A DNA stretch of 64,000 bases from Rhizophagus irregularis (taxonomy: Eukaryota): the NCBI RefSeq assembly GCF_026210795.1, contig NC_089430.1, positions 5,208,001 through 5,272,000 of the forward strand, written 5' to 3'. Positions 1-64,000 of the stretch are shown here, piece by piece. Each line of letters starts with the position of its first letter. Positions within the stretch are counted from its first letter, which is position 1. A model generated the notes under the pieces. That model worked only from the letters and a program-made list of their open reading frames with translations. It was not told the DNA's origin and ran no database searches. Both the position numbers and the translations under genes were made by a program.

Positions 1-1618
1 TTTAAGTTTAAACTAATTTTTGTTTGAACACTCAACTTCCACTTTCACTCTGTCTTCACATGCAACAGTTAAACTTTTGATTGATTTAATCTAACCCGCT
101 ATTTTGCAATTAAACTAGAAAGTTTCATATTTACGTTATCTATTATTGCACAAATTTTAAATTAAATGATAAAAACTTCATAAGAAATGAAATTAGCGTC
201 CACCAAATAATATCAGCTAGTATGATTGTGCGAAACGCAGTTTTTTCTAATTAATTTTGGCAAACTAAAGTTCTAAAATGAACTGAAAAAGAAGTTCAAA
301 AAATTGCGTATAGATCGAGTAGCTTCATTCCAGATCCCGTATTCATTATATCACTTTCATTATCAGATAGTTCAATCTTTTTTTATTTATTTTTCACGCA
401 AGCATCTTCAACGCTGGTGTGTGGAGTAGAGGTTTGCATTTGGGCATATTTTGAAACCCGGACCGGCCCAGACTCGGACAGATATTCTTATAAAATTGTG
501 TTTTCATGTTTTTATTGTTTGTTTTGAAAAAAGTTGTATATAATAATATACAGTGATTTCCAGCAAAATAAGATTTACATAGGACCCCCGAGAAATACTT
601 AAAAAGAGCGGTGCATAAAAAGGCAACAATACAGAGTTTGCGTAGAACGAACAAAAATAACGGGCAGATCCTTCCTTTCTTGGATAATTCCAGGCGGCAT
701 TATGTAATTCTGACACTGAAGGAACGCGTAGGGTCGGTAGGGATAAAGTAAACGATGATATGGCGTTCTTTTAGCCAAGTTAAATCAGTATAATTCTGGC
801 CTACTTATACATCTGGAGGAATACGGTATAACACCATACGTCTATTTACAGTAATCTGTAAAGTATAAAAAATAATAAAATAAATTTTTAATTTATAATA
901 TAAGGACATTACAGATTTACAACTTAAAACTTTATTTAACGTTATTCTCGGTCAAAAACCGCACTGCTGTTAATCACAATGTAAATAAATAAATTTGAAT
1001 CCCTCCATCTTATACTAAAAGTTATTAATTATAGTAAATATCTTGTAAACAAATATATATATATATATATACTGTATATATATATAAAGCTTGCTATTTT
1101 TAGATTAAGATAAATATTAAGTATGAGTAGAAAAGTAAAATTAATATAACAGAAGATAAACCTACCATCTAGAGAAAGTTTCATATGTATATTACAATAA
1201 ATTTGAATATTTTTTATTAAGCAATACCTGACGAACCATTGTTAATAATATTATCATTTTGCTCATCATAATCAACAGAATTTTCTGGTCCGGAAATATC
1301 ACCATCAATTTTAATTGAGAAGTATAAATTTGTAATGAATAGGTTCACACTTCACATGAAGAGCATTATTTAAGGATGAAATATGATTTTTTTTGCATTT
1401 GACGAATTAAATTTTACTGGAGATCGGAAAAGATATGATTTTTATTTTTAAAGTTTATTGACACGTTTTGCTTTTCTAAAAATAAAGAGGTTCGTAAAAA
1501 CAAGATTTTTTTACTTGTAAAAAATGCAATACACTTGTACGACCTAGAAAAAAATATTAAATATTTTATTAAAATAATGGATGGCATGATAAAAAAATTC
1601 AGTATAGTTAAAATTATA

Positions 1619-1787
1619 CATGCCACCCAAATTATTTTGGACTGCCGTAATTATAAGTAAAATCCCAAATTCAATTATGGCATCCCAAATTATTTTGGCA
1701 CTTTACATAGTAAATTATATATAAACCGAATGAATTATGACATCCCAAATTATAATTATGGCATCCCAAAATAATTTGGGCAGCATG
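1619..1787. mobile_element. MITE with imperfect TIRs and TA flanks
   Basis: catgccacccaaattattttgg ... ccaaaataatttgggcagcatg; internal aattatg(g/a)catcccaaa repeats. Confidence 0.7.
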
Positions 1788-3435
1788 TATAGTTAAAATA
1801 ATCTTTTTTGATTTCGATTATTATTGTGAAAAACTGAAAAGGTCTAAGGAATTAATGATTAATCTCACACGCTTATAAAAAAATGTAAAAAGGGACTTTG
1901 AAAAAAATAATGACTAATTTTAAATATTAAACAAGGATTAAGGAATTATTGCGTCGATAATTTTATTGTCTATGTTACTTAATAATGTAATATAATTACT
2001 GCGCAGTAGATCATGAGGGCTCCTGCGCCAATGGATGCGGATTGGCCATCGGAACGTGCATATGACTTTACAGCAATCAACCCGGGACTTGTATTTAATA
2101 AATCACGATGACGAAAAATAAAAATTGATTCTTTAATCCCCTGTCGCACTAAGTGTCACTCATGATCACCTTCATACTAATTTTTAAAAATTGCGCAAAA
2201 TAGTTGAATGACACGCTCCAGGAGATTACCCATTTATTTCATGGAAGGGGTTTTTTCCCTAAGGGAAAAAAATCATATTATTCCATACTCCCCATGAAAT
2301 AAATAGTACTAATCATACTTCTTTTTCAGCCATTTCCGATCGCTGCAGAAGCCATTCAAATCCCCAACGCTCACAATCCTAACAAATCATATTCAAAATC
2401 TTTGAACTCATTATCCTTACACTTATTATCTTCATTTTTTTTTTAGTCATGAATAATTTTGTTACACTTTATAATTGTAATATGTAATAATCTTAAAATA
2501 TTTCGCAAGAATTAATGTCTTTATTGTAAAATTAATTAATAAATCGCAAAATTGAATAATAATTTGAAAATTTTATATAATATGATTTTTAAATATTTTA
2601 TAATGTTTGCATATAAAGATATAATTTTTTTTAATCTATTTTTTATTCATAAGGATATTACAAACAGGATTTTGAATTTCGTGACTATATTTTTCAGGAC
2701 TGTGAGTGTCGGGTTTTGTGTTATAACAGGATTCTGATCGTTGAAATTTCGTAGTAAATCCGATCGCTGCAGTAAAAAAAAAAATTTTTTTTTGGTTTTT
2801 TTTTTCTCTCCAGTTTTTTCTTTGATGGTTATACTGAATTTATTTAATTTCTTATTAAACCAAAATTTTATTTTTTTTTGGATGTTTCTTTAACGGTTAA
2901 ACCGAGATAACGGTTAAACCAGAATTAATTTTTTTTTTCTTTCTTTTGAAAACCGTATTTTTTTTAACTTATATTTTTTTTATTTTTTTCTCTTTTTCCG
3001 GTTTTTGAAAACCAGATTTATTATTTTTTCATTCTCTCCAGTTTTTAAAAATCTTTTTTTTTTTGCGTTTTTTTAAACCAGATTCTTAATTAAAAAAAAA
3101 TTATTTTTCTTTCTTTGTTTTTTTTTTTGTTCTTTTTCCCTACAGGTTTGAATTAGTTGATCGGATTGACGTCACGCTACTGCGTTTATGGGGTAAAATT
3201 TATCACATGAAATTGTAAGGGAGATCTTGTATAAAATATTGACGATCTTGAATCAAAATCAAATTTAGAATGACGTTATGTAATTTAAATATCAAGTGAT
3301 CGATCATATATAAAATGATTTTCTCACAAATACAAAAAAAAAAAAACATAAATATCCTAAATTAAAGTAGCTATTTAGCAACAAAAAAAAAAAAATAAAA
3401 AAAAAAATAAATGAAAAAAGAAGAGAAACGTCAAG

Positions 3436-5146
3436 ATGATTTTTAAACCATTTGAAAATTTTGAAATTAATGATTTTATTTTACCACTCTTTACAATATA
3501 TGTCGCATATTATTATTATAGATATTTTACTCGTGTTAATCCCTTACCTGGCCCTTTCCCATTACCATTAATTGGTACTTTTCCTTATGTTATTTGGTTT
3601 AGATTGATTAAAAAAGATGCCACAATGTTTTTTAAATTTTGTTACGATAAATATGGTGATATATATGAGACTAATAATTTTGTTCGATGCATAGTTTTGT
3701 GTCGAACAGAATATATTGAAGATTTATCATCATCAAAAAGTAAACTTGAGATGAGATGTCCAGATTATGAAGGATTAAAAGAATTGGGAGTTGTAGGAAA
3801 AGGAATAACTTACAATAATAATTTTAACTCGTGGACATTTAATCGTCATTTTTTTAATCAAGCTATTTTGTCACCGAAGTTCACTAACGAGGTTATTGAT
3901 TGGACAAACGAACTTTTCAATGAATTAGAAAGTTATTGGAATAGATTATTTCTTAAAGAAGAAATTATTAAAGAAAATAAAAATAAATTGGATTTTATTC
4001 AATGGTTTAGTCATTATAAAAATGATATGATTATTAAATTATTAACTGGTGAAAGATCTTATTCAATGGAAGGTTATTTTATTACTCTTAATAATAAAAT
4101 ATCTGATCATCAATCAACAAGAATCAAAGATTCTGCGAAATTATTTCAAGCAATTTATAAATTTCAAATGAGTTATTTCATCTTTTTCGTATTTCCTTCT
4201 TTTTTACGACATCATGTTCCATTTTTTAAAAATATAGCGAATGATATACTTCAAAAATTAGATTTTATCAATCAAAAATTGGATGCAATTATTAAGAGAC
4301 GTAGACAAGAAATTGAAGATACACCATTGAATGAATCCTTACCTCATGATATATTAACATCGATGATTATCAAAAATACACTTCGTGATGGTAATTATAT
4401 CGAAACTGGTGCTAATAGATTTATGTCTGACAGTGAAATTCGCGTCAATTTACTCGATGGAATTATTGGTGGCACTTATAAAGTAAATTTTTAAATAATT
4501 TTTAAATAATTTTAAATTATTGAAATTTAATATAAATGCACTTAAAATTATATTAACAATTCTTTTATTTCTAATATAGTCTGCAAATATGCTTTCATTC
4601 ATTATCTATTATATTGCACATCATCCAATTGTGAAAATGAAAATGTTAGAAGAAATTGATAATATATTTCAAGGTGATACAATTCGACCAATTACTAAAG
4701 ATGATTTTTATAATTTAAAATACTGTGAAGCAATTGTAAAAGAAGTAGCTCGAATTTTCCCAATCATGTACTCGAATATAAGATATATTGATGAACCTAA
4801 AGAAATAGCAGGATATCAATGGCCAGCTGGTATAACATTTCTAGCTAACATTAAAGCTATTCATAATAAAGATGATTATTGGGAAGAACCTAATAAATTT
4901 AATCCTGATAGATGGATGGATGAAAATTTTGAACCAAAGAAGGATTCTTTTATAATGTTTGGTACAGGTTTAAGATTATGTCCAGGAAGAAAGTTAGCAA
5001 TGATTGAATTAGTTTGTTTGATGGCTTTATTGTTTAGAAAATATGATATTAATTTAGTAGATATGAATTCTCCTGTTAAAACTAAATGTGATGGTCTTTT
5101 AGTTTGTTGTGTCGAATTATTAGTTGAAATTAAACCAAGAAATTGA
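3436..5146 (+). CDS. Cytochrome P450, 2 exons (3436-4482, 4580-5146)
   Basis: N-terminal hydrophobic anchor and PLPGPFPLPLIG hinge; KEVAR (ExxR), PDRW, FGTGLRLCPG heme-Cys motif. A GT..AG intron at 4483-4579 joins GGTYK to SANML in frame. Confidence 0.93.
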
Positions 5147-6326
5147 TTTTCTTATAATTAAAAAAAGTATGGATTATAGAATAGCGATAGCATTATGTAA
5201 GTAGTTAGTAAATTATTTTCGTCAATATAATCATTTTTTAACTACGTGAAAATTATTGATATGAAAAATCAATATAATTGTTTTTTTAACTACACAAAAG
5301 TCACATGTGACAGATAGTGCGTGACAAATGGGATTTTGCAGATGCCCATGAAAAATGGATTTTCGCGCAACGCGAACGGTTGCAATATCGACGTAAATAC
5401 ATACATCGTATCAATAAAGTATCTATCTAAATACAAACAAAATATAAAAACCAAACTATCTAAACCTAAACACACTATGCTACATAAAACTCAGCGACAC
5501 CACGCTTTTTGTGTCTTTTTTGTTTTAGTGCAAAAGTCTGAATCCTTATTTACCATACCAGATACTGTAAATAACTTGATTAACGCATTTCATTCCTCAG
5601 TATTTTTTCCATCAATTTTACCAATACTCTTTCTTACTAATCTCTATGGCCTATGCGGCTGTTATATCGTTGACACACTCTCCCTGAGCGGACCGTTCGA
5701 ATAACAAATTTTGGCGTCGAAACTAAACTCCCATGCTTTATCATCCCGTGACTACATAAATCTAATCTATTTAATCTATTTTCTGACAAATCAAAAACTT
5801 TTACCTAACACAATATTCTGGAATTTTAACCCTAAACTTTTATTTACTCTTTCTAAACTAACTCAAACTTATCTTATACTAACTAATCCGGTTTTCCAGG
5901 CTCACTGCTAAATTTGATCGTCAACACGTGATTTACTGCGGTTGTTGGCGACCTAAATAAAATTAGCTGTTACACATAATTCTTGGCAATCAGCGATTTG
6001 TTACTCCAGTGCATAAATAATTATGCGCTACATAGCACGACTTTTGCATTAGACTGGTGTTAAAAAAGAATGAACGCAGTAAAGTCACTAGCTCTGTCAT
6101 ACTTTCCATTTAAAAAAAATCACAAATTCGGGTTGGCAGACATAAGTATAAATTGAATATTTAGGTGTAAAACTGATAGAATTAAATATTTCGCTTTATT
6201 TAGATTTCTGAAAAATGTGATAATTATGTTTAATGGTAATTTTCTCTGTTCTCAGTATTCTAAAAAAAATAAACTGAAACATTATGTGAATGGCAGAGTA
6301 GCAAAATATGTGTAACCAATCCTCTA

Positions 6327-7711
6327 TCATTCTATAACGCGAAACGCGTGATACTGTACACCTGCGCCATGTAAATTTTCGTGGCTAATCTAATGCCGGT
6401 CGTTCAGGACAATGCGATCGGCTGCCATTTAAGATTTCATAATGAACAGGACACTTGGCAAATTTTTATGTCGAAAGTACGAAATTAGCTGTAATTAATA
6501 ATTTTTCTTTAATTACTTTTTTTTGGTCTTCCTTTAAGACCGACCGATTTTTTTAATTTAATAATTTTTTATCGGTCTTTTTATAGACATCATTTTTCGA
6601 ATTTTTTTTCCCGCGTTTTTTCTTTTTTAGTCCTGTTGTAGACCAAATTTGACCATGTCCAATCCAGGCAATCCTTACCATCGGCTTAAATTGTCGGCCC
6701 AATCTAATAATGCCCTAAGACTGTACCAACGATGATCTCCTAATTTAGGTCGATGGTGAGGTTTGGAACATGGTTTGATTTGGTCTACAACAGACCGTTC
6801 GATTTTTTTTATTAACCCCATCTAGATTAAACTTCTATATAAATAATTTGAATTGTGTAACACAGAAAAACGGGATATGTCTGCACCTGATATATTCATC
6901 AAATCCAGTTAATGAAATTTGATCAAAAATCGAAAAAAGTAAAAAGTTTTCTTAATAATCATTTGTTTTCTTGGCCATTTTTAAGCCTATTCTCTTAGAA
7001 TGATGCAATTGGCAGAATATTTTTTAATTTTCCTTTTCAGTATTTTTTTCCAAAATTTTTTTTTTCGAAAAGAAACCATTTTTTGGTTTTTGTTCTTTTT
7101 CCAAACTGAAAAATTTTTTTCAAATTTTTTTTTCGATTTTTTTCAAACTTTCCTTTTTCGGTTTGCTTTTTTTCAGCTTGATTTTTATTTTAAACCTGAA
7201 AAAAATTTTTTTCAACTTCCTATTTCGGTTTGGTCTTTATTCTAAAACCGAAATTTTTTTTTCAAACTTTCCTTTTTTCGGTTTGGTCTTTTTTTAAACC
7301 GAAATTTTTTTTTCAAGTTTTTTATTTTTTTAAAACTGATTTTTCTATATAATTTTTTTTTTATTTTTATATATTTTTTTTAGTTTTTTTAGACTTGAAA
7401 CTAGATCATTGGTCGGATTGTGCTGCGGTGTTATGGTAAGCACCTTTTTTCTGATTCTTATTTTTTAATGATAATTTTTTTCCTAATTTTTTTGTTAATT
7501 TTTATTTTTCATTTAGGTTAGATCAAGGCCATCGCTGTAATATAATCATTTTTTTATTTGAATACATATGGTTCGCATGATTTTTTTAGTTAGAAAATAT
7601 ATATCCAGCCAAATAAAAAAATAAAATTGATAATTTATAATATCTGAATTTCTCAAAAATGATTTATTATTATATCATTAATTCTATTGCAACGCAACAG
7701 GTTACAGCTAG
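6327..7711 (+). mobile_element. Putative non-autonomous Helitron
   Basis: 3' end is an imperfect hairpin ctattgc-aac-gcaacag followed by gttacagCTAG|T. The segment interrupts sequence homologous to the kinase upstream regions. The A|TC 5' end is tentative. Confidence 0.5.
6633..6793. mobile_element. MITE nested in the putative Helitron
   Basis: TIR ctgttgtagaccaaat ... atttggtctacaacag with further imperfect extension. Confidence 0.7.
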
Positions 7712-9450
7712 TATGGAAATTAAATGTTTAAAAAAAAGTTTTTTTATTATTTTATAATGACACTGTTTTTTTTAAATGGTAATTATTGTATCTTTGTTTC
7801 AGGATTGATGGATACTATATAATATATTTTTTATTAAGATAAAAGTCATTGTTTAATAGCTACATTATTACTGTTCACTTAAATGTTTTTCATTTTCATT
7901 TTTTTTATTTGAAAAAACAATTCTTTTTGTAAAAACAGAAGAAAAAATTTGGTTCGTATTGTTCGCGCTTATATTTTCCATTTATGTTCAAGACACTGTT
8001 TCTGGATACATGAGCCCGCAGTAGAAATATTTAATGAAATAGACGAGGTTAAAATGTTATATTTAACGAAATAGGCTTAGACTTTTTTTCTTTTACTTTT
8101 ATCATAGGTAATAGTCATATAAATAATTAATATTTTATTTTATTCTCAAAATTTTAATTTATTAATTTTCCAAAAAATCTCTTTTTTAATGTATCGGTAT
8201 TTTGTACTCTTTTATATTTATTTTTTTATTAAAAATTATAAAACTTTAATACAAGAAATTATTTTTTTTCGCCTTACGCAAAAAAATAGTAATAATTCTA
8301 ATAATTATATATAATCTATATATAATTAAAAATAATTTGGATTAATCAGCCGCAGCAGACCACATATCTAAGTTACCTTTTATACCTTTTTTTTACCAGG
8401 TCTTATACTGAATTTAATTAGTTTTTGTTTTCAGTTTTTTTTTTTAATACCAAAAGATTTTTTTAATATTTTTTTTTATTTTTCAGTTTAACCTTAAAAA
8501 TTAATTTTTTTTTTTAATTAGTATTTTTATTTTCAGTTTTTTTCGCTCAAATCTTTTTTGTCAGTATTTTTTATTAATTATTTCGTCTTTTTGATCACTT
8601 GACCGAAATTTTTTTGGAGAAAAAAAATATATAACTAAAAGTTAAAATGAAGTCTCTTCACACAATTACCCAGTTTACCATCAAGAAACATCTTTTTATA
8701 ATAAAAATCCTACAAGAAGAGACGGAAAATAAAATTTAATTTTACGAAAATATAGACAAAACGCAAACAGTGATCGACCCGGAGAATGAAAATTCCATCT
8801 TAAGGTTCAAAATTCTAAAGAAAATAGCTCACGAAAAAGAGAAATGAAAGTGGAAAAAAGAATTTGAAGATCGATGAAGAGATTCTAAAAAGAAAGAAAA
8901 TGAGTATGTGCGAAATAATTTAATTTTATATTTTTTATTTAATTTAATAAATATTAAAATATGATGAAAAATTTTTGCATGATTCATATCGATATAGATA
9001 ATTGAAATAGTGATACTATTTTTATGTTATATTCTTTAATTGTATACTCAATAAACGTATTTATATTGCAAATATTTTTAATAATGAAAGGAAAAAATAA
9101 TATTTCTATAAATAAATCATTGATATAATAATAATTGAATAAATTAAAAATAATAACATAAAGTCCAATAATAGAAGGTACATTTATATTCATCACCAAG
9201 AATTCACTTTTATAATGGAGGTCGATGATTCAGTTAGATCGGTTAGGACCTCGAAATATATATATATAAAGGTCAGAAGTAACCAAAAAAGTTTTTTACC
9301 GCATTTAGGGCCGGAATTATGATAATTTCGGTTAGTATCCAAAAAAGATAGATTTCAATAGTTATTATCTATAAAAGGAAAGATTTTCATAATTAGTTGT
9401 TCAGTTTTTCGCGTATATTTCGAGGTAATGAATAGACAAGCGTCCGTCAT

Positions 9451-10143
9451 TAGGGTGAGACGTCGCCTAATTAATCAAAGCTATGTCAGCAACATTGATT
9501 ATTTTACTATAATCAGATTTTTCATGTTACACGGATCAATTTTTTTTAAATTTTTAAATTTGTCCGTTAAGCAAATTTTAAACGATCACTTTTAACGTAA
9601 AATTAAATTATTTTTGACCAAATAAATTATCAAATAATATGTTTGCTTTTCTTCACGATCATTATCTTCAATATTTTCCTGAATAGCATCATATTAACAA
9701 TTGACACATTTAAAATGTTTCACCGCATGATGAAAACATGGGTTTACCTTCAAATTTTTATGACAAGTCTATAAATGGTTTAAAAACAAAGTTACGTTCA
9801 AATATTTCTCTTTATCATATAAAACTTTAAAGATTTGGTGCTTTATTAGTTCAAATTTTCTTTTAAGCAAATATATCAAATCATTTTTAAAACCTTTGTA
9901 AAAAAAAAAAACGTAATTACTTTGAGATGGCTCTTAAGAACAGTTTTCAACCAAAAGAAAGTTGAAAAATGTACACAATATTCGCAAGAAACTTTTAGAG
10001 TCTTGAGTTTTATTTCATAATAAATTATTGTAAAAAAGTTTATTTAATAAATTTTATAGTTTTGCATAGTATAAAATCTGATTATAGTAATATAATCAAT
10101 GTTGCTGACATAGTTTTGATTAATTAGGCGACGTCTCACCCTA
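9451..10143. mobile_element. Non-autonomous DNA transposon with about 70-bp TIRs and 9-bp TSD (Mutator-like)
   Basis: tagggtgagacgtcgcctaattaatcaaa... and its inverse with 2 mismatches; flanks gtccgtcat / gtacgtcat. Confidence 0.85.
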
Positions 10144-10406
10144 GTACGTCATGTACAACAATAGTTTTACATTAAATCTTTTCATTGTTTCAAGATCTAT
10201 TATTATAAAATCATATTCCACTCACGTTAGGTATACAACCTTATTACAAAATTATTTTACCAATGCTCAAATCTAATCAACAATATTTTAGCAAGATGGT
10301 TTTTGATGGATTTAAGTAATCAGTATTGCATTATTCAATTTCAGATTTTCAGAATAATAAATCGCGCTATTACATATAGTAATAATGTAAATCTGTAGAT
10401 TGAAAC

Positions 10407-10529
10407 CCCAATAAAAAAGGTTTGTGCTAAATTTGTGCCAAACGGACTATAAAATTCGAACAAATTCTAAACAAATATCGTATGATTAACCCATTTGGCA
10501 CAAATTTAGCACAAACTTTTCTCATAGGG
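10407..10529. mobile_element. Small MITE / inverted repeat
   Basis: gtttgtgctaaatttgtgccaaa ... tttggcacaaatttagcacaaac, with CCC..GGG ends. Confidence 0.65.
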
Positions 10530-11147
10530 AATGATAAAACTCTTGTTTTTAGTTTTTCAAATATGGTAAACAAATTTTTTAGAAGCTGGTTTATTTTCAA
10601 ATTTTAGTCAAGTAATGTCATTATTTCACATTATTATATATTATTTAAGAGTAGCAAGTTTCTAAAGGACTTTTTCGAACCAGGCAATGTATTGTGTTAG
10701 TTCCATTATCACATAAAACATGTAAGTTAATAAGCGCAAAATGTTAATAAATATTATAATTGCAAAATATCAGCAAGAAAAATATCAGCAAGTTAATTTT
10801 TAAATTTACAATAATAAATACTTTTTGCATTAAATTTATTCTTTTATCGCACTCTATATTTTAAAAATTTAAATAGTTATTTATTTAATCAATTAATACA
10901 AACATATATAATTAAATATGAAGTCATTATGACTTAAAATCCTACCTAACATAATTTTTATAGTATATGTAAAAAAAAAATTGCAGTTCAAATAATTCAA
11001 ATAATTATAGGAAAAAAAAATTAATTGACTATCTATCTCCTGAAAGCCGATGTTATGCAAAATTTTGGTAAATTTTTTTTGAAAAAAAAAAAATAATAAT
11101 TTTATAATTCAGCAAAAAACTAAATAAAGATATATATAATTATAATT

Positions 11148-14100
11148 TTATTCTATTCTAATTTTTTTTCTTTCACTCTCAGATTCGTTAATTTGACTTA
11201 AAAAATAATTTTTTCTTTTACTCCCTGATTCGCTATTTTGACCTAAGAAAAAAAAAGATTATATAAATTACGAATAAAAAAAACATAAAGTTATTATGCA
11301 AATATTGATACTTACTATCTTCATTAACATTCAATTGAGAAATAGTAGAAATTTGTGAAGATTCTATTTAATAAATTAAGGCTTATTATTAGTATTTCGT
11401 TATAAATTAATAGTTTTAAAGTTATAAGTGGAATATGTACCATTCTCATTAATATTCAACTGAGAAATATTGATTTGACAAGATTCTATTTAATAAATTG
11501 AAATTTTGTTATTAGTATTTTATAAACTAGGTACTAAGACATTACATAAGTATGCTATATACCATAAGTATTAATATTCAATTGGGAAAAGTTAAGTTGT
11601 AAAGATTCTATTTAATAAATTGAAGATTGTTATTAGTGTAATATTGGCTAATTATATTTAAAAGTAACAATACTGTTTATTAATGTTTAATGAATTACTG
11701 TTCGGTTGATTTACATACCTGAAAATTCTCTGCTTATTATATTATCATTTTGTTCATAATAATCATCAGAATTTTTTGGTTCAGGAAGATTATTATAATT
11801 AAGTAATCTACTTGTATAAATAGCTTCTGAATGTGTATTATATGATAAAAATGAATTAGCTGATGTTATACTGCTATTTGATGAATTATTGTTTATTTCT
11901 TCTGCTTCCTTAATTTGTACCTGCAATTCTATTGTTTGTTTATTATTAGATTCATATTGCCATCTAAATAAAATGCTAATTATTTCTTTTGCTATTGGTC
12001 GATTTAATGGATTGGCATCTAAGCATCTTTTAATTAAATGTACAATTAATTGCGGTACTTTAATGTTAAACCTTGGTCTAAGTCCTTTGCAAATTTGTAT
12101 TGCTAAATTATTATCATGGCTTAAATCATAATATGGGGGCAATCCAGAAATTACTTCATACATTATTATACCAAAACTATAAATATCGGCGGCTTTGGTA
12201 TAATTTTGTCCTCTTAAAATTTCAGGAGCTATATAAGGCAATACACCATATATCTTATTTTTCATATCTTCTAATTCATTATAATTTGCAGGTTTACATA
12301 ATCCCATATCAGTTATAGCAGATTTATATTTAAACTTTAATATATTTCCAATATGTAAATCTCGATGAATTAATTCCTTTTCATGAATACATTTAAGTCC
12401 AACAATAATATATTGTAAATATTCAAACATTTTATTCCAATTAAGATTATTATGTTCTTTATCTAAATAATTTCGTAGATTGCCATCTTCTGCATATTCT
12501 AAGACCATCATATAATTTTTCGTTTTTGGATCTTGGGTTATTCCATAAAATCTAACAATTATATTATTATCTGTTTCTACTTTATTATGCAGTATAATCT
12601 ATAATGCAATAAAATATTTTAGTAAAACTAACAATCTAGGGAATGATGATAAAAAATAATAAATTAAGTATCAAATTATTATACCTCATTCATAAATTCT
12701 AATGTAACATTTTTTGAATTGTCCAAACTTTTCAGAGCTATAAACTTATTTTCATTATACCTTTCCCAATTTTGATTTTCACTATCCCATTTAGTAATAT
12801 ATCCATCAATCCAATTTGCTCTATACACTTTGCCAAATCCACCTTTTGCAATATATATGATATCATAAAGTCTATCATAAGGTATCCATTCCAATGCTTC
12901 CTTTACATCTTTATGAGTTGATAGTTGGGTATATTGAATAAATTTATCAATATCATCATTTCCACTAGTCCAATCTATGAATTTCTGTTGAAAGAAAATT
13001 GCATTACATATTTTATTGCACTTTTTACATTTATTATTCAAAGCCATCATATAATTTTTTGTTTCTGGATCCTGAGTTATTCCATAAAGTTTATTAATCT
13101 ATAAATAAATATTTTATTAATAAAAAATTAAAAATTTTGTAATTATATTATCAAATAAAAAATTTATTATACCTCTTTCATAAGTTCTGATGCAATATTT
13201 TTTGAATAATCTAAGTTTTTCAGAATTACATATATATTTTTGTCCTTTCTTATCCAATTTTGATTTTCATTATCCCAACTTACATCTCTTTCATAATAAC
13301 TTATATTTCCATCAATCCAATTTGCACTATATGCTTCATCTTTTGCAATATATTTAATATTATACAATCTATCATAAGGTATCCATTCCAATGCTTCTCT
13401 TACATCTTTATGAGCTGATAACTGAGTATCTTGAATAAATTTATCAATATCATTATTACCACTAGTCCAATCTATGAATTTGTGTTGGAAGTGTATTGTA
13501 TTACATATACTATTACACTTTTTACATTTATTATTGAAAACCATAATATATCTTTTTGTTTCTGGATCTTGAGTTATTCCATAAAATTCACATTCTATTT
13601 TAATCTATAAATGTAATAATACTTATTAGTAGAAATTAAAATATTCAAAATTTTGCTAGATAAGTTTACCATACCTTATTTATAAATTCTAATGTAAAAT
13701 TATTTAAAGTATTTAAGCTATTCAAATTCACAAATATATTGTGGCCTTCTCTATTCCAAATTTGATTTTTATTATCCCAATAACTTATATTTCCATCTAT
13801 CCAATTTGCTCTAAACACTTTGCCAAATTCATCTTCTGCAGTATATTTAATATTATACAAACTATCATAGGGTATCCATTCCAATGCTTCTCTTATATCT
13901 TCATGAGCTAATAACTGAGTATCTTGAATAAATTTATCAATATCATTATTACCACTAGTCCAATCTATGAATTTATGTTGAAAATGAATTGCATTGCATA
14001 TTTTATTGCATTTTTTACATTCATTTTTCAAAACTATCATATAGTTATCTGTTTCTGGATCTTGAGTTATTCCAAAAGGTATATCAATCTATAAATACAA

Positions 14101-15663
14101 ATATATTAATAGGAATTAAAAACTTCAAAATTTTATTGGTATTAAATTATTATACCTCATCATTTGTAAATTTTGTTCTAATATTTTCTAAATTATTTAA
14201 ACTTCTCAGAATTACATCCTCACTTTCATATCTTATACAATTTTTTATCATATTATTCCAATATTTTATTTTTCCATCGATCCATTTTGCTCTATACACT
14301 TTACCAAATTCATTTTTTGCAAAATTATCCAGTCTATCATAAGGTATCCATTCTAATGCCTCATTTACATCACAAGCTGATAGCTGAGTATCCTGAATAA
14401 ATTTATCAATATCATCATTACCACTAGTCCAATCTATAAATTTCTGTTGAAAATGGATTGCATTACATATCTTATTGCATTTTTTACATTTACTATTCAA
14501 AACCATCATATAATTTTTCGTTTCTGGATCCTGAGTCATTCCATAAAATTCATATTCAATTTTAATCTACAAATATTATAAATGTTAGACAACTAAATTT
14601 TAAAATTTTGTTGAGTAATAAGCTTATTAGTAGTATACTACCTTACTTGCAAGATCATATGTAAGATCATTTGAAGTATTTAAACTTTTCAAATTCACAA
14701 ACATATTATGATTGTTTCTTTTCCAATTTTGGTTTTCATTATTCCAGTAAGAATCATTACTTTCATGATTATCTAAGTAATAACTATTGTTATAACCTTT
14801 ATCATAATAGTAACTCTTATAACCTTTATCATAATAACTTATATTTCCATCAATCCATTTTGCTCCATACACTTCACCAATCTCATCCTTTGAAATATAT
14901 TTAATATCAAAAAATCTATCATAAGATATCCATTCTAATGCTTTCTCTACACTATTATGAGCTGATAACTGAGTATCTTGAATAAATTTATCAATATCAT
15001 TATTACCGCTGGTCCAATCTATGAATTTATGTTGAAAATGAATTGCATTGCATATTTTATTGCATTTTTTACATTTATTATTCAAAACAAGCATATAATT
15101 TTTTGTTTCTGGATCCTGAGTCATTCCATAAAATTCATATTCAGTTTTAATCTACAAATGTAATAATATATTAGGAAATAAAATATTTATAATTTTTTAG
15201 GCAATTAATAAGCTTACTAGTATACTACCTTATTTGCAAGTTCAAATATAAAATCATTTGGAATATTAAAACTTTTCAAATTCACAAACATTTTATTGTT
15301 TCTTTTGTTTCTTTTCCAATTTTGGTTTACAATATCCAAATAACTATAACTACTATACCTCATGTATTTACCAAATATATTTTCAACAACCCAATTTGCT
15401 CTATACACTTCACCAAACCCATCCTTTGAAGTATATTTAATATCATAAAATCTATTATAAGGTATCCATTCTAATACCTCTTTAACATTATCATGAGCTG
15501 ATAGCTGAGTATCTTGAATAAATTTATCAATATCATTATTACCACTAGTCCAATTTTTGAAATTTTGTTGAAAACGCGCTGCAAAACATACGCGATTGCA
15601 TTTTTTACATATCTCGATTATCTTGTTAGCATTTGATGGCTTTACTAGCCCAAAAATCTCCAT
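11148..15663 (-). CDS. Multi-module TKL-like protein kinase, gene 1 (about 1242 aa): 6 module exons, kinase C-lobe exon, 3 micro-exons, terminal exon
   Basis: Exons 15663-15229, 15151-14642, 14566-14156, 14088-13675, 13604-13173, 13098-12685, 12598-11719, 11607-11563, 11485-11441, 11363-11316, 11242-11148. All introns are GT..AG and the frame is continuous. Motifs KGGFG, IALK, HRDLHIGN, DMG, APE, DIYSFG. The start codon is uncertain because a possible acceptor lies just upstream at 15681. Confidence 0.88.
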
Positions 15664-15790
15664 GAGCAAGAATTTTACAATCTATTTATAAATTCAGTTT
15701 AAGAAGATAATTAAATATAAAAAAGCTAAAAAAAATTGTGCAGATTAAAAGTTCCGGGATCATATAAATAGAAAGTCAAAATGCAACAAC

Positions 15791-15796
15791 CACGTG
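15791..15796. promoter_or_regulatory. Conserved CACGTG E-box upstream of kinase gene 1 (also at 32619 and 46127)
   Basis: Same relative position in all three paralogous upstream regions, next to a tataaatag element and a tcacgta site. Confidence 0.4.
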
Positions 15797-17754
15797 ATAT
15801 GATGTCGTGTGGCTTATATTAAGATATCACGTACAATACCAATTGAATTTATGAGTAACGATGATTCTGTTACAGGCAAACGCCGAAACTCGGCCTTAAT
15901 TTTGGTTAAAATTAAAATTCGGCCGAAATTATGACATAATGTCACGTGTCGTTACATTAATTTCCTAAAAAGGCAATTTGTTCCCAGTAGCTACGCGGAT
16001 TTCCTAAGATGGAAATTTCAATGTCGATCATTTTCCTGGCCAGAATCACACCCTAAAAATGGCCAGAATTATACCAATAATTTCGGTCAAATTTCGGACT
16101 AATTTCGGCGGCAAATTTATTTTTGATTGCTACAAAAAAGTTTCGGCCTTGGCCTAAATTACTTAATTCGGCAAGAAACCTTACAGTGAGTGAGTGACAA
16201 CGGCAATTCGTACCAGATCACTGATTCTGTCATACTTTCCATTTTGAAAAAATCAACACGTTCGCCAAATCTTCGACTGTGTTTTGTACGTCAAAAACTA
16301 GCTGCGGAAATGTTTATTGACGATAAACTAATACAAGATTCCAAAACGTTATATGAACGGCAAATATGAAGCATTTTGTATAGGATATAACAAGTATAAA
16401 GTGTAACGACCCTTTATCATCACACCATCGAACAATTAAATATTTTAAATATTGGTCTACAACCAAAAAAATAAAAAGATTCTTTTTATTTTTGAAGCCA
16501 CTCTTTCTAAATGACACATTTGTATATATTTAAAACCTAATTATTTGTTTCAGTATAGATTGATATATAATAATTTATTTAGTTTTTATTAAAGAAAAGT
16601 TATTGTTGTTTTCCATTTTATATTTTTAATTTCTTGTAAACTTGTTTAATTGACATAGCCATGTTTTTCATTTCATTTTTTTTTTTGAAAAAATTCTGTT
16701 CCTGGGTTACTCATTTTACGTTGAATCCGCAATAGAAACATTATAAGGTTTTCAAAAATTTTTGAGACGTTCATTAAAAAATGATCTGCAATCACATGAC
16801 ATATATGTGAATTTTTGTAAATCGGAATCTTTTTTTACTAAAATTTTATTAAACTTTAAAAAATTAAACACCCACTTAAATTTAAATAGTAAATAGTGAA
16901 TAGTAGGATTTATTTTTGTTTAATTTATTAATTTAAATATAAAAATTAAAATATAATGTTAAAATGGATCAACAATATTATTGAGAAGAAAATTATAAAA
17001 TAAATAAAAATTCTTTGCAACTTACTTTATGTAGACATAGTTTCTTCGTAAGTAATATTATATACAGTACATCATATCTAACGCCAATAAAAAATGCATA
17101 AAGTTAAACAACTTCCACCAAAAAAAAGAAATAAACATCAAAAGAAATAAACTTATAATTATATACAAAAAGCTCATACCACTTCTAATTGTTCTATAAA
17201 TTAATTTTCGTCTCTTTTATTAAAAACGCATAAATTTTTATTATCAAATGTTATAATAAATTTTAATAAAAAAAACAATTATTAATTGATAAATCACATT
17301 TTTTCTTCTGAAATAAAATTTTATTAAATAAATACACAACACGTTTTAAAATACCCATTTTATTATTTTTTGCAAAAAAAAACTACTTTATTATTCTTCC
17401 TATTCCTGACTTTTTTCTGCTCTTGTTGCCATTCTTCCTCGTTTCTTTCTAAAGAGCACTTCTTCCCTTTTATGCAATTAGTAGATTCTATATCCTTTTT
17501 TTAGGCGGGTTCGATAACCGTGCTAAACAAGTCGCGTTAATTTGATTATAAACATTTCTCATTTAATGAAAAAAGAACTCTTTTTGATGTATAAGTATGC
17601 AAACATGATATATGTGCCCTTTATATATATATATATTAAAGTCCTATTATATTATATAAGCATGTTCTTGTTTATAATAATAGAAAATCTTAAAAAAATA
17701 ATATAATAAAAAATAGATAATTAATACATTACAAACTATACCTTTTGAATGAAT

Positions 17755-17965
17755 AATTATCTATTCTTAATTTTATTTTTCACTTTTATTTCTATATTTT
17801 TGTCTGTTATTATACAATTTACTATCTTCATCAATGTTCAATTGAGAAATATTAAATATTCTAAATGATTAATTTAATAGTATTTTATAAATTTCGAATT
17901 TTCTTTTTTTTAAAAAAAATGAGTTAATTAATATATATACCAGAAATTTCATCTTGTTGATTTAT
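17755..17965 (-). pseudogene. Remnant 3' end of another kinase paralogue
   Basis: Minus strand shows a ...GAAATTTCTG|gtatat donor near 17941, a frameshifted micro-exon (aatatttctcaattgaacattgatgaagata|gt, about 17823-17860) and an aaaattaagaatagataa terminus resembling genes 1 and 3. Confidence 0.5.
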
Positions 17966-17994
17966 CCTATCGCAACGCAACAGGTTACAGCTAG
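17966..17994 (+). mobile_element. Second Helitron-like 3' terminus
   Basis: cctatcgcaacgcaacaggttacagCTAG|T, near-identical to 7684-7711. Confidence 0.5.
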
Positions 17995-18520
17995 TATATC
18001 AGATTAATTATATCAATTTACGATTGAAGATATTTGACAGGCTCAGATAGTGCCGAGTAAGTGACATAATCTGGATCATAGAACACACTTTTCTAAATCC
18101 TCATAAAGATACAAAGAACAATTGATTACAATCACGTGATATCCTTTGATCACGTAATAAGATTTTTAGCACAAAAAAAAGGGGTCCTATGACTTTGCAT
18201 TATATCACGTACATTACACATACTTTTTCTTGTTTTTTTTGAAATTTTTTTCGTCGCCACCTTACGTGATTGACGTCATTTTCAGCCATTTTGAAAATGG
18301 CAATAATATCATGTACTAAGAACGGTTAATATTATACTTGAAACACTAAGGGAATATTTACAAAGAGCGAAATAAGCTATAGGTAATAAAAATCATTGAA
18401 AAAAATTATGATAATCAATAATCGATAATAATATTAACTTCACTTCGCCCATCAAATAACAAAAAAATTTCGAAAAACAAAACAAGTCATTTTTAAAAAA
18501 TTGTTCAAGCAACAATCAAA

Positions 18521-18590
18521 ATTAATCAAACAATCATCACTATCAGTCAAGTCAGTTATCATTGTTTCTTCTGAAGTAACTTTAATGAAA
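18521..18590 (+). pseudogene. Decayed paralogue of the CaaX peptide gene
   Basis: att aat caa aca atc atc act ... gtt atc att gtt tct tct gaa gta act aligns with atg aat cca aca att att acc ... att gtt att gtc act tcc gaa gta aca. ATG has become ATT, there is a 1-nt frameshift, and the CaaX end is deleted (joins directly to a taatgaaattt 3' flank). Confidence 0.6.
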
Positions 18591-19701
18591 TTTATTTACA
18601 TTGACCTAACGCTATAATGAAGATTTAAATTTTCTTAAACGATTTTATAGAATAAATCGACTTACATTTTTTAATTTAAATTTTTTCAAAGATTACTTTT
18701 TAATAAATCTTTGTAAAATTTAAAATTTTAGATACTCCTGAATATCAGTTCAACCGTTTATATAATATTTGTATATAATATTTTTTTTGATTTTATTACC
18801 AATAAATAAAATAAAAGTTTTTTTAATTTTACATAAAAATAAATTTCTAATTTTTGTTAAACTTGTTATAAATTACTTCAGACGATTAATATTATTTTTT
18901 ATTCTGTAATTTGTAAATTTTATTAATTTTTCCTCATTATCTCGAAATAATAATATTATTATTTAGTTATTATTTTCCCCAGAAATATATGCGATTTTAC
19001 TTTTTACGTAGCGTTAGAATATCAATTAACAAAAAGATTTATCAGTTATTGAATATATTTATTGTAATACATAGTAATTATTTTTGAATTTCATTTGTTT
19101 TCATTGTAAGATTTATTTCAAAATAAAATATTATCGTTATCACACAGAGATGTATCATGACAATGAATGTAGGCTAGTTTCAAATTATGCACGAACGTAT
19201 ACAAATAAAGTTAAATTTAAAAAGCCTAAAAATATTGTTCTAACTAAAAATATTAATTTGTGCTGACGTTATATACTTGTCAATTTACTTATATGGGAAT
19301 ATGGCTGATTGTAACACATGATGACATGAAATAATATTGCTAAATAAGTTTATACCAATCTTTAAATGATTTCTTAAAAAAGGATATACCAGATCTAATG
19401 GTTTAAAACTTTGAAACATTAGGGAGAATATCAAAAACGAAACAATGCGATGTATAAGGAGGAAATAATAATGAAAAATGAATTACATAATAAGAAACAA
19501 TATAAATTATGTAAAATTTTAATTTTCCACGATGATAATAATTATTTTAAACGCCTAAAATTTGTTTGTTCGATTTATTATAAATACACTTTTGCTTCAC
19601 CTCATCAAAAAAAAAAAATTCAGAGAACAAAAAAAGAAACTAATCAAGTTAATCAAAAATCAAACAAATATTAAATTCTCAAAATTCTTTCTCAATCAAT
19701 A

Positions 19702-19803
19702 ATGAATCCAACAATTATTACCTCTAAACCAATTGTTATTGTCACTTCCGAAGTAACAGAAAAGCCTGATGGCAATCCTACAAACTCATGTTCTATAATG
19801 TAA
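19702..19803 (+). CDS. 33-aa CaaX-terminated peptide MNPTIITSKPIVIVTSEVTEKPDGNPTNSCSIM, candidate prenylated lipopeptide (pheromone-like) precursor
   Basis: ATG at 19702 in aataATG context, TAA at 19801-19803, C-terminal CSIM. TATAAATA at about 19579 followed by an A-rich leader. A decayed paralogue at 18521 differs at many synonymous sites. Below the ORF-track size cut-off. Confidence 0.65.
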   Translation: MNPTIITSKPIVIVTSEVTEKPDGNPTNSCSIM

Positions 19804-21273
19804 TGGAAATTTCTTCTATGAACGACGGTACAAACGACTTCGGTTATTACATGGAAAAACCTACGAAGATCAATTTTAACCGAAAAAATTATACTTAATA
19901 ATGAAGTTACTATTCGTTGCAAAAATGCCTGGTGCTATTATTTTTATTAAATTTGTTCATAATAACTTGTTTGTATTTATCATAAAAAAAGTGTCTTTGT
20001 AATTTAAAATTTTATTTGTAATCTTTATATTTTTGTATATTTTTGTATATTTTTATTTACTCGTTTATTAAAATAATAAAATGGAAATTTTTTGATTTTA
20101 CATAATTTACTAATTATAAATTATCTAAACATCCTTTTGCTACGCTTCAATTTTCCAAAAACTCTATTTTTCATTAAAATAAAAATGATGCAATTATTTT
20201 TATTTACAACTAGCCATGTGATCAACTCCTTAAAAAAATGCTATTTTAATCATCATTGATCCGTCGAGAATATTGATTTTTAACAATAGTAAATATTGTA
20301 TATTGTTAATTGTTGTACAACATGTACAACGGGAATATTAATCAGTCATCCCGCTCCCACTTATTAATCACTGTCACATCCCTTCGCATTTCCATAATCC
20401 AAGTAGGTAATACGGAAAGTAGTATAGTAGGATCGGCTTGCTGAAGTAACGTACACAGTAGTAGTATTGCAAATTATACAATAATATATGTATAACAAAA
20501 AATCACTATGTAATACAATAATAATCAGTCGATCAATATTTCTTTGCCAATAAGGGAAATATTATTTATGGAGAAGTTCTTAAGATAAAATTTTATGTGA
20601 AAATCTATAACACAAAATTAGATAATAAAAAATTTTATAATATAGGCAAGTAATATATTCTCACCTGATATGGAAGTTACAGAAATACATATTACAAAAA
20701 ATGAGAATATACCTAATTGAGAACGTTTCCTGCCTGTAATGTTCCATTTCATTCCTATTATATTTTTCTAGACGTAACTTATGTATTTAGTATGTAAGTA
20801 CTTAAAGTAAATTTTTTATATATTGAAATATAATTTTTAATATATTGATTATTAATTTCCATTTATTGAAAAGTCTGCATATATCTCATCAAGACAATAT
20901 TTTTAGGAAAAAATATTTTAATTGAAACTTTTTTGAAAGTATTGGTAACCATTTTTACAAACATTAGATTCCAGAATTTTTTACTCTATAGTCTTTAGAC
21001 GCGTTGACTTAAACTCTAACGTTAAAAAAAAAATAAAAAAAACTAAAGGGTATTAGGCATGTTGAACTACTGGACAGTTCAGCTTTTTTTTCACAATTGA
21101 TGAATTTTTTTATTGGGTTATAATTGGCCAAAATCCTGTAGCGAGTGTAGCCTCAGCGTATTATCTTCAATATTTTGGTTTGACCTTATTGATTATCGCC
21201 AAAAAAGTGAATCTTGTTAAAGTATATTTAAACTTTTCGTAATGTGCCGGATTATAATGGAGATCTTATCATA

Positions 21274-21508
21274 CCGCACTGATTGAGATACTCTGAGTCT
21301 TATACAGAAAACCTGGTTCAAAAATTGAATAATACCTGAGGTATTTTGTGAGGGGTACAATATAATTTTTACCCGAATTAAGCTTAAGTTATCAGAATTA
21401 AGGAGGTATTAATTGAAAGTAATAAAATTTTGTATCTAGTAAAATTCCGAGCCTAGGTCTTATAAATGGGGTATTCTCAAAGGGAGTATCTTAATACAGT
21501 AAGTGCGG
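21274..21508. mobile_element. MITE with TA flanks
   Basis: ta|ccgcact..attgagatactc ... gagtatcttaat..agtgcgg|ta imperfect TIRs. Confidence 0.55.
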
Positions 21509-23939
21509 TACGGTATTTGTTAAACAATTATCTTTTTATATTGTTAGAGACGATATAATAGATATAGAAAATATTTAATATTTGCTGGGACTCACCATAT
21601 TGTTTCTTTATTGGTGCACGTCTACTATTGTAAATGAGATAAAAATAGAATTGGACTTGCACTTGAATTAATTGGGATCACGTGATTAATGTTTGGCCGA
21701 CATTATTTGTAATTCTATTCTTCTTCCGAACTGGGCAAAATTATGGAGTATTTTTTGGCCCACACTTTGACTTAAAAAAATTTTGGTTTAAGTGTTACAT
21801 ATCATACCATACATTATAACTTTTATAAAATTTTGATAAATCAACAATGTTAAACTCTAATTTAAAATAAAAAGAAGTCTCATTCAATTGAATATAGGAT
21901 GTGATAGCTTTTTTTTACTATATTTGGAACGACCTTAATTGTTTATTTTATTTTTTTTATATAGTAAACTATTGTGATGAGTGGCTCATACACTCGTACT
22001 ATAATTAATTTTTTGAATTTCGTTGACTTAGTTATTAGTTTGCAATTTATGTAATAGTAGATAACATAAATATGAAACTTTCTAGTTTAATTGCAAAATA
22101 GAGGGTGAGGTTAGATTCTATCAAAATTTGTATAAATGTATGTGAAGACAGAGTGAAAGTGGAAAGTTAAGTGTTCAAACCAATATTTATTTTAAACTTG
22201 TATGATAAACTTCTTTCTTACAAGTTTGAGTGATTATTTAATGCCAAATAAACTAATGGCATCAATTCATTGTAAGATTTTATTTTTATATATATTAATT
22301 TCATTAATTGTTAAATTTTATATAAAGTTTATTGAATATACAATAATTCAATTATTTAAATGTTCTTTGTTTTTCAGATAAATATAAGAAAATTGTAATT
22401 CTAAAAAAAAAAAATCAAATTTAAAATCATAGCAGTTATTAAATAATATTACAATAAAAATTTAAATAATACATGAAAATTTTATATACTATGATATTTG
22501 ATAAAAACTTTTTAATTGTTTTACTTTTGGATTTTACAACTGTTTTATCTGACTTATAAATTATCATCATCAAGGAATATCAATCTGTTGAGAAATACGA
22601 ATCTTTTTTAATAAACTAAAAATAATTAATATCTTATAAGTCAATATTTTTTTAAATCATGGATTATTAATTAATACCTAAACATTTCTTGCCCATTATA
22701 TTATTATATTTTCGATTGTAATCAATACGGTGTAACCTACGTAATATATTGTAAGTGCTTATTAAATCTTAATAGCCGAAGTTATTTGACTTCATACTCA
22801 ACTATAATTTGTTAGAGCTAACGTGCTTTAGATTCTCCAATAGACTTATACAAATCGAATACTGTTGGGTTCGTAATGCACTTCCTAATTAACTGAAAAA
22901 GAAGTCATTTATTTCTTTGAAAGAACAGAGAGTGAATGATCACTAAGAATAAGAAGAACTGTCATGAATGACAAGAAGAAATGTAAGAAGTGATTCTTCA
23001 ACAAGCTGATAATATACTATAAATTGTAGAAAAGAAAAATATTATTGAAATGAAATGGATGATTTGGTAGTAGAAGTTATTTAATTTGGTACTCAACTAT
23101 TATTTGTTAGAGTGAAACCATCCGTAAGTTATTTTTTTATTTAAATCATTATTTTATTTCAAAGAATTGAAGAAAAATTGTATTTAATTAATACATTTAG
23201 TTTTTTCCAAAATAAATGATTTTTATGTTTCTTCAACGTATTTAAATAAGCTTTCATTACTATGTCATATTAAATACATTTTGACTAGACGTAACCAAAA
23301 TTATAAATTATGGTCAAATAATAAACTAATATAATTTATGAGTTTAACTATATAAATTATCTAACTAAATATACGAGTATGAGCACAGTTACATAAATTT
23401 AACAATTACTAGCAAAAGTAAATTTGAATGGGTTTGAAAATTCACTTCTAGCTATTTGTCTTTTCTATTTTACAAACTATAGTAAACTAAATAAAAATTT
23501 TCAGTTTCAAATAAACATTAAAACAATAAAAAGATCCTTTCGCATAAAATCTGCTAAAAGGACCATTTTTTTCTGTTGTGAAAATAAATGACTTATTTTT
23601 TCAAAATATACACTAACGGCATAAAAGGCCTTTGTAATTAAAAATTTACATATAATACAATATTTTAAATATAAAATATAAATCAATAAAAATTTATTTG
23701 TTCAATAAATATAAAAATATAAATATAATTTAAACAAAGAAATTCTATTTAATGTTTATTTTTATCCCTACTTAGTAAATAACATTCCAATTTTGATATA
23801 TTTTTAAAAAAAATTCGCAACTCAATTACAGAAAAGTAAAAGAAAAGTAATAATCTACTGAATAAGATTTTAAAAAACTAGAATGCTAGATAAATTTAAA
23901 TTTTACCACATCAATCCAATTTACAATTTAGAATCATAG

Positions 23940-26900
23940 CTATCTATCTATTTGTGAAATATCAATTTTAGAAATATCAATTAGTTGAGAAATATCAGTT
24001 TGTTGAGAAATATCAATTTGTTGAGAAATACCAATTTGCTGTGATTCTTTTTAATTAAATGAGATATAATTAATATTAATTTTTCAAAAATAAATAAATA
24101 AATAAATAAAATTATTAACCAATACCTGACAATTCCTTGCTTATTATATTATCATTTTGTTCATAATAATCATCAGAATTTTTTGGTTCGGGAAGATTAT
24201 TAAAATTAAGCAACCGACTTATATAAATAGCTTCTGAATGTGTTTTATATGATATACCTAAATTACTTATATTTATATTACCATTTGGCAAATCATTATT
24301 TATCTTATCTGCTTCTTTAACTTGGTTTTGAATTTCCGCTTTGCCATAAAACAGTTCAAATTTCCATTTATCTAAAATTCCTTTAATTTCAGCTGCTGTT
24401 GGTCGCTTTAATGGATTTGCATCTAAACATCTTTTAATCAAATGCACAAGTAATTGTGGTACTTTAATATTAAACCTTGGCCTAATTCCTTGGCAAATTT
24501 TGATTGCTAGGAATTCATCATGACTTATATCATGATATGGAGGTAATCCAGAAATTACTTCGTACATAATTATACCAAAACTGTAAATATCAGATGCCTT
24601 AGTATAATTTTGTCCTATTAGAATTTCAGGAGCTATATAAGGTAAAATACCATATATATTTTTCTCTGAATTTTCCGATTTATTATAATCTGCAGGTTTA
24701 CATAACCCCATATCTGTTATTACAGTTTCATCTTCAAACTTTAATATATTACCAATATGCAAATCTCGATGGATTAATTCCTCTTCATGAATATAACTAA
24801 GTTCAAATGCAATATCATATAAGTTACTAATCCTATCAATCCAAACTAGATTTTTATGATTTATATCCAAATAATTTCGTAAACTCCCGTATTCTGCATA
24901 GTCTAAAACCATAATATAATTCTTTGATTCAGGATCCTGAGTCATTCCATAAAATTTAATAGCTTTATAATTGGAATTTATTTTATGATGTAATATAGCC
25001 TGTATAAGATGCAAAATAAAATATTACGATATGAATTTAAATTTTCATTAAATAATTAATTAATTAAAATACCTCATTCATAAATTCCAATGAAATATTT
25101 TTTGAATTATTTAAACTTTTCAGTGCTACTAACATATCTTTATTATATCTTTTCCAGTCTTGATTTTCGTTATCCCATTTTTCTATAGGTCCATCAATCC
25201 ATTTTGCTTTATAAACCTTAGCAAATCCACCTTTTGCAATATATTCAATATTATTAAATCCATCATAAGGAATCCATTCTAATGCACTCGATAATTTACT
25301 AGCTGTATGTGCTAACAGCTGGGTATCTTGAATAAACTTATCAATATCATTATTACAACTAGTCCAATATTCAAAATTTCTTTGAAAATGTTGCACATTA
25401 CACATATAATTACATATTTCACAGCTATCACTTAAAATTATCATAAAATCTTTTGTTTCAGAATCTTGAGTTATTCCATAGAATTTGTAATTTTTTTTAA
25501 TCTGTAAATATATTATTAATATATCAATAAAATTAATAATTTTTATAAAATTTAAATAACAAATTAATCATTACCTCATTTATAAATTCTTTTGTTATTT
25601 GTTTTGAATTATTTAATGTTTTTAGTATTACAAACATATTTTTATTAGATCTTTTCCAATTTTGGTTTTCATTATCCCATCTTTCTATATATCCATCAAT
25701 CCAATTTGCTTTATACATTTTGCTAGATTCATCATTTGCAATAAATTTAATATTATAAAATCTACCATAGGGTATCCATTCTAATGCTTCCTCTATATTA
25801 TAATGAGCTGATAGCTGAACATCTTGAATAAATTTATCTATTTTATTATTACCACTAGTCCAGCTTTCAAAATTATGACAAAAGTGAATTGCATTACATA
25901 TTTTATTACATATATTACATCTATTACTCAAAACCATTAAATAATCATTTGTTTCTGTATCCTTAGTTATTCCATAAAATTCGTGTATTATTTTAATCTA
26001 TAAATATAATGTGTTAGAGAAAATAAATACTTATAATTGAAAAAAAGATCATCATACCTTATTTGTAAATACTAATGTAAGATGTTCTGAAACATTTAAA
26101 CTCTTCAATCTCACAATCATATTATGATCTCCTCTTTTCCAATTTTGATTTTCATTATCCCAGTATCTTATATTTCCATCAATCCAATTTGCTCTATACA
26201 CTTTGTTAAATCCATCTTTTGAAATAAATTCAATATTGTAAAATCTATCGTAAGTTATCCATTCAATTGCTTTTAATACTTCATAATTATTAGAATGCAT
26301 TGATAACTGAACATCTTGAATAAATTTATCTACAACATGATTACCACTAGTCCAATTGCTAAAATTTTGTCGAAAATGTATTGCAGCACATATATAATTA
26401 CATTTTTTACATATAATATTCAAAACAACAAAATAATTTTTTGTTCCTGGATCCTGAGTTATTCCATAACATTCATGATATATTTTAATCTACAAACGTT
26501 ACATTATATTAGTAAAAATTACAAATTTTATTGAATAATCTTACTTATTATACCTTATTTATAAATTCTGATGTAAGATTGTTTGGAGTACCTAAACTTT
26601 TCAACTTTACAAACATATTAAACATATTAGGATTGCTTCTTTCCCAATTTCGATTTACATAATTCCAACTTTGAAAATTCGATATATAACCATCAATCCA
26701 ATTTGCTCTATACACTTCACCAAAATCATCTTTTGAAATATATTTAATACCATAAAATCTATAATAAGGTATCCATTCTAATACTCCCCTCAAATCATCA
26801 TGAGCTGATAACTGAGTATCTTGAATAAATTTATCAATATCATCATTACCACTAGTCCAATCTATAAATTTCTGTTGAAAATAAATTACATTACATATTT

Positions 26901-29900
26901 TGTTACATTTTTTACATTTATTATTCAAAACAACAAAATAATTTTTTGTTCCTGGATCCTGAGTTATTCCATAACATTCGTGATATATTTTAATCTACAA
27001 ACGTAACATCATATTATTAGTAAAAATTACAAATTTAATTGAATAATCTTACTTATTATACCTTATTCATAAATTCTAATGTAAGATTGTTTGAAGTACC
27101 TAAACTTTTCAACTTCACAAACATATTATGATTATCTCTTTCCCAATTTTGATTTACACAATCCCAATATTCCATATTTCCATCAATCCAATTTGCTCTA
27201 TACATTTTACCAAACTCATCTTTTGAAATATATTTAATATCATAAAATCTATCATAAGGTATCCATTCTAATACATTATTTATTTTATAGAATGTATGTG
27301 CTGATAACTGAGTATCTTGAATAAATTTATCAATATCATCATTACCACTAGTCCAATCTATGAATATATGTTGAAAATGAATTATATTACATATATTATT
27401 ACATTTTTTACATTTATTATTCAAAACCATTATATAATTTTTTGTTTCTGGATTCTGAGTCATTCCATAAAATTTATATTCCATTTTAATCTACAAATGT
27501 AATAATATGTTAGAAAAATAAAACTTTAAAATTTTGTTGAGTAATAAACCTATTAGTATGCTACCTTATTTGCAAATTCAAATGTAAGATCATTTGGAAA
27601 ATTTAAAATTTTCAAATTCACAAACATATTAAGATTATCTCTTTTCCAATTTTGACTTACATAATCCCAATATCCCATATTTCCATCACTCCATTTTGCT
27701 CTATACACTTCACCAAACTCATCTTTTGAAATATATTTAATACCATAAAATCTATCATAAGGTATCCATTCTAATGCCATTTCTGCATTACCATGAGCTA
27801 ATAGCTGAGTATCTTGAATAAATTCATCAATATCATCATTACCACTAGTCCAATCCATAAATTTCTGTTGAAAATGAGTTGCATTACATATTTTATTGCA
27901 CTTTTTACATTTACTATTCAAAACCATCATATAATTTTTTGATTCTGGATCCTGAGTTACTCCATAAAGTTTATGGCTAAATTTAACCTACAAATCAAGC
28001 AATATATAAATAAATATTAATTCTTCAAAATTTTAATAAATAACCTATTATACCTTATTTATAAATTCTAATGTATGATTGTTCAGAGTATCTAAACTCT
28101 TCAAATTCACAAATATATTAGGATTGCCTCTTATCCAAAATTGATTTTCATTATCCCAATATTCTATATTTCCATCAATCCAATTTGCACCATACACTTT
28201 ACCAAACTCATTTTTCGCAAAATCATACAATCTATAATAAGGTATCCATTCTAATGCTTCCTCTACATTATTATGAACTGACAGCTGAATATTTTGAATA
28301 AATTTATCAATATTATCATTACCACTAGTCCAATCTATGAATATATGTTGAAATTGAATTGCATTACATATACTGTCACATTTTTTACATTTATTATTCA
28401 AAACCATCATATAATTTTTTGTTTCTGGATCCTGAGTCATTCCGTAAAATTCATATTCAATTTTAATCTAAAAATATAATAATATATTAGAAAAATAAAA
28501 TTTAAAATTTTATTGAGTAATAAGCTTATTGGTATATTATACCTTATTTGCAAATTCTAGTGTAAGACTGTTTGGAGAAATTAAACTTCTCAAATTCACA
28601 AATATATAAAAAATGTTTCTTTCCCAATTTTGATTTTCAATATCCCAATACTTTATATTTCCATCAATCCAATTTGCTCTATATACTTTACCAAACTCAT
28701 CTTTTGAAATATATTTAATATTATACAATCTATCATAAGGTATCCATTCTAATGCCATTTCTGCATTATCATGAGCTGATAGCTGAGTATCTTGAATAAA
28801 TTTATCAATATTATCATTACCACTAGTCCAATTTTCGAAATTTTGTTGAAAACGTATTGCATAACATATACAATTATTACATTTTTTACATTTATTATTC
28901 AAAACCATCATATAATTTTTTGTTTCCGGATCCTGAGTAATTCCATAAAATTTATATTCAATTTTAATCTGCAAATGTAATAATATGTTAGAAAAATAAA
29001 ATTTTAAAATTTTGTTGAGTAACAAGCTTATTGGTACTATATTATACCTTATTTGCAAATTCTAATGTAAGATTATTTGGAGTAATTAAAATTTTCAAAT
29101 TTACAAACATATTAGGATTGTTTCTTTCCCAATTTTGACTTTCATTATCCCAACTTCCATAATAATCTATATTTCCATCAACCCAATTTGCTCTATACAC
29201 TTCACCAAACTCATCTTTTGAAGTATGTTTAATATCATATAATTTATTATAAGGTATCCATTCTAATGCTTCCTCTAAATTATTATGAGCTGATAGCTGA
29301 ATATCTTGAATAAATTTATCAATATTATCATTACCACTAGTCCAATTTTTGAAACTTTGTTGAAAATGCAATACATGACATATGCGATTACATGTTTTAC
29401 ATTTATTATTCAAAACCATTATATAATTTTTTGTTTCTGGATCCTGAGTCATTCCATAAAATTCATATTCAATTTTAATCTACAAATGTAATCATAGGTC
29501 AGAAAAATAAAATTTTAAAATTTTGTTGTGTAATAAGCTTATTAGTATACTACCTTATTTGCAAGTTCAAAAAATGTAAGGTCATTTGGAGTATTTAAAC
29601 TTTTCAAATTCACAAACATACCAAGATTGTATCTTTTCCAATTTTGATTCACATAATCCCAACTTCGAAAATTTGATATATAACCATCAATCCAATTTGC
29701 TCTATACATTTCACCAAACTCATCTTTTGAAATATATTTAATATCATAAAATCTATCATAAGGTATCCATTCTAAAACTCCCCTCAAATCATTATGAGCT
29801 GATAACTGAGTATCTTGAATAAATTTATCAATATCATCATTACCACTAGTCCAATCTATAAATTTCTGTTGAAAATAAATTACATTACATATTTTGTTAC

Positions 29901-32470
29901 ATTTTTTACATTTATTATTCAAAACCATCATATAATTTTTTGTTTCTGGATCCTGAGTCATTCCATAAAATTCATGTTTAACACTGATCTACAAATGTAC
30001 AATATATTAAAAAAAATAAAGTATTTAAAATTATTAATTAAACTTATCATACCTTAGTTACAAGTTCAAAAGTAAGATCATTTGGAGCATTTAATCTTTT
30101 CAAATTCACAAACATATTAGGATTGCTTCTTTCCCAATTTCGATTTACATAATTCCAACTTCGAAAATTCGATATATAACCATCAATCCAATTTGCTCTA
30201 TACACTTCACCAAACTCATCTTTTGAAATGTATTTAATACCATAAAATCTATCATAAGGTATCCATTCTAATACTCCCTTCAATTCATAATGAGATAATA
30301 ACTGGGTATCTTGAATAAATTTATCAATATCATGATTGCTGCTAGTCCATTCATTGAATTTATGTTGAAAATGAATTACATAACATATACTGTCACATTT
30401 TTTACATCTATTATTCAAAACCATCATGTAATTTTTTGTTTCTGGATCCTGAGTTATTCCATAAAATTCATATTCAATTTTAATCTACAAATGTAATAAT
30501 ATGTTAGAAAAACAAAATTTTAAAAGTTGGTTGAGTAATAAGCTTATTAGTATGCTACCTTATTTGCATGTTCAAATGTAAGGTCATTTGGAAAATTTAA
30601 ACTTTTCAAATTCACAAACATATTAAGTTTATCATTTTTCCAATTGTGATTTACATGATTCCAATATCTCAGATTTCCATCAATCCAGTTTGCTCTATAC
30701 ATTTCACTAAACTCATCTTTTGAAATATATTTAATATCATAAAATCTATCATAAGGTATCCATTCTAATACTTCCCTCAAATCATCATGAGCTGATAACT
30801 GAGTATCTCGAATAAATTTATCAATATCATCATTTCCACTAGTCCAATCTATAAATTTCTGTTGAAAATGACACATTTTATTGCACTTTTTACATTTATT
30901 ATTCAAAACCATCATATAATTTTTTGTATCTGGATCCTGAGTCATTCCATAAAATTTATATTCAATTTTAATCTACAAATAAATGTAATAATATGTTAGA
31001 AAAATAAAATTTTAAAAGTTTGGTGAGTAATAAGTTCATTGGTATATTACTTTATTTGCAAGTTCAAATGTAAGATCATTTGGAGAATTTAAACTCTTCA
31101 AATTTACAAACATATCAATATTGGTTCTTATCCAATTTTGATTTAAATTCCAATAACTATAATTTTTATATTCTGTAACATATTTGCTATTTATTTTTAT
31201 TTTTCCATCAATCCAATTTGCTCCATACACTTTACCAAACTTATCTTTTGTAATGCATTCAATATTATGCAGTCTATCATAAGGTATCCATTCTAATGCT
31301 TTATTCACATCATAATGAGCTGATAGCTGAGTATTTTGAATGAATTTATCAATATTATCATTACCACTTGTCCAATCTATAAATTCCTGTTGAAAATGAA
31401 CCACATTACATATTTTGTTGCACTTTTTACATTTATTATTCAAAACTATCATATATTTTTTTTTTTCTGGATCCTGAGTTATTCCATAAAATTCATGTTC
31501 AACCCTAATCTACAAATGTACAAAATGTACAATATATTAAAAAAAAAATAAAATATTTATAATTGTTAATTAAGCTTATCATACCTTATTTGCAAATTCA
31601 AATGTAAGATCATTTGGATTATTTAAACTTTTCAAATTCACAAACATATTAGGATTGTTTCTTTCCCAATTTTGATTTACATAATTCCAACTACGAAAAT
31701 TTGATATATAACCGTTAATCCAATTTGTTCTATACACTTCACCAAACTCATCTTTTGAAATATATCTAATATCATAAAATCCATCATAAGGTATCCATTC
31801 TAATACTCCCCTTACATCATCATCATGAGCTGATAACTGAGTATCTTGAATAAATTTATCGATATCATCATTACCACTAGTCCAATCTATAAATTCCTGT
31901 TGAAAATGAATCACATTACATATTTTATTGCACTTTTTACATTTATTATTCAAAACCATCATATAATTTTTTGTTCCTGGGTCCTGAGTCATTCCATAAA
32001 ATTTGTATTCAATTTTAATCTAAAATGTAATAATATGTTAGAAAAATAAAATTTTGAAATTATGTTAAGCAATAAGCTCGTTAGTATACCTTATTTGCAA
32101 GTTCAAATGTAAGATCATTTGGATTATTTAAACTTTTCAAATTCACAAAAATATTAAAAATGTTTCTTTCCCAATTTTGATTAGCATAATTCCAATATTT
32201 TATATTTCCATCAACCCAATTTGCTCTATACACTTCACCAAACTCGTCTTTTGAAGTATATTTGATATTACAAAATCTATCATAAGGCATCCATTCCAAT
32301 GCTTTATTCATTTCATAATGAGCTGATAGCTGAGTATCTTGAATAAATTTATCAATATTATCATTACCACTAGTCCAATTTTTGAAATTTTGTTGAAAAC
32401 GTATTGCATAACATATACGATTACATTTTTTACATATTTCGTATGGCTTAACTAGCTCAAAAGAATCCAT
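23940..32470 (-). CDS. Multi-module TKL-like protein kinase, gene 2 (about 2461 aa): 15 module exons, kinase C-lobe exon, repeat tail exon
   Basis: Module exons 32470-32090, 32019-31585, 31509-31051, 30972-30559, 30484-30053, 29988-29554, 29479-29048, 28968-28543, 28467-28054, 27987-27565, 27490-27062, 26994-26554, 26489-26058, 25997-25575, 25501-25073; kinase exon 24999-24126; tail exon 24046-23940. Open frame throughout; KGGFA/VALK/HRDLHIGN/DMG/APE. Confidence 0.88.
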
Positions 32471-32479
32471 GAGCAAAAA

Positions 32480-35400
32480 TTTTGCAACCTATAAATAAAT
32501 TCAGTTTTAAGAGGATAATTAAATATAAAATGGCCAAAAAATTTTGTGCAGATTAAAAGTGAAAAAAGTATTGCTTCGTTCCAAGATTATATAAATAGAA
32601 AGCCAAACATGTAACAATCACGTGTAATGCATATCATGTGACTTACATTAAAGAAATCACGTACATCATTGTAATGCCGGCTGGATTTGTTGAATATCAA
32701 TTGAATTATGTATACGGTCTTGAAGAAAGATGTATGGAGCTGGTCCTTCACAAATTCAAGCTCTTCCACAACAAAAAATTATCGAAATAGTTCTTTAGTT
32801 TACGTATTTCCAGCGCAGTAAAAGTAAATACTATTACACAGAATTCTTGGCAAATGACGATTTGCTACTTCAATGCATAATAATTATGTGCTGCAAAGCA
32901 CAACTTTCCGGAATAAGCGCAGCAATTGCACAAGGTTACTGACTCTGTCACACTTTTCATTCGAAAAAATCATTCGTTTATTTTCGGAAGGCTGTTTTTG
33001 TACGTCAAACAATTAACTGCGGAAATGACTATTTTCGTTATATGAGTGGCGAAGTACGTTGTGATAGGATATACAAGTGTAAAGTGTAACCAATCCTTTA
33101 TCGTCAAATAAACAATCAAATATTGATATAGGACCAAAGAAATAAATTTTTAAATAACACCTATTGTATATATTTTAATACCTAGGATCTTTTTCATGAT
33201 AGATGGATACTATATAATATATTAATTATTTTATTAAGATAAAAGTCATTGTTGTTTTTCCAATTTATCCTTTTAAATTTTTCGGTAAAAAAATTGTTTA
33301 ATCGAATACCCGCGTTATTATTATTCACTTGCTTTTTTTTTACTTGAAAAAAAAATTCTTTTTTGTGTTCTTTAATAAAACCCGAAGAAAAAACCTGGTT
33401 TCGTTTATATTTTCCACTTAAGTTTAGGTCACTTTTTCTGGGTCCATGAAACCGTAGTAAAAATATTTAATAAAATAAGTAAGGTCAAAAATTTTAACGG
33501 AAATAGGCTTTTTTCTTCTTACTTATTCTTATCATGTATAAATAATCAATATTATATTTTATTTTAATTTATTTACTTCCCATGATCCCATCCAATGAAA
33601 AAAAAATCTTTTTATTTAAGTACCGTTATGTATACATACCATTTTTATATATTTATACAAGTCTTATTGTAAAGCATGTTTTTGATTAACCAAAATATCG
33701 ACATTTTTTTTTTTCTTTTCCAATGTAGTACAAGAAAATAAATAAAATAGTAGCAAGCAAAAAGGAGAAATTAATAATTGGTTTTTTTATCTCATAGAAA
33801 AAAGAGCGTTGAAAAAGGACTTTCTGAAAAAAAAAAATAGTAACAATTGTAATAGTAATAGTAAATCAATAAAATTCCTAAAAAGGGATGTAATTGATGT
33901 AGCAAAAAAAAATAAAAACTATCCGCCGAATTGCATATCATCAATGAAACATACTGTACTAACAATTATAAGTAATCATTATTATCAAAATTTATAATGA
34001 AGTTGTCAAAAGAACGATGTGGGTAAGTCAAGTGATATATATTTGTGAGACGTACGTGAGAGATTATTTCTTATTATTTATTTGGTGGAGTTATTGTTTC
34101 ACAAAAAAATTGAAAAATTCAAACGCGCGAAAGGCCGGGCGGTTTATTTTTTATTTTAAAATAGTTAATTTTATTTTTCTTTTAGAAAAAAAATTTTTTG
34201 TCAAGGATATAAAAAAAGCAAAAAGATATTCTAATATTCAATTTTTTGAAATTATGATTATATTTCTTTTTTGCGAAATCAATCAGGGACTTAGAGGTTT
34301 TTTTATTTTTCACTACAATTATATGTTTTATACTTTTAGTTTTACGTGTCTCTACCTTTCATTTTTAAAATAAATAAAGTGTATTTTTCCCACAAAAAAA
34401 GAAGAAATTTTGTTTACATTGATTGTCTTTCCTTTTTATTATTATTATTACTATCACTTATTATTATTTTTTAATCTTATTATTATTCATTCATTGGAAA
34501 TAATAATAAAAACAATAATAAAAATAACATTTGATAAATATCATTAGGAAACTTAATATCAACTAACATGAGGAAATCTTAAAATCAAGCGGTCTTTTTT
34601 TTATGAATGACAAATCTTTTAAAAATTTTGTGGTTTAGTTAAGTTAATTTTCGGTGAGAATCGGTTTGCTTTAGTTCGTTTTGGATTATCGAATTTATTT
34701 TGATCTTTTTTTTTTTGATATAAAAAAGAAAATTTTCTTCTTGCATCAGAATTGCCAAAAAATTCAATAGACCAGAGTTTTTAACTTAATTTGTTTTTGT
34801 TCGATAAAAATGATGATAAAGTACATTTTTTATTTTAAAGTTTCGTAATGCGCTTTTAATCATGATAAAGTAACTACGCTAGAAGTCACTGTTTTACAAC
34901 CTGGACCGGTACTATATCAATTTTGTATAAAAACAAAAAAATCGGCCAGCTTAATTTCGGCCAAAATTAAGTCGATTTTGGCCAGAATTACGAAAATCAG
35001 GGTTTAACGAAAAATCATGCGCCGGCCTGGACGAATTTTGAAAGAAAATTTCCGGCCCAAACCGGATCCGGGCCGGGTTTCCGGGTCCCGGGTCCCGTAT
35101 GCAGGCTTCTACCAATCGACCAATTGTTAATCAAATCATGAGAACGTGATTAGCAGTAATTGATTTGAAAAATTTCCATGCGGAAAACAAAAAAGAGATT
35201 GTAAATATTCCTATATTTTCTATTAAAAAAAAAAATTATTGAATTTCTTCATGTAATAACGATAAAATGATTTATTATTTTTTTTAAAAAAAAGGATAAA
35301 AAAAAAATTCGTACAATTTTTTAAGAAATATGTAAAAAAGAATCCAATGAATAATAATAAAATAGTATAAAAAGAAAAACAAATAAGAAAAAATTCCTAT

Positions 35401-35560
35401 ATAAAAGTGCAAAGATCACCAAATTAAAGAAAAGGACGATAAAAAAAAATACATACTGTATGTGTATAAATTAATTGCCTATTATTTTGAACCTCCAAAC
35501 AATGCAATCCTCTCCGCATTATATTTTGTATAAAAAATATAATAGTAAAATATTATTTAT
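32480..35560. repeat. Segmental duplication copy A (upstream of kinase gene 2), paralogous to about 45990-49680
   Basis: Collinear shared blocks, e.g. ctattacacagaattcttggcaaa, gtgagacgtacgtgagagatt, cggtgagaatcggtttg, ttttgaacctccaaa. Boundaries approximate. Confidence 0.85.
34880..35111. mobile_element. hAT-like MITE insertion
   Basis: TAGAAG...CTTCTA ends and a GC-rich ccgg core; absent from the paralogous block near 49190. Confidence 0.55.
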
Positions 35561-38500
35561 GCAAAGTAACTTTTGGAATTTGGATCACTCATTTTTTTTT
35601 ATTAAATATGAACCGCAATAGAAGTATTAACGAAATAGATTGGTTAAAACGTTTCATTTTAACGGAAATAGACTTTTACATTACTCCCACCATAAATTAA
35701 CAATAATTTTAATTTAAGGTAAAGTACATTCAGTTAGTACAAATATTTACGAGAAAAAAAAATTAAATTTTTTTTTTCAAAACCATTTTTAATAAAGTTG
35801 ATAAATTTTGGCAAAAACTAAAAAGTTTTTTTTTTTTGAATTAAACAGCCCAAATATAGTAATAAAAATGTTAAAAATCAAATTCCTGCGAAAAATGATC
35901 AATTGATAATAGTCGATAAAGCAAAAAAAAACTATAATTCGCCGAATTTCATATTATGACTTCAATGATAAATGTATTATCGGAAGTATAAGAAAAGTGA
36001 AACAATTACCGTACTGTAATTTTTTAAAATATAAATATCAAAAGAACAAGTTTCTCAACAAAAAAAAGTTTACTTTTATATGAAATTTTTGCAGGAACCC
36101 AATTATTCGTATTTATCACGTGACAACGATGTTATTTTGACGATCCCAAAAAATTTTCGATTACGTCATAATAACAAATTATAATATTTACTAGTAAACA
36201 GTATCGAAAATTGTCCAAAAAAATTAATCCATGGGGATTTTCAATTTATTATATAATATTCGATGGATTAATTACTTTACAAAATTCTAATATCTGAAAA
36301 TTTTAAATTTTCACATTTACGTATTTTTTTTTAATGGAATAAATTAAATTTTATTCTAACACATGGCTTTGAAACCCTTTATACCAAAGCGAAAAATTAA
36401 GTATATGGCGTAACAAATTCACCATTGACTAATAATATTATTAAGCATTTAAAAATAGCCAAAAGGCTTTATTTGGTTTACTTTGGCAAAGTAAGTGATT
36501 TAAATGCATTACGTGCTTTTTAGAGAAAAAAGGGCTTTTGTAATTCAGTTTCAGAAAATAAGATGATAAATAATGGTATAATAACTCTACAATAAATAGG
36601 TTTATTAAATACACCTTAATACTTGATAGTGAGGGAATGAGACCGTCATAATTAATAAGATCAATACTGCGCCTCATACCTCGGATGACAGTAGTTGTTT
36701 ATCTATCTAGTAATAAGTCAACTATACGTTTTAAAGTCCACTTTTTTAAAATAAACCATTATGAAACATTTTTAGCCAGTTATTTTTCATACAAAGTATA
36801 TGACAATCACGTGAGAGATAGTACGTGTAGTAAATAAACTTTATACAATACTATTGGAATAACATTCTTTAATTCTATAATTTTATAAGTACTACTATAC
36901 AGTAAATTTATTATTTTAATAATTTTAATACAAATTTAGACTTTTATGACATACTTGTATAATTAACTTATTAGAATATTTAATACAGCATGTAATTTAT
37001 TAAATAAATTTATTGTTTTAAAAATACAATAAAATTGAAATTATCAATGAAATTGTTGTCTCTACATTATAGTTTCACGTTATAATGTTATAAAAATTAC
37101 GAATTTTTATCATTTTTATATTACATATTTGTAATTTCACAATTTTTATTTATGTAAAATATTAACATTTTCAAATAATTCGTTATTTTGTTTCAATAGC
37201 AATAATCACGTAATAATCACTTACGCTTATATAAAATTTCAATAATCAAATAATTATAAGAATTCTGGGTCAGGGTTCTCATATTATAAATCCGGGTCGG
37301 ACTGGGTTGGCATAAAATATATTTTTTGAGGCCCGAGCCAGGTTTTAAAATATGGGCAAATGAAGACCTCTACTTCACCGGCAATTATCACCTATTTATT
37401 CGCATAACATTGTAAGAAAAGGGAAAGCTCCTCTATTCCATTAAGAAGTGATTGTCCTATTTATATAAAATTGTCAAGAAATTATTTTTTTGTTCTTTTA
37501 TTTTGTACATCATTTTAATTTCTTATATTGTCACTACTCTAATATTTTTATTAAAGACTTAGCTCTAGTGTCAGTAATCATCTTACCTTAAATATTAACA
37601 CTTGATTTAATTACATCTTATGAAATAAAATTTTATATTCTTACATTGCAGTTGTCATTTTAATATAAAAGTTTTTTGCTATATTTATGAAAATATAAAT
37701 ATGATAATGATTAAAACTTGTTTATATATTAAGAAAAATTAAAAGAATTAAATATAACCGATGTTTATTTTTAAGTTTTTATAATCACCGGTGAAGTTTA
37801 ACGAATTAATCTGGGATAAAATATGGATCAGTTCTGTTGGAATAAAATATAGGAAAATCCGGGATGAAATATGGATTAATCTATTTCATCCCAGATAATT
37901 TTGGGGTTGGGTTTAAATGGAAATATAGATAAATCCGGGTTTGATCTAGGGTTTAAACCCCAGACTTTTGATCAGTATCGCGCGATAATACTACACATTA
38001 TCAAGGTTAGTATTATACTTGAATCTCAAAAAATTTTAATGGGTGTTATCAGTACTTTAGAAATTATGAAGAATCAGATATTTATGACTAAGGCTGTAAA
38101 AATGTAAAAAATAATCAGTGATTTGGTAGATAATATCCATAATATTAAAGTATATAATATACTAAATTTTTTCATCATTCTGTTAATAAGTTAATAAAGA
38201 ATTGGAATTAATATAAATTTTTTGCTTAAAAGAATCAGATACTAATATACTTGATAATACAAAAAGAAATAAAAAATTTTCTATAACTAAAGGAGGTTGT
38301 TTTCATTTATTAAATTTTAATGTTAATAAAAAATTTTTTTAATTTAGATTGTATCTTTCAATACGAAATAACAAAACTCAAAATGAATGAAGCGAAATAC
38401 TTGATGATCCTACAAGAAATCAATTCTAGCGATACTAGTAACTTAGAAATTACTATGACACAAACAATCTGTTAAATAATGGAATTTTTAAAATAGAATA

Positions 38501-38631
38501 ATTAAAATGATTAATATTGCAGATGCCAAAATTCTATTTTTTTTATTACTGTATTTGCTATTATCAATATTGTACGCAAATAAACTACTGACGTTCAATA
38601 TTGTGCAATAATAAGTAATTGATGCAGTATA

Positions 38632-39154
38632 CACAGTGAAATTCGATAAACCGGATATTCGATAAACCGGATTTGGGCCTAAACCGGACTTTTTTGCTGG
38701 AACCAAATCACGTATATTAAAATAGGCTCGATATACCGGAGTTTACTAGTAAAAGCTCGATATTCGCTATAACGGATCAATTTTCTAACCAGCTATAGTA
38801 AAAATGATTCGATAAACCGGATCACGTGACTGGGAACCAATAAAATTTAAGTAACGTGATTCGGTAAATCTTAAATTTGGCCAGAATTATAAAAATCTTA
38901 ATTCCGGCTGAAGTTAAGTATTACTTATATATTCAATTAAAATATTTTATATTCATTTTCATGACCTCTATAACTTAAAACTAGATGAAAAAATCAAATT
39001 ATAGTGTATATTAGTTTTATTAGCATGAAAATTTTTTAAAAATTCAATATAATAGATTTTCAATATATCGAAATTTTTTCGCTAAACCGGATATCCCGAT
39101 AAACCGGATATTTTTAGTGGAACCGATAGATCCGGTTTATCGAATTTCACTGTG
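38632..39154. mobile_element. Tc1/mariner-type MITE
   Basis: Perfect 25-bp TIR cacagtgaaattcgataaaccggat with TA TSD; internal gataaaccgg repeats. Confidence 0.88.
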
Positions 39155-39917
39155 TATTACTTTACATAAAAAATAAAAAATATCAATCAAATAAAATAAG
39201 CATGTTCCTAGGGCATGCAATAATAGATGTAATAGAATATATTGTTTGTTTTGCAATTTTTAAAGCTTCCTAAAAAATATTACCGATCAATGTCAGAATA
39301 TTTGTAACAAAATAGTAAAAACTCTATTAAGCTTGAATCTGAAGGAAGATCACATAACGGATTACCTAATGCAAACAATGCAGAACTTATTATATTAACC
39401 ATAGTAAAGCTAAATCAAGAAGTAATGGTTGTTGATAGTGTTTCAGACAAGTAGTTAAAAATTCTCCAATATCATTGATTTTAATGCGAAAATACTCGCT
39501 ATAAATTGTATATGTTAAATGGTATTGAAGTTGAGATGAAAAGTATACTTCTAATATTATATATTGATTTTATTTAAAAAAAAAGATCGAACAAAAGAGA
39601 AAAAAAACACGCATTAGTTAAATATGATCATTATGACTTAAAATTCTGCTTAACATAATTCATATCCACTTTTCATTATGTAGTAAAAAAAAAATTGCGA
39701 TTCAAATAATTATAGAAATTATAGAAAGCAAAAAAAAATAAATAAATAAATAAATAAAAATTATTCAAATTTAGATCCATCCACCTAGATTTTAAGAAGT
39801 CAATGTTAAGCAGAATTTTAAATTATAACGACAAATTTTTTCTTTGAAAAAAAGAATGATCTATAATTAAATTTGGTATAGCAGCAATAATCTGAATAAA
39901 GATATACAATTATACAT

Positions 39918-42900
39918 TTATTCTATTCTAATTTTTTTTCTTTCACTCTCAGATTCGTTATTTTGACTTAAGGAATGATTTTTTCTTTTACTTCCCGATT
40001 CGCTATTTTGACCTAAGAAAAAAAAAGATTATATTAATTACGAATAAAAAAAAAACATAAAGTTATTATGCAAATATTGATATTTACTATCTTCATTAAC
40101 ATTCAATTGAGAAATAGTAGAAATTTGTGAAGATTCTATTTAATAAATTAAGGCTTATTGTTAGTATTTATAAACTAATATTTTTAAAGTTATAAGTGTA
40201 ATATTTACCATTCTCATTAATATTCAAATGAGAAATATTAATTTGACAAGATTCTAGTTAATAAATTGAAATTTTGTTATTAGTATTTTTAAACTAAATA
40301 TTTTTTGATGTTATAAGTGGAATATTTACCATTCTCATTAATATTCAATTGAGAAATATTGATTTGTAAAGATTCTAGTTAATAAATTGATACTTTTAGT
40401 ATTTTATAAACTAGGTACCAAGACATTACGTAAGTATGCTATTTACCACTAGTATTAATATTCAATTGAGAAAAGTTAAGTTGTAAAGATTCTATTTAAA
40501 AAATTGAAGATTATTATTAGTGTAATATTAACTAATTATATTTAAAAAGTAACAATTAATACCGATTATTAATGTAAGTAAATTACTGTTTGGTTGATTT
40601 ACATACCTGAAAATTCCTTGCTTATTATATTATCATTTTGTTCATAATAATCAACAGAATTTTTTGATTCAGGAAGATTATTAAAATCGAGTAATCTACT
40701 TGTATAAATAGCTTCTGAATGAGTTTTATATGATAGACTAGTTGAAGGTATACTATTTGATAAATTTTTGTTTATTTCATCTGCTTCTTTAATTTGTTTT
40801 TGTATTTCAGTTGAATTTCCTAATCTCCATTTCCATAATTCATCCCTAATCTCTTTTGCTTTTGGTCTATTTAATGGTATTGCATCTAAGCATCTTTTAA
40901 TCAAATGCACAATTAACTGAGGTACTTTAATATTAAACATTGGCCTAAGTCCTTGGCATATTTTTATTGATAAAATTCTATCATGGCTTATATCATGATA
41001 TGGGGGTAGTCCAGAAATTACTTCATACATAATTATACCAAAACTATAAATATCAGCAGCTTTAGTATATTTTTGTCCTCTTAAAATTTCAGGAGCTATA
41101 TAAGATAGAACACCATATATATTGTTTGTTGTATTTTCTGATGCATCATAATCTGCAGGCTTACATAATCCCATATCAGTTATATGAATAACTTCATAAT
41201 TTTTAAGAATATTCCCAATATGTAAATCTCGATGAATTAATTTATTATTATGAATATTCTCAAGTCCAGATGCAATACAACACAAATATTTAATCTTACT
41301 ATCCCAATTTAATTTATTAAAAGCTGTATCCAAATAATTTCGTAAGCTTCCATCTTTTGCATAATCCATAACCATTATATAGTCTTTTGTTTCTGGATCT
41401 TGAGTTATACCATACAGCTTTATAATATAAAAGTTATCTTTCACTTTATTATGCAGCATAACCTACATGTAAAATGCATGTAACAAATATAATATAAGAA
41501 ATTAAGATTCAAATATATCATTAAACAAAAATTGTATGATTACCTCTCTTATAAATTTTAATGTAACATTTTTTGAATTATTTAAACTTTTTAAAGCCAC
41601 AAATTTATTATGATCTTCTCTTTTCCAATTTTGAATTTCATTATCCCATTTGCCTATACATCCAACAAACCAATTCGCACTATATACTTTTCCAAACCCA
41701 CCTTTTGCAATATATTTAATATTATGAAATCTATCATAAGGAATCCATTCTAATGCTTTTTTTACCTTATGATAAGTATGCTCTGATAGCTGAGTATCTT
41801 GAATAAATTTATCAATATTATCATTGCCACTAGTCCAATCTATAAATTTCTGTTGAAAGTGAATTGCATTACATATTTTATTACATATTTTGCATTCATT
41901 ACAATGCAAAACCATCATATAACTTTTGTTTTTAGATCCTGAGTAATTCCACAAGCTTTGTTAATCTACAAATAAAAAAATATTATTAAAAAAAATTAAA
42001 ATTTGCAATTATATTATCAAATCTAAAATAATTTCACCTTCATAGATTCTGATGTAATATTATTTGAATAATTTAAGTTTTCCAAAATTACAGATATATT
42101 TTGATTCTTTCGTTCCCAATTTTGATATTTATTATCCCAATAACTTATATTTCCATCAATCCGCTTTGCTCTATATACTTCACCAAACCCACCTTTTGCA
42201 ATATACTTAATATCATACAATTTACTATAAGGTATCCATTCCAATGCCTCTTTTACATCACAAGCTGATAGCTGAGTATCTTGAATAAATTTATCAATAT
42301 TATCATTACCACTAGTCCAATCCATGAATTTATGTTGAAAATGAATTGCATTGCATATTTTATTGCACTTTTTACATTTATTATTCAAAACCATCATATA
42401 ATTTTTTGTTTCTGGATCCTGAGTTATTCCATAAAATTCATATTCAATTTTAATCTACAAATGTAATAATATGTCAGAAAAATAAAATTTTAAAATTTTG
42501 TTGAGTAACTTCTTAGTATATTACCTTATTTGCAAGTTCAAATGTAAGATCATTTGGAGAAGTTAAACTTCTCAATTTCACAAACATATTAGGATTTCTT
42601 CTAATCCAATTGTTATTTACACTCCAAGAACAAAACATATAATAATTCTCACCTATGTTTCCATCAATCCAAATTGCTCTATACACTTTACCTAACTCAT
42701 CTTTTGTGATATATTTAATGTCGTACAATTTATTATAAGGTATCCATTCTAATGCTTCATTTACATTATCATGGACTGACAGCTGCATAACTTGAATAAA
42801 TTTATCAATATCATTATTTCCACTAGTCCAATTTTTGAAGTTTCGTTGAAAATATATTGAATTACATATTACACTATTACATTTTTCACATATATCGTCC

Positions 42901-45900
42901 AAAACTATCATATAATTTTTTGTTTCTGGATCCTGAGTTATTCCGTAAAATTCATATTTAATCTAAAAATGTAATAATATGTTAGAAAATAAAATTTTAA
43001 AATTTTGTTAAGTAATAAGCTTAGTATACTACCTTATTTGCAAGTTCAAATGTAAGTTCATTTGGAGAATTTAAACTTTTCAAATTCACAAACATATTAA
43101 AAACGTTTCTTATCCAATTTTGGTTTACATCATCCCAATGACTATAATTATTATATTCCCAAACATATTTGGTACCTATCTTTCCATCAATCCAATTTGC
43201 TCTATACACTTCACTAAAATCATCTTTTGAAATATATTTAATGTTATAAAATCTATCATAAGGTATCCATTCTAATATTCCCCTCACATCATAATGAGCT
43301 GATGACTGAGTATCTTGAATAAATTTATCAATATCATCATTACCACTTGTCCAATCTATGAATTTATGTTGAAAATGAATTGCATTACATATTTCATTGC
43401 ACTTTTTACATTTATTATTCAAAACCATCATATAATTTTTTGTTTCTGGATCCTGAGTAATTCCATGAAATTCATATTCAATTTTAATCTACAAATGTAA
43501 TAATATGTCAGAAAAATAAAATTTTAAAATTTTGTTGAGCAATAAGTTTATTAGTATAATACCTTAATTGCAAGTTCAAATGTAAGATCATTTGGAGAAT
43601 TTAAACTTTTCAAATTCACAAACATGTTAAGATTGTTTCTTTCCCAATTTTGATTTTTATCATCCCAACAGTTAGACTTCCAACTATATATACTACCTAT
43701 ATTTCCATCGCTCCATTTTGCTCTATACACTTCACCAAACTCATCTTTTGAAATATATTTAATATTATAAAATCTATTATAAGGTATCCATTCTAATGCC
43801 TCTTTTGCAATATCATGAGCTGATAACTGAGTATCTTGAATAAATTTATCAATATTATCATTACCACTAGTCCAATTTTTGAAATTTTGTTGAAAACGTA
43901 TTGCATAACATATTTTTTTACACATTTTACATTTATTGCAATGTAAAACCATCATATAACTTTTTGTTTCTGGATCCTGAGTAATTCCAAAAGCTTTGTT
44001 AATCTACAAATAAAATATATTATTAAAAAAAATTAAAAATTTGCAATTTACATTATCAAATCTAAAATTAATTTTACCTTCTTCATAAATTCTGATGTAA
44101 TATTATTTGAATAATTTAAGTTTTCCAAAATTACAGATAAATTTTGATTCTTTCATTTCCAATTTTGATATTTATTATCCCAATAACTTATATTTCCATC
44201 AATCCGCTTTGCTCTATATACTTCACCAAACCCACCTTTTGCAATATACTTAATATCATACAATTTACTATAAGGTATCCATTCCAATGCCTCTTTTACA
44301 TCACAAGCTGATAGCTGAGTATCTTGAATAAATTTATCAATATTATCATTACCACTAGTCCAATCCATGAATTTATGTTGAAAATGAATTGCATTGCATA
44401 TTTTATTGCACTTTTTACATTTATTATTCAAAACCATCATATAATTTTTTGTTTCTGGATCCTGAGTTATTCCATAAAATTCATATTCAATTTTAATCTA
44501 CAAATGTAATAATATGTCAGAAAAATAAAATTTTAAAATTTTGTTGAGTAATAATACTAACCTTATTTGCAAGTTCAAATGTAAGATCATTTGGAGAATT
44601 TAAACTTTTCAAATTCACAAACATATTCAGTTTGTCTCTTATCCAATTTTGATTTTCATAATTCCAGTAACTTATATTTCCATCAATCCAATTTGCACTA
44701 TATACTTTATTAAACTCATCATTTGCAATATATTTAATATCATACAATCTATTATAAGATATCCATTCTAATACCCAATCTACATCACAAGCTGATAGTT
44801 GAATATCTTGAATAAATCTATCAATATCATCATTACCACTAGTCCAATCTATGAATTTATGTTGAAAATGAATTGCATTGCATATTTTATTGCACTTTTT
44901 ACATTTATTATTCAAAACCATCATATAATTTTTTGTTTCTGGATCCTGAGTTATTCCATAAAATTCATATTCAATTTTAATCTACAAATGTAATAATATG
45001 TTAGAAAAATAAAATTTTAAAATTTTGTTAAGTAATAAGCTTATTAATATACTACTACCTTATTTGCAAGTTCAAATGTAAGATCATTTGGAGTATTTAA
45101 ACATTTCAAATTCACAAACATATTAAGATTGTTTCTTTTCCAATTTTGTTTTACATTATCCCAACAATTATTATATTCATTACTTATGTTTCCATCAATC
45201 CAATTTGCTCTATACACTTCACCAAATTTCTCTTTTGAAATATATTTAATATTATACAATCTATTATAAGGTATCCATTCTAATGCTTCTCTTGCATAAT
45301 CATGAGCTAATAACTGAACATCCTGAATAAATTTATCAATATTATTATTGCCACTAGTCCAATCTATGAATCTATGTTGAAAATGAATTGCATTACATAT
45401 TCCATTGCACTTTTTACATTTATTATTCAAAACCATCATATAATTTTTTGTTTCTGGATCCTGAGTTATTCCATAGAATTCATATTTAATCTACAAATGT
45501 AATATGTTAGAAAAATAAATTTTAAATCTTGTTAAGTAATAAGCTTATTAGTATACTACCTTATTTGCAAGTTCAAATGTAAGATCATTTGGAGAATTTA
45601 AACTTTTCAAATTCACAAACATATTAGGATAGTTTCTTTTCCAATTATGTTTTAATACATCACCCCAATAATTATAACTATAATATTTATCAATTATGTT
45701 CCCATCAAACCAATTTGCTCTATACACTTTACCTAACTCATCTTTCGTAATATATTTAATGTCATACAATTTATCATAAGGTATCCATTCTAATGCATTA
45801 TTTACTTCATAGAATGTATGTGCTGATAACTGAGTATCTTGAATAAATTTATCAATTCCTTCATTACCACTAGTCCAATCTTTGAAGTTTTGTTGAAAAC

Positions 45901-45976
45901 GAATTGCGTTACATCTATAATTACATTCTTTACATATCTCGTAACCATCCGGCTGAACTAGCCCAAAAGAATCCAT
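39918..45976 (-). pseudogene. Multi-module TKL-like kinase, gene 3: 9 module exons, kinase exon, 4 micro-exons, terminal exon; disrupted as written
   Basis: Module exons 45976-45560, 45490-45059, 44981-44562, 44497-44078, 44003-43563, 43488-43033, 42962-42525, 42454-42038, 41965-41544; kinase exon 41462-40607; micro-exons 40491-40447, 40374-40330, 40253-40209, 40135-40088; last exon 40012-39918. In-frame TGA at 44155-44153 and a 1-nt deletion near 41925. Confidence 0.75.
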
Positions 45977-45989
45977 GAACAAGAATTTT

Positions 45990-48900
45990 ACAACCTATAA
46001 ATAAATTTAGTTTTACGATGACAATTTAATATAAAAAGGCTAAAAAAATTTGTGCAGGTTAAAAAGTGAAAAAAGTATTGCTTCGTTCCAAGATCATATA
46101 AATAGAAAGCCAAACATTGTAGAAATCACGTGTAATGTATATCATGTGACTTGAATTAAAGAAGTCACGTACATCATTGTAATGCCGACTGGATTCGTTG
46201 GATACAGATTGAATTATGCATACGGCCTTGAAGGAAAGATGTATAGAACTGGTCCTCCACAAATTTCGAGCTCTTCCACAATAAAAAATATCGAAATGAT
46301 TCTTTAGTTTACGTGTTTCAGCGCAGTAACAGTAAATACTATTACACAGAATTCTTGGCAAACAACGATTCGTTACTCCAATGCATAACTAATAAATAAT
46401 TAATGAAAGAATAAAAGCGTTGACTCTTTCATACCTTCCACATATAGGCTTTGATTTGTACGTCAAAAAACTAACTGCGGAAATGCTTATTGAAGTAACA
46501 CGAAATTCCGAAACATTTATATGAGTGGCGAAGTACGTTGTGCAAAATAGAATAGGAATACACAAGTGTAAAGTGTAACCAATCCTTTATCATCAAAATA
46601 TCAAAACAATCATATGAAAATTAAAAATATTTTTTAAATATTGATCTACGACAAAAAAAGTTTTTTTATTTTAAATGACACTTTTTTATTTTTAAATGAC
46701 ACCTATTGTATAAACTTATTATTTTAATACCTAGGATCTTTTGTTTCAGGATAGATGGATACTATATAGTAATATATTATTATTATTTTTTTTTTTATTA
46801 AGATAAAGAGTCATTGTTGTTTTTCCATTTTATCCTTTTTAAATTTTTCGGCAAAAAAAAATTTGTTTAATCGACATAGCCACGTTATTATTGTTCACTT
46901 GCATGTTTTTCATTTTCATTTTACTTGAAAAAAAAAAAAAAAAAAATTTCTTTTTTTAATAAAAACCCGAAGAAAAAACCTGGTTCGTATGGTTCGTGCT
47001 TATATTTTCCAATTATGTCTAGGTCACTTTTTTATGGGTCCTATGAACCCGCAGTAGAAATATTTATTAATAAAATAGAACAAGGTTATTAAAAAAAAAA
47101 TGTTTCATTTTTAACGGAAATAGGCTTAGACTTTTTTTTTCTTTTTTATTTACTTCTTATCATAGGTAACACAATGTATAAATAATCAACATTTTATTTT
47201 ATTTTTTTGAAAAAATTTTAATTTATTAATTTCCCATCTAATTAAAAAAAAAAATCTCTTTTTTTTTTAATGTATCGGTTATATATATATACATATATGT
47301 ATTCTTTTTTATATATATATATAAATATATATACGAGTTTCTTATTATATATATAAACATGTTCTTGTTTATCCAAAATGTCGAACACTTTTTTTTTTTT
47401 CAAATGTTGTACTTTTTCTTTTTCTTTCTATACAATGTAGGACAAAAGAAAAAATAAATAAAATAGTAACAAGCAATAAAAAAGAGAAAATTAATAATTG
47501 AAATTATTTTTTTTTTTTTCTCAATGAAAAATAGAGCATTGAAAAAAGAACTTCCCAAAAAAGATTAATTTTATTTTTAAAACATTTTTTATTTTTTTAT
47601 TTTTTATTTTATTTTATTTATTTTTTTTTTAATTAAAAATTGATGAAACTTTATTAACGAAAAAAAATAAAATTTTTTTTTTTCGCCCTACGCCTCAAAA
47701 AAAAAAAAAAGAAAAATAGTAACAATTTGTAATAATAAATAATAAATAATAAAAAAAATATAAAAATAAAATAAAAAATTCCCGCGAAAAAATCAAAAAA
47801 GGGAACAAAAGAGAATATCTGATAATGCATGATCTGCGAAAAATTGATGGTTTATTGATGTAGTTGATGTTATCCGCCGAATTGCATATCATCTTCTATG
47901 AAACATATTGTATTATCGGAGGTATCGGGAAACATTAAAACAATTACAAGCACTGTAAGTCTGTAAGTCTTTAAGTACTGTTTAAAATAATAATTAAAAA
48001 AAATTTATTATTATTATTAAAAAATTTATTATTATTATTAAGTTGTCAAAAGAACAAGTTTATTACAAGAAAAGGGATGTTTGTGGGTAAGTCAAGTGAT
48101 ATTTATTTGTGAGACGTACGTGAGAGATTTTTCTTTTTATTATTTATTTATTTGGTGGGGTTATTGTTTCACAAAGAAAGAATTGAAGAAATTCAAAACT
48201 CGCGAAAGGGCGGTTTATTTTGGCAAAAAGATAAACAAATTTTTATTTAAATAGTTAATTTTACAGACAAAGACTTGGCAGAATTATTTAATTGGTGTTC
48301 AACTTTTTCATACTACACAAAATTTGGTAACATTTTTCCAATTTTTTTTTATCTCACGAAATACGAAATGTATCCTTTTTGCCTTTGCTTTAAAAAAAAA
48401 ATAGATACATTTGCCAAGGATATAAAAAAGCAAAAGGATATTCTGGTATTCAATTTTTTTTTTAATTATGATTACATTTTTTTTCTTTTTTGTGTGAAAT
48501 CTTAATCAGAGATTTTAAAGATTTTTTTTTATATTAAAACATTAAAACAAATAAATCATATTATTCACATCATCACATGAAATATGTGTTTCATACTTTT
48601 GGTTTTACGTATGTCCTACCTTTCATTTTTTAAAACAAATAAAGTGTACTTTTTTTCCCCACAAAAAAAAAGAAAAGAAATTTAAGGACATTTTGTTTAC
48701 ATTTGATTGTCTATCCTTTTTTTTATTATTATTATTATTATTATTAACATCACTTATTATTATTATTATTTATTCATTGAAAATAATAATAAAGACAATA
48801 ATAATTATAATAAAAACGTTTCATAAAAATAAATATCTTGATATATCATTATAGAAAAACTTAATAATCAAACTAAAAAAGAATGAACGTGGGATTTATT

Positions 48901-49680
48901 GTTTAAAACCTTAAAAAAATCAGGCGGTAATGAATGACTAATTTTTTTTTTTTTAAAAAAAAAATTATAGTTTAGTTGGGGTTAATTTTCGGTGAGAATC
49001 GGTTTGTTTTTGATTCATTTTGGATATTTTGAATTATTTTGGTCTTTTTGATATCAGAAATATCTCTCTTTTGCGCCAGAATTACCAAAAATTTCAGTTA
49101 CCGCAGAATATTTAACCTTATTGGTTTACGATGCTTGATAAAGTACATTTTTTAAAGTTTCGTAAATGTGCTTGATCATGATATAATAACTGTACGCCCT
49201 ATTGTTAATCAAATCACGAGAACGTGGTTAGCAGTAAATGATAAGCGACAATTTGAAAAAATATTCTCTGTGGAAAAAGACAAAAAAAAAAAAAGATTTG
49301 TGAAAAAAAGAAAAAAATGTTTCTTTTTAAAAAAAAAATTTATTTTTAATCAATGAATTTCTTTTTGTGATTAACAACGATTTTTATTTTTTTTTTAAAA
49401 AAAAATAAAAGATAAAAAAAAAAATTCGTACAATTTTTTTTTAAGAAAATGTGAATAAAGTTATTCCATGACAAAAAATGAATAATATATAAAAAAAGGA
49501 AAAAAGTAGAGAAAAAAAAATTCCTATGTACAAGTGCAAAGATCCTCACATTAAAGAAAGGAATGAGATAAAAAAATATATATGTGAAAATAATTGTCTA
49601 TTAATTTTGAACCTCCAAATAATGCAATCCTTCTCCTCCCCCACATTATATTTTTGGTTAAAAAAATATAATAATAATAA
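45990..49680. repeat. Segmental duplication copy B (upstream of kinase gene 3)
   Basis: Collinear with 32480-35560; partial copies also near 5960-8300 and 15690-16740. Confidence 0.85.
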
Positions 49681-49791
49681 TAATAAAAAAACATTAGAAA
49701 AAAAGAATAAACCGAGAAAAAAAAAATAAAAGAAAATAAAATGTCCCGAGAAATATTACGATATAAAAAATATTATTATTAAAAAATAAAA

Positions 49792-50067
49792 TTATATTTT
49801 ACTCTGAATCGTACCAAGATACTGATGGAAATTACCCTCTTGAAAATTACGATAATATTGTTGAAATTCGGCAATATTTATGGTTCTTGCGCGTTGTGGC
49901 GCGGGAAGCGGTTTAACAACACCTTCTTGTTTACCAATATCAGCCATAGTTTGTAACATAGGATCTTTAAGTAATCTTTCAACAAAAGTATCTCTTCGAC
50001 GACGTCTTGGGAAGGTTTGTGAACGGGTAACTTCAGGTCTCACTTGTGGAGCAACGAAAGTTGACAT
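49792..50067 (-). CDS. Small intronless hypothetical protein, 91 aa
   Basis: ATG in caaATG context, higher GC than the flanks, non-random composition with basophilic Thr motifs (RSQTFP, RRRRRDT, RART); TA-repeat/TATA region upstream at about 50290. Confidence 0.7.
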   Translation of the reverse strand: MSTFVAPQVRPEVTRSQTFPRRRRRDTFVERLLKDPMLQTMADIGKQEGVVKPLPAPQRARTINIAEFQQYYRNFQEGNFHQYLGTIQSKI

Positions 50068-53000
50068 TTGTGAAAAAGAGAATAAAGATATAGATAAAAA
50101 AAAATGTTATGACGGCGTAAACAATTTATTTTTTTTTTTTGATCTTATTTGTAGACCAAAGTGTAAGAAAACCCAGAGGCTTTGACGGATAAAAATAATA
50201 AAATTTTTCAAAAAAAATTGTAAAACACAATTTTATTTTATATTTTTTACGAAAAGAAATTTTTTTGAGAAAAAAAAAATGGACGCCTGTTTATATATAT
50301 ATATATATAGATAAATAGAGGTAACAACGAGAATAATAAAAAAAAAATATATATACAGATAAAACTAAATGAGTACACAGAGGACGGTGGTACAATTTTT
50401 GTTATTGTTTAGGTGCACCCCACGCTCACTGGATAAAATATTCCCATATAACTAAATTTTATTGGCGTTTTACTCAAAGAGAAATCTCACGCTTTTTTTT
50501 TTCTTATCAAAGAATGTCATCTGATGTAGCACAATTAAATTGGTTTTCAAAGATTATATGCAGTGTACTGTGACAATCAAATGGATTAAATATATTGAAA
50601 TAAAAAATTTTTTTTTATGATCAACTAAGAAAAAAAAAAAAAAGATTTTTAATTTCTCTTTTTCGATCGAACTTTTTTCCTTTTTACTTTTTGTTATCAA
50701 TGATCCCAATAAAAAATCAGGTGTTAATTTTATAGTTTCATTTCATACGCAGAGATTTCAAACCATACTCGTATGAGAGTAATGAGAACTCAAATGTGTA
50801 CCAAAGTGAAACTTTAAAAAAAAAAAAAAGAATTATTTGTTTATTAAGTAAAGTAAGTAATTAATTATCATGTTATAATCAGGATTTCGGATCTTTTTTC
50901 TTTGAAAAATATAAATTTTTCAATTTTTCCTTGTTTTTCATTTCGTACATTTCTTAATAGTTGATCATCAAATGCCCCACATTTTTTATCTTATCACAAA
51001 ATGTTTATTATGTAGTACTGCGTAGATCATCTATTTTAACCTGTTCGACTGCGGTGTAAAAAAATTTATATTCCCGATATTTATACCGACTGTATTACTG
51101 TATATACTGTAAGTAATACTTGTATATATAAATCAATATAATCAATATGCAGAATCATCAGCCAATAATATGATTTAATTTTGACATGTTTTCATTTGAA
51201 TATAATATATACGTTAATCAACAAATTTTCCAGCAATTTCTTTTAACCAATTAATTTTAATTGATTTAAATATTAAATACCTTATTAGTGTTTAGAATTA
51301 ATTTCCTTGGTTTAAAAAAAATTATTTCATTAATATTATGCTAATCTATGGTAGGTTACTTAATATTTAAAATACAGCTCCTGTCGGCCTTTTAATCTAC
51401 AAAATTAGTTTCAAAAAAAAAAGAAATTCTTTTTTTGGACATTAAAGTTTTTACTATTAGAAAAATGAGTAAAGAAAAGATATTCCACGCATATATTTTG
51501 CATGATCTTATCTTTTTCGGTTCCTATGTTACGAAAATATGACAATAGTTTAATATCTAAATTTAGTTTCATGAAAGGTTATTTTTTTCCTTTAACAAAA
51601 GAAAAGGTTTAATTAAATAAATTACTTAAGAATATTCATTTATAAAAAAAAAACAAGGAAATTTCCTTTAATAATATTCTTTCATATGCAAAAATCTGGT
51701 GACTACGAATGTGTTTCAACCTTCTATGCATAATTTTTCTTCTATATTTTTAAACTTTAAAAAAATTCCCCCTTACTTTCTTTCTTTCTTTTAAATTCGT
51801 TCGTTCGCGTTCAATATTACGTACGACAACAACGTCACTTAGACTTTTATAAACTTATAAACTTTACTATAATTGAAAAAAAAATTTTTTTTTTTTCTCT
51901 TTTATGATAAAAAAAGAAATAAATTACGGATTTATTACAATATTTTTAATATTTTTGTAACCTGATGAAACGCGAAACTTTTTTTTTCTTTCATGATTTT
52001 GACTTTTTTTGAAACTTCTAGATTATTTTATTAGATTATTTAGATAATAGAGATTATAAGAGATTATGGGAAAGGATATCATTATATTCACATGTTTTTT
52101 TAATGATTTTTTTATCTTTTGATAGTCTATCATTTCTCTTCTTATTGACGATTATATAAGCATTTTGTATTCTTTCTTTTATATAAATAAGGTTTGATTG
52201 TCTTTTTGACTTCCTGTTTTTCCTGCTATTTCTTGTTAATTTAATTTATAAATACGGCTCAAAGAATATATATATATATATTATAAGTTACTTATAATAC
52301 ATGTACTATACTTTTTCAATAAATTCAATAAATTCTGAAAAGTAAAATAAATAAATAAATAAAATAAATATAAAATAAAAATAAAAAATAAAATAAAATA
52401 AATAAATAAATAAATTCGGTATTTTTATAATTGGTTTAAATAATCATCGGATCTAAACTCGTTTTAATTAATAAGTTGGTGAATTATGTTGTGTCATGTT
52501 AATCCACTTATAAACTGTAATACTTGTAATACTTGTAATACTATGAATAACTTATTATGGAACCATCCAAAGGTGTGGTGTTACCCGATTTCTGTTCTTA
52601 ATTAACCATAAAAATTTTATCGTCAAACTGAATAAAGTAAATTGATACATGATACCATCAAATCAAACAAATTTGGCTTATCTACTTTTTAATACCTGTT
52701 ATACCTTGTTCAACAGAAAAAAAAATTGAAATTTTTTTTTTAAAAAAAAAAGGAATCAAAAAATAGAAAGAGAAAGAATAATATTAGAAAAAAAATTACT
52801 TTTTCGTAATATTCATATAATTTTTAATAAATCGATATACCAATACGCCCAATATGGTACAATAAGGTTCATATGACCTTTTTTTTTGTATATATCGGAC
52901 TATCGGTTAAATTTTATCCGTAAAAATATTGGTTTTTTCGGACTTCGGTTCAATTAAAAGTTACTCGAATCCCGTTGAAGGTACTTGAAGGTTCCAGTAA

Positions 53001-53321
53001 ATAATATGTCCAATATGACGGTATGAGTGTATGACGTTTATTAATATGACGTTCAAGTTATTACTCGTAATTTAAAAATATTGAAATTATTTTCTAGATT
53101 GTTTATAGCTTACGAATTTTTTTTTTTATTCCGTATTCCGTATTTCCGTATTTCCGTATAATAGGAAAAATTCTCTATAAATATGGGTCTTGAAAACTTT
53201 TGGATGAATAAATCATTACATTTTTTTAATATTTTTCTTTTAAAAGATCAATTACAACCAGATTAACAACAAAAAAATATATTCAAATATTTTCAAATAT
53301 ATTTCAATTTCTCAAAAAAAA

Positions 53322-54419
53322 ATGGCAAGCATCAAAGTAACTTTTGGTCAAACTTCTCGTAAATTTACTATCCCTTCAAATACAACTTGGTCACAATTTG
53401 AATCTCAATTACATGATCTATTCAATATACCATCTGATACTTCCTTTTCAATTTCTTATATCGATGAAGATGGTGATGTCATAACTTTATCAACTGATAC
53501 TGAATTACAACAGATCCTTTCAGATCAAGAATCTTTTGGTACAAATGTTAAATTTAATATTTATACTTCTGAAAATTCTGATAATAATGATTGGGTTTTG
53601 GAGAACGCTGAAGAAAAAGATGATTCCGTCGTCACTATAAGTGATGATGAAATTACTTCCAAAAAAGATGATGAGATTATAGCTTATAATATTGGTGATC
53701 CTAGCGAAACTGAAAATACTGAAAACAATGAAAACAATGAAAATGTTGAAAATGTTGAAAATACCGAAAATACTGAAAATATTGAAAATACCGAAAATAC
53801 TGAAACGGAAATTAACCAAGTTGTTGACGTTCAAACGGAAGAACAACAGCCGGCTGTTGAAATGAAAAGTTACCCTCGAGTCACAGTAACGGACGAAAAA
53901 GATGATCCTTTATTTGAATCAACTCTTCCAAAAGAAAATTCTGAAAAACAATTTGAAGATTTACTAACTCCTGTTGATTCCGTTAACAAAGAACAAAATC
54001 AAGAAAATCCTGTGACTCCTGCTGAAACTCCAACTGAGTCTTCGAATAACGCTAACGCATCTCCCAATACCCCCGATGAAAATAACGAGGAATCCGATGA
54101 TGATCCAAGCGTTATTTTCATTTTTTCATCAAGACCATATATTCAACGTACTTATTATAGACCAAGAGTTAATTTATTCAATAGCCTTTTAAATGGTCCT
54201 ACACATTTCGATCACTTCAATCATTTCAATCATTTCAATCACTTCAATCACTTTGGACATTTCGCTAGACCAAGTAGACCAAGAACACCTAGTTATGGTT
54301 TTAGAAGAAATCCTTATTTCGGATCTAGAGGTTGCGGGTTAACTTCTAGAGGTTTTGGTGGTTTTGGTGGTTTTGGTAGTGGTTTTAGTAATGGAGGTTT
54401 ATATCATTTTGGGTTATAA
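53322..54419 (+). CDS. PB1-domain protein with acidic and low-complexity tails, 365 aa
   Basis: N-terminal IKVTF Lys and OPCA motif YIDEDGDVITL; ENTEN repeats, (HFN)n repeats and a G/F-rich C-terminus. Confidence 0.88.
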   Translation: MASIKVTFGQTSRKFTIPSNTTWSQFESQLHDLFNIPSDTSFSISYIDEDGDVITLSTDTELQQILSDQESFGTNVKFNIYTSENSDNNDWVLENAEEKDDSVVTISDDEITSKKDDEIIAYNIGDPSETENTENNENNENVENVENTENTENIENTENTETEINQVVDVQTEEQQPAVEMKSYPRVTVTDEKDDPLFESTLPKENSEKQFEDLLTPVDSVNKEQNQENPVTPAETPTESSNNANASPNTPDENNEESDDDPSVIFIFSSRPYIQRTYYRPRVNLFNSLLNGPTHFDHFNHFNHFNHFNHFGHFARPSRPRTPSYGFRRNPYFGSRGCGLTSRGFGGFGGFGSGFSNGGLYHFGL

Positions 54420-54816
54420 ACTTTTTAAAGATTTTTCTAGATTAGTATAGACATTTTTTTATAAATATTTATTTATTGTTTACTTATTATTTATTATTTT
54501 AAAAATTACTTATTGTTTATTATTTTAATAAATTATGTTTAAAATTTTTTATTGTTTTTAAAAAAAACAAATATATGATTTAATGCCTTTTGGCAATTTT
54601 TTTTGTAATTCGTCTTGTATAAATCAAGTTTAAAATAAAATAAAGTCGATAAAAAAAATGAAGTAATTTCTATATTTATAAATTCGTCACGAGTTAACTT
54701 ACTATGGTTGAATGATTACATCATTTTGTATAAACGTAATAAAAAGGGGAAAAATCATTTGTAATTTTCTCATAAAAATCTTTTTTATATTTTTTTATAT
54801 TCTCTACAAAAAAAAA

Positions 54817-56895
54817 ATGTCAGACGTGGATTCAAAATTGGATATAAAGTTAACTTTTCGAGAAGAATCCGTTTATGTGGTAATCGAAAGTATGTTTGTG
54901 GCGCAGCATTTTTTTTTTATTATAATATCGTACAGAGTTTAACCAAAAATATATATATGTATAATATTATACCTCGTTATAACTAATACTTTTATCATTA
55001 TTTAATTATTAGAAAATAAATTGAATTATGAAGAAATTCAAAATCAATTCATTAAAAAATTTGAACATTTCGTTCCTGAAAAATGTAAAATACAATGGAA
55101 AGATCGTGATTGCGACTGGATCTTGTGGGAAAAAGGTAACTAATATATCAACCCTCGAGATGATTTAATAATTCTGCATGATTTGTGATTTGTGATTTAA
55201 ATTTTTTTTTTAAAAAAAATTAAAAAATTTGTAATCATTAATACCAGATGATGCTGATGATGTTGATTCTATTAAGATCATAAAAAGCATGGCGAATTAT
55301 AATCACAACATACTTAATTTTCGAGGAGTTATCATCGATCATGTGGTAAATGAAGTTTTTTTTTAAAAAAAACGGATTATTCGTTGTTTAAAACTAAAAA
55401 TTTTAAAAATTTTAATTAGCTGGAAAATATTAACGGTGGTGATACTTTGAGTGTAAAAGCATTAGTCAAAAGGTAAATAAATAATTCTTACAATGTATGA
55501 CCGAGTCAAATGTTATTTAATTATATATATCTCTCCTTACTTATTAGTTACAATCATGCACTTAATGAAAATCGTAATATGGCTGAACGAGGTATTCAAC
55601 TTGATATTATACGTCATATAATGATTGTCACAAAACCTAGTGATCATAGGTTAATTGATTCTACGCGTGAAGTGGCAATTTGGTTAATTGAATCTTATCA
55701 TCAAATTCACGTTTATATTGATCATAATTTTAAGAATGATTATGAGAGCGTGATCTCTGAACATGAAAATTACAAGAATCGAATTCATTTTTGGAGTACA
55801 AATGAGACACGTGAAAATATTGATTTAATCGTTACCCTTGGAGGAGACGGGACGGTCTTATTTTCATCATGGATGTTTCAGCGTGACGTACCACCATTGT
55901 TATCATTTCACCTCGGTTCCTTGGGTTTCTTGACCTTATTTGATTTCGATGATCATCGACGTGTTTTACGTAATGTTATCGAGGAAGGTGGTGTACGCAT
56001 TAACGTCAGAATGCGCCTTAATTGTTCAATTTATAGAAATAATAAAAAAGAAATAGACAATATCGATTTCAATTCTGAGCCATCTGAAAGTTTTCAAGTG
56101 TTGAACGAATTATATATAGACCGTGGTGATGCTGGGAACATGTTAGAAATGATATTGGTATGCATATATAAATATATACTTATGTAGTTATAATACTTAT
56201 GTAGTTATAATATTTAATAAAAATTGTATTATTCTTAATAAGTGCATGGATGGTTGTCAAATTACGTCAATTTGGGCTGATGGTCTTATAATGGGTAAGT
56301 TAAGTTAATATTATTTGTATTTTATTTTATTTTTTTAATTCCAGAATTATTGAAATTTTTTTTTTATTTTTAATTGATAGCAACAAGTACAGGATCTACA
56401 GCTTATTCGGTATTTAGTTAAATTTTCTCTTCAAATTAAATTAATTAGATTTTTGAAAAAGCTCTTATATTTACATACACTATATGTCATTTAGCTTTCT
56501 GCCGGAGGATCTCTTGTTCATCCTGATCAAAATTCCATCTTGATTACTCCAATCGCACCACACACACTTACAGCAAGACCAATGATTATTCCTGGATTCA
56601 AAAAGATAAGCATCAGCGTTCCTTTTACAAGTAGAATCTCTGGTTGGGTAAGCGATAAAACGACTTATCAATAATATTTGTAATTTTATAGGTTTTAATA
56701 ATAAGATAATTTTTTTTATAGGTTTCGTTTGATGGTAGGAATCGTACTTCACTTGCTCTTGGTGATACCATTGTGGTTACTGCTTCAACATATCCTTTGT
56801 TGTCAATATGTCGAAAGGATCCTTATGAAGATTGGTTTCGTGGATTAAGTCAAATTCTTAATTGGAATCATAGAATTCCTCAAAGACCAACCTAA
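54817..56895 (+). CDS. ATP-NAD(H) kinase with N-terminal PB1-like domain, 9 exons
   Basis: LGGDGTVL, LGSLGFL, VLNE, ADGL, ATSTGSTAYSLSAGG, PIAPHTL and SFDG motifs assemble across GT..AG introns; ATG 54817, stop 56893-56895. Confidence 0.88.
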
Positions 56896-58717
56896 CCTTT
56901 TAAGGGATCTTTTCGATTTCTGGTCTGGTGGCTGTTATAATATAAGTTGAAAAATATATTATTTCAAAAAAAAAAAAATTCGGTTTGGTTTGATTAAAAA
57001 ATTTGATTTAGGTAATATTTAAATTAAGGATTTTCTTTAATAAGACGCGTAAGATAATTCACTAGAGAAGAAATAGATAAGGATTTTTTTTTTTGTATTT
57101 ATATTTACCATATACTGTATGTAATTTATCTATTATAGTAAATTTCGTCATATTTATTTTTTTTACCGCCAAACTTTAAAAAAAAAAGTTTTTAACGCCT
57201 AAAAAAAATTTAATTAAATGATATACAAATTCATAATAAAATTTAGTAAGAACATCAATCACGAGTGATCACGGGATCAATTTTAACATTTGTATTTACA
57301 CTATCTAAATATAGTGTAGATTAAGGCTTTGGATTTGTTGTTCAAATTTTCTGGATCTAAATTTTTTTAGAAAAGGCTTATTACTTTGTTCAACTACATC
57401 ATACTTTTACTATCTTTAGAAAAATACTCGATTTGTTTTTCATATCTAACCTCATTCATGAATTTAAATTATAGGATAGTATAACGGTTATCACATATAA
57501 ACACGCCGCGGACAAAGCACCAGTCCTTATTAGTATTAAATTTATATAATAATATTTTATTATTTTAGTTTTTTTTTCTAAAAGCATTTTTTATTAGAAA
57601 TAATGCAATTGATTTTTTTTTTTTTTTTGGCTTACAAATATTTTAAAGATTAATTTCTTCTGATAATCTATTTATTTAAATTTTATGCGAATTATAATTG
57701 AAATCAAGATTACTTTTTTGATATTTTCAAGAATGATTTCATATTAACGAGAATAAATAAAAAAATATAAGTTTCAAATATAACAGATAATTCCGGTTCG
57801 AGTAACGAAATGATGAAGTTTACTGTCAATATCAGATTTTGACTATTTTAATGACGATCAATTAATAATGGATGATAATAGAATAGTAGAGTCACATTCC
57901 CGTCTAATGCAAAAAGCAACTAAATTAATTCACTAATTTAGCTTGCTATAAATATATCTATAGGAAGTAATCGATTAAATTCAATATGCTGAGTATGCTT
58001 CGACTTTCGTTTAGTTTCGGTAGATAGACGTTAAATACACTTGGTCATTATATATTTTCACTCGAAAATTTGGCGAAGTTGGCAATGGTAGAACAAGTTT
58101 ATGCGAGTAATATGGTCAAAACAGTCCCATCGTCACGACAGTTCAGCATGTGGTCAGATCGGTTAAAAAAGAAAGTTTATTATCATTACTAAATCGTAAA
58201 CCCTATAAAAAATTGTTTTGGAAAATTGATCATATGTCGGAGTTTTTGAAATAAAAATAACTCTCATTCAGGCAATCAGGCGATCATAGGCGATCATTAA
58301 CGTCACATCTGCATTTAATCGGAGTGAGAAGACCTGAGGTTACATAAATCATTGGATAACTATTTTTAACATCATATTCTAACGTTTTATCCTCGATCAC
58401 AAATTATTCTTTTATTCTTTATTCCCTTTGTTCTTCATTGATAATAACAACATTATATACTAGCTGAAATAGTGTAATAAAGTATATTTATCGGTACTAA
58501 CCAAAAAAAACCAAGTATTTCCGGAAACGGTTCAGGAATTGCGATAATTGCGATGTATTAAAGGGGGGCGTTTGTACGGGAAAACATAATTTATATTTAT
58601 CCACTTTTTAATTCACAGTAAAAATATACCCCATCATTTCAAAAAAAAATAATAATAATAATAATATTTCATTAACTGTTAACATAAACACTTCACTTAA
58701 TATTCCAAATTCAAAAG

Positions 58718-60011
58718 ATGTATTGGTTAACATCTTTATTATTCTACAAAACCTTCTTATTATTTAGCTTATTCACTACGTTTGTATTATCATGTTCTCC
58801 AGAAATCAATAATGAGGATGTTTTTTCAATAAGTCGATCAGATGAACCCAAGAATCGATTTCAACTATATTATGGTGGAGTGTAAGTTACAGTAATTTGT
58901 AAAACTATACTTTATCATTTTCTATAAAATAACAAAAATATTTTTAAATTCAATTTTAAAAAACTGTACAGGAAACCGACTGTTGCTATTTATACAGTAA
59001 ATGGTGATGATAAACCAGTTTCTCATGAAATTTTTCAATTAACACAACCTGCATCTGATTCTTATGAGTTTCGACCGTTTCAAGACTTTTATCGAACACT
59101 TGGTAAATACAATATACTGTATATATATGCATATATATATTTTTTTAATAAATAATATTAAAAAAGATATTATATATACTATATATATTTTTATTAATTT
59201 TAATCAATCAAAATAATCGTTAATCAATCATATTTAAAACGTGATCTTTTTAAATTTTTAAATTTAAATAATAGTTATTGAAATGAACAACGTAATTCCT
59301 TTTCAACTAAATTATAAGTTAGTATTGTATTTTAATCTTTTTATATAATTTTTATAATTTGTCGTATTTTTATCGATCAATTTGATCAATTCTGATTTAA
59401 TTTACTCTTTTTTTTAAAAAAATATTAAAAGTGCTGGTTCTGAAAATCAAAGATTTAGTATTGTTTGTGATAAATGTAATAGTCAGACAAATTCTGCTGA
59501 TTGGGCACCATATCATACTTCATGTTCGATAAAGGTAAAAATTTTTTAACCTTTATATTTAATACCTGTTTTTATTAATGATAAGCAATTTCTAAGTTTG
59601 ATTCTATTATTTTTTTCTTAAACAGAATAAAGCATCTAATCTTTGTGTAAAGAGTGTAGGTAACAATAATAATTTGATTCAGTCTGATTGTGGAAGTGCG
59701 ATGAAATGGGATCTTATTGGGTATATTGAATTTTTTTTTTAAAAAAAAAAAAATTTTTAAATCTTCTCTTTTAATTTAAAAAAAATTCGATCAATAATTT
59801 ATTTAATGGAAATTTAAATAGGAGAGTATCACCTACAGGTTCGAGTCAAACTCCTATAAAAACCGATCCTAATAACGTTCAAATCTCAAAAGGTGGACTT
59901 GCAGCAACAGTTCTTGGATCTATCATTGGAACGAGTCTTATTGCTCTCGCGGCTGGTTATTGGTTTATCAAACGTAAAAGAATTTATCCTGGTCATGCAT
60001 TAAATACATAA
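58718..60011 (+). CDS. Predicted type-I membrane protein (signal peptide, Cys-containing ricin-B/beta-trefoil-like ectodomain, TM helix, short basic tail), 6 exons; absent from the ORF track
   Basis: Hand-spliced frame: MYWLTSLLFYKTFLLFSLFTTFVLS..., NQRFSIVCDKC, CSIKNKASNLCV, QSDCGSAMKWDL, GGLAATVLGSIIGTSLIALAAGYWFIKRKR, TAA at 60009-60011. Confidence 0.75.
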
Positions 60012-60352
60012 TTAATAATTTGATTTTATTATATAATTTTATGTACTTTAGTGATATTATTAATAGATTTTTTTTAAATAAATTTTGACTAAGTTCAATT
60101 AACACGTTTTTTTTATTTACAATTGAAAATCGTATATTAACACAAGAACAAATTAGCAGCAATATTCTTTACTTTGACCCTGCCTTTATTAAAAAGAATT
60201 CTTACTTTTGGTCAAGTGGTTTTTGTTAGAATGAGAAAATTTGCGTTTTGTATTTTTATATATATACCCTATAAGAAATATGTATACGGAAAGGATACGT
60301 TTTGTACACATTTTTTGTACGTTTCTATAGATTCCGTATACAAATTCCGTAT

Positions 60353-63300
60353 ATTTTTATTTTTATTGAACAGTAATAGTTAGCGAATACAAATTTTATA
60401 AACATATCAAAAATGAAAAAGTAAAATAAAAAAATGAACTAAACTATCAGAAGAATCTACTTCGACGGTGGGGCAATTAAATACGAAACTATTAAAGATA
60501 TAACCAACTACACCTAAAAACCATTTCATTAATTAACCCACTACCTCCCATACACTAGCCGAAACTTGGTAAGTTGAAGCCCGCCCTGCAGAAGAAAGTA
60601 AAATTGACCCTATAAAATTATATAAATCAAACTACTAAAATCTACGATGGCGCTACGAAGTAAGATTAGTATAAAATTCTATTATATTTTTACCAAAATA
60701 AATATAATTCCTAACACTATCTAAAGAATCATAATGAATAATATTATTATTACTACTATTATTACTAGGTAATGAACGAACGCTTTTGAATTCTAATTTT
60801 TTCTTTTTAGTTAACCCTATAGAACGTTCAAATTCCTTCAAATACGAACACCTTGGAATCCAAACTTCTTCGAATATCGTATTAAAAATAAACTGTCTCA
60901 TTTGAACCAAAACATCGACAACATTTTTCTTTGTAGTCCAGGAATTCAATAATTCTGAAAGCGACATAGGTATAATACCTTTAATCAAGTCAATAAAAGT
61001 AAACACGTTAGGATCATAAGATATATCCCATATATCAAGTGCCATAAGAGCATTAAAATCTTGTATATTATCATTATATTCTAATATCCAAGTCAAGAGA
61101 TGATTAATAGTTTTATCTCTAATGTTGTTAATAATATCATAATGACCACTACATGTCCAGACATGATTAAAGGTTTCGTCTTGTAGACCACATATAGGGC
61201 ACATCCAACCATCATATAAATCAAGCAATGATTTCTTCATCTGTTCAATTGTAGGAATTTCTTCAATTAACAAGTGAACTTTTTGAGCTTTCATTTTAGA
61301 AGAAGAAACAGAAGTTTCATTGTTATTTATGTCACAATTTAAACAACTAAATGTGGATGTCCAGTCAACTTCTAATGTACGATATTTAGAATTTCTATTC
61401 AAATTAACAAATTTCTCTAATCCTTTGTAGTTGCAAATATTTTTCAAAAATGAGCGCAGCTTATTTTCAATAATAATCCCATTCCAACAAGGAATAACTT
61501 TCATCATACAAGCGTTCTGTCGAAAAACTATATAGCGATCCTGATCAGCATGTGCAAGTTTCGCCAAATTATCTACATAATTATTACCCATATCATCACC
61601 ATGAGCAACTACCTTAAACATTTCCACATGCAAGTTCAATGTTAATATAATTCTACATAAAATAGACCATAAGAAATTATTATTAGCCTTGAAATATTCT
61701 CGTGAGGTTTGAGAAAACCTTGATTTCTTTAATTTTTCAAACTGAGTAATTATGTTAAGCGAATCTGTGTTAATTCTAACTTTACTATTTTTTGGAACAA
61801 CGCTTAATGCTAAAAGAACAGCTAATAATTCTCCTCTATATGCAGAAGGCCATTTATCAATAGTAGAATAAAATTTGACGTGAGGTATATCAAACAAATC
61901 ACTAATCTGAGCGAAGGCGCAGCTAATACTACATTGTTCAGTACCTAATTCTATTAATGAACCGTCAGTGTAAAACTCAAAAATATAATAATTATTATTG
62001 TTAAAAGGAGCTAATGTTCGTTGGATAGTTAATAAGTCATTTCTTGAAGTTGAAGAATCTAACAATTCCAAAATTATGTTATCTTGTATTTGTGGAGAAA
62101 TTACGTGATTTTGCGTTAACGCTCGATGTATAATATCATATTTCTTTTTCGCAAAATCAAAAATGTTAAAAATATTAAATTCTATTAAGTTTGTAGGTTG
62201 ACTAGGTGCAAATTGAGAATCTGTTAACAATGGTACTAAACATTCCCAGTCAGCAGAAAATGTACAAGGTGATCGTGTTGATAATGATGCATTAGCAGCA
62301 CATCCATATTCCATACATTGATATATATAAGTATGTGTATCAGTACATTTAGACATATCAATATGAAAATGTTTAATAATAGGTCGTTGTGTTTCATCTA
62401 TTCCTTGAATTTTACCAATAACTACGGAGTTAAATTGTGAATTATAAACTGCTATTAAAGATCTATTTTTTTAGTAATATTATATGATCGAGGCTCTTCC
62501 ACATTGTCAACACGAGCGCTAAACAATTGTGTTATATTATGATTCAAATGAACACCATCTGAAGTAATTAAATTTCTAATATCAGAATACCATTTAGTTT
62601 CTTTCCGTTGTGAAAAAACAGGAATATAAGCCTTAATAAGTATTTCTTTCCATAATAATAAACGAGATTTATCACCCGAAATAATTTGATCTAAAAATAA
62701 AATATTTTTTTCACGAAGTCTCTTCCTATGTTTAGAATAATATGCATTATCTACCACATCTTCTAAAGGAATTTGACCACCTTTGATTGTTGGAAAAGTA
62801 TTAATATCTAAATTTTCTAACGAAATATTATTATCGTAACATAATAGAAGCATATTAAGGATATAATTATTTTTTCGTGTATGCGGAACACGATTATAAG
62901 GAAGTTTTTCTATCAATGGACGCGATGTCCATAATTGATCCTGTAAGGACTTTAAGTGAATTTCAGTAACTTTTCCTAATAGACCATTGTCGTTAAGTTG
63001 AATACAAAAATCTGTAATTTTGGATTGAAGTTGATTATCGTAAAAATCTCTATATCCATATATATATGGATTATCGAGTATAGCGTTAGGCGCAGAACGA
63101 GCGAATTTTAATTTGTTTTTAAACATCCTTCTAAAAGGAATAATTAAAGCTTCTGTTTGAGTTTTCGATAAAGCCATAACTTGCGACCAGTATTCAACTC
63201 TAGGAACGATAATTCTATTAAATATATATAAAATATGTTTATCAGTAATCTTCTTTTTGTACATAAGATTAACTAGATGATCTATTTCATTCTTGATCTT

Positions 63301-64000
63301 GAACATCAAATAATTTCCGTCATGTTTAATATTGAAATATACTTCCAGGATACACATAGGTTTGTGTGGATGTTTGGCTTTAATATTAATTTCTTCACGA
63401 CCAAACTTGATTAAAATTTTGTCATTATAATTATGAGAATATCTACGCTTCTCAGTTGTAGTCCTCATCATAAGCTCAGACTTTTCTTTGTTGATTTGAA
63501 TATCGTTAAGGCGATAAAATGTATCAGCAATGTATAACAACTTTTCCAATTTTGATTTTTCATCAGTAATCCATTGAGTATCATCCATGTACGCCATAAC
63601 GGAAACATGTTGTTGATTGAATACACCTTCTTCTTGAACCACTGATTTTGATATACAAGAAATATTATATCCCAATTGTTGTTGGTCAATTTCTGCCAAA
63701 AGAGGATCGTAATAAATATACCAAAGCAACGGTGAAATAACTTCTCCTTGATTGATTCCTGTAAGAACATCATAAGGTGCAGTTTTTCCATACGCAGTGA
63801 TAACTTGATTTTTTCTATCTTTAAAAAGCTCTAAAATAAGGGACGAAAAATCGTTAGGAATTTTAATTCTATCCATCGCTTTTCTGAGTTGAAAGATGTT
63901 CACACGATCATAAGCCTTTCCCATATCCTGAGAGAGTATCCATAATTCATTATTATTATCGATTGAATCTTGAATAACTTCGTTCATAATCCTTATCGGT
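60353..64000 (-). mobile_element. Non-LTR retrotransposon (LINE), 3' part: RT, RNase H, CCHC; runs off the window edge
   Basis: RT motifs DMGKAYDRV, QGEVISPLLW, YMDD; RNase H FYTDGS/GELLA/TDS/AH..GN; CPIC..ETFNHVWTC. 1-nt frameshift in the A7 run at 62466-62472. Probable A-rich tail near 60353-60368. Confidence 0.92.

What the first reader, a model, noticed from the sequence alone, without database searches (positions are those of the whole stretch)
11148..45976. Kinase family with variable arrays (6/15/9) of cassette exons, each encoding a Cys-knuckle plus pseudo-N-lobe module
Seen: 30 exons of about 380-510 nt, all flanked by phase-0 introns and all multiples of 3 except one frameshifted copy. 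Internal exons encode (F/Y)GxTQDPETKNYMMVL - CxxCxxxC - WTSGNxxIDKFIQxxQL - LEWIPY - Gly-loop - WxDG - VxLK - alphaC-like; first exons lack the TQDP part. The intron cuts the N-lobe after alphaC, so each lobe is completed by the beta4-beta5 segment at the start of the next exon. Established: these motifs are kinase subdomains I-V. Inference: isolated N-lobes have become a tandem repeat, possibly a sensor or decoy array coupled to one active kinase, analogous to plant tandem kinase proteins or NLR repeat arrays. Any exon can be skipped, duplicated or joined to the C-lobe exon without a frameshift, allowing Dscam-like combinatorial diversity. I know of no description of this architecture but could not search.
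Basis: partly seen in the sequence, partly recalled or inferred. Interest (0 to 1): 0.9.

Follow-up and report, generated by a model that had tools for sequence, protein, structure and literature searches.

The report
Fungal kinases with half-kinase repeat arrays
Three neighbouring signalling-enzyme (kinase) genes of a root-symbiotic fungus carry 5, 14 and 8 extra tandem copies of the kinase's own front half, which have lost the parts needed for catalysis and are reshuffled by DNA recombination, and likely serve as a variable binding array controlling the one working kinase.

Summary
There are 30 phase-0 exons on the minus strand in three tyrosine-kinase-like genes (6/15/9), most likely of Rhizophagus irregularis. 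In each gene the last module is the real catalytic N-lobe; the other 27 are pseudo-lobes. A model without the kinase folds as kinase N-lobes. Across homologues, internal lobes lack the glycine loop (4 of 539 keep it; 90 of 91 catalytic lobes do). Reading frames are under strong selection. Arrays occur in Rhizophagus, Glomus, Acaulospora and Ambispora and likely arose at least three times.

Corrections: the protein repeat is a whole cap + N-lobe domain cut at the hinge, with the intron inside it. Diversification is shown at DNA level (mosaic modules, a 393-nt exact tract), not by splicing. No skipping was seen, at coverage too low to test it, and a pseudo-lobe joined to the C-lobe would give a dead kinase. 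Gene C is broken twice.

No Pfam family and no paper in ten searches describes this. The nearest analogues are the wheat WTK3/Rwt4 pseudokinase fragment and KIND domains. This scan noted a similar, decayed array on another genome (e1-9917726). The sensor function is inferred.

The parts
11148..15663 (-). Gene A: 5 pseudo-N-lobe modules + catalytic kinase + short tail exons; intact, 1242 aa in the deposited model
   Evidence: P0034 = EXX51419.1, about 99% identity per exon
13173..15681 (-). Gene A module exons A1-A5 (15681-15229, 15151-14642, 14566-14156, 14088-13675, 13604-13173); glycine loop lost
12685..13098 (-). Exon A6: Cys cap + catalytic N-lobe (KGGFG, IALK, FMNE)
11719..12598 (-). Gene A C-lobe exon (beta4-beta5, hinge, HRD, DMG, APE)
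11148..11637 (-). Gene A tail: about 122-bp tandem units, each with a short Ser/Gln/Asn exon, then the last exon
23940..32470 (-). Gene B: 14 pseudo-N-lobe modules + catalytic kinase; open throughout, about 2,460 aa predicted; the deposited model GBC40435.2 has only 412 aa
25575..32488 (-). Gene B module exons B1-B14 (period about 496 bp)
25073..25501 (-). Exon B15: Cys cap + catalytic N-lobe (KGGFA, VALK, FMNE)
24126..24999 (-). Gene B C-lobe exon; PF07714 128.6 bits (cut-off 23.1)
39918..45976 (-). Gene C: 8 pseudo-N-lobe modules + kinase; broken by a stop in C4 and a frameshift in C9; likely a young pseudogene
42038..45994 (-). Gene C module exons C1-C8; C4 and C8 keep a glycine loop but lack the beta3 lysine
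44153..44155 (-). Premature TGA in exon C4
41544..41965 (-). Exon C9: catalytic N-lobe, 422 nt, frameshifted near its 5' end
40607..41462 (-). Gene C C-lobe exon (HRD, DMG, APE intact)
44159..44551 (-). 393-nt exact copy of 42508-42116 (intron end + most of exon; C4 = C8): recent conversion or unequal crossover
40080..40546 (-). Gene C tail: about 121-bp tandem units (3.9 copies), each with a short exon

Best explanation
These are Glomeromycotina tyrosine-kinase-like genes in which the front of the kinase (a cysteine cap plus an N-lobe) is tandemly repeated 5 to 14 extra times as non-catalytic copies that recombine at the DNA level, and the array likely acts as a variable binding (sensor or decoy) surface that would regulate the single working kinase at the C-terminus. 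Shown: the exon structure, selection on the reading frame, loss of ATP-binding motifs in internal lobes, mosaic modules, and spread across several AM-fungal genera. Predicted: the N-lobe fold of the modules and a defined head-to-tail packing. Inferred: origin by duplication of the segment from the cap to the hinge at least three times, zinc binding by the cap, ligand binding by the variable loops, and control of the kinase by ligand-induced release or clustering. Genes A and B are open; gene C is likely dead.
For: Fold: a model of two non-catalytic modules (P0159; pLDDT 83.4, pTM 0.72) aligns over residues 61-153 with kinase N-lobes. RIP3 Z 7.5, rmsd 2.5, 76 aligned; JAK2 pseudokinase 7.1; RIPK2 7.0; MLKL 6.9; all 50 rows are kinases or kinase-like. 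Foldseek's best match is RIPK2, E 6e-5. Division of labour among lobes found by pattern in 262 proteins: glycine loop 90 of 91 catalytic vs 4 of 539 internal; VAxK 88 of 91 vs 29 of 539; hinge 80 of 91 vs 2 of 539; CxxC right after beta5 1 of 91 vs 441 of 539. In the window's subfamily the lobe-to-C-lobe link (alphaC-beta4) is 9 residues shorter in internal lobes (77 last lobes without a C-lobe set aside). Selection: neutral simulation puts a stop in 25.7 of 28 exons, observed 0 of those 28 (the two lesion exons left out). Core omega is 0.26-0.32 (Cys cap, helix B, beta3), while the loop after helix B (1.35), the NWxR stretch (1.12) and alphaC (2.15, CI 1.03-4.43) vary freely; C-lobe exons 0.41-0.46. 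Recombination: exact tracts of 393, 151, 132 and 87 nt, the last between genes B and C; contiguous halves give different distances (r 0.40 vs 0.75, 0 of 2000 shuffles) and near-site incompatibility is low (0 of 1000). Repeated origin: internal lobes group with their own subfamily's catalytic lobes; a single clade of internal lobes is rejected, p-AU 4e-6. Family members are transcribed and joined module-to-module in RNA reads (13, 15 and 5 reads on three joints, the first two probably one transcript; junction type matched). Precedent: in wheat Rwt4/WTK3 a 145-residue pseudokinase fragment arose by duplication of its own kinase and binds the effector PWT4 (10.1101/2024.08.30.610185, passages). 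A module folded with the capped kinase gave weak support only: 0.37, best control 0.01, runs agree in at least 92% of contacts, partner pLDDT at least 82; the mark was reached by 51 of 78 solved and 2 of 108 mismatched pairs, but at 0.60 or under by only 5 of 78 solved pairs and all 4 passing mismatches. The two chains are repeat neighbours, like halves of a split gene, so this probably reflects head-to-tail packing.
Against: No ligand, phenotype or activity is known. Overall module omega is 0.74 (0.58-0.92), and most loop intervals include 1. These are pooled pairwise counts on recombining copies, so relaxed and diversifying selection cannot be told apart. An open frame is required anyway to reach the downstream kinase, so it does not prove a function of the modules. 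Expression of gene B itself is not shown: only 28-35 of 485-649 reads laid per run were at least 99% alike, and 87-91% ran on into unlike sequence (about a quarter of each run read). Gene C is broken twice. Kinase genes of this fungus are highly CG-methylated (PMC8647823, passages), and the module exons are CpG-poor (o/e 0.27). The structural Z scores are all under 8. Concerted evolution within genes could mimic independent origins. An unchecked scan note (e1-9917726) reads a similar array elsewhere as dead and non-coding.
Confidence: 0.5

Rival explanations
1. Tolerated accordion: the duplications persist because each added unit keeps the frame and folds harmlessly; selection only guards the frame and fold so that the terminal kinase is still made, and many such genes are on the way to decay.
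For: Module omega 0.74 vs 0.41-0.46 for C-lobe exons; gene C broken; no expression shown for gene B; the same genes carry a second exon-repeat array in the tail; several metagenome arrays look decayed; kinase genes are methylated like repeats (PMC8647823); scan note e1-9917726 (unchecked).
Against: Three Cys and the W/S/N/D/F/I/Q core are invariant in 25 of 25 aligned modules with omega near 0.3. Arrays of up to 14 units are kept across R. irregularis, R. clarus, R. diaphanus and G. cerebriforme and arose in separate lineages as whole lobes. The shortened alphaC-beta4 link is uniform in the window's subfamily.
Confidence: 0.22
2. Structural scaffold: the array is a rigid rod or multivalent platform that clusters or spaces kinases (RIPK-like activation by assembly) or titrates N-lobe-binding regulators, and sequence variation among modules does not encode specificity.
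For: Two-module model pTM 0.72 suggests fixed packing; weak module-kinase score (0.37 vs control 0.01, caveats above); nearest folds include RIPK2, RIP3 and MLKL; identity to the catalytic lobe does not change along the array (59-62% at distances 1-8).
Against: Loops and alphaC vary fast and carry in-frame insertions; length varies from 2 to 15 units; the RIPK likeness is generic (23-28% identity, tied with JAK, FGFR, RAF).
Confidence: 0.18
3. Dscam-like splicing: cassette exons are skipped or chosen to make many isoforms from one gene.
For: All module exons are phase 0-0, so skipping keeps the frame; skipping would also create chimeric lobes.
Against: Symmetric phase follows automatically from tandem duplication of one intron-containing unit. 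Introns are only 60-79 nt. None of the 15 listed joints (of 21) had canonical intron ends, at low coverage. Internal exons joined to the C-lobe would lack ATP-binding motifs. DNA mosaicism already explains the diversity.
Confidence: 0.1

Closest known systems
Expanded tyrosine-kinase-like (PF07714) family of Glomeromycotina (PMC6123716, PMC8647823, PMC10234402; passages read)
   Same: The catalytic unit is an ordinary member; single-module relatives have the same cap + kinase layout.
   Different: The passages read count these kinases by Pfam domain and describe no N-lobe arrays; Pfam has no model for the module (0 hits above cut-off for 9 module exons and for P0107).
Wheat tandem kinase Rwt4/WTK3 with its pseudokinase fragment (PKF) (10.1101/2024.08.30.610185, passages); Sr62TK N-lobe beta-finger (10.1101/2024.08.30.610287, passages)
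   Same: A non-catalytic fragment of about 145 residues duplicated from the protein's own kinase sits in front of it, evolves fast (dN/dS 0.96) and binds a foreign protein; in Sr62TK an extended N-lobe hairpin is the predicted effector site.
   Different: One fragment and two whole kinase domains with a partner NLR, against up to 14 fragments and one kinase here. Whether PKF is an N-lobe was not seen in the passages. No NLR was found in this window. The lineages are unrelated.
[quoted passage not shown]
   Same: One kinase lobe detached and reused as a non-catalytic module.
   Different: KIND is the C-lobe, in one or two copies, in proteins without the parent kinase; here it is the N-lobe, in long arrays on the parent kinase.
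Fungal NLR repeat arrays such as the Podospora HET-E/HET-D WD40 repeats (recalled, no call)
   Same: A tandem array reshuffled by recombination, fused to a signalling domain.
   Different: No NACHT or NB-ARC domain; the repeat is derived from the signalling domain itself.
Dscam1 mutually exclusive exon clusters (recalled, no call)
   Same: Tandem symmetric exons of one domain type.
   Different: No sign of one-of-many selection; the annotated and read junctions are module-to-module; introns are tiny.

Membership tests
Tyrosine-kinase-like protein kinase (PF07714), catalytic unit | Pfam score above the curated cut-off | tested here: met
   Gene B C-lobe exon 128.6 bits vs 23.1
Tyrosine-kinase-like protein kinase (PF07714), catalytic unit | Glycine loop, beta3 Lys, alphaC Glu, HRD, DxG, APE | tested here: met
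   A6, B15, C9 and the three C-lobe exons; DMG in place of DFG. Gene C is interrupted upstream.
Tyrosine-kinase-like protein kinase (PF07714), catalytic unit | Phosphotransfer activity | not testable with these tools
   needs an assay
Kinase N-lobe fold (the modules) | Five-stranded sheet plus alphaC matching solved N-lobes | tested here: met
   On a predicted model of homologue P0159: RIP3 Z 7.5, rmsd 2.5, 76 aligned; 50 of 50 rows kinases or kinase-like; Foldseek RIPK2 E 6e-5
Plant tandem kinase proteins | Two complete kinase or pseudokinase domains | tested here: not met
   One C-lobe per gene
Plant tandem kinase proteins | Non-catalytic fragment duplicated from the protein's own kinase (PKF-like) | tested here: met
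Plant tandem kinase proteins | Binds a foreign effector | not testable with these tools
   no ligand known
Plant tandem kinase proteins | Linked helper NLR gene | tested here: inconclusive
   No NB-ARC or NACHT hit among 12 other ORFs scanned; spliced genes can be missed and only 64 kb were seen
Dscam-type combinatorial splicing | Alternative use of the repeated exons in mRNA | tested here: inconclusive
   Gene B coverage too low; no canonical skip among 15 listed joints
Dscam-type combinatorial splicing | Alternative exons interchangeable in front of the constant exon | tested here: not met
   Internal lobes keep the glycine loop in 4 of 539 cases, catalytic lobes in 90 of 91
KIND domain | Isolated kinase C-lobe | tested here: not met
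   The modules are N-lobes
Fungal NLR with variable repeats | NACHT or NB-ARC domain | tested here: not met
   Pfam on the exons and on homologue P0071 shows kinase only
Fungal NLR with variable repeats | Repeats reshuffled by recombination or conversion | tested here: met
Fungal NLR with variable repeats | Positive selection on a binding face | tested here: inconclusive
   Loop omega 1.0-2.2 with wide intervals, pooled pairwise counts

The most novel reading that the evidence does not exclude
AM fungi have repeatedly turned the kinase N-lobe into a new repeat domain and use recombining arrays of it as variable intracellular receptors: decoys for proteins from bacteria, mycoparasites, hosts or incompatible isolates that target kinases, wired directly to a RIPK-like kinase. 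It would be a fungal non-self or immune receptor class distinct from NLRs, convergent with cereal tandem kinases, and would give part of the roughly 2,500-gene kinase expansion a function.
Probability: 0.3. Interest if true: 0.9.

Novelty: new variant of a known kind. Interest (0 to 1): 0.68.

Why it matters
R. irregularis has about 2,533 kinase genes (PMC10234402, passage) whose purpose is an open question. This gives a sizeable subfamily a defined, testable architecture: 254 database proteins in one search, with arrays in at least four genera. It also adds what appears to be an undescribed repeat domain, the N-lobe counterpart of KIND, that arose more than once. Pfam does not see it, and automatic annotation truncates it (gene B: about 2,460 aa predicted, 412 aa deposited). 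If the arrays bind foreign proteins, they are candidates for how a symbiont with no known immune receptor logic of this kind senses microbes or non-self; if not, they still show that an N-lobe can fold without its C-lobe.

Tried and rejected
No whole genome is held for the window, so genome-wide counts were not possible. The run search listed no holder on record as RNA (no RNA holder listed); raw-read runs of the same species label were laid instead. A comparison with other strains' DNA and RNA contigs was not obtained, so allele-level copy number and whether gene C's lesions are general stay open. Two deposited models route around the same lesions (P0277 skips the C4 stop region; P0209 reads the shifted C9 frame), but P0209 may not be independent of the window and P0277 differs from C6 at 6 residues. 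Pfam gave no hit above cut-off for the modules. A profile search of PDB sequences gave only E 0.69 to the RIPK2 N-lobe start: a hint, not RIPK membership. The Cys cap (model residues before 59) was barely tested by the fold search, so nothing is claimed about its fold. Feature counts failed for beta3 and alphaC because the profile was trimmed; redone. One search crashed after building the tree; summarised. The second AU test (groups I + II only) did not finish. DNA-level indel counting in exons was noisy (26 of 42 classes multiples of 3) and was replaced by exon lengths. Module-number differences between near-identical kinases were not used as evidence, because annotation truncates these genes. 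P0204 (Diversispora) is a plain first-exon duplication with an intact glycine loop and was not counted as a mature array. The ESM Atlas, queried with homologue P0159, returned only Mucoromycota clusters with no family for the module. Ten paper searches found no description of N-lobe arrays. The library lacks most subscription papers, no supplements were read, and the original genome papers (Tisserant 2013, Lin 2014, Chen 2018, Morin 2019; recalled) were not seen.
Full report
Observation. A motif scan and exon mapping found 30 modules on the minus strand in three genes: A (6), B (15) and C (9). Every module exon has AG and GT ends at phase 0 and is 399-510 nt long; 29 of 30 are multiples of 3. 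The 27 internal introns are 60-79 nt, all with a branch motif and all with an in-frame stop if retained. Sixteen of 17 distinct exon lengths are multiples of 3 (p=2.7e-7), against 8 of 27 intron lengths. Each gene ends in a C-lobe exon with HRD, DMG and APE (PF07714 128.6 bits for gene B). A deposited R. irregularis model matches gene A at about 99% per exon with the same splicing (P0034), so the organism is most likely R. irregularis. Gene C has a TGA in exon 4 and a frameshift in exon 9, its catalytic lobe.

What the unit is. Single-module relatives read Cys cap, two helices, then a kinase. In the arrays, beta5 of one lobe runs straight into the cap of the next: CxxC follows beta5 in 441 of 539 internal lobes and 1 of 91 catalytic lobes, and the hinge motif is present in 2 of 539 and 80 of 91 (lobes found by pattern in 262 proteins, 77 last lobes without a C-lobe set aside). 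So the duplicated segment runs from the cap, across the intron after alphaC, to the hinge: a whole domain. The cassette exon is the junction product. AlphaFold models support this. A four-lobe homologue with kinase (P0071) gave pLDDT 81.9 and the same strand and helix series in each lobe. A two-module homologue without kinase (P0159) gave pLDDT 83.4 and pTM 0.72. Its residues 61-153 align with kinase N-lobes: RIP3 Z 7.5 (rmsd 2.5, 76 aligned), JAK2 pseudokinase 7.1, RIPK2 7.0, MLKL 6.9; all 50 rows are kinases or kinase-like, none reaches Z 8; Foldseek found 64 matches at E<=0.001, best RIPK2. Pfam has no family for the module.

One working lobe. The glycine loop is kept in 90 of 91 catalytic-position lobes and 4 of 539 internal ones; VAxK in 88 of 91 and 29 of 539. 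In the window's subfamily the distance from the beta3 lysine to beta4 is 22 residues in internal lobes and 31 in catalytic ones, that is, the loop that normally rests on the C-lobe (established kinase anatomy, recalled) is cut short. In the window only A6, B15 and C9 have all motifs; C4 and C8 keep the loop but lack the lysine. Joining an internal exon to the C-lobe exon would therefore give a dead kinase.

Selection and variation. Neutral mutation along the exons' own terminal branches puts a stop in 25.7 of 28 exons (minimum 22 in 1000 runs); none of those 28 has one (C4 and C9 left out). Among 26 non-catalytic modules, omega is 0.74 (0.58-0.92) overall, 0.26-0.32 in the cap, helix B and beta3, and 1.0-2.2 in loops and alphaC with wide intervals; the C-lobe exons give 0.41-0.46 (pooled pairwise counts, approximate). 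Exact shared tracts are 393 nt (C4/C8, including intron), 151 nt, 132 nt (B6/B12) and 87 nt between genes (C5/B1). Two tests on 26 exons show mosaicism (0 of 2000 and 0 of 1000 shuffles). Diversity is thus generated in DNA, with breakpoints inside exons.

Spread and origin. One search gave 254 proteins at E<=1e-10; the 120 listed are from Rhizophagus irregularis, R. clarus, R. diaphanus and Glomus cerebriforme, with 2-10 modules, 83 of 120 with a catalytic loop. A profile search found 3,184 representatives at E<=0.001, single-module kinases included. Of 30 proteins looked up by name, 5 are from Acaulospora morrowiae, 1 from Ambispora leptoticha, 1 from Diversispora epigaea and the rest from Rhizophagus. 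Other subfamilies use four-Cys or Cys-free modules. Fourteen of 80 soil-metagenome loci show the same chimeric exon. Internal lobes are closer to their own subfamily's catalytic lobes (59-60%, 50%, 47%) than to other subfamilies' internal lobes (36-40%). A 62-row tree gives three groups (support 97, 85, 100), and one clade of all internal lobes is rejected (p-AU 4e-6). That points to at least three origins, unless conversion within genes has erased an older one. The Atlas returned only Mucoromycota clusters.

Expression. Four raw-read runs (at most 3 samples, 2 studies; about a quarter of each read) were laid on gene B. Only 28-35 reads per run were at least 99% alike, and most belong to paralogues, so gene B's own expression and splicing are untested. 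None of the 15 listed joints (of 21) has canonical intron ends. Three joints (13, 15 and 5 reads; the first two probably one transcript) run from an alphaC end into a short beta4 start without an intron. This is the internal, module-to-module junction seen in homologues P0078 and P0011. So some family members are transcribed and most likely spliced module to module.

Mechanism. I think it most likely (0.5) that the array is a variable binding surface regulating the terminal kinase. The reasons are a conserved core with free loops, constant reshuffling, repeated origin, and the precedent of the wheat Rwt4/WTK3 pseudokinase fragment, which arose from its own kinase, has dN/dS 0.96 and binds an effector (10.1101/2024.08.30.610185, passages); in Sr62TK an N-lobe hairpin is the predicted effector site (10.1101/2024.08.30.610287, passages). 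A fold of one module with the capped kinase gave weak support only (0.37 vs best control 0.01; contacts agree at least 92%, partner pLDDT at least 82; the mark was reached by 51 of 78 solved and 2 of 108 mismatched pairs, and at 0.60 or under by 5 of 78 solved and all 4 passing mismatches), and it probably mirrors the native head-to-tail contact. Rivals are a tolerated accordion (0.22), a structural scaffold (0.18) and Dscam-like splicing (0.10). Against my reading: no ligand, no expression shown for these genes, gene C dead, kinase genes of this fungus highly methylated (PMC8647823, passages), and an unchecked scan note that reads a similar array on another genome as non-coding (e1-9917726).

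Novelty. The kinase expansion is well known (PMC6123716, PMC8647823, PMC10234402, PMC8778642; passages only), and the proteins are deposited under generic kinase names. Ten searches found no account of N-lobe arrays; subscription papers and supplements were not seen. It works like a kinase-derived sensor fragment (PKF) or a detached lobe (KIND; listing only) but is a member of neither. Verdict: real, a new variant of a known kind with an apparently undescribed repeat domain; interest 0.68.

Noticed in passing
window 11321-11637 and 40080-40546 (minus); 23952-24038: Genes A and C carry a second tandem exon array in the tail (about 121-bp unit, short Ser/Gln/Asn exon; 2.6 and 3.9 copies); gene B instead has five 18-nt repeats inside its last exon.
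   Followed up: partly
deposited models P0109 (GBC40435.2) and P0209 (GBC40436.2): Public annotation reduces gene B to 412 aa and gene C to 424 aa, dropping most modules; module counts taken from protein databases are lower bounds.
   Followed up: yes
P0277 vs window 44497-43033: A deposited protein matches C5 at 99% but differs from C6 at 6 residues: a near-copy of this block elsewhere, or an assembly difference.
   Followed up: no
window 1214-1344 (minus), 5967-6044, 7790-8335, 16203-16693: Relic of the 3' end of a family C-lobe exon, and further copies of the upstream regions of genes B and C, suggesting a lost fourth member.
   Followed up: partly
window 9451-9521 and 10073-10143: 71-nt inverted repeat, 97% identical, about 550 nt apart; could be the ends of a small transposon.
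   Followed up: no
window 3415-5146 (+), 53244-54419 (+), 55501-56187 (+), 60653-62470 (-): Neighbours: cytochrome P450 (hit on 4580-5143), a PB1-domain protein with short repeats, an NAD kinase, and a 605-codon ORF with RNase H, likely retroelement-derived.
   Followed up: partly
module exons vs whole window: CpG observed/expected is 0.27 in modules, 0.43 in C-lobe exons and 1.0 in the window; the C4 stop lies at a CGA of its twin C8, consistent with methylation-driven decay.
   Followed up: partly
L013, L016, L017, L020, L037, L043: Metagenome arrays, mostly with four-Cys caps, some with a longer unit (about 570-660 nt); several look truncated or decayed; possibly another origin with a later breakpoint.
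   Followed up: no
P0122, P0127, P0130, P0135: Cys-free arrays with 11 or more lobes in Rhizophagus, so the cysteine cap is dispensable in some lineages.
   Followed up: partly

Follow-up and report, generated by a model that had tools for sequence, protein, structure and literature searches.

The window, that is, the whole 64,000-nucleotide stretch of DNA that was analysed, has a G+C content of 24% and carries on its forward strand a short gene whose reading frame ends in a CaaX box. The features of this gene and its flanks are as follows.

19412-19418, + strand: TGAAACA, by consensus match a presumed Ste12 pheromone-response element; a weak lead
19496-19501, + strand: AACAAT, upstream of the TATA box, which we take to be an HMG-box-type site; a possible regulatory element
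19579-19586, + strand: TATA box TATAAATA, 123 nt before the ATG
19600-19701, + strand: A-rich 5' leader, start approximate; an X1 contig covers it from 19622, plus 24 letters further upstream, and contigs are unable to fix the transcription start site
19702-19803, + strand: precursor ORF of 33 codons, MNPTIITSKPIVIVTSEVTEKPDGNPTNSCSIM-TAA, with the C-terminus CSIM, from the ORF scan, contigs, paralogs and homologues
19702-19758, + strand: pro-region, aa 1-19, rich in Ser/Thr and beta-branched residues, no signal peptide, variable between paralogs
19759-19791, + strand: predicted mature core E20-C30, EKPDGNPTNSC, from the likeness between tandem cores of relatives; T19 is an alternative N-terminus
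19789-19800, + strand: CaaX box CSIM, the box in 38 of the 42 terminal Cxxx ends of the family as gathered by CSIM-seeded search
19798-19805, + strand: AT/GTAATG, last codon and stop, resembling a 5' splice donor in sequence context and in gene-model counts
19804-20113, + strand: 3' UTR; AATAAA at 20075, poly(A) added after 20100 and after 20113, from contigs

Elsewhere in the window, three kinase genes lie on the minus strand (11711-15700, 24115-32490 and 40599-45994), each with a C-terminal Tyr/Ser-Thr kinase domain preceded by many tandem kinase-N-lobe-like units of ~125-150 aa that start with CxxC. Each unit sits on its own exon-intron repeat of ~500 nt, and one 155-nt repeat occurs in 30 copies in all. 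A ~120-nt tandem repeat family is found just past the 3' ends of two of these genes (11310-11663 and 40082-40547), with an isolated fragment at 17817-17860, and a MITE-like pair of 71-nt inverted repeats (9451-9521 and 10073-10143, 97% alike) is separated by 551 nt. Pfam matches are to a cytochrome P450 (3436-5146), a PB1-domain protein with a 9-nt tandem repeat (53322-54419), an NAD kinase (55501-56187) and a non-LTR-type retroelement with RT and RNase H (60653-63999); a weak Peptidase_M13 fragment lies at 2639-2839.

The initial annotation had proposed a TATA box, an A-rich leader and a CaaX-ending frame at this locus, and re-reading of the sequence finds TATAAATA, the leader and the ORF all present as claimed; the acid-base pair said to begin ten residues before the cysteine is likewise in place (E20 against C30). 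The 33-residue product is short (<100 aa) and lacks a signal peptide, its longest apolar run being four residues. A CaaX-ending small ORF is by itself not beyond chance, because strict CaaX ends occur in 2 of the 524 small ORFs of the window (Cys at -4 in 15/524) and shuffled sequence yields a mean of 0.45 per shuffle, with 4 of 40 shuffles reaching two; the CaaX end was accordingly rejected as evidence in its own right. The ORF is lifted above chance by poly(A)-ended contigs, by paralog likeness confined to the ORF, by a family that extends across arbuscular mycorrhizal fungi (AMF) and by purifying selection. Two overlapping frames, an upstream ORF of 74 aa (19450-19674) and a downstream ORF of 36 aa (19788-19898), were rejected as the true gene since the paralog likeness is confined to 19694/19701-19803. 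The 33-codon ORF is a genuine gene, and it belongs to Rhizophagus irregularis or to a species closely related to it.

Twenty-four sequencing runs were listed, none of them recorded as RNA; the stretch is present in 20 of the 24, from nine studies, and eight runs were aligned. Contigs from two studies cover the gene and leave its flanks uncovered, are unspliced through the stop and finish in a non-templated poly(A) end. Over 17500-22500, depth peaks sharply at the gene in each of three small contig sets (8-31 million letters), which reach 11, 11 and 18 of 30 bins, whereas a DNA-sized set (197 million letters) reaches all 30 bins of this interval. One contig of run X1 equals 19775-20113 with no mismatch or gap and then continues into 22 A; a contig of X2 reaches 20100, followed by 14 A, and the genome has no run of A at either 20100 or 20113. 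Since the poly(A) runs are non-templated and AATAAA stands at 20075, the locus yields polyadenylated RNA, unspliced across the stop. Two X1 contigs (19714-19802 and 19775-20113) pass over the stop without gap or mismatch, and splicing at the terminal GT was therefore rejected as the normal product. Transcription, the first check proposed for the candidate, is thus borne out by polyadenylated contigs at the locus in X1 and X2, from runs not recorded as RNA, and the span of 19579-19803 first given to the gene holds for the leader and the ORF, with the transcript running further, to 20100/20113. Contig depth is a poor measure of abundance, differing about a thousand-fold between X1 and X3 of one study, and four same-study runs with next to none of the gene's words are uninformative.

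Many other contigs match 19694/19701-19801/19803 alone; they differ in 7-14 letters, have gaps totalling 0, 3 or 6 letters and diverge into different UTRs beyond the ORF, and some have TGA in place of TAA. The substitutions listed for four further runs all fall within 19724-19773, and 19774-19800, the N-P-T-N-S-C-S-I-M codons, has none; the indels of paralog records are net in frame. The D23 codon is missing from a common variant. Alleles or mixed strains could account for some of the versions; three differing gene models are present in the single sequenced strain DAOM197198. The DAOM197198 models, the paralog variants and the homogenised two-core precursors described below together make this a multi-copy gene with a conserved core and a variable pro-region. 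Among six metagenome loci fetched, four hold intact single-core genes, one a stop-loss copy that reads CSIM-Q (L001, 115-348) and one a contig with two decayed copies (L006, ~480-600 and ~1290-1410), of which one lacks the leader and the ATG just past the TATA box and the other lacks the ATG and the CaaX box. The decayed and stop-loss copies appear to record the birth and death of family copies. In two R. irregularis models, P0008 and P0054, a sense piece of the family is joined with one or two antisense translations, which correspond to the minus-strand frame of the window, so copies are clustered in both orientations on the 9.7-kb and 44-kb contigs concerned. P0005 and P0061 are neighbours on a 16-kb contig and have a differing core, EKPAQPTNSC, under the same species label. 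At L002 and L004 the family genes adjoin kinase genes, one with Sel1-like repeats, which probably reflects the abundance of kinases in AMF genomes and not linkage.

A phmmer search against 1.84 billion representatives gave 11 matches, the best three being R. irregularis DAOM197198 models (88-94% identity) in which the peptide stands at the start and is followed by unrelated tails. Three profile searches enlarged the family to 79 database proteins; the family statistics refer to the 77 (31 named genome models and 46 unnamed calls) gathered before the last search. Every named member is a hypothetical protein of an AMF, from Glomerales and Diversisporales: R. irregularis, R. clarus, Diversispora epigaea, D. 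eburnea, Acaulospora colombiana, Cetraspora pellucida, Gigaspora rosea, G. margarita, Dentiscutata erythropus and Racocetra persica, plus one weak match in Entrophospora (E 9.4) that shows TEKP...TNYCS. These profile searches, 5-mer-seeded and confined to gene calls, returned no named relative outside AMF and, needing shared 5-mers and gene calls, no member from Paraglomus, Archaeospora, Ambispora or Funneliformis. The exact window peptide has no match in a collection of 15 billion sequences, the ESM Atlas gave no usable match for it or for a two-core relative, and Pfam gave none for 22 members, bar one E 0.13 match to a disordered repeat.

Single-core relatives measure 29-35 aa from the conserved MNP start. 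The searches were seeded with the CSIM end, which favours members that keep it, and the position of the stop was not in the query; a Cxxx end is found in 37 of the 46 unnamed calls, the terminal Cys being missing in nine. The pro-region motif K-P-[IV]-V-[IV] is well conserved in Glomeraceae-type members and replaced by Thr runs in Diversisporales. For six coding sequences, pN/pS comes to 0.195 over the eight final codons and to 0.273 over the 12 codons that run up to TExP. Nucleotide identity among five loci is 88% across the 27 nt that close with the stop and falls to 30% across the following 27 nt. The family is under purifying selection, and its homologues keep the ATG, the frame and the terminal CaaX with a core middle that varies between species, the pattern the initial annotation had anticipated. 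By its sequences the family is real, not previously described and a-factor-like by design, its function being predicted.

A pattern search found 82 cores in the 77 proteins; 11 proteins gave none, yet two of these, P0070 and P0076, end in Cxxx. The cores share the frame T-E-x-P, a variable middle and [P/A/L][T/V]N-x-C, with the Glu 8-12 residues before the Cys and T-E-x-P nearly invariant, so that the full family frame reads T-E-x-P...N-x-C-S-I-M. The middle differs by species, as in EKPDGNPTNSC (window), ERPLKPTNQC (R. clarus) and EKPDGGDPTNYC (D. eburnea), and no sign of mating-type-specific cores was seen within one strain. The residue pair at the core Glu is EK in 55 of the 82, EQ in 12, ER in six and another pair in nine, an acid-base pair (EK or ER) thus being present in 61 and absent in 21. 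The conserved feature at the cleavage site first predicted is T-E-x-P, and EK itself is only partly conserved. The Axl1-type Asn rule fits poorly, N25 not being conserved and the conserved N28 lying just two residues from the Cys.

Sixteen of the 77 proteins, Glomeraceae-like and Diversisporales members alike, have two cores within a single ORF, P0005 possibly as the spliced product of adjacent genes; the window gene has one core. The tandem units agree in 15-16 of 16 at Thr, Glu and Pro, against 5-10 of 16 upstream of position -2, and since the likeness sets in from Thr, we infer that the mature N-terminus lies at T19 or E20, giving a peptide of 11-12 residues. In 10 of the 16, both cores of the precursor are the same from Glu to Cys. 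The internal CSIM is followed by AR, AK, SR, YK, HS or YT and a new pro-segment, with no Kex2 site. Two-core forms imply proteolytic release, because an uncut internal CaaX cannot be prenylated.

A Cxxx end is present in just 5 of the 31 named genome models versus 37 of the 46 unnamed calls (Fisher p 2e-8), and ten proteins break exactly at CSI or CSI+I, as expected from splicing at the terminal GT. Splicing gene callers usually overrun the stop, probably because they read AT/GTAA as a donor, and the CaaX box is thereby hidden. This is likely a systematic annotation error, in which the Met-TAA end is taken for a splice donor and the CaaX is stripped from gene models. The accessible text of PMC10282164 states that pheromone-type genes also have developmental roles and are often absent from annotations.

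The promoters of family genes are alike as well. TATAAATA stands at -103 to -146 in all five loci with enough flank (window, L001, L003, L004 and L005), against a background of 3.2% for a TATA box at equal distance from the 977 ATGs of the window. The 100 nt before the TATA box contain AACAAT or ATTGTT in all four loci with enough flank, compared with 14% of background 100-nt windows, the four loci being related and so not independent. TGAAACA-type sites lie upstream in three of four loci, namely the window, L003 (-283) and, on the opposite strand, L005 (-344), and are absent in L004. These motifs make it possible that the family genes are controlled by the expanded HMG-box factors of AMF.

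In Saccharomyces cerevisiae the a-factor precursors (MFA1/MFA2) are about 33-36 aa long. Like the a-factors of Saccharomycotina, the AMF precursors are of similar length, lack a signal peptide, end in CaaX and are multi-copy with a conserved core and a variable pro-region. Unlike them, they have a polar and Pro-rich core, share no sequence similarity and fit the Axl1-type rule poorly, and to our knowledge no mating-type-limited expression has been described for the AMF family. The filters for yeast a-factors in the available text of 10.1101/2021.09.28.462209 are a CaaX end, a length under 100 aa, multiple copies, a conserved core and an Asn cleavage rule; the AMF gene passes those for CaaX, size, copy number and core. 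Mushroom pheromones have 11-13 residues according to the portion of PMC7288658 at hand, and the predicted farnesyl-methyl peptide resembles in this the B-locus pheromones of Agaricomycetes (Coprinopsis, Schizophyllum, Lentinula phb). The acid-base pair at the core start, which PMC3068285 in its accessible part calls essential in C. cinereus, occurs in the 61 AMF cores noted above, and the polar first 'a' residue of C-S-I-M fits the CPAX consensus given there. In contrast, each unit of the AMF precursors measures some 24-35 aa, less than the 53-72 aa of the Agaricomycete ones, and the copies in one strain share nearly one core, unlike the multiallelic Agaricomycete sets. Linkage to STE3, by which basidiomycete P/R loci are recognised, was not found in the 64-kb window: none of its 82 stop-to-stop pieces of at least 62 aa, a size that short exons could escape, has a Pfam match to STE3 or an ABC transporter. 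Tandem cores in some members recall rhodotorucine A (Rhodosporidium toruloides RHA), whose precursors have CaaX-like spacers between the cores (PMC3068285, same part), and the h-type Hpp1 of Hypocreales; the design is shared by part of the family (16/77) and not by the window gene, and unlike these two systems AMF members have one or two cores and no Kex2 site after the internal CSIM. Human prelamin A, a known farnesylation substrate, has the same box, CSIM (PMC7948416, in its accessible part); the protein is unrelated and supports the chemistry alone. The KEX2-processed, alpha-factor-like repeat proteins (KEPs) of R. irregularis, proposed as peptide signals in the available text of PMC6339444, have signal peptides, Kex2/STE13 sites and no CaaX and form a separate class.

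The best reading of the family, with a probability of roughly 0.68, is a farnesylated, exported a-factor-type ligand for the Ste3 receptor of AMF. By established CaaX biochemistry, C30 of the CSIM precursor would be farnesylated, SIM removed and the new terminus carboxymethylated. By analogy with known precursors, a cut at or just before T19/E20 would release the peptide of 11-12 residues, two-core forms would need an additional cut after the internal CSIM, and the mature lipopeptide would be exported by Ste6 and bind Ste3, which it would probably activate during recognition between hyphae. The predicted farnesylated, methylated peptide has a computed monoisotopic mass of 1378.68 as E20-C30 and 1479.73 as T19-C30. 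A single reported STE3 and cores that are nearly the same throughout a strain make it likely that the signal acts at the species level or is self-compatible. In bipolar mushrooms, pheromone and receptor no longer have mating-type specificity. The AMF signal could likewise serve in partner finding or in development before or after fusion; the choice of mating type would then lie with the homeodomain locus. The aaX protease is expected to be Rce1, because ZMPSTE24 cuts CSIM poorly in the accessible data of PMC7948416. Of the machinery that the initial annotation asked for, STE3 and STE6 orthologues are reported in Rhizophagus by the available text of PMC3834313 (2013), with one copy of STE3 and no peptide pheromone gene found; RAM1, STE14, STE24 and RCE1 are not mentioned in its searchable text and supplement. 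STE3 is the one GPCR family that is generally conserved across fungi according to the accessible part of 10.1101/546531. From these likenesses we infer a pheromone role for the predicted lipopeptide.

The same sequences could also encode a farnesylated, membrane-anchored microprotein that stays uncut inside the cell and uses the V-I-V stretch and TExP as a binding surface. The processing of the precursor is itself a prediction, the pro-region is under purifying selection too (pN/pS 0.273), and Glomeraceae-type members retain K-P-[IV]-V-[IV] well; yet Diversisporales have Thr runs where the hydrophobic stretch should be, the internal CSIM of two-core members would have to be cut free before it could be prenylated, and within a precursor the cores have become alike while the spacer differs. 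Size, multi-copy state and a variable middle also fit the pheromone precursors described in the available text of 10.1101/2021.09.28.462209, and such a microprotein seems unlikely. An ORF that has its CaaX end by chance, in a mobile repeat or a non-coding transcript, would agree with the 0.45 strict CaaX ORFs per shuffle and with the decayed copies of L001 and L006. It is effectively refuted by selection at the codon level, likeness that stops at the stop codon, indels that are net in frame, the exchange of TAA for TGA, which leaves a stop in place, and conservation of the protein from one order to another.

It is improbable, too, that an exported lipopeptide has its target elsewhere, be it the plant host, the hyphosphere, endobacteria or a non-Ste3 fungal receptor. 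The gene is unlinked to STE3 in the window and the family is found only in symbiotic AMF, a restriction that may merely reflect the reach of the 5-mer-seeded search. Partner-induced expression is not seen in the single dataset checked: the accessible part of PMC7490403 names no pheromone gene among those that co-inoculation induces, and neither GBC47988 nor GBC27686 stands in its induced lists, where the positive control GBC53331 is present. Those lists hold induced genes only, and the two entries are mis-extended models of a multi-copy gene. Against another target stand the orphan Ste3 and Ste6 reported in the same fungi (PMC3834313, available text), and species-variable cores in a fixed frame would fit fungus-fungus recognition better than a broad-host symbiosis signal. 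An a-factor-type ligand for Ste3 is thus preferred.

The AMF, widespread symbionts of plants, have no observed sexual cycle and are not known to have been stably transformed; Mucorales use trisporoids. No CaaX pheromone precursor of AMF was found in the literature searched, which is thin on subscription papers, and an earlier print report is possible. The view that the lineage has no characterised peptide pheromones agrees with this search, in which no ligand gene was found by PMC3834313 or in later work, in the portions available. PMC6339444, in its accessible part, offers just Kex2-type candidates for R. irregularis and holds that little is known of pheromone chemistry in early-diverging fungi; the available parts of PMC8778642, PMC4136793 and PMC6455062 hold nothing decisive on AMF pheromones. 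We think it somewhat better than an even bet that the family is the missing AMF Ste3 ligand and the first lipopeptide pheromone outside Dikarya, spread over at least two, probably three, AMF orders with species-specific cores.

For AMF genomes, in which an orphan a-factor receptor and exporter are reported and the ligand was explicitly not found (PMC3834313, available text), the family provides a concrete candidate ligand. A defined lipopeptide of 11-12 residues can be synthesised, which makes the long-open ligand question directly testable without AMF genetics. The family bears on when peptide pheromones arose in fungi: if the reading is true, the a-factor/Ste3 system predates the split of Mucoromycota and Dikarya, and a synthetic molecule would be at hand with which to set off partner recognition, hyphal fusion or the sexual cycle that has never been observed in AMF.
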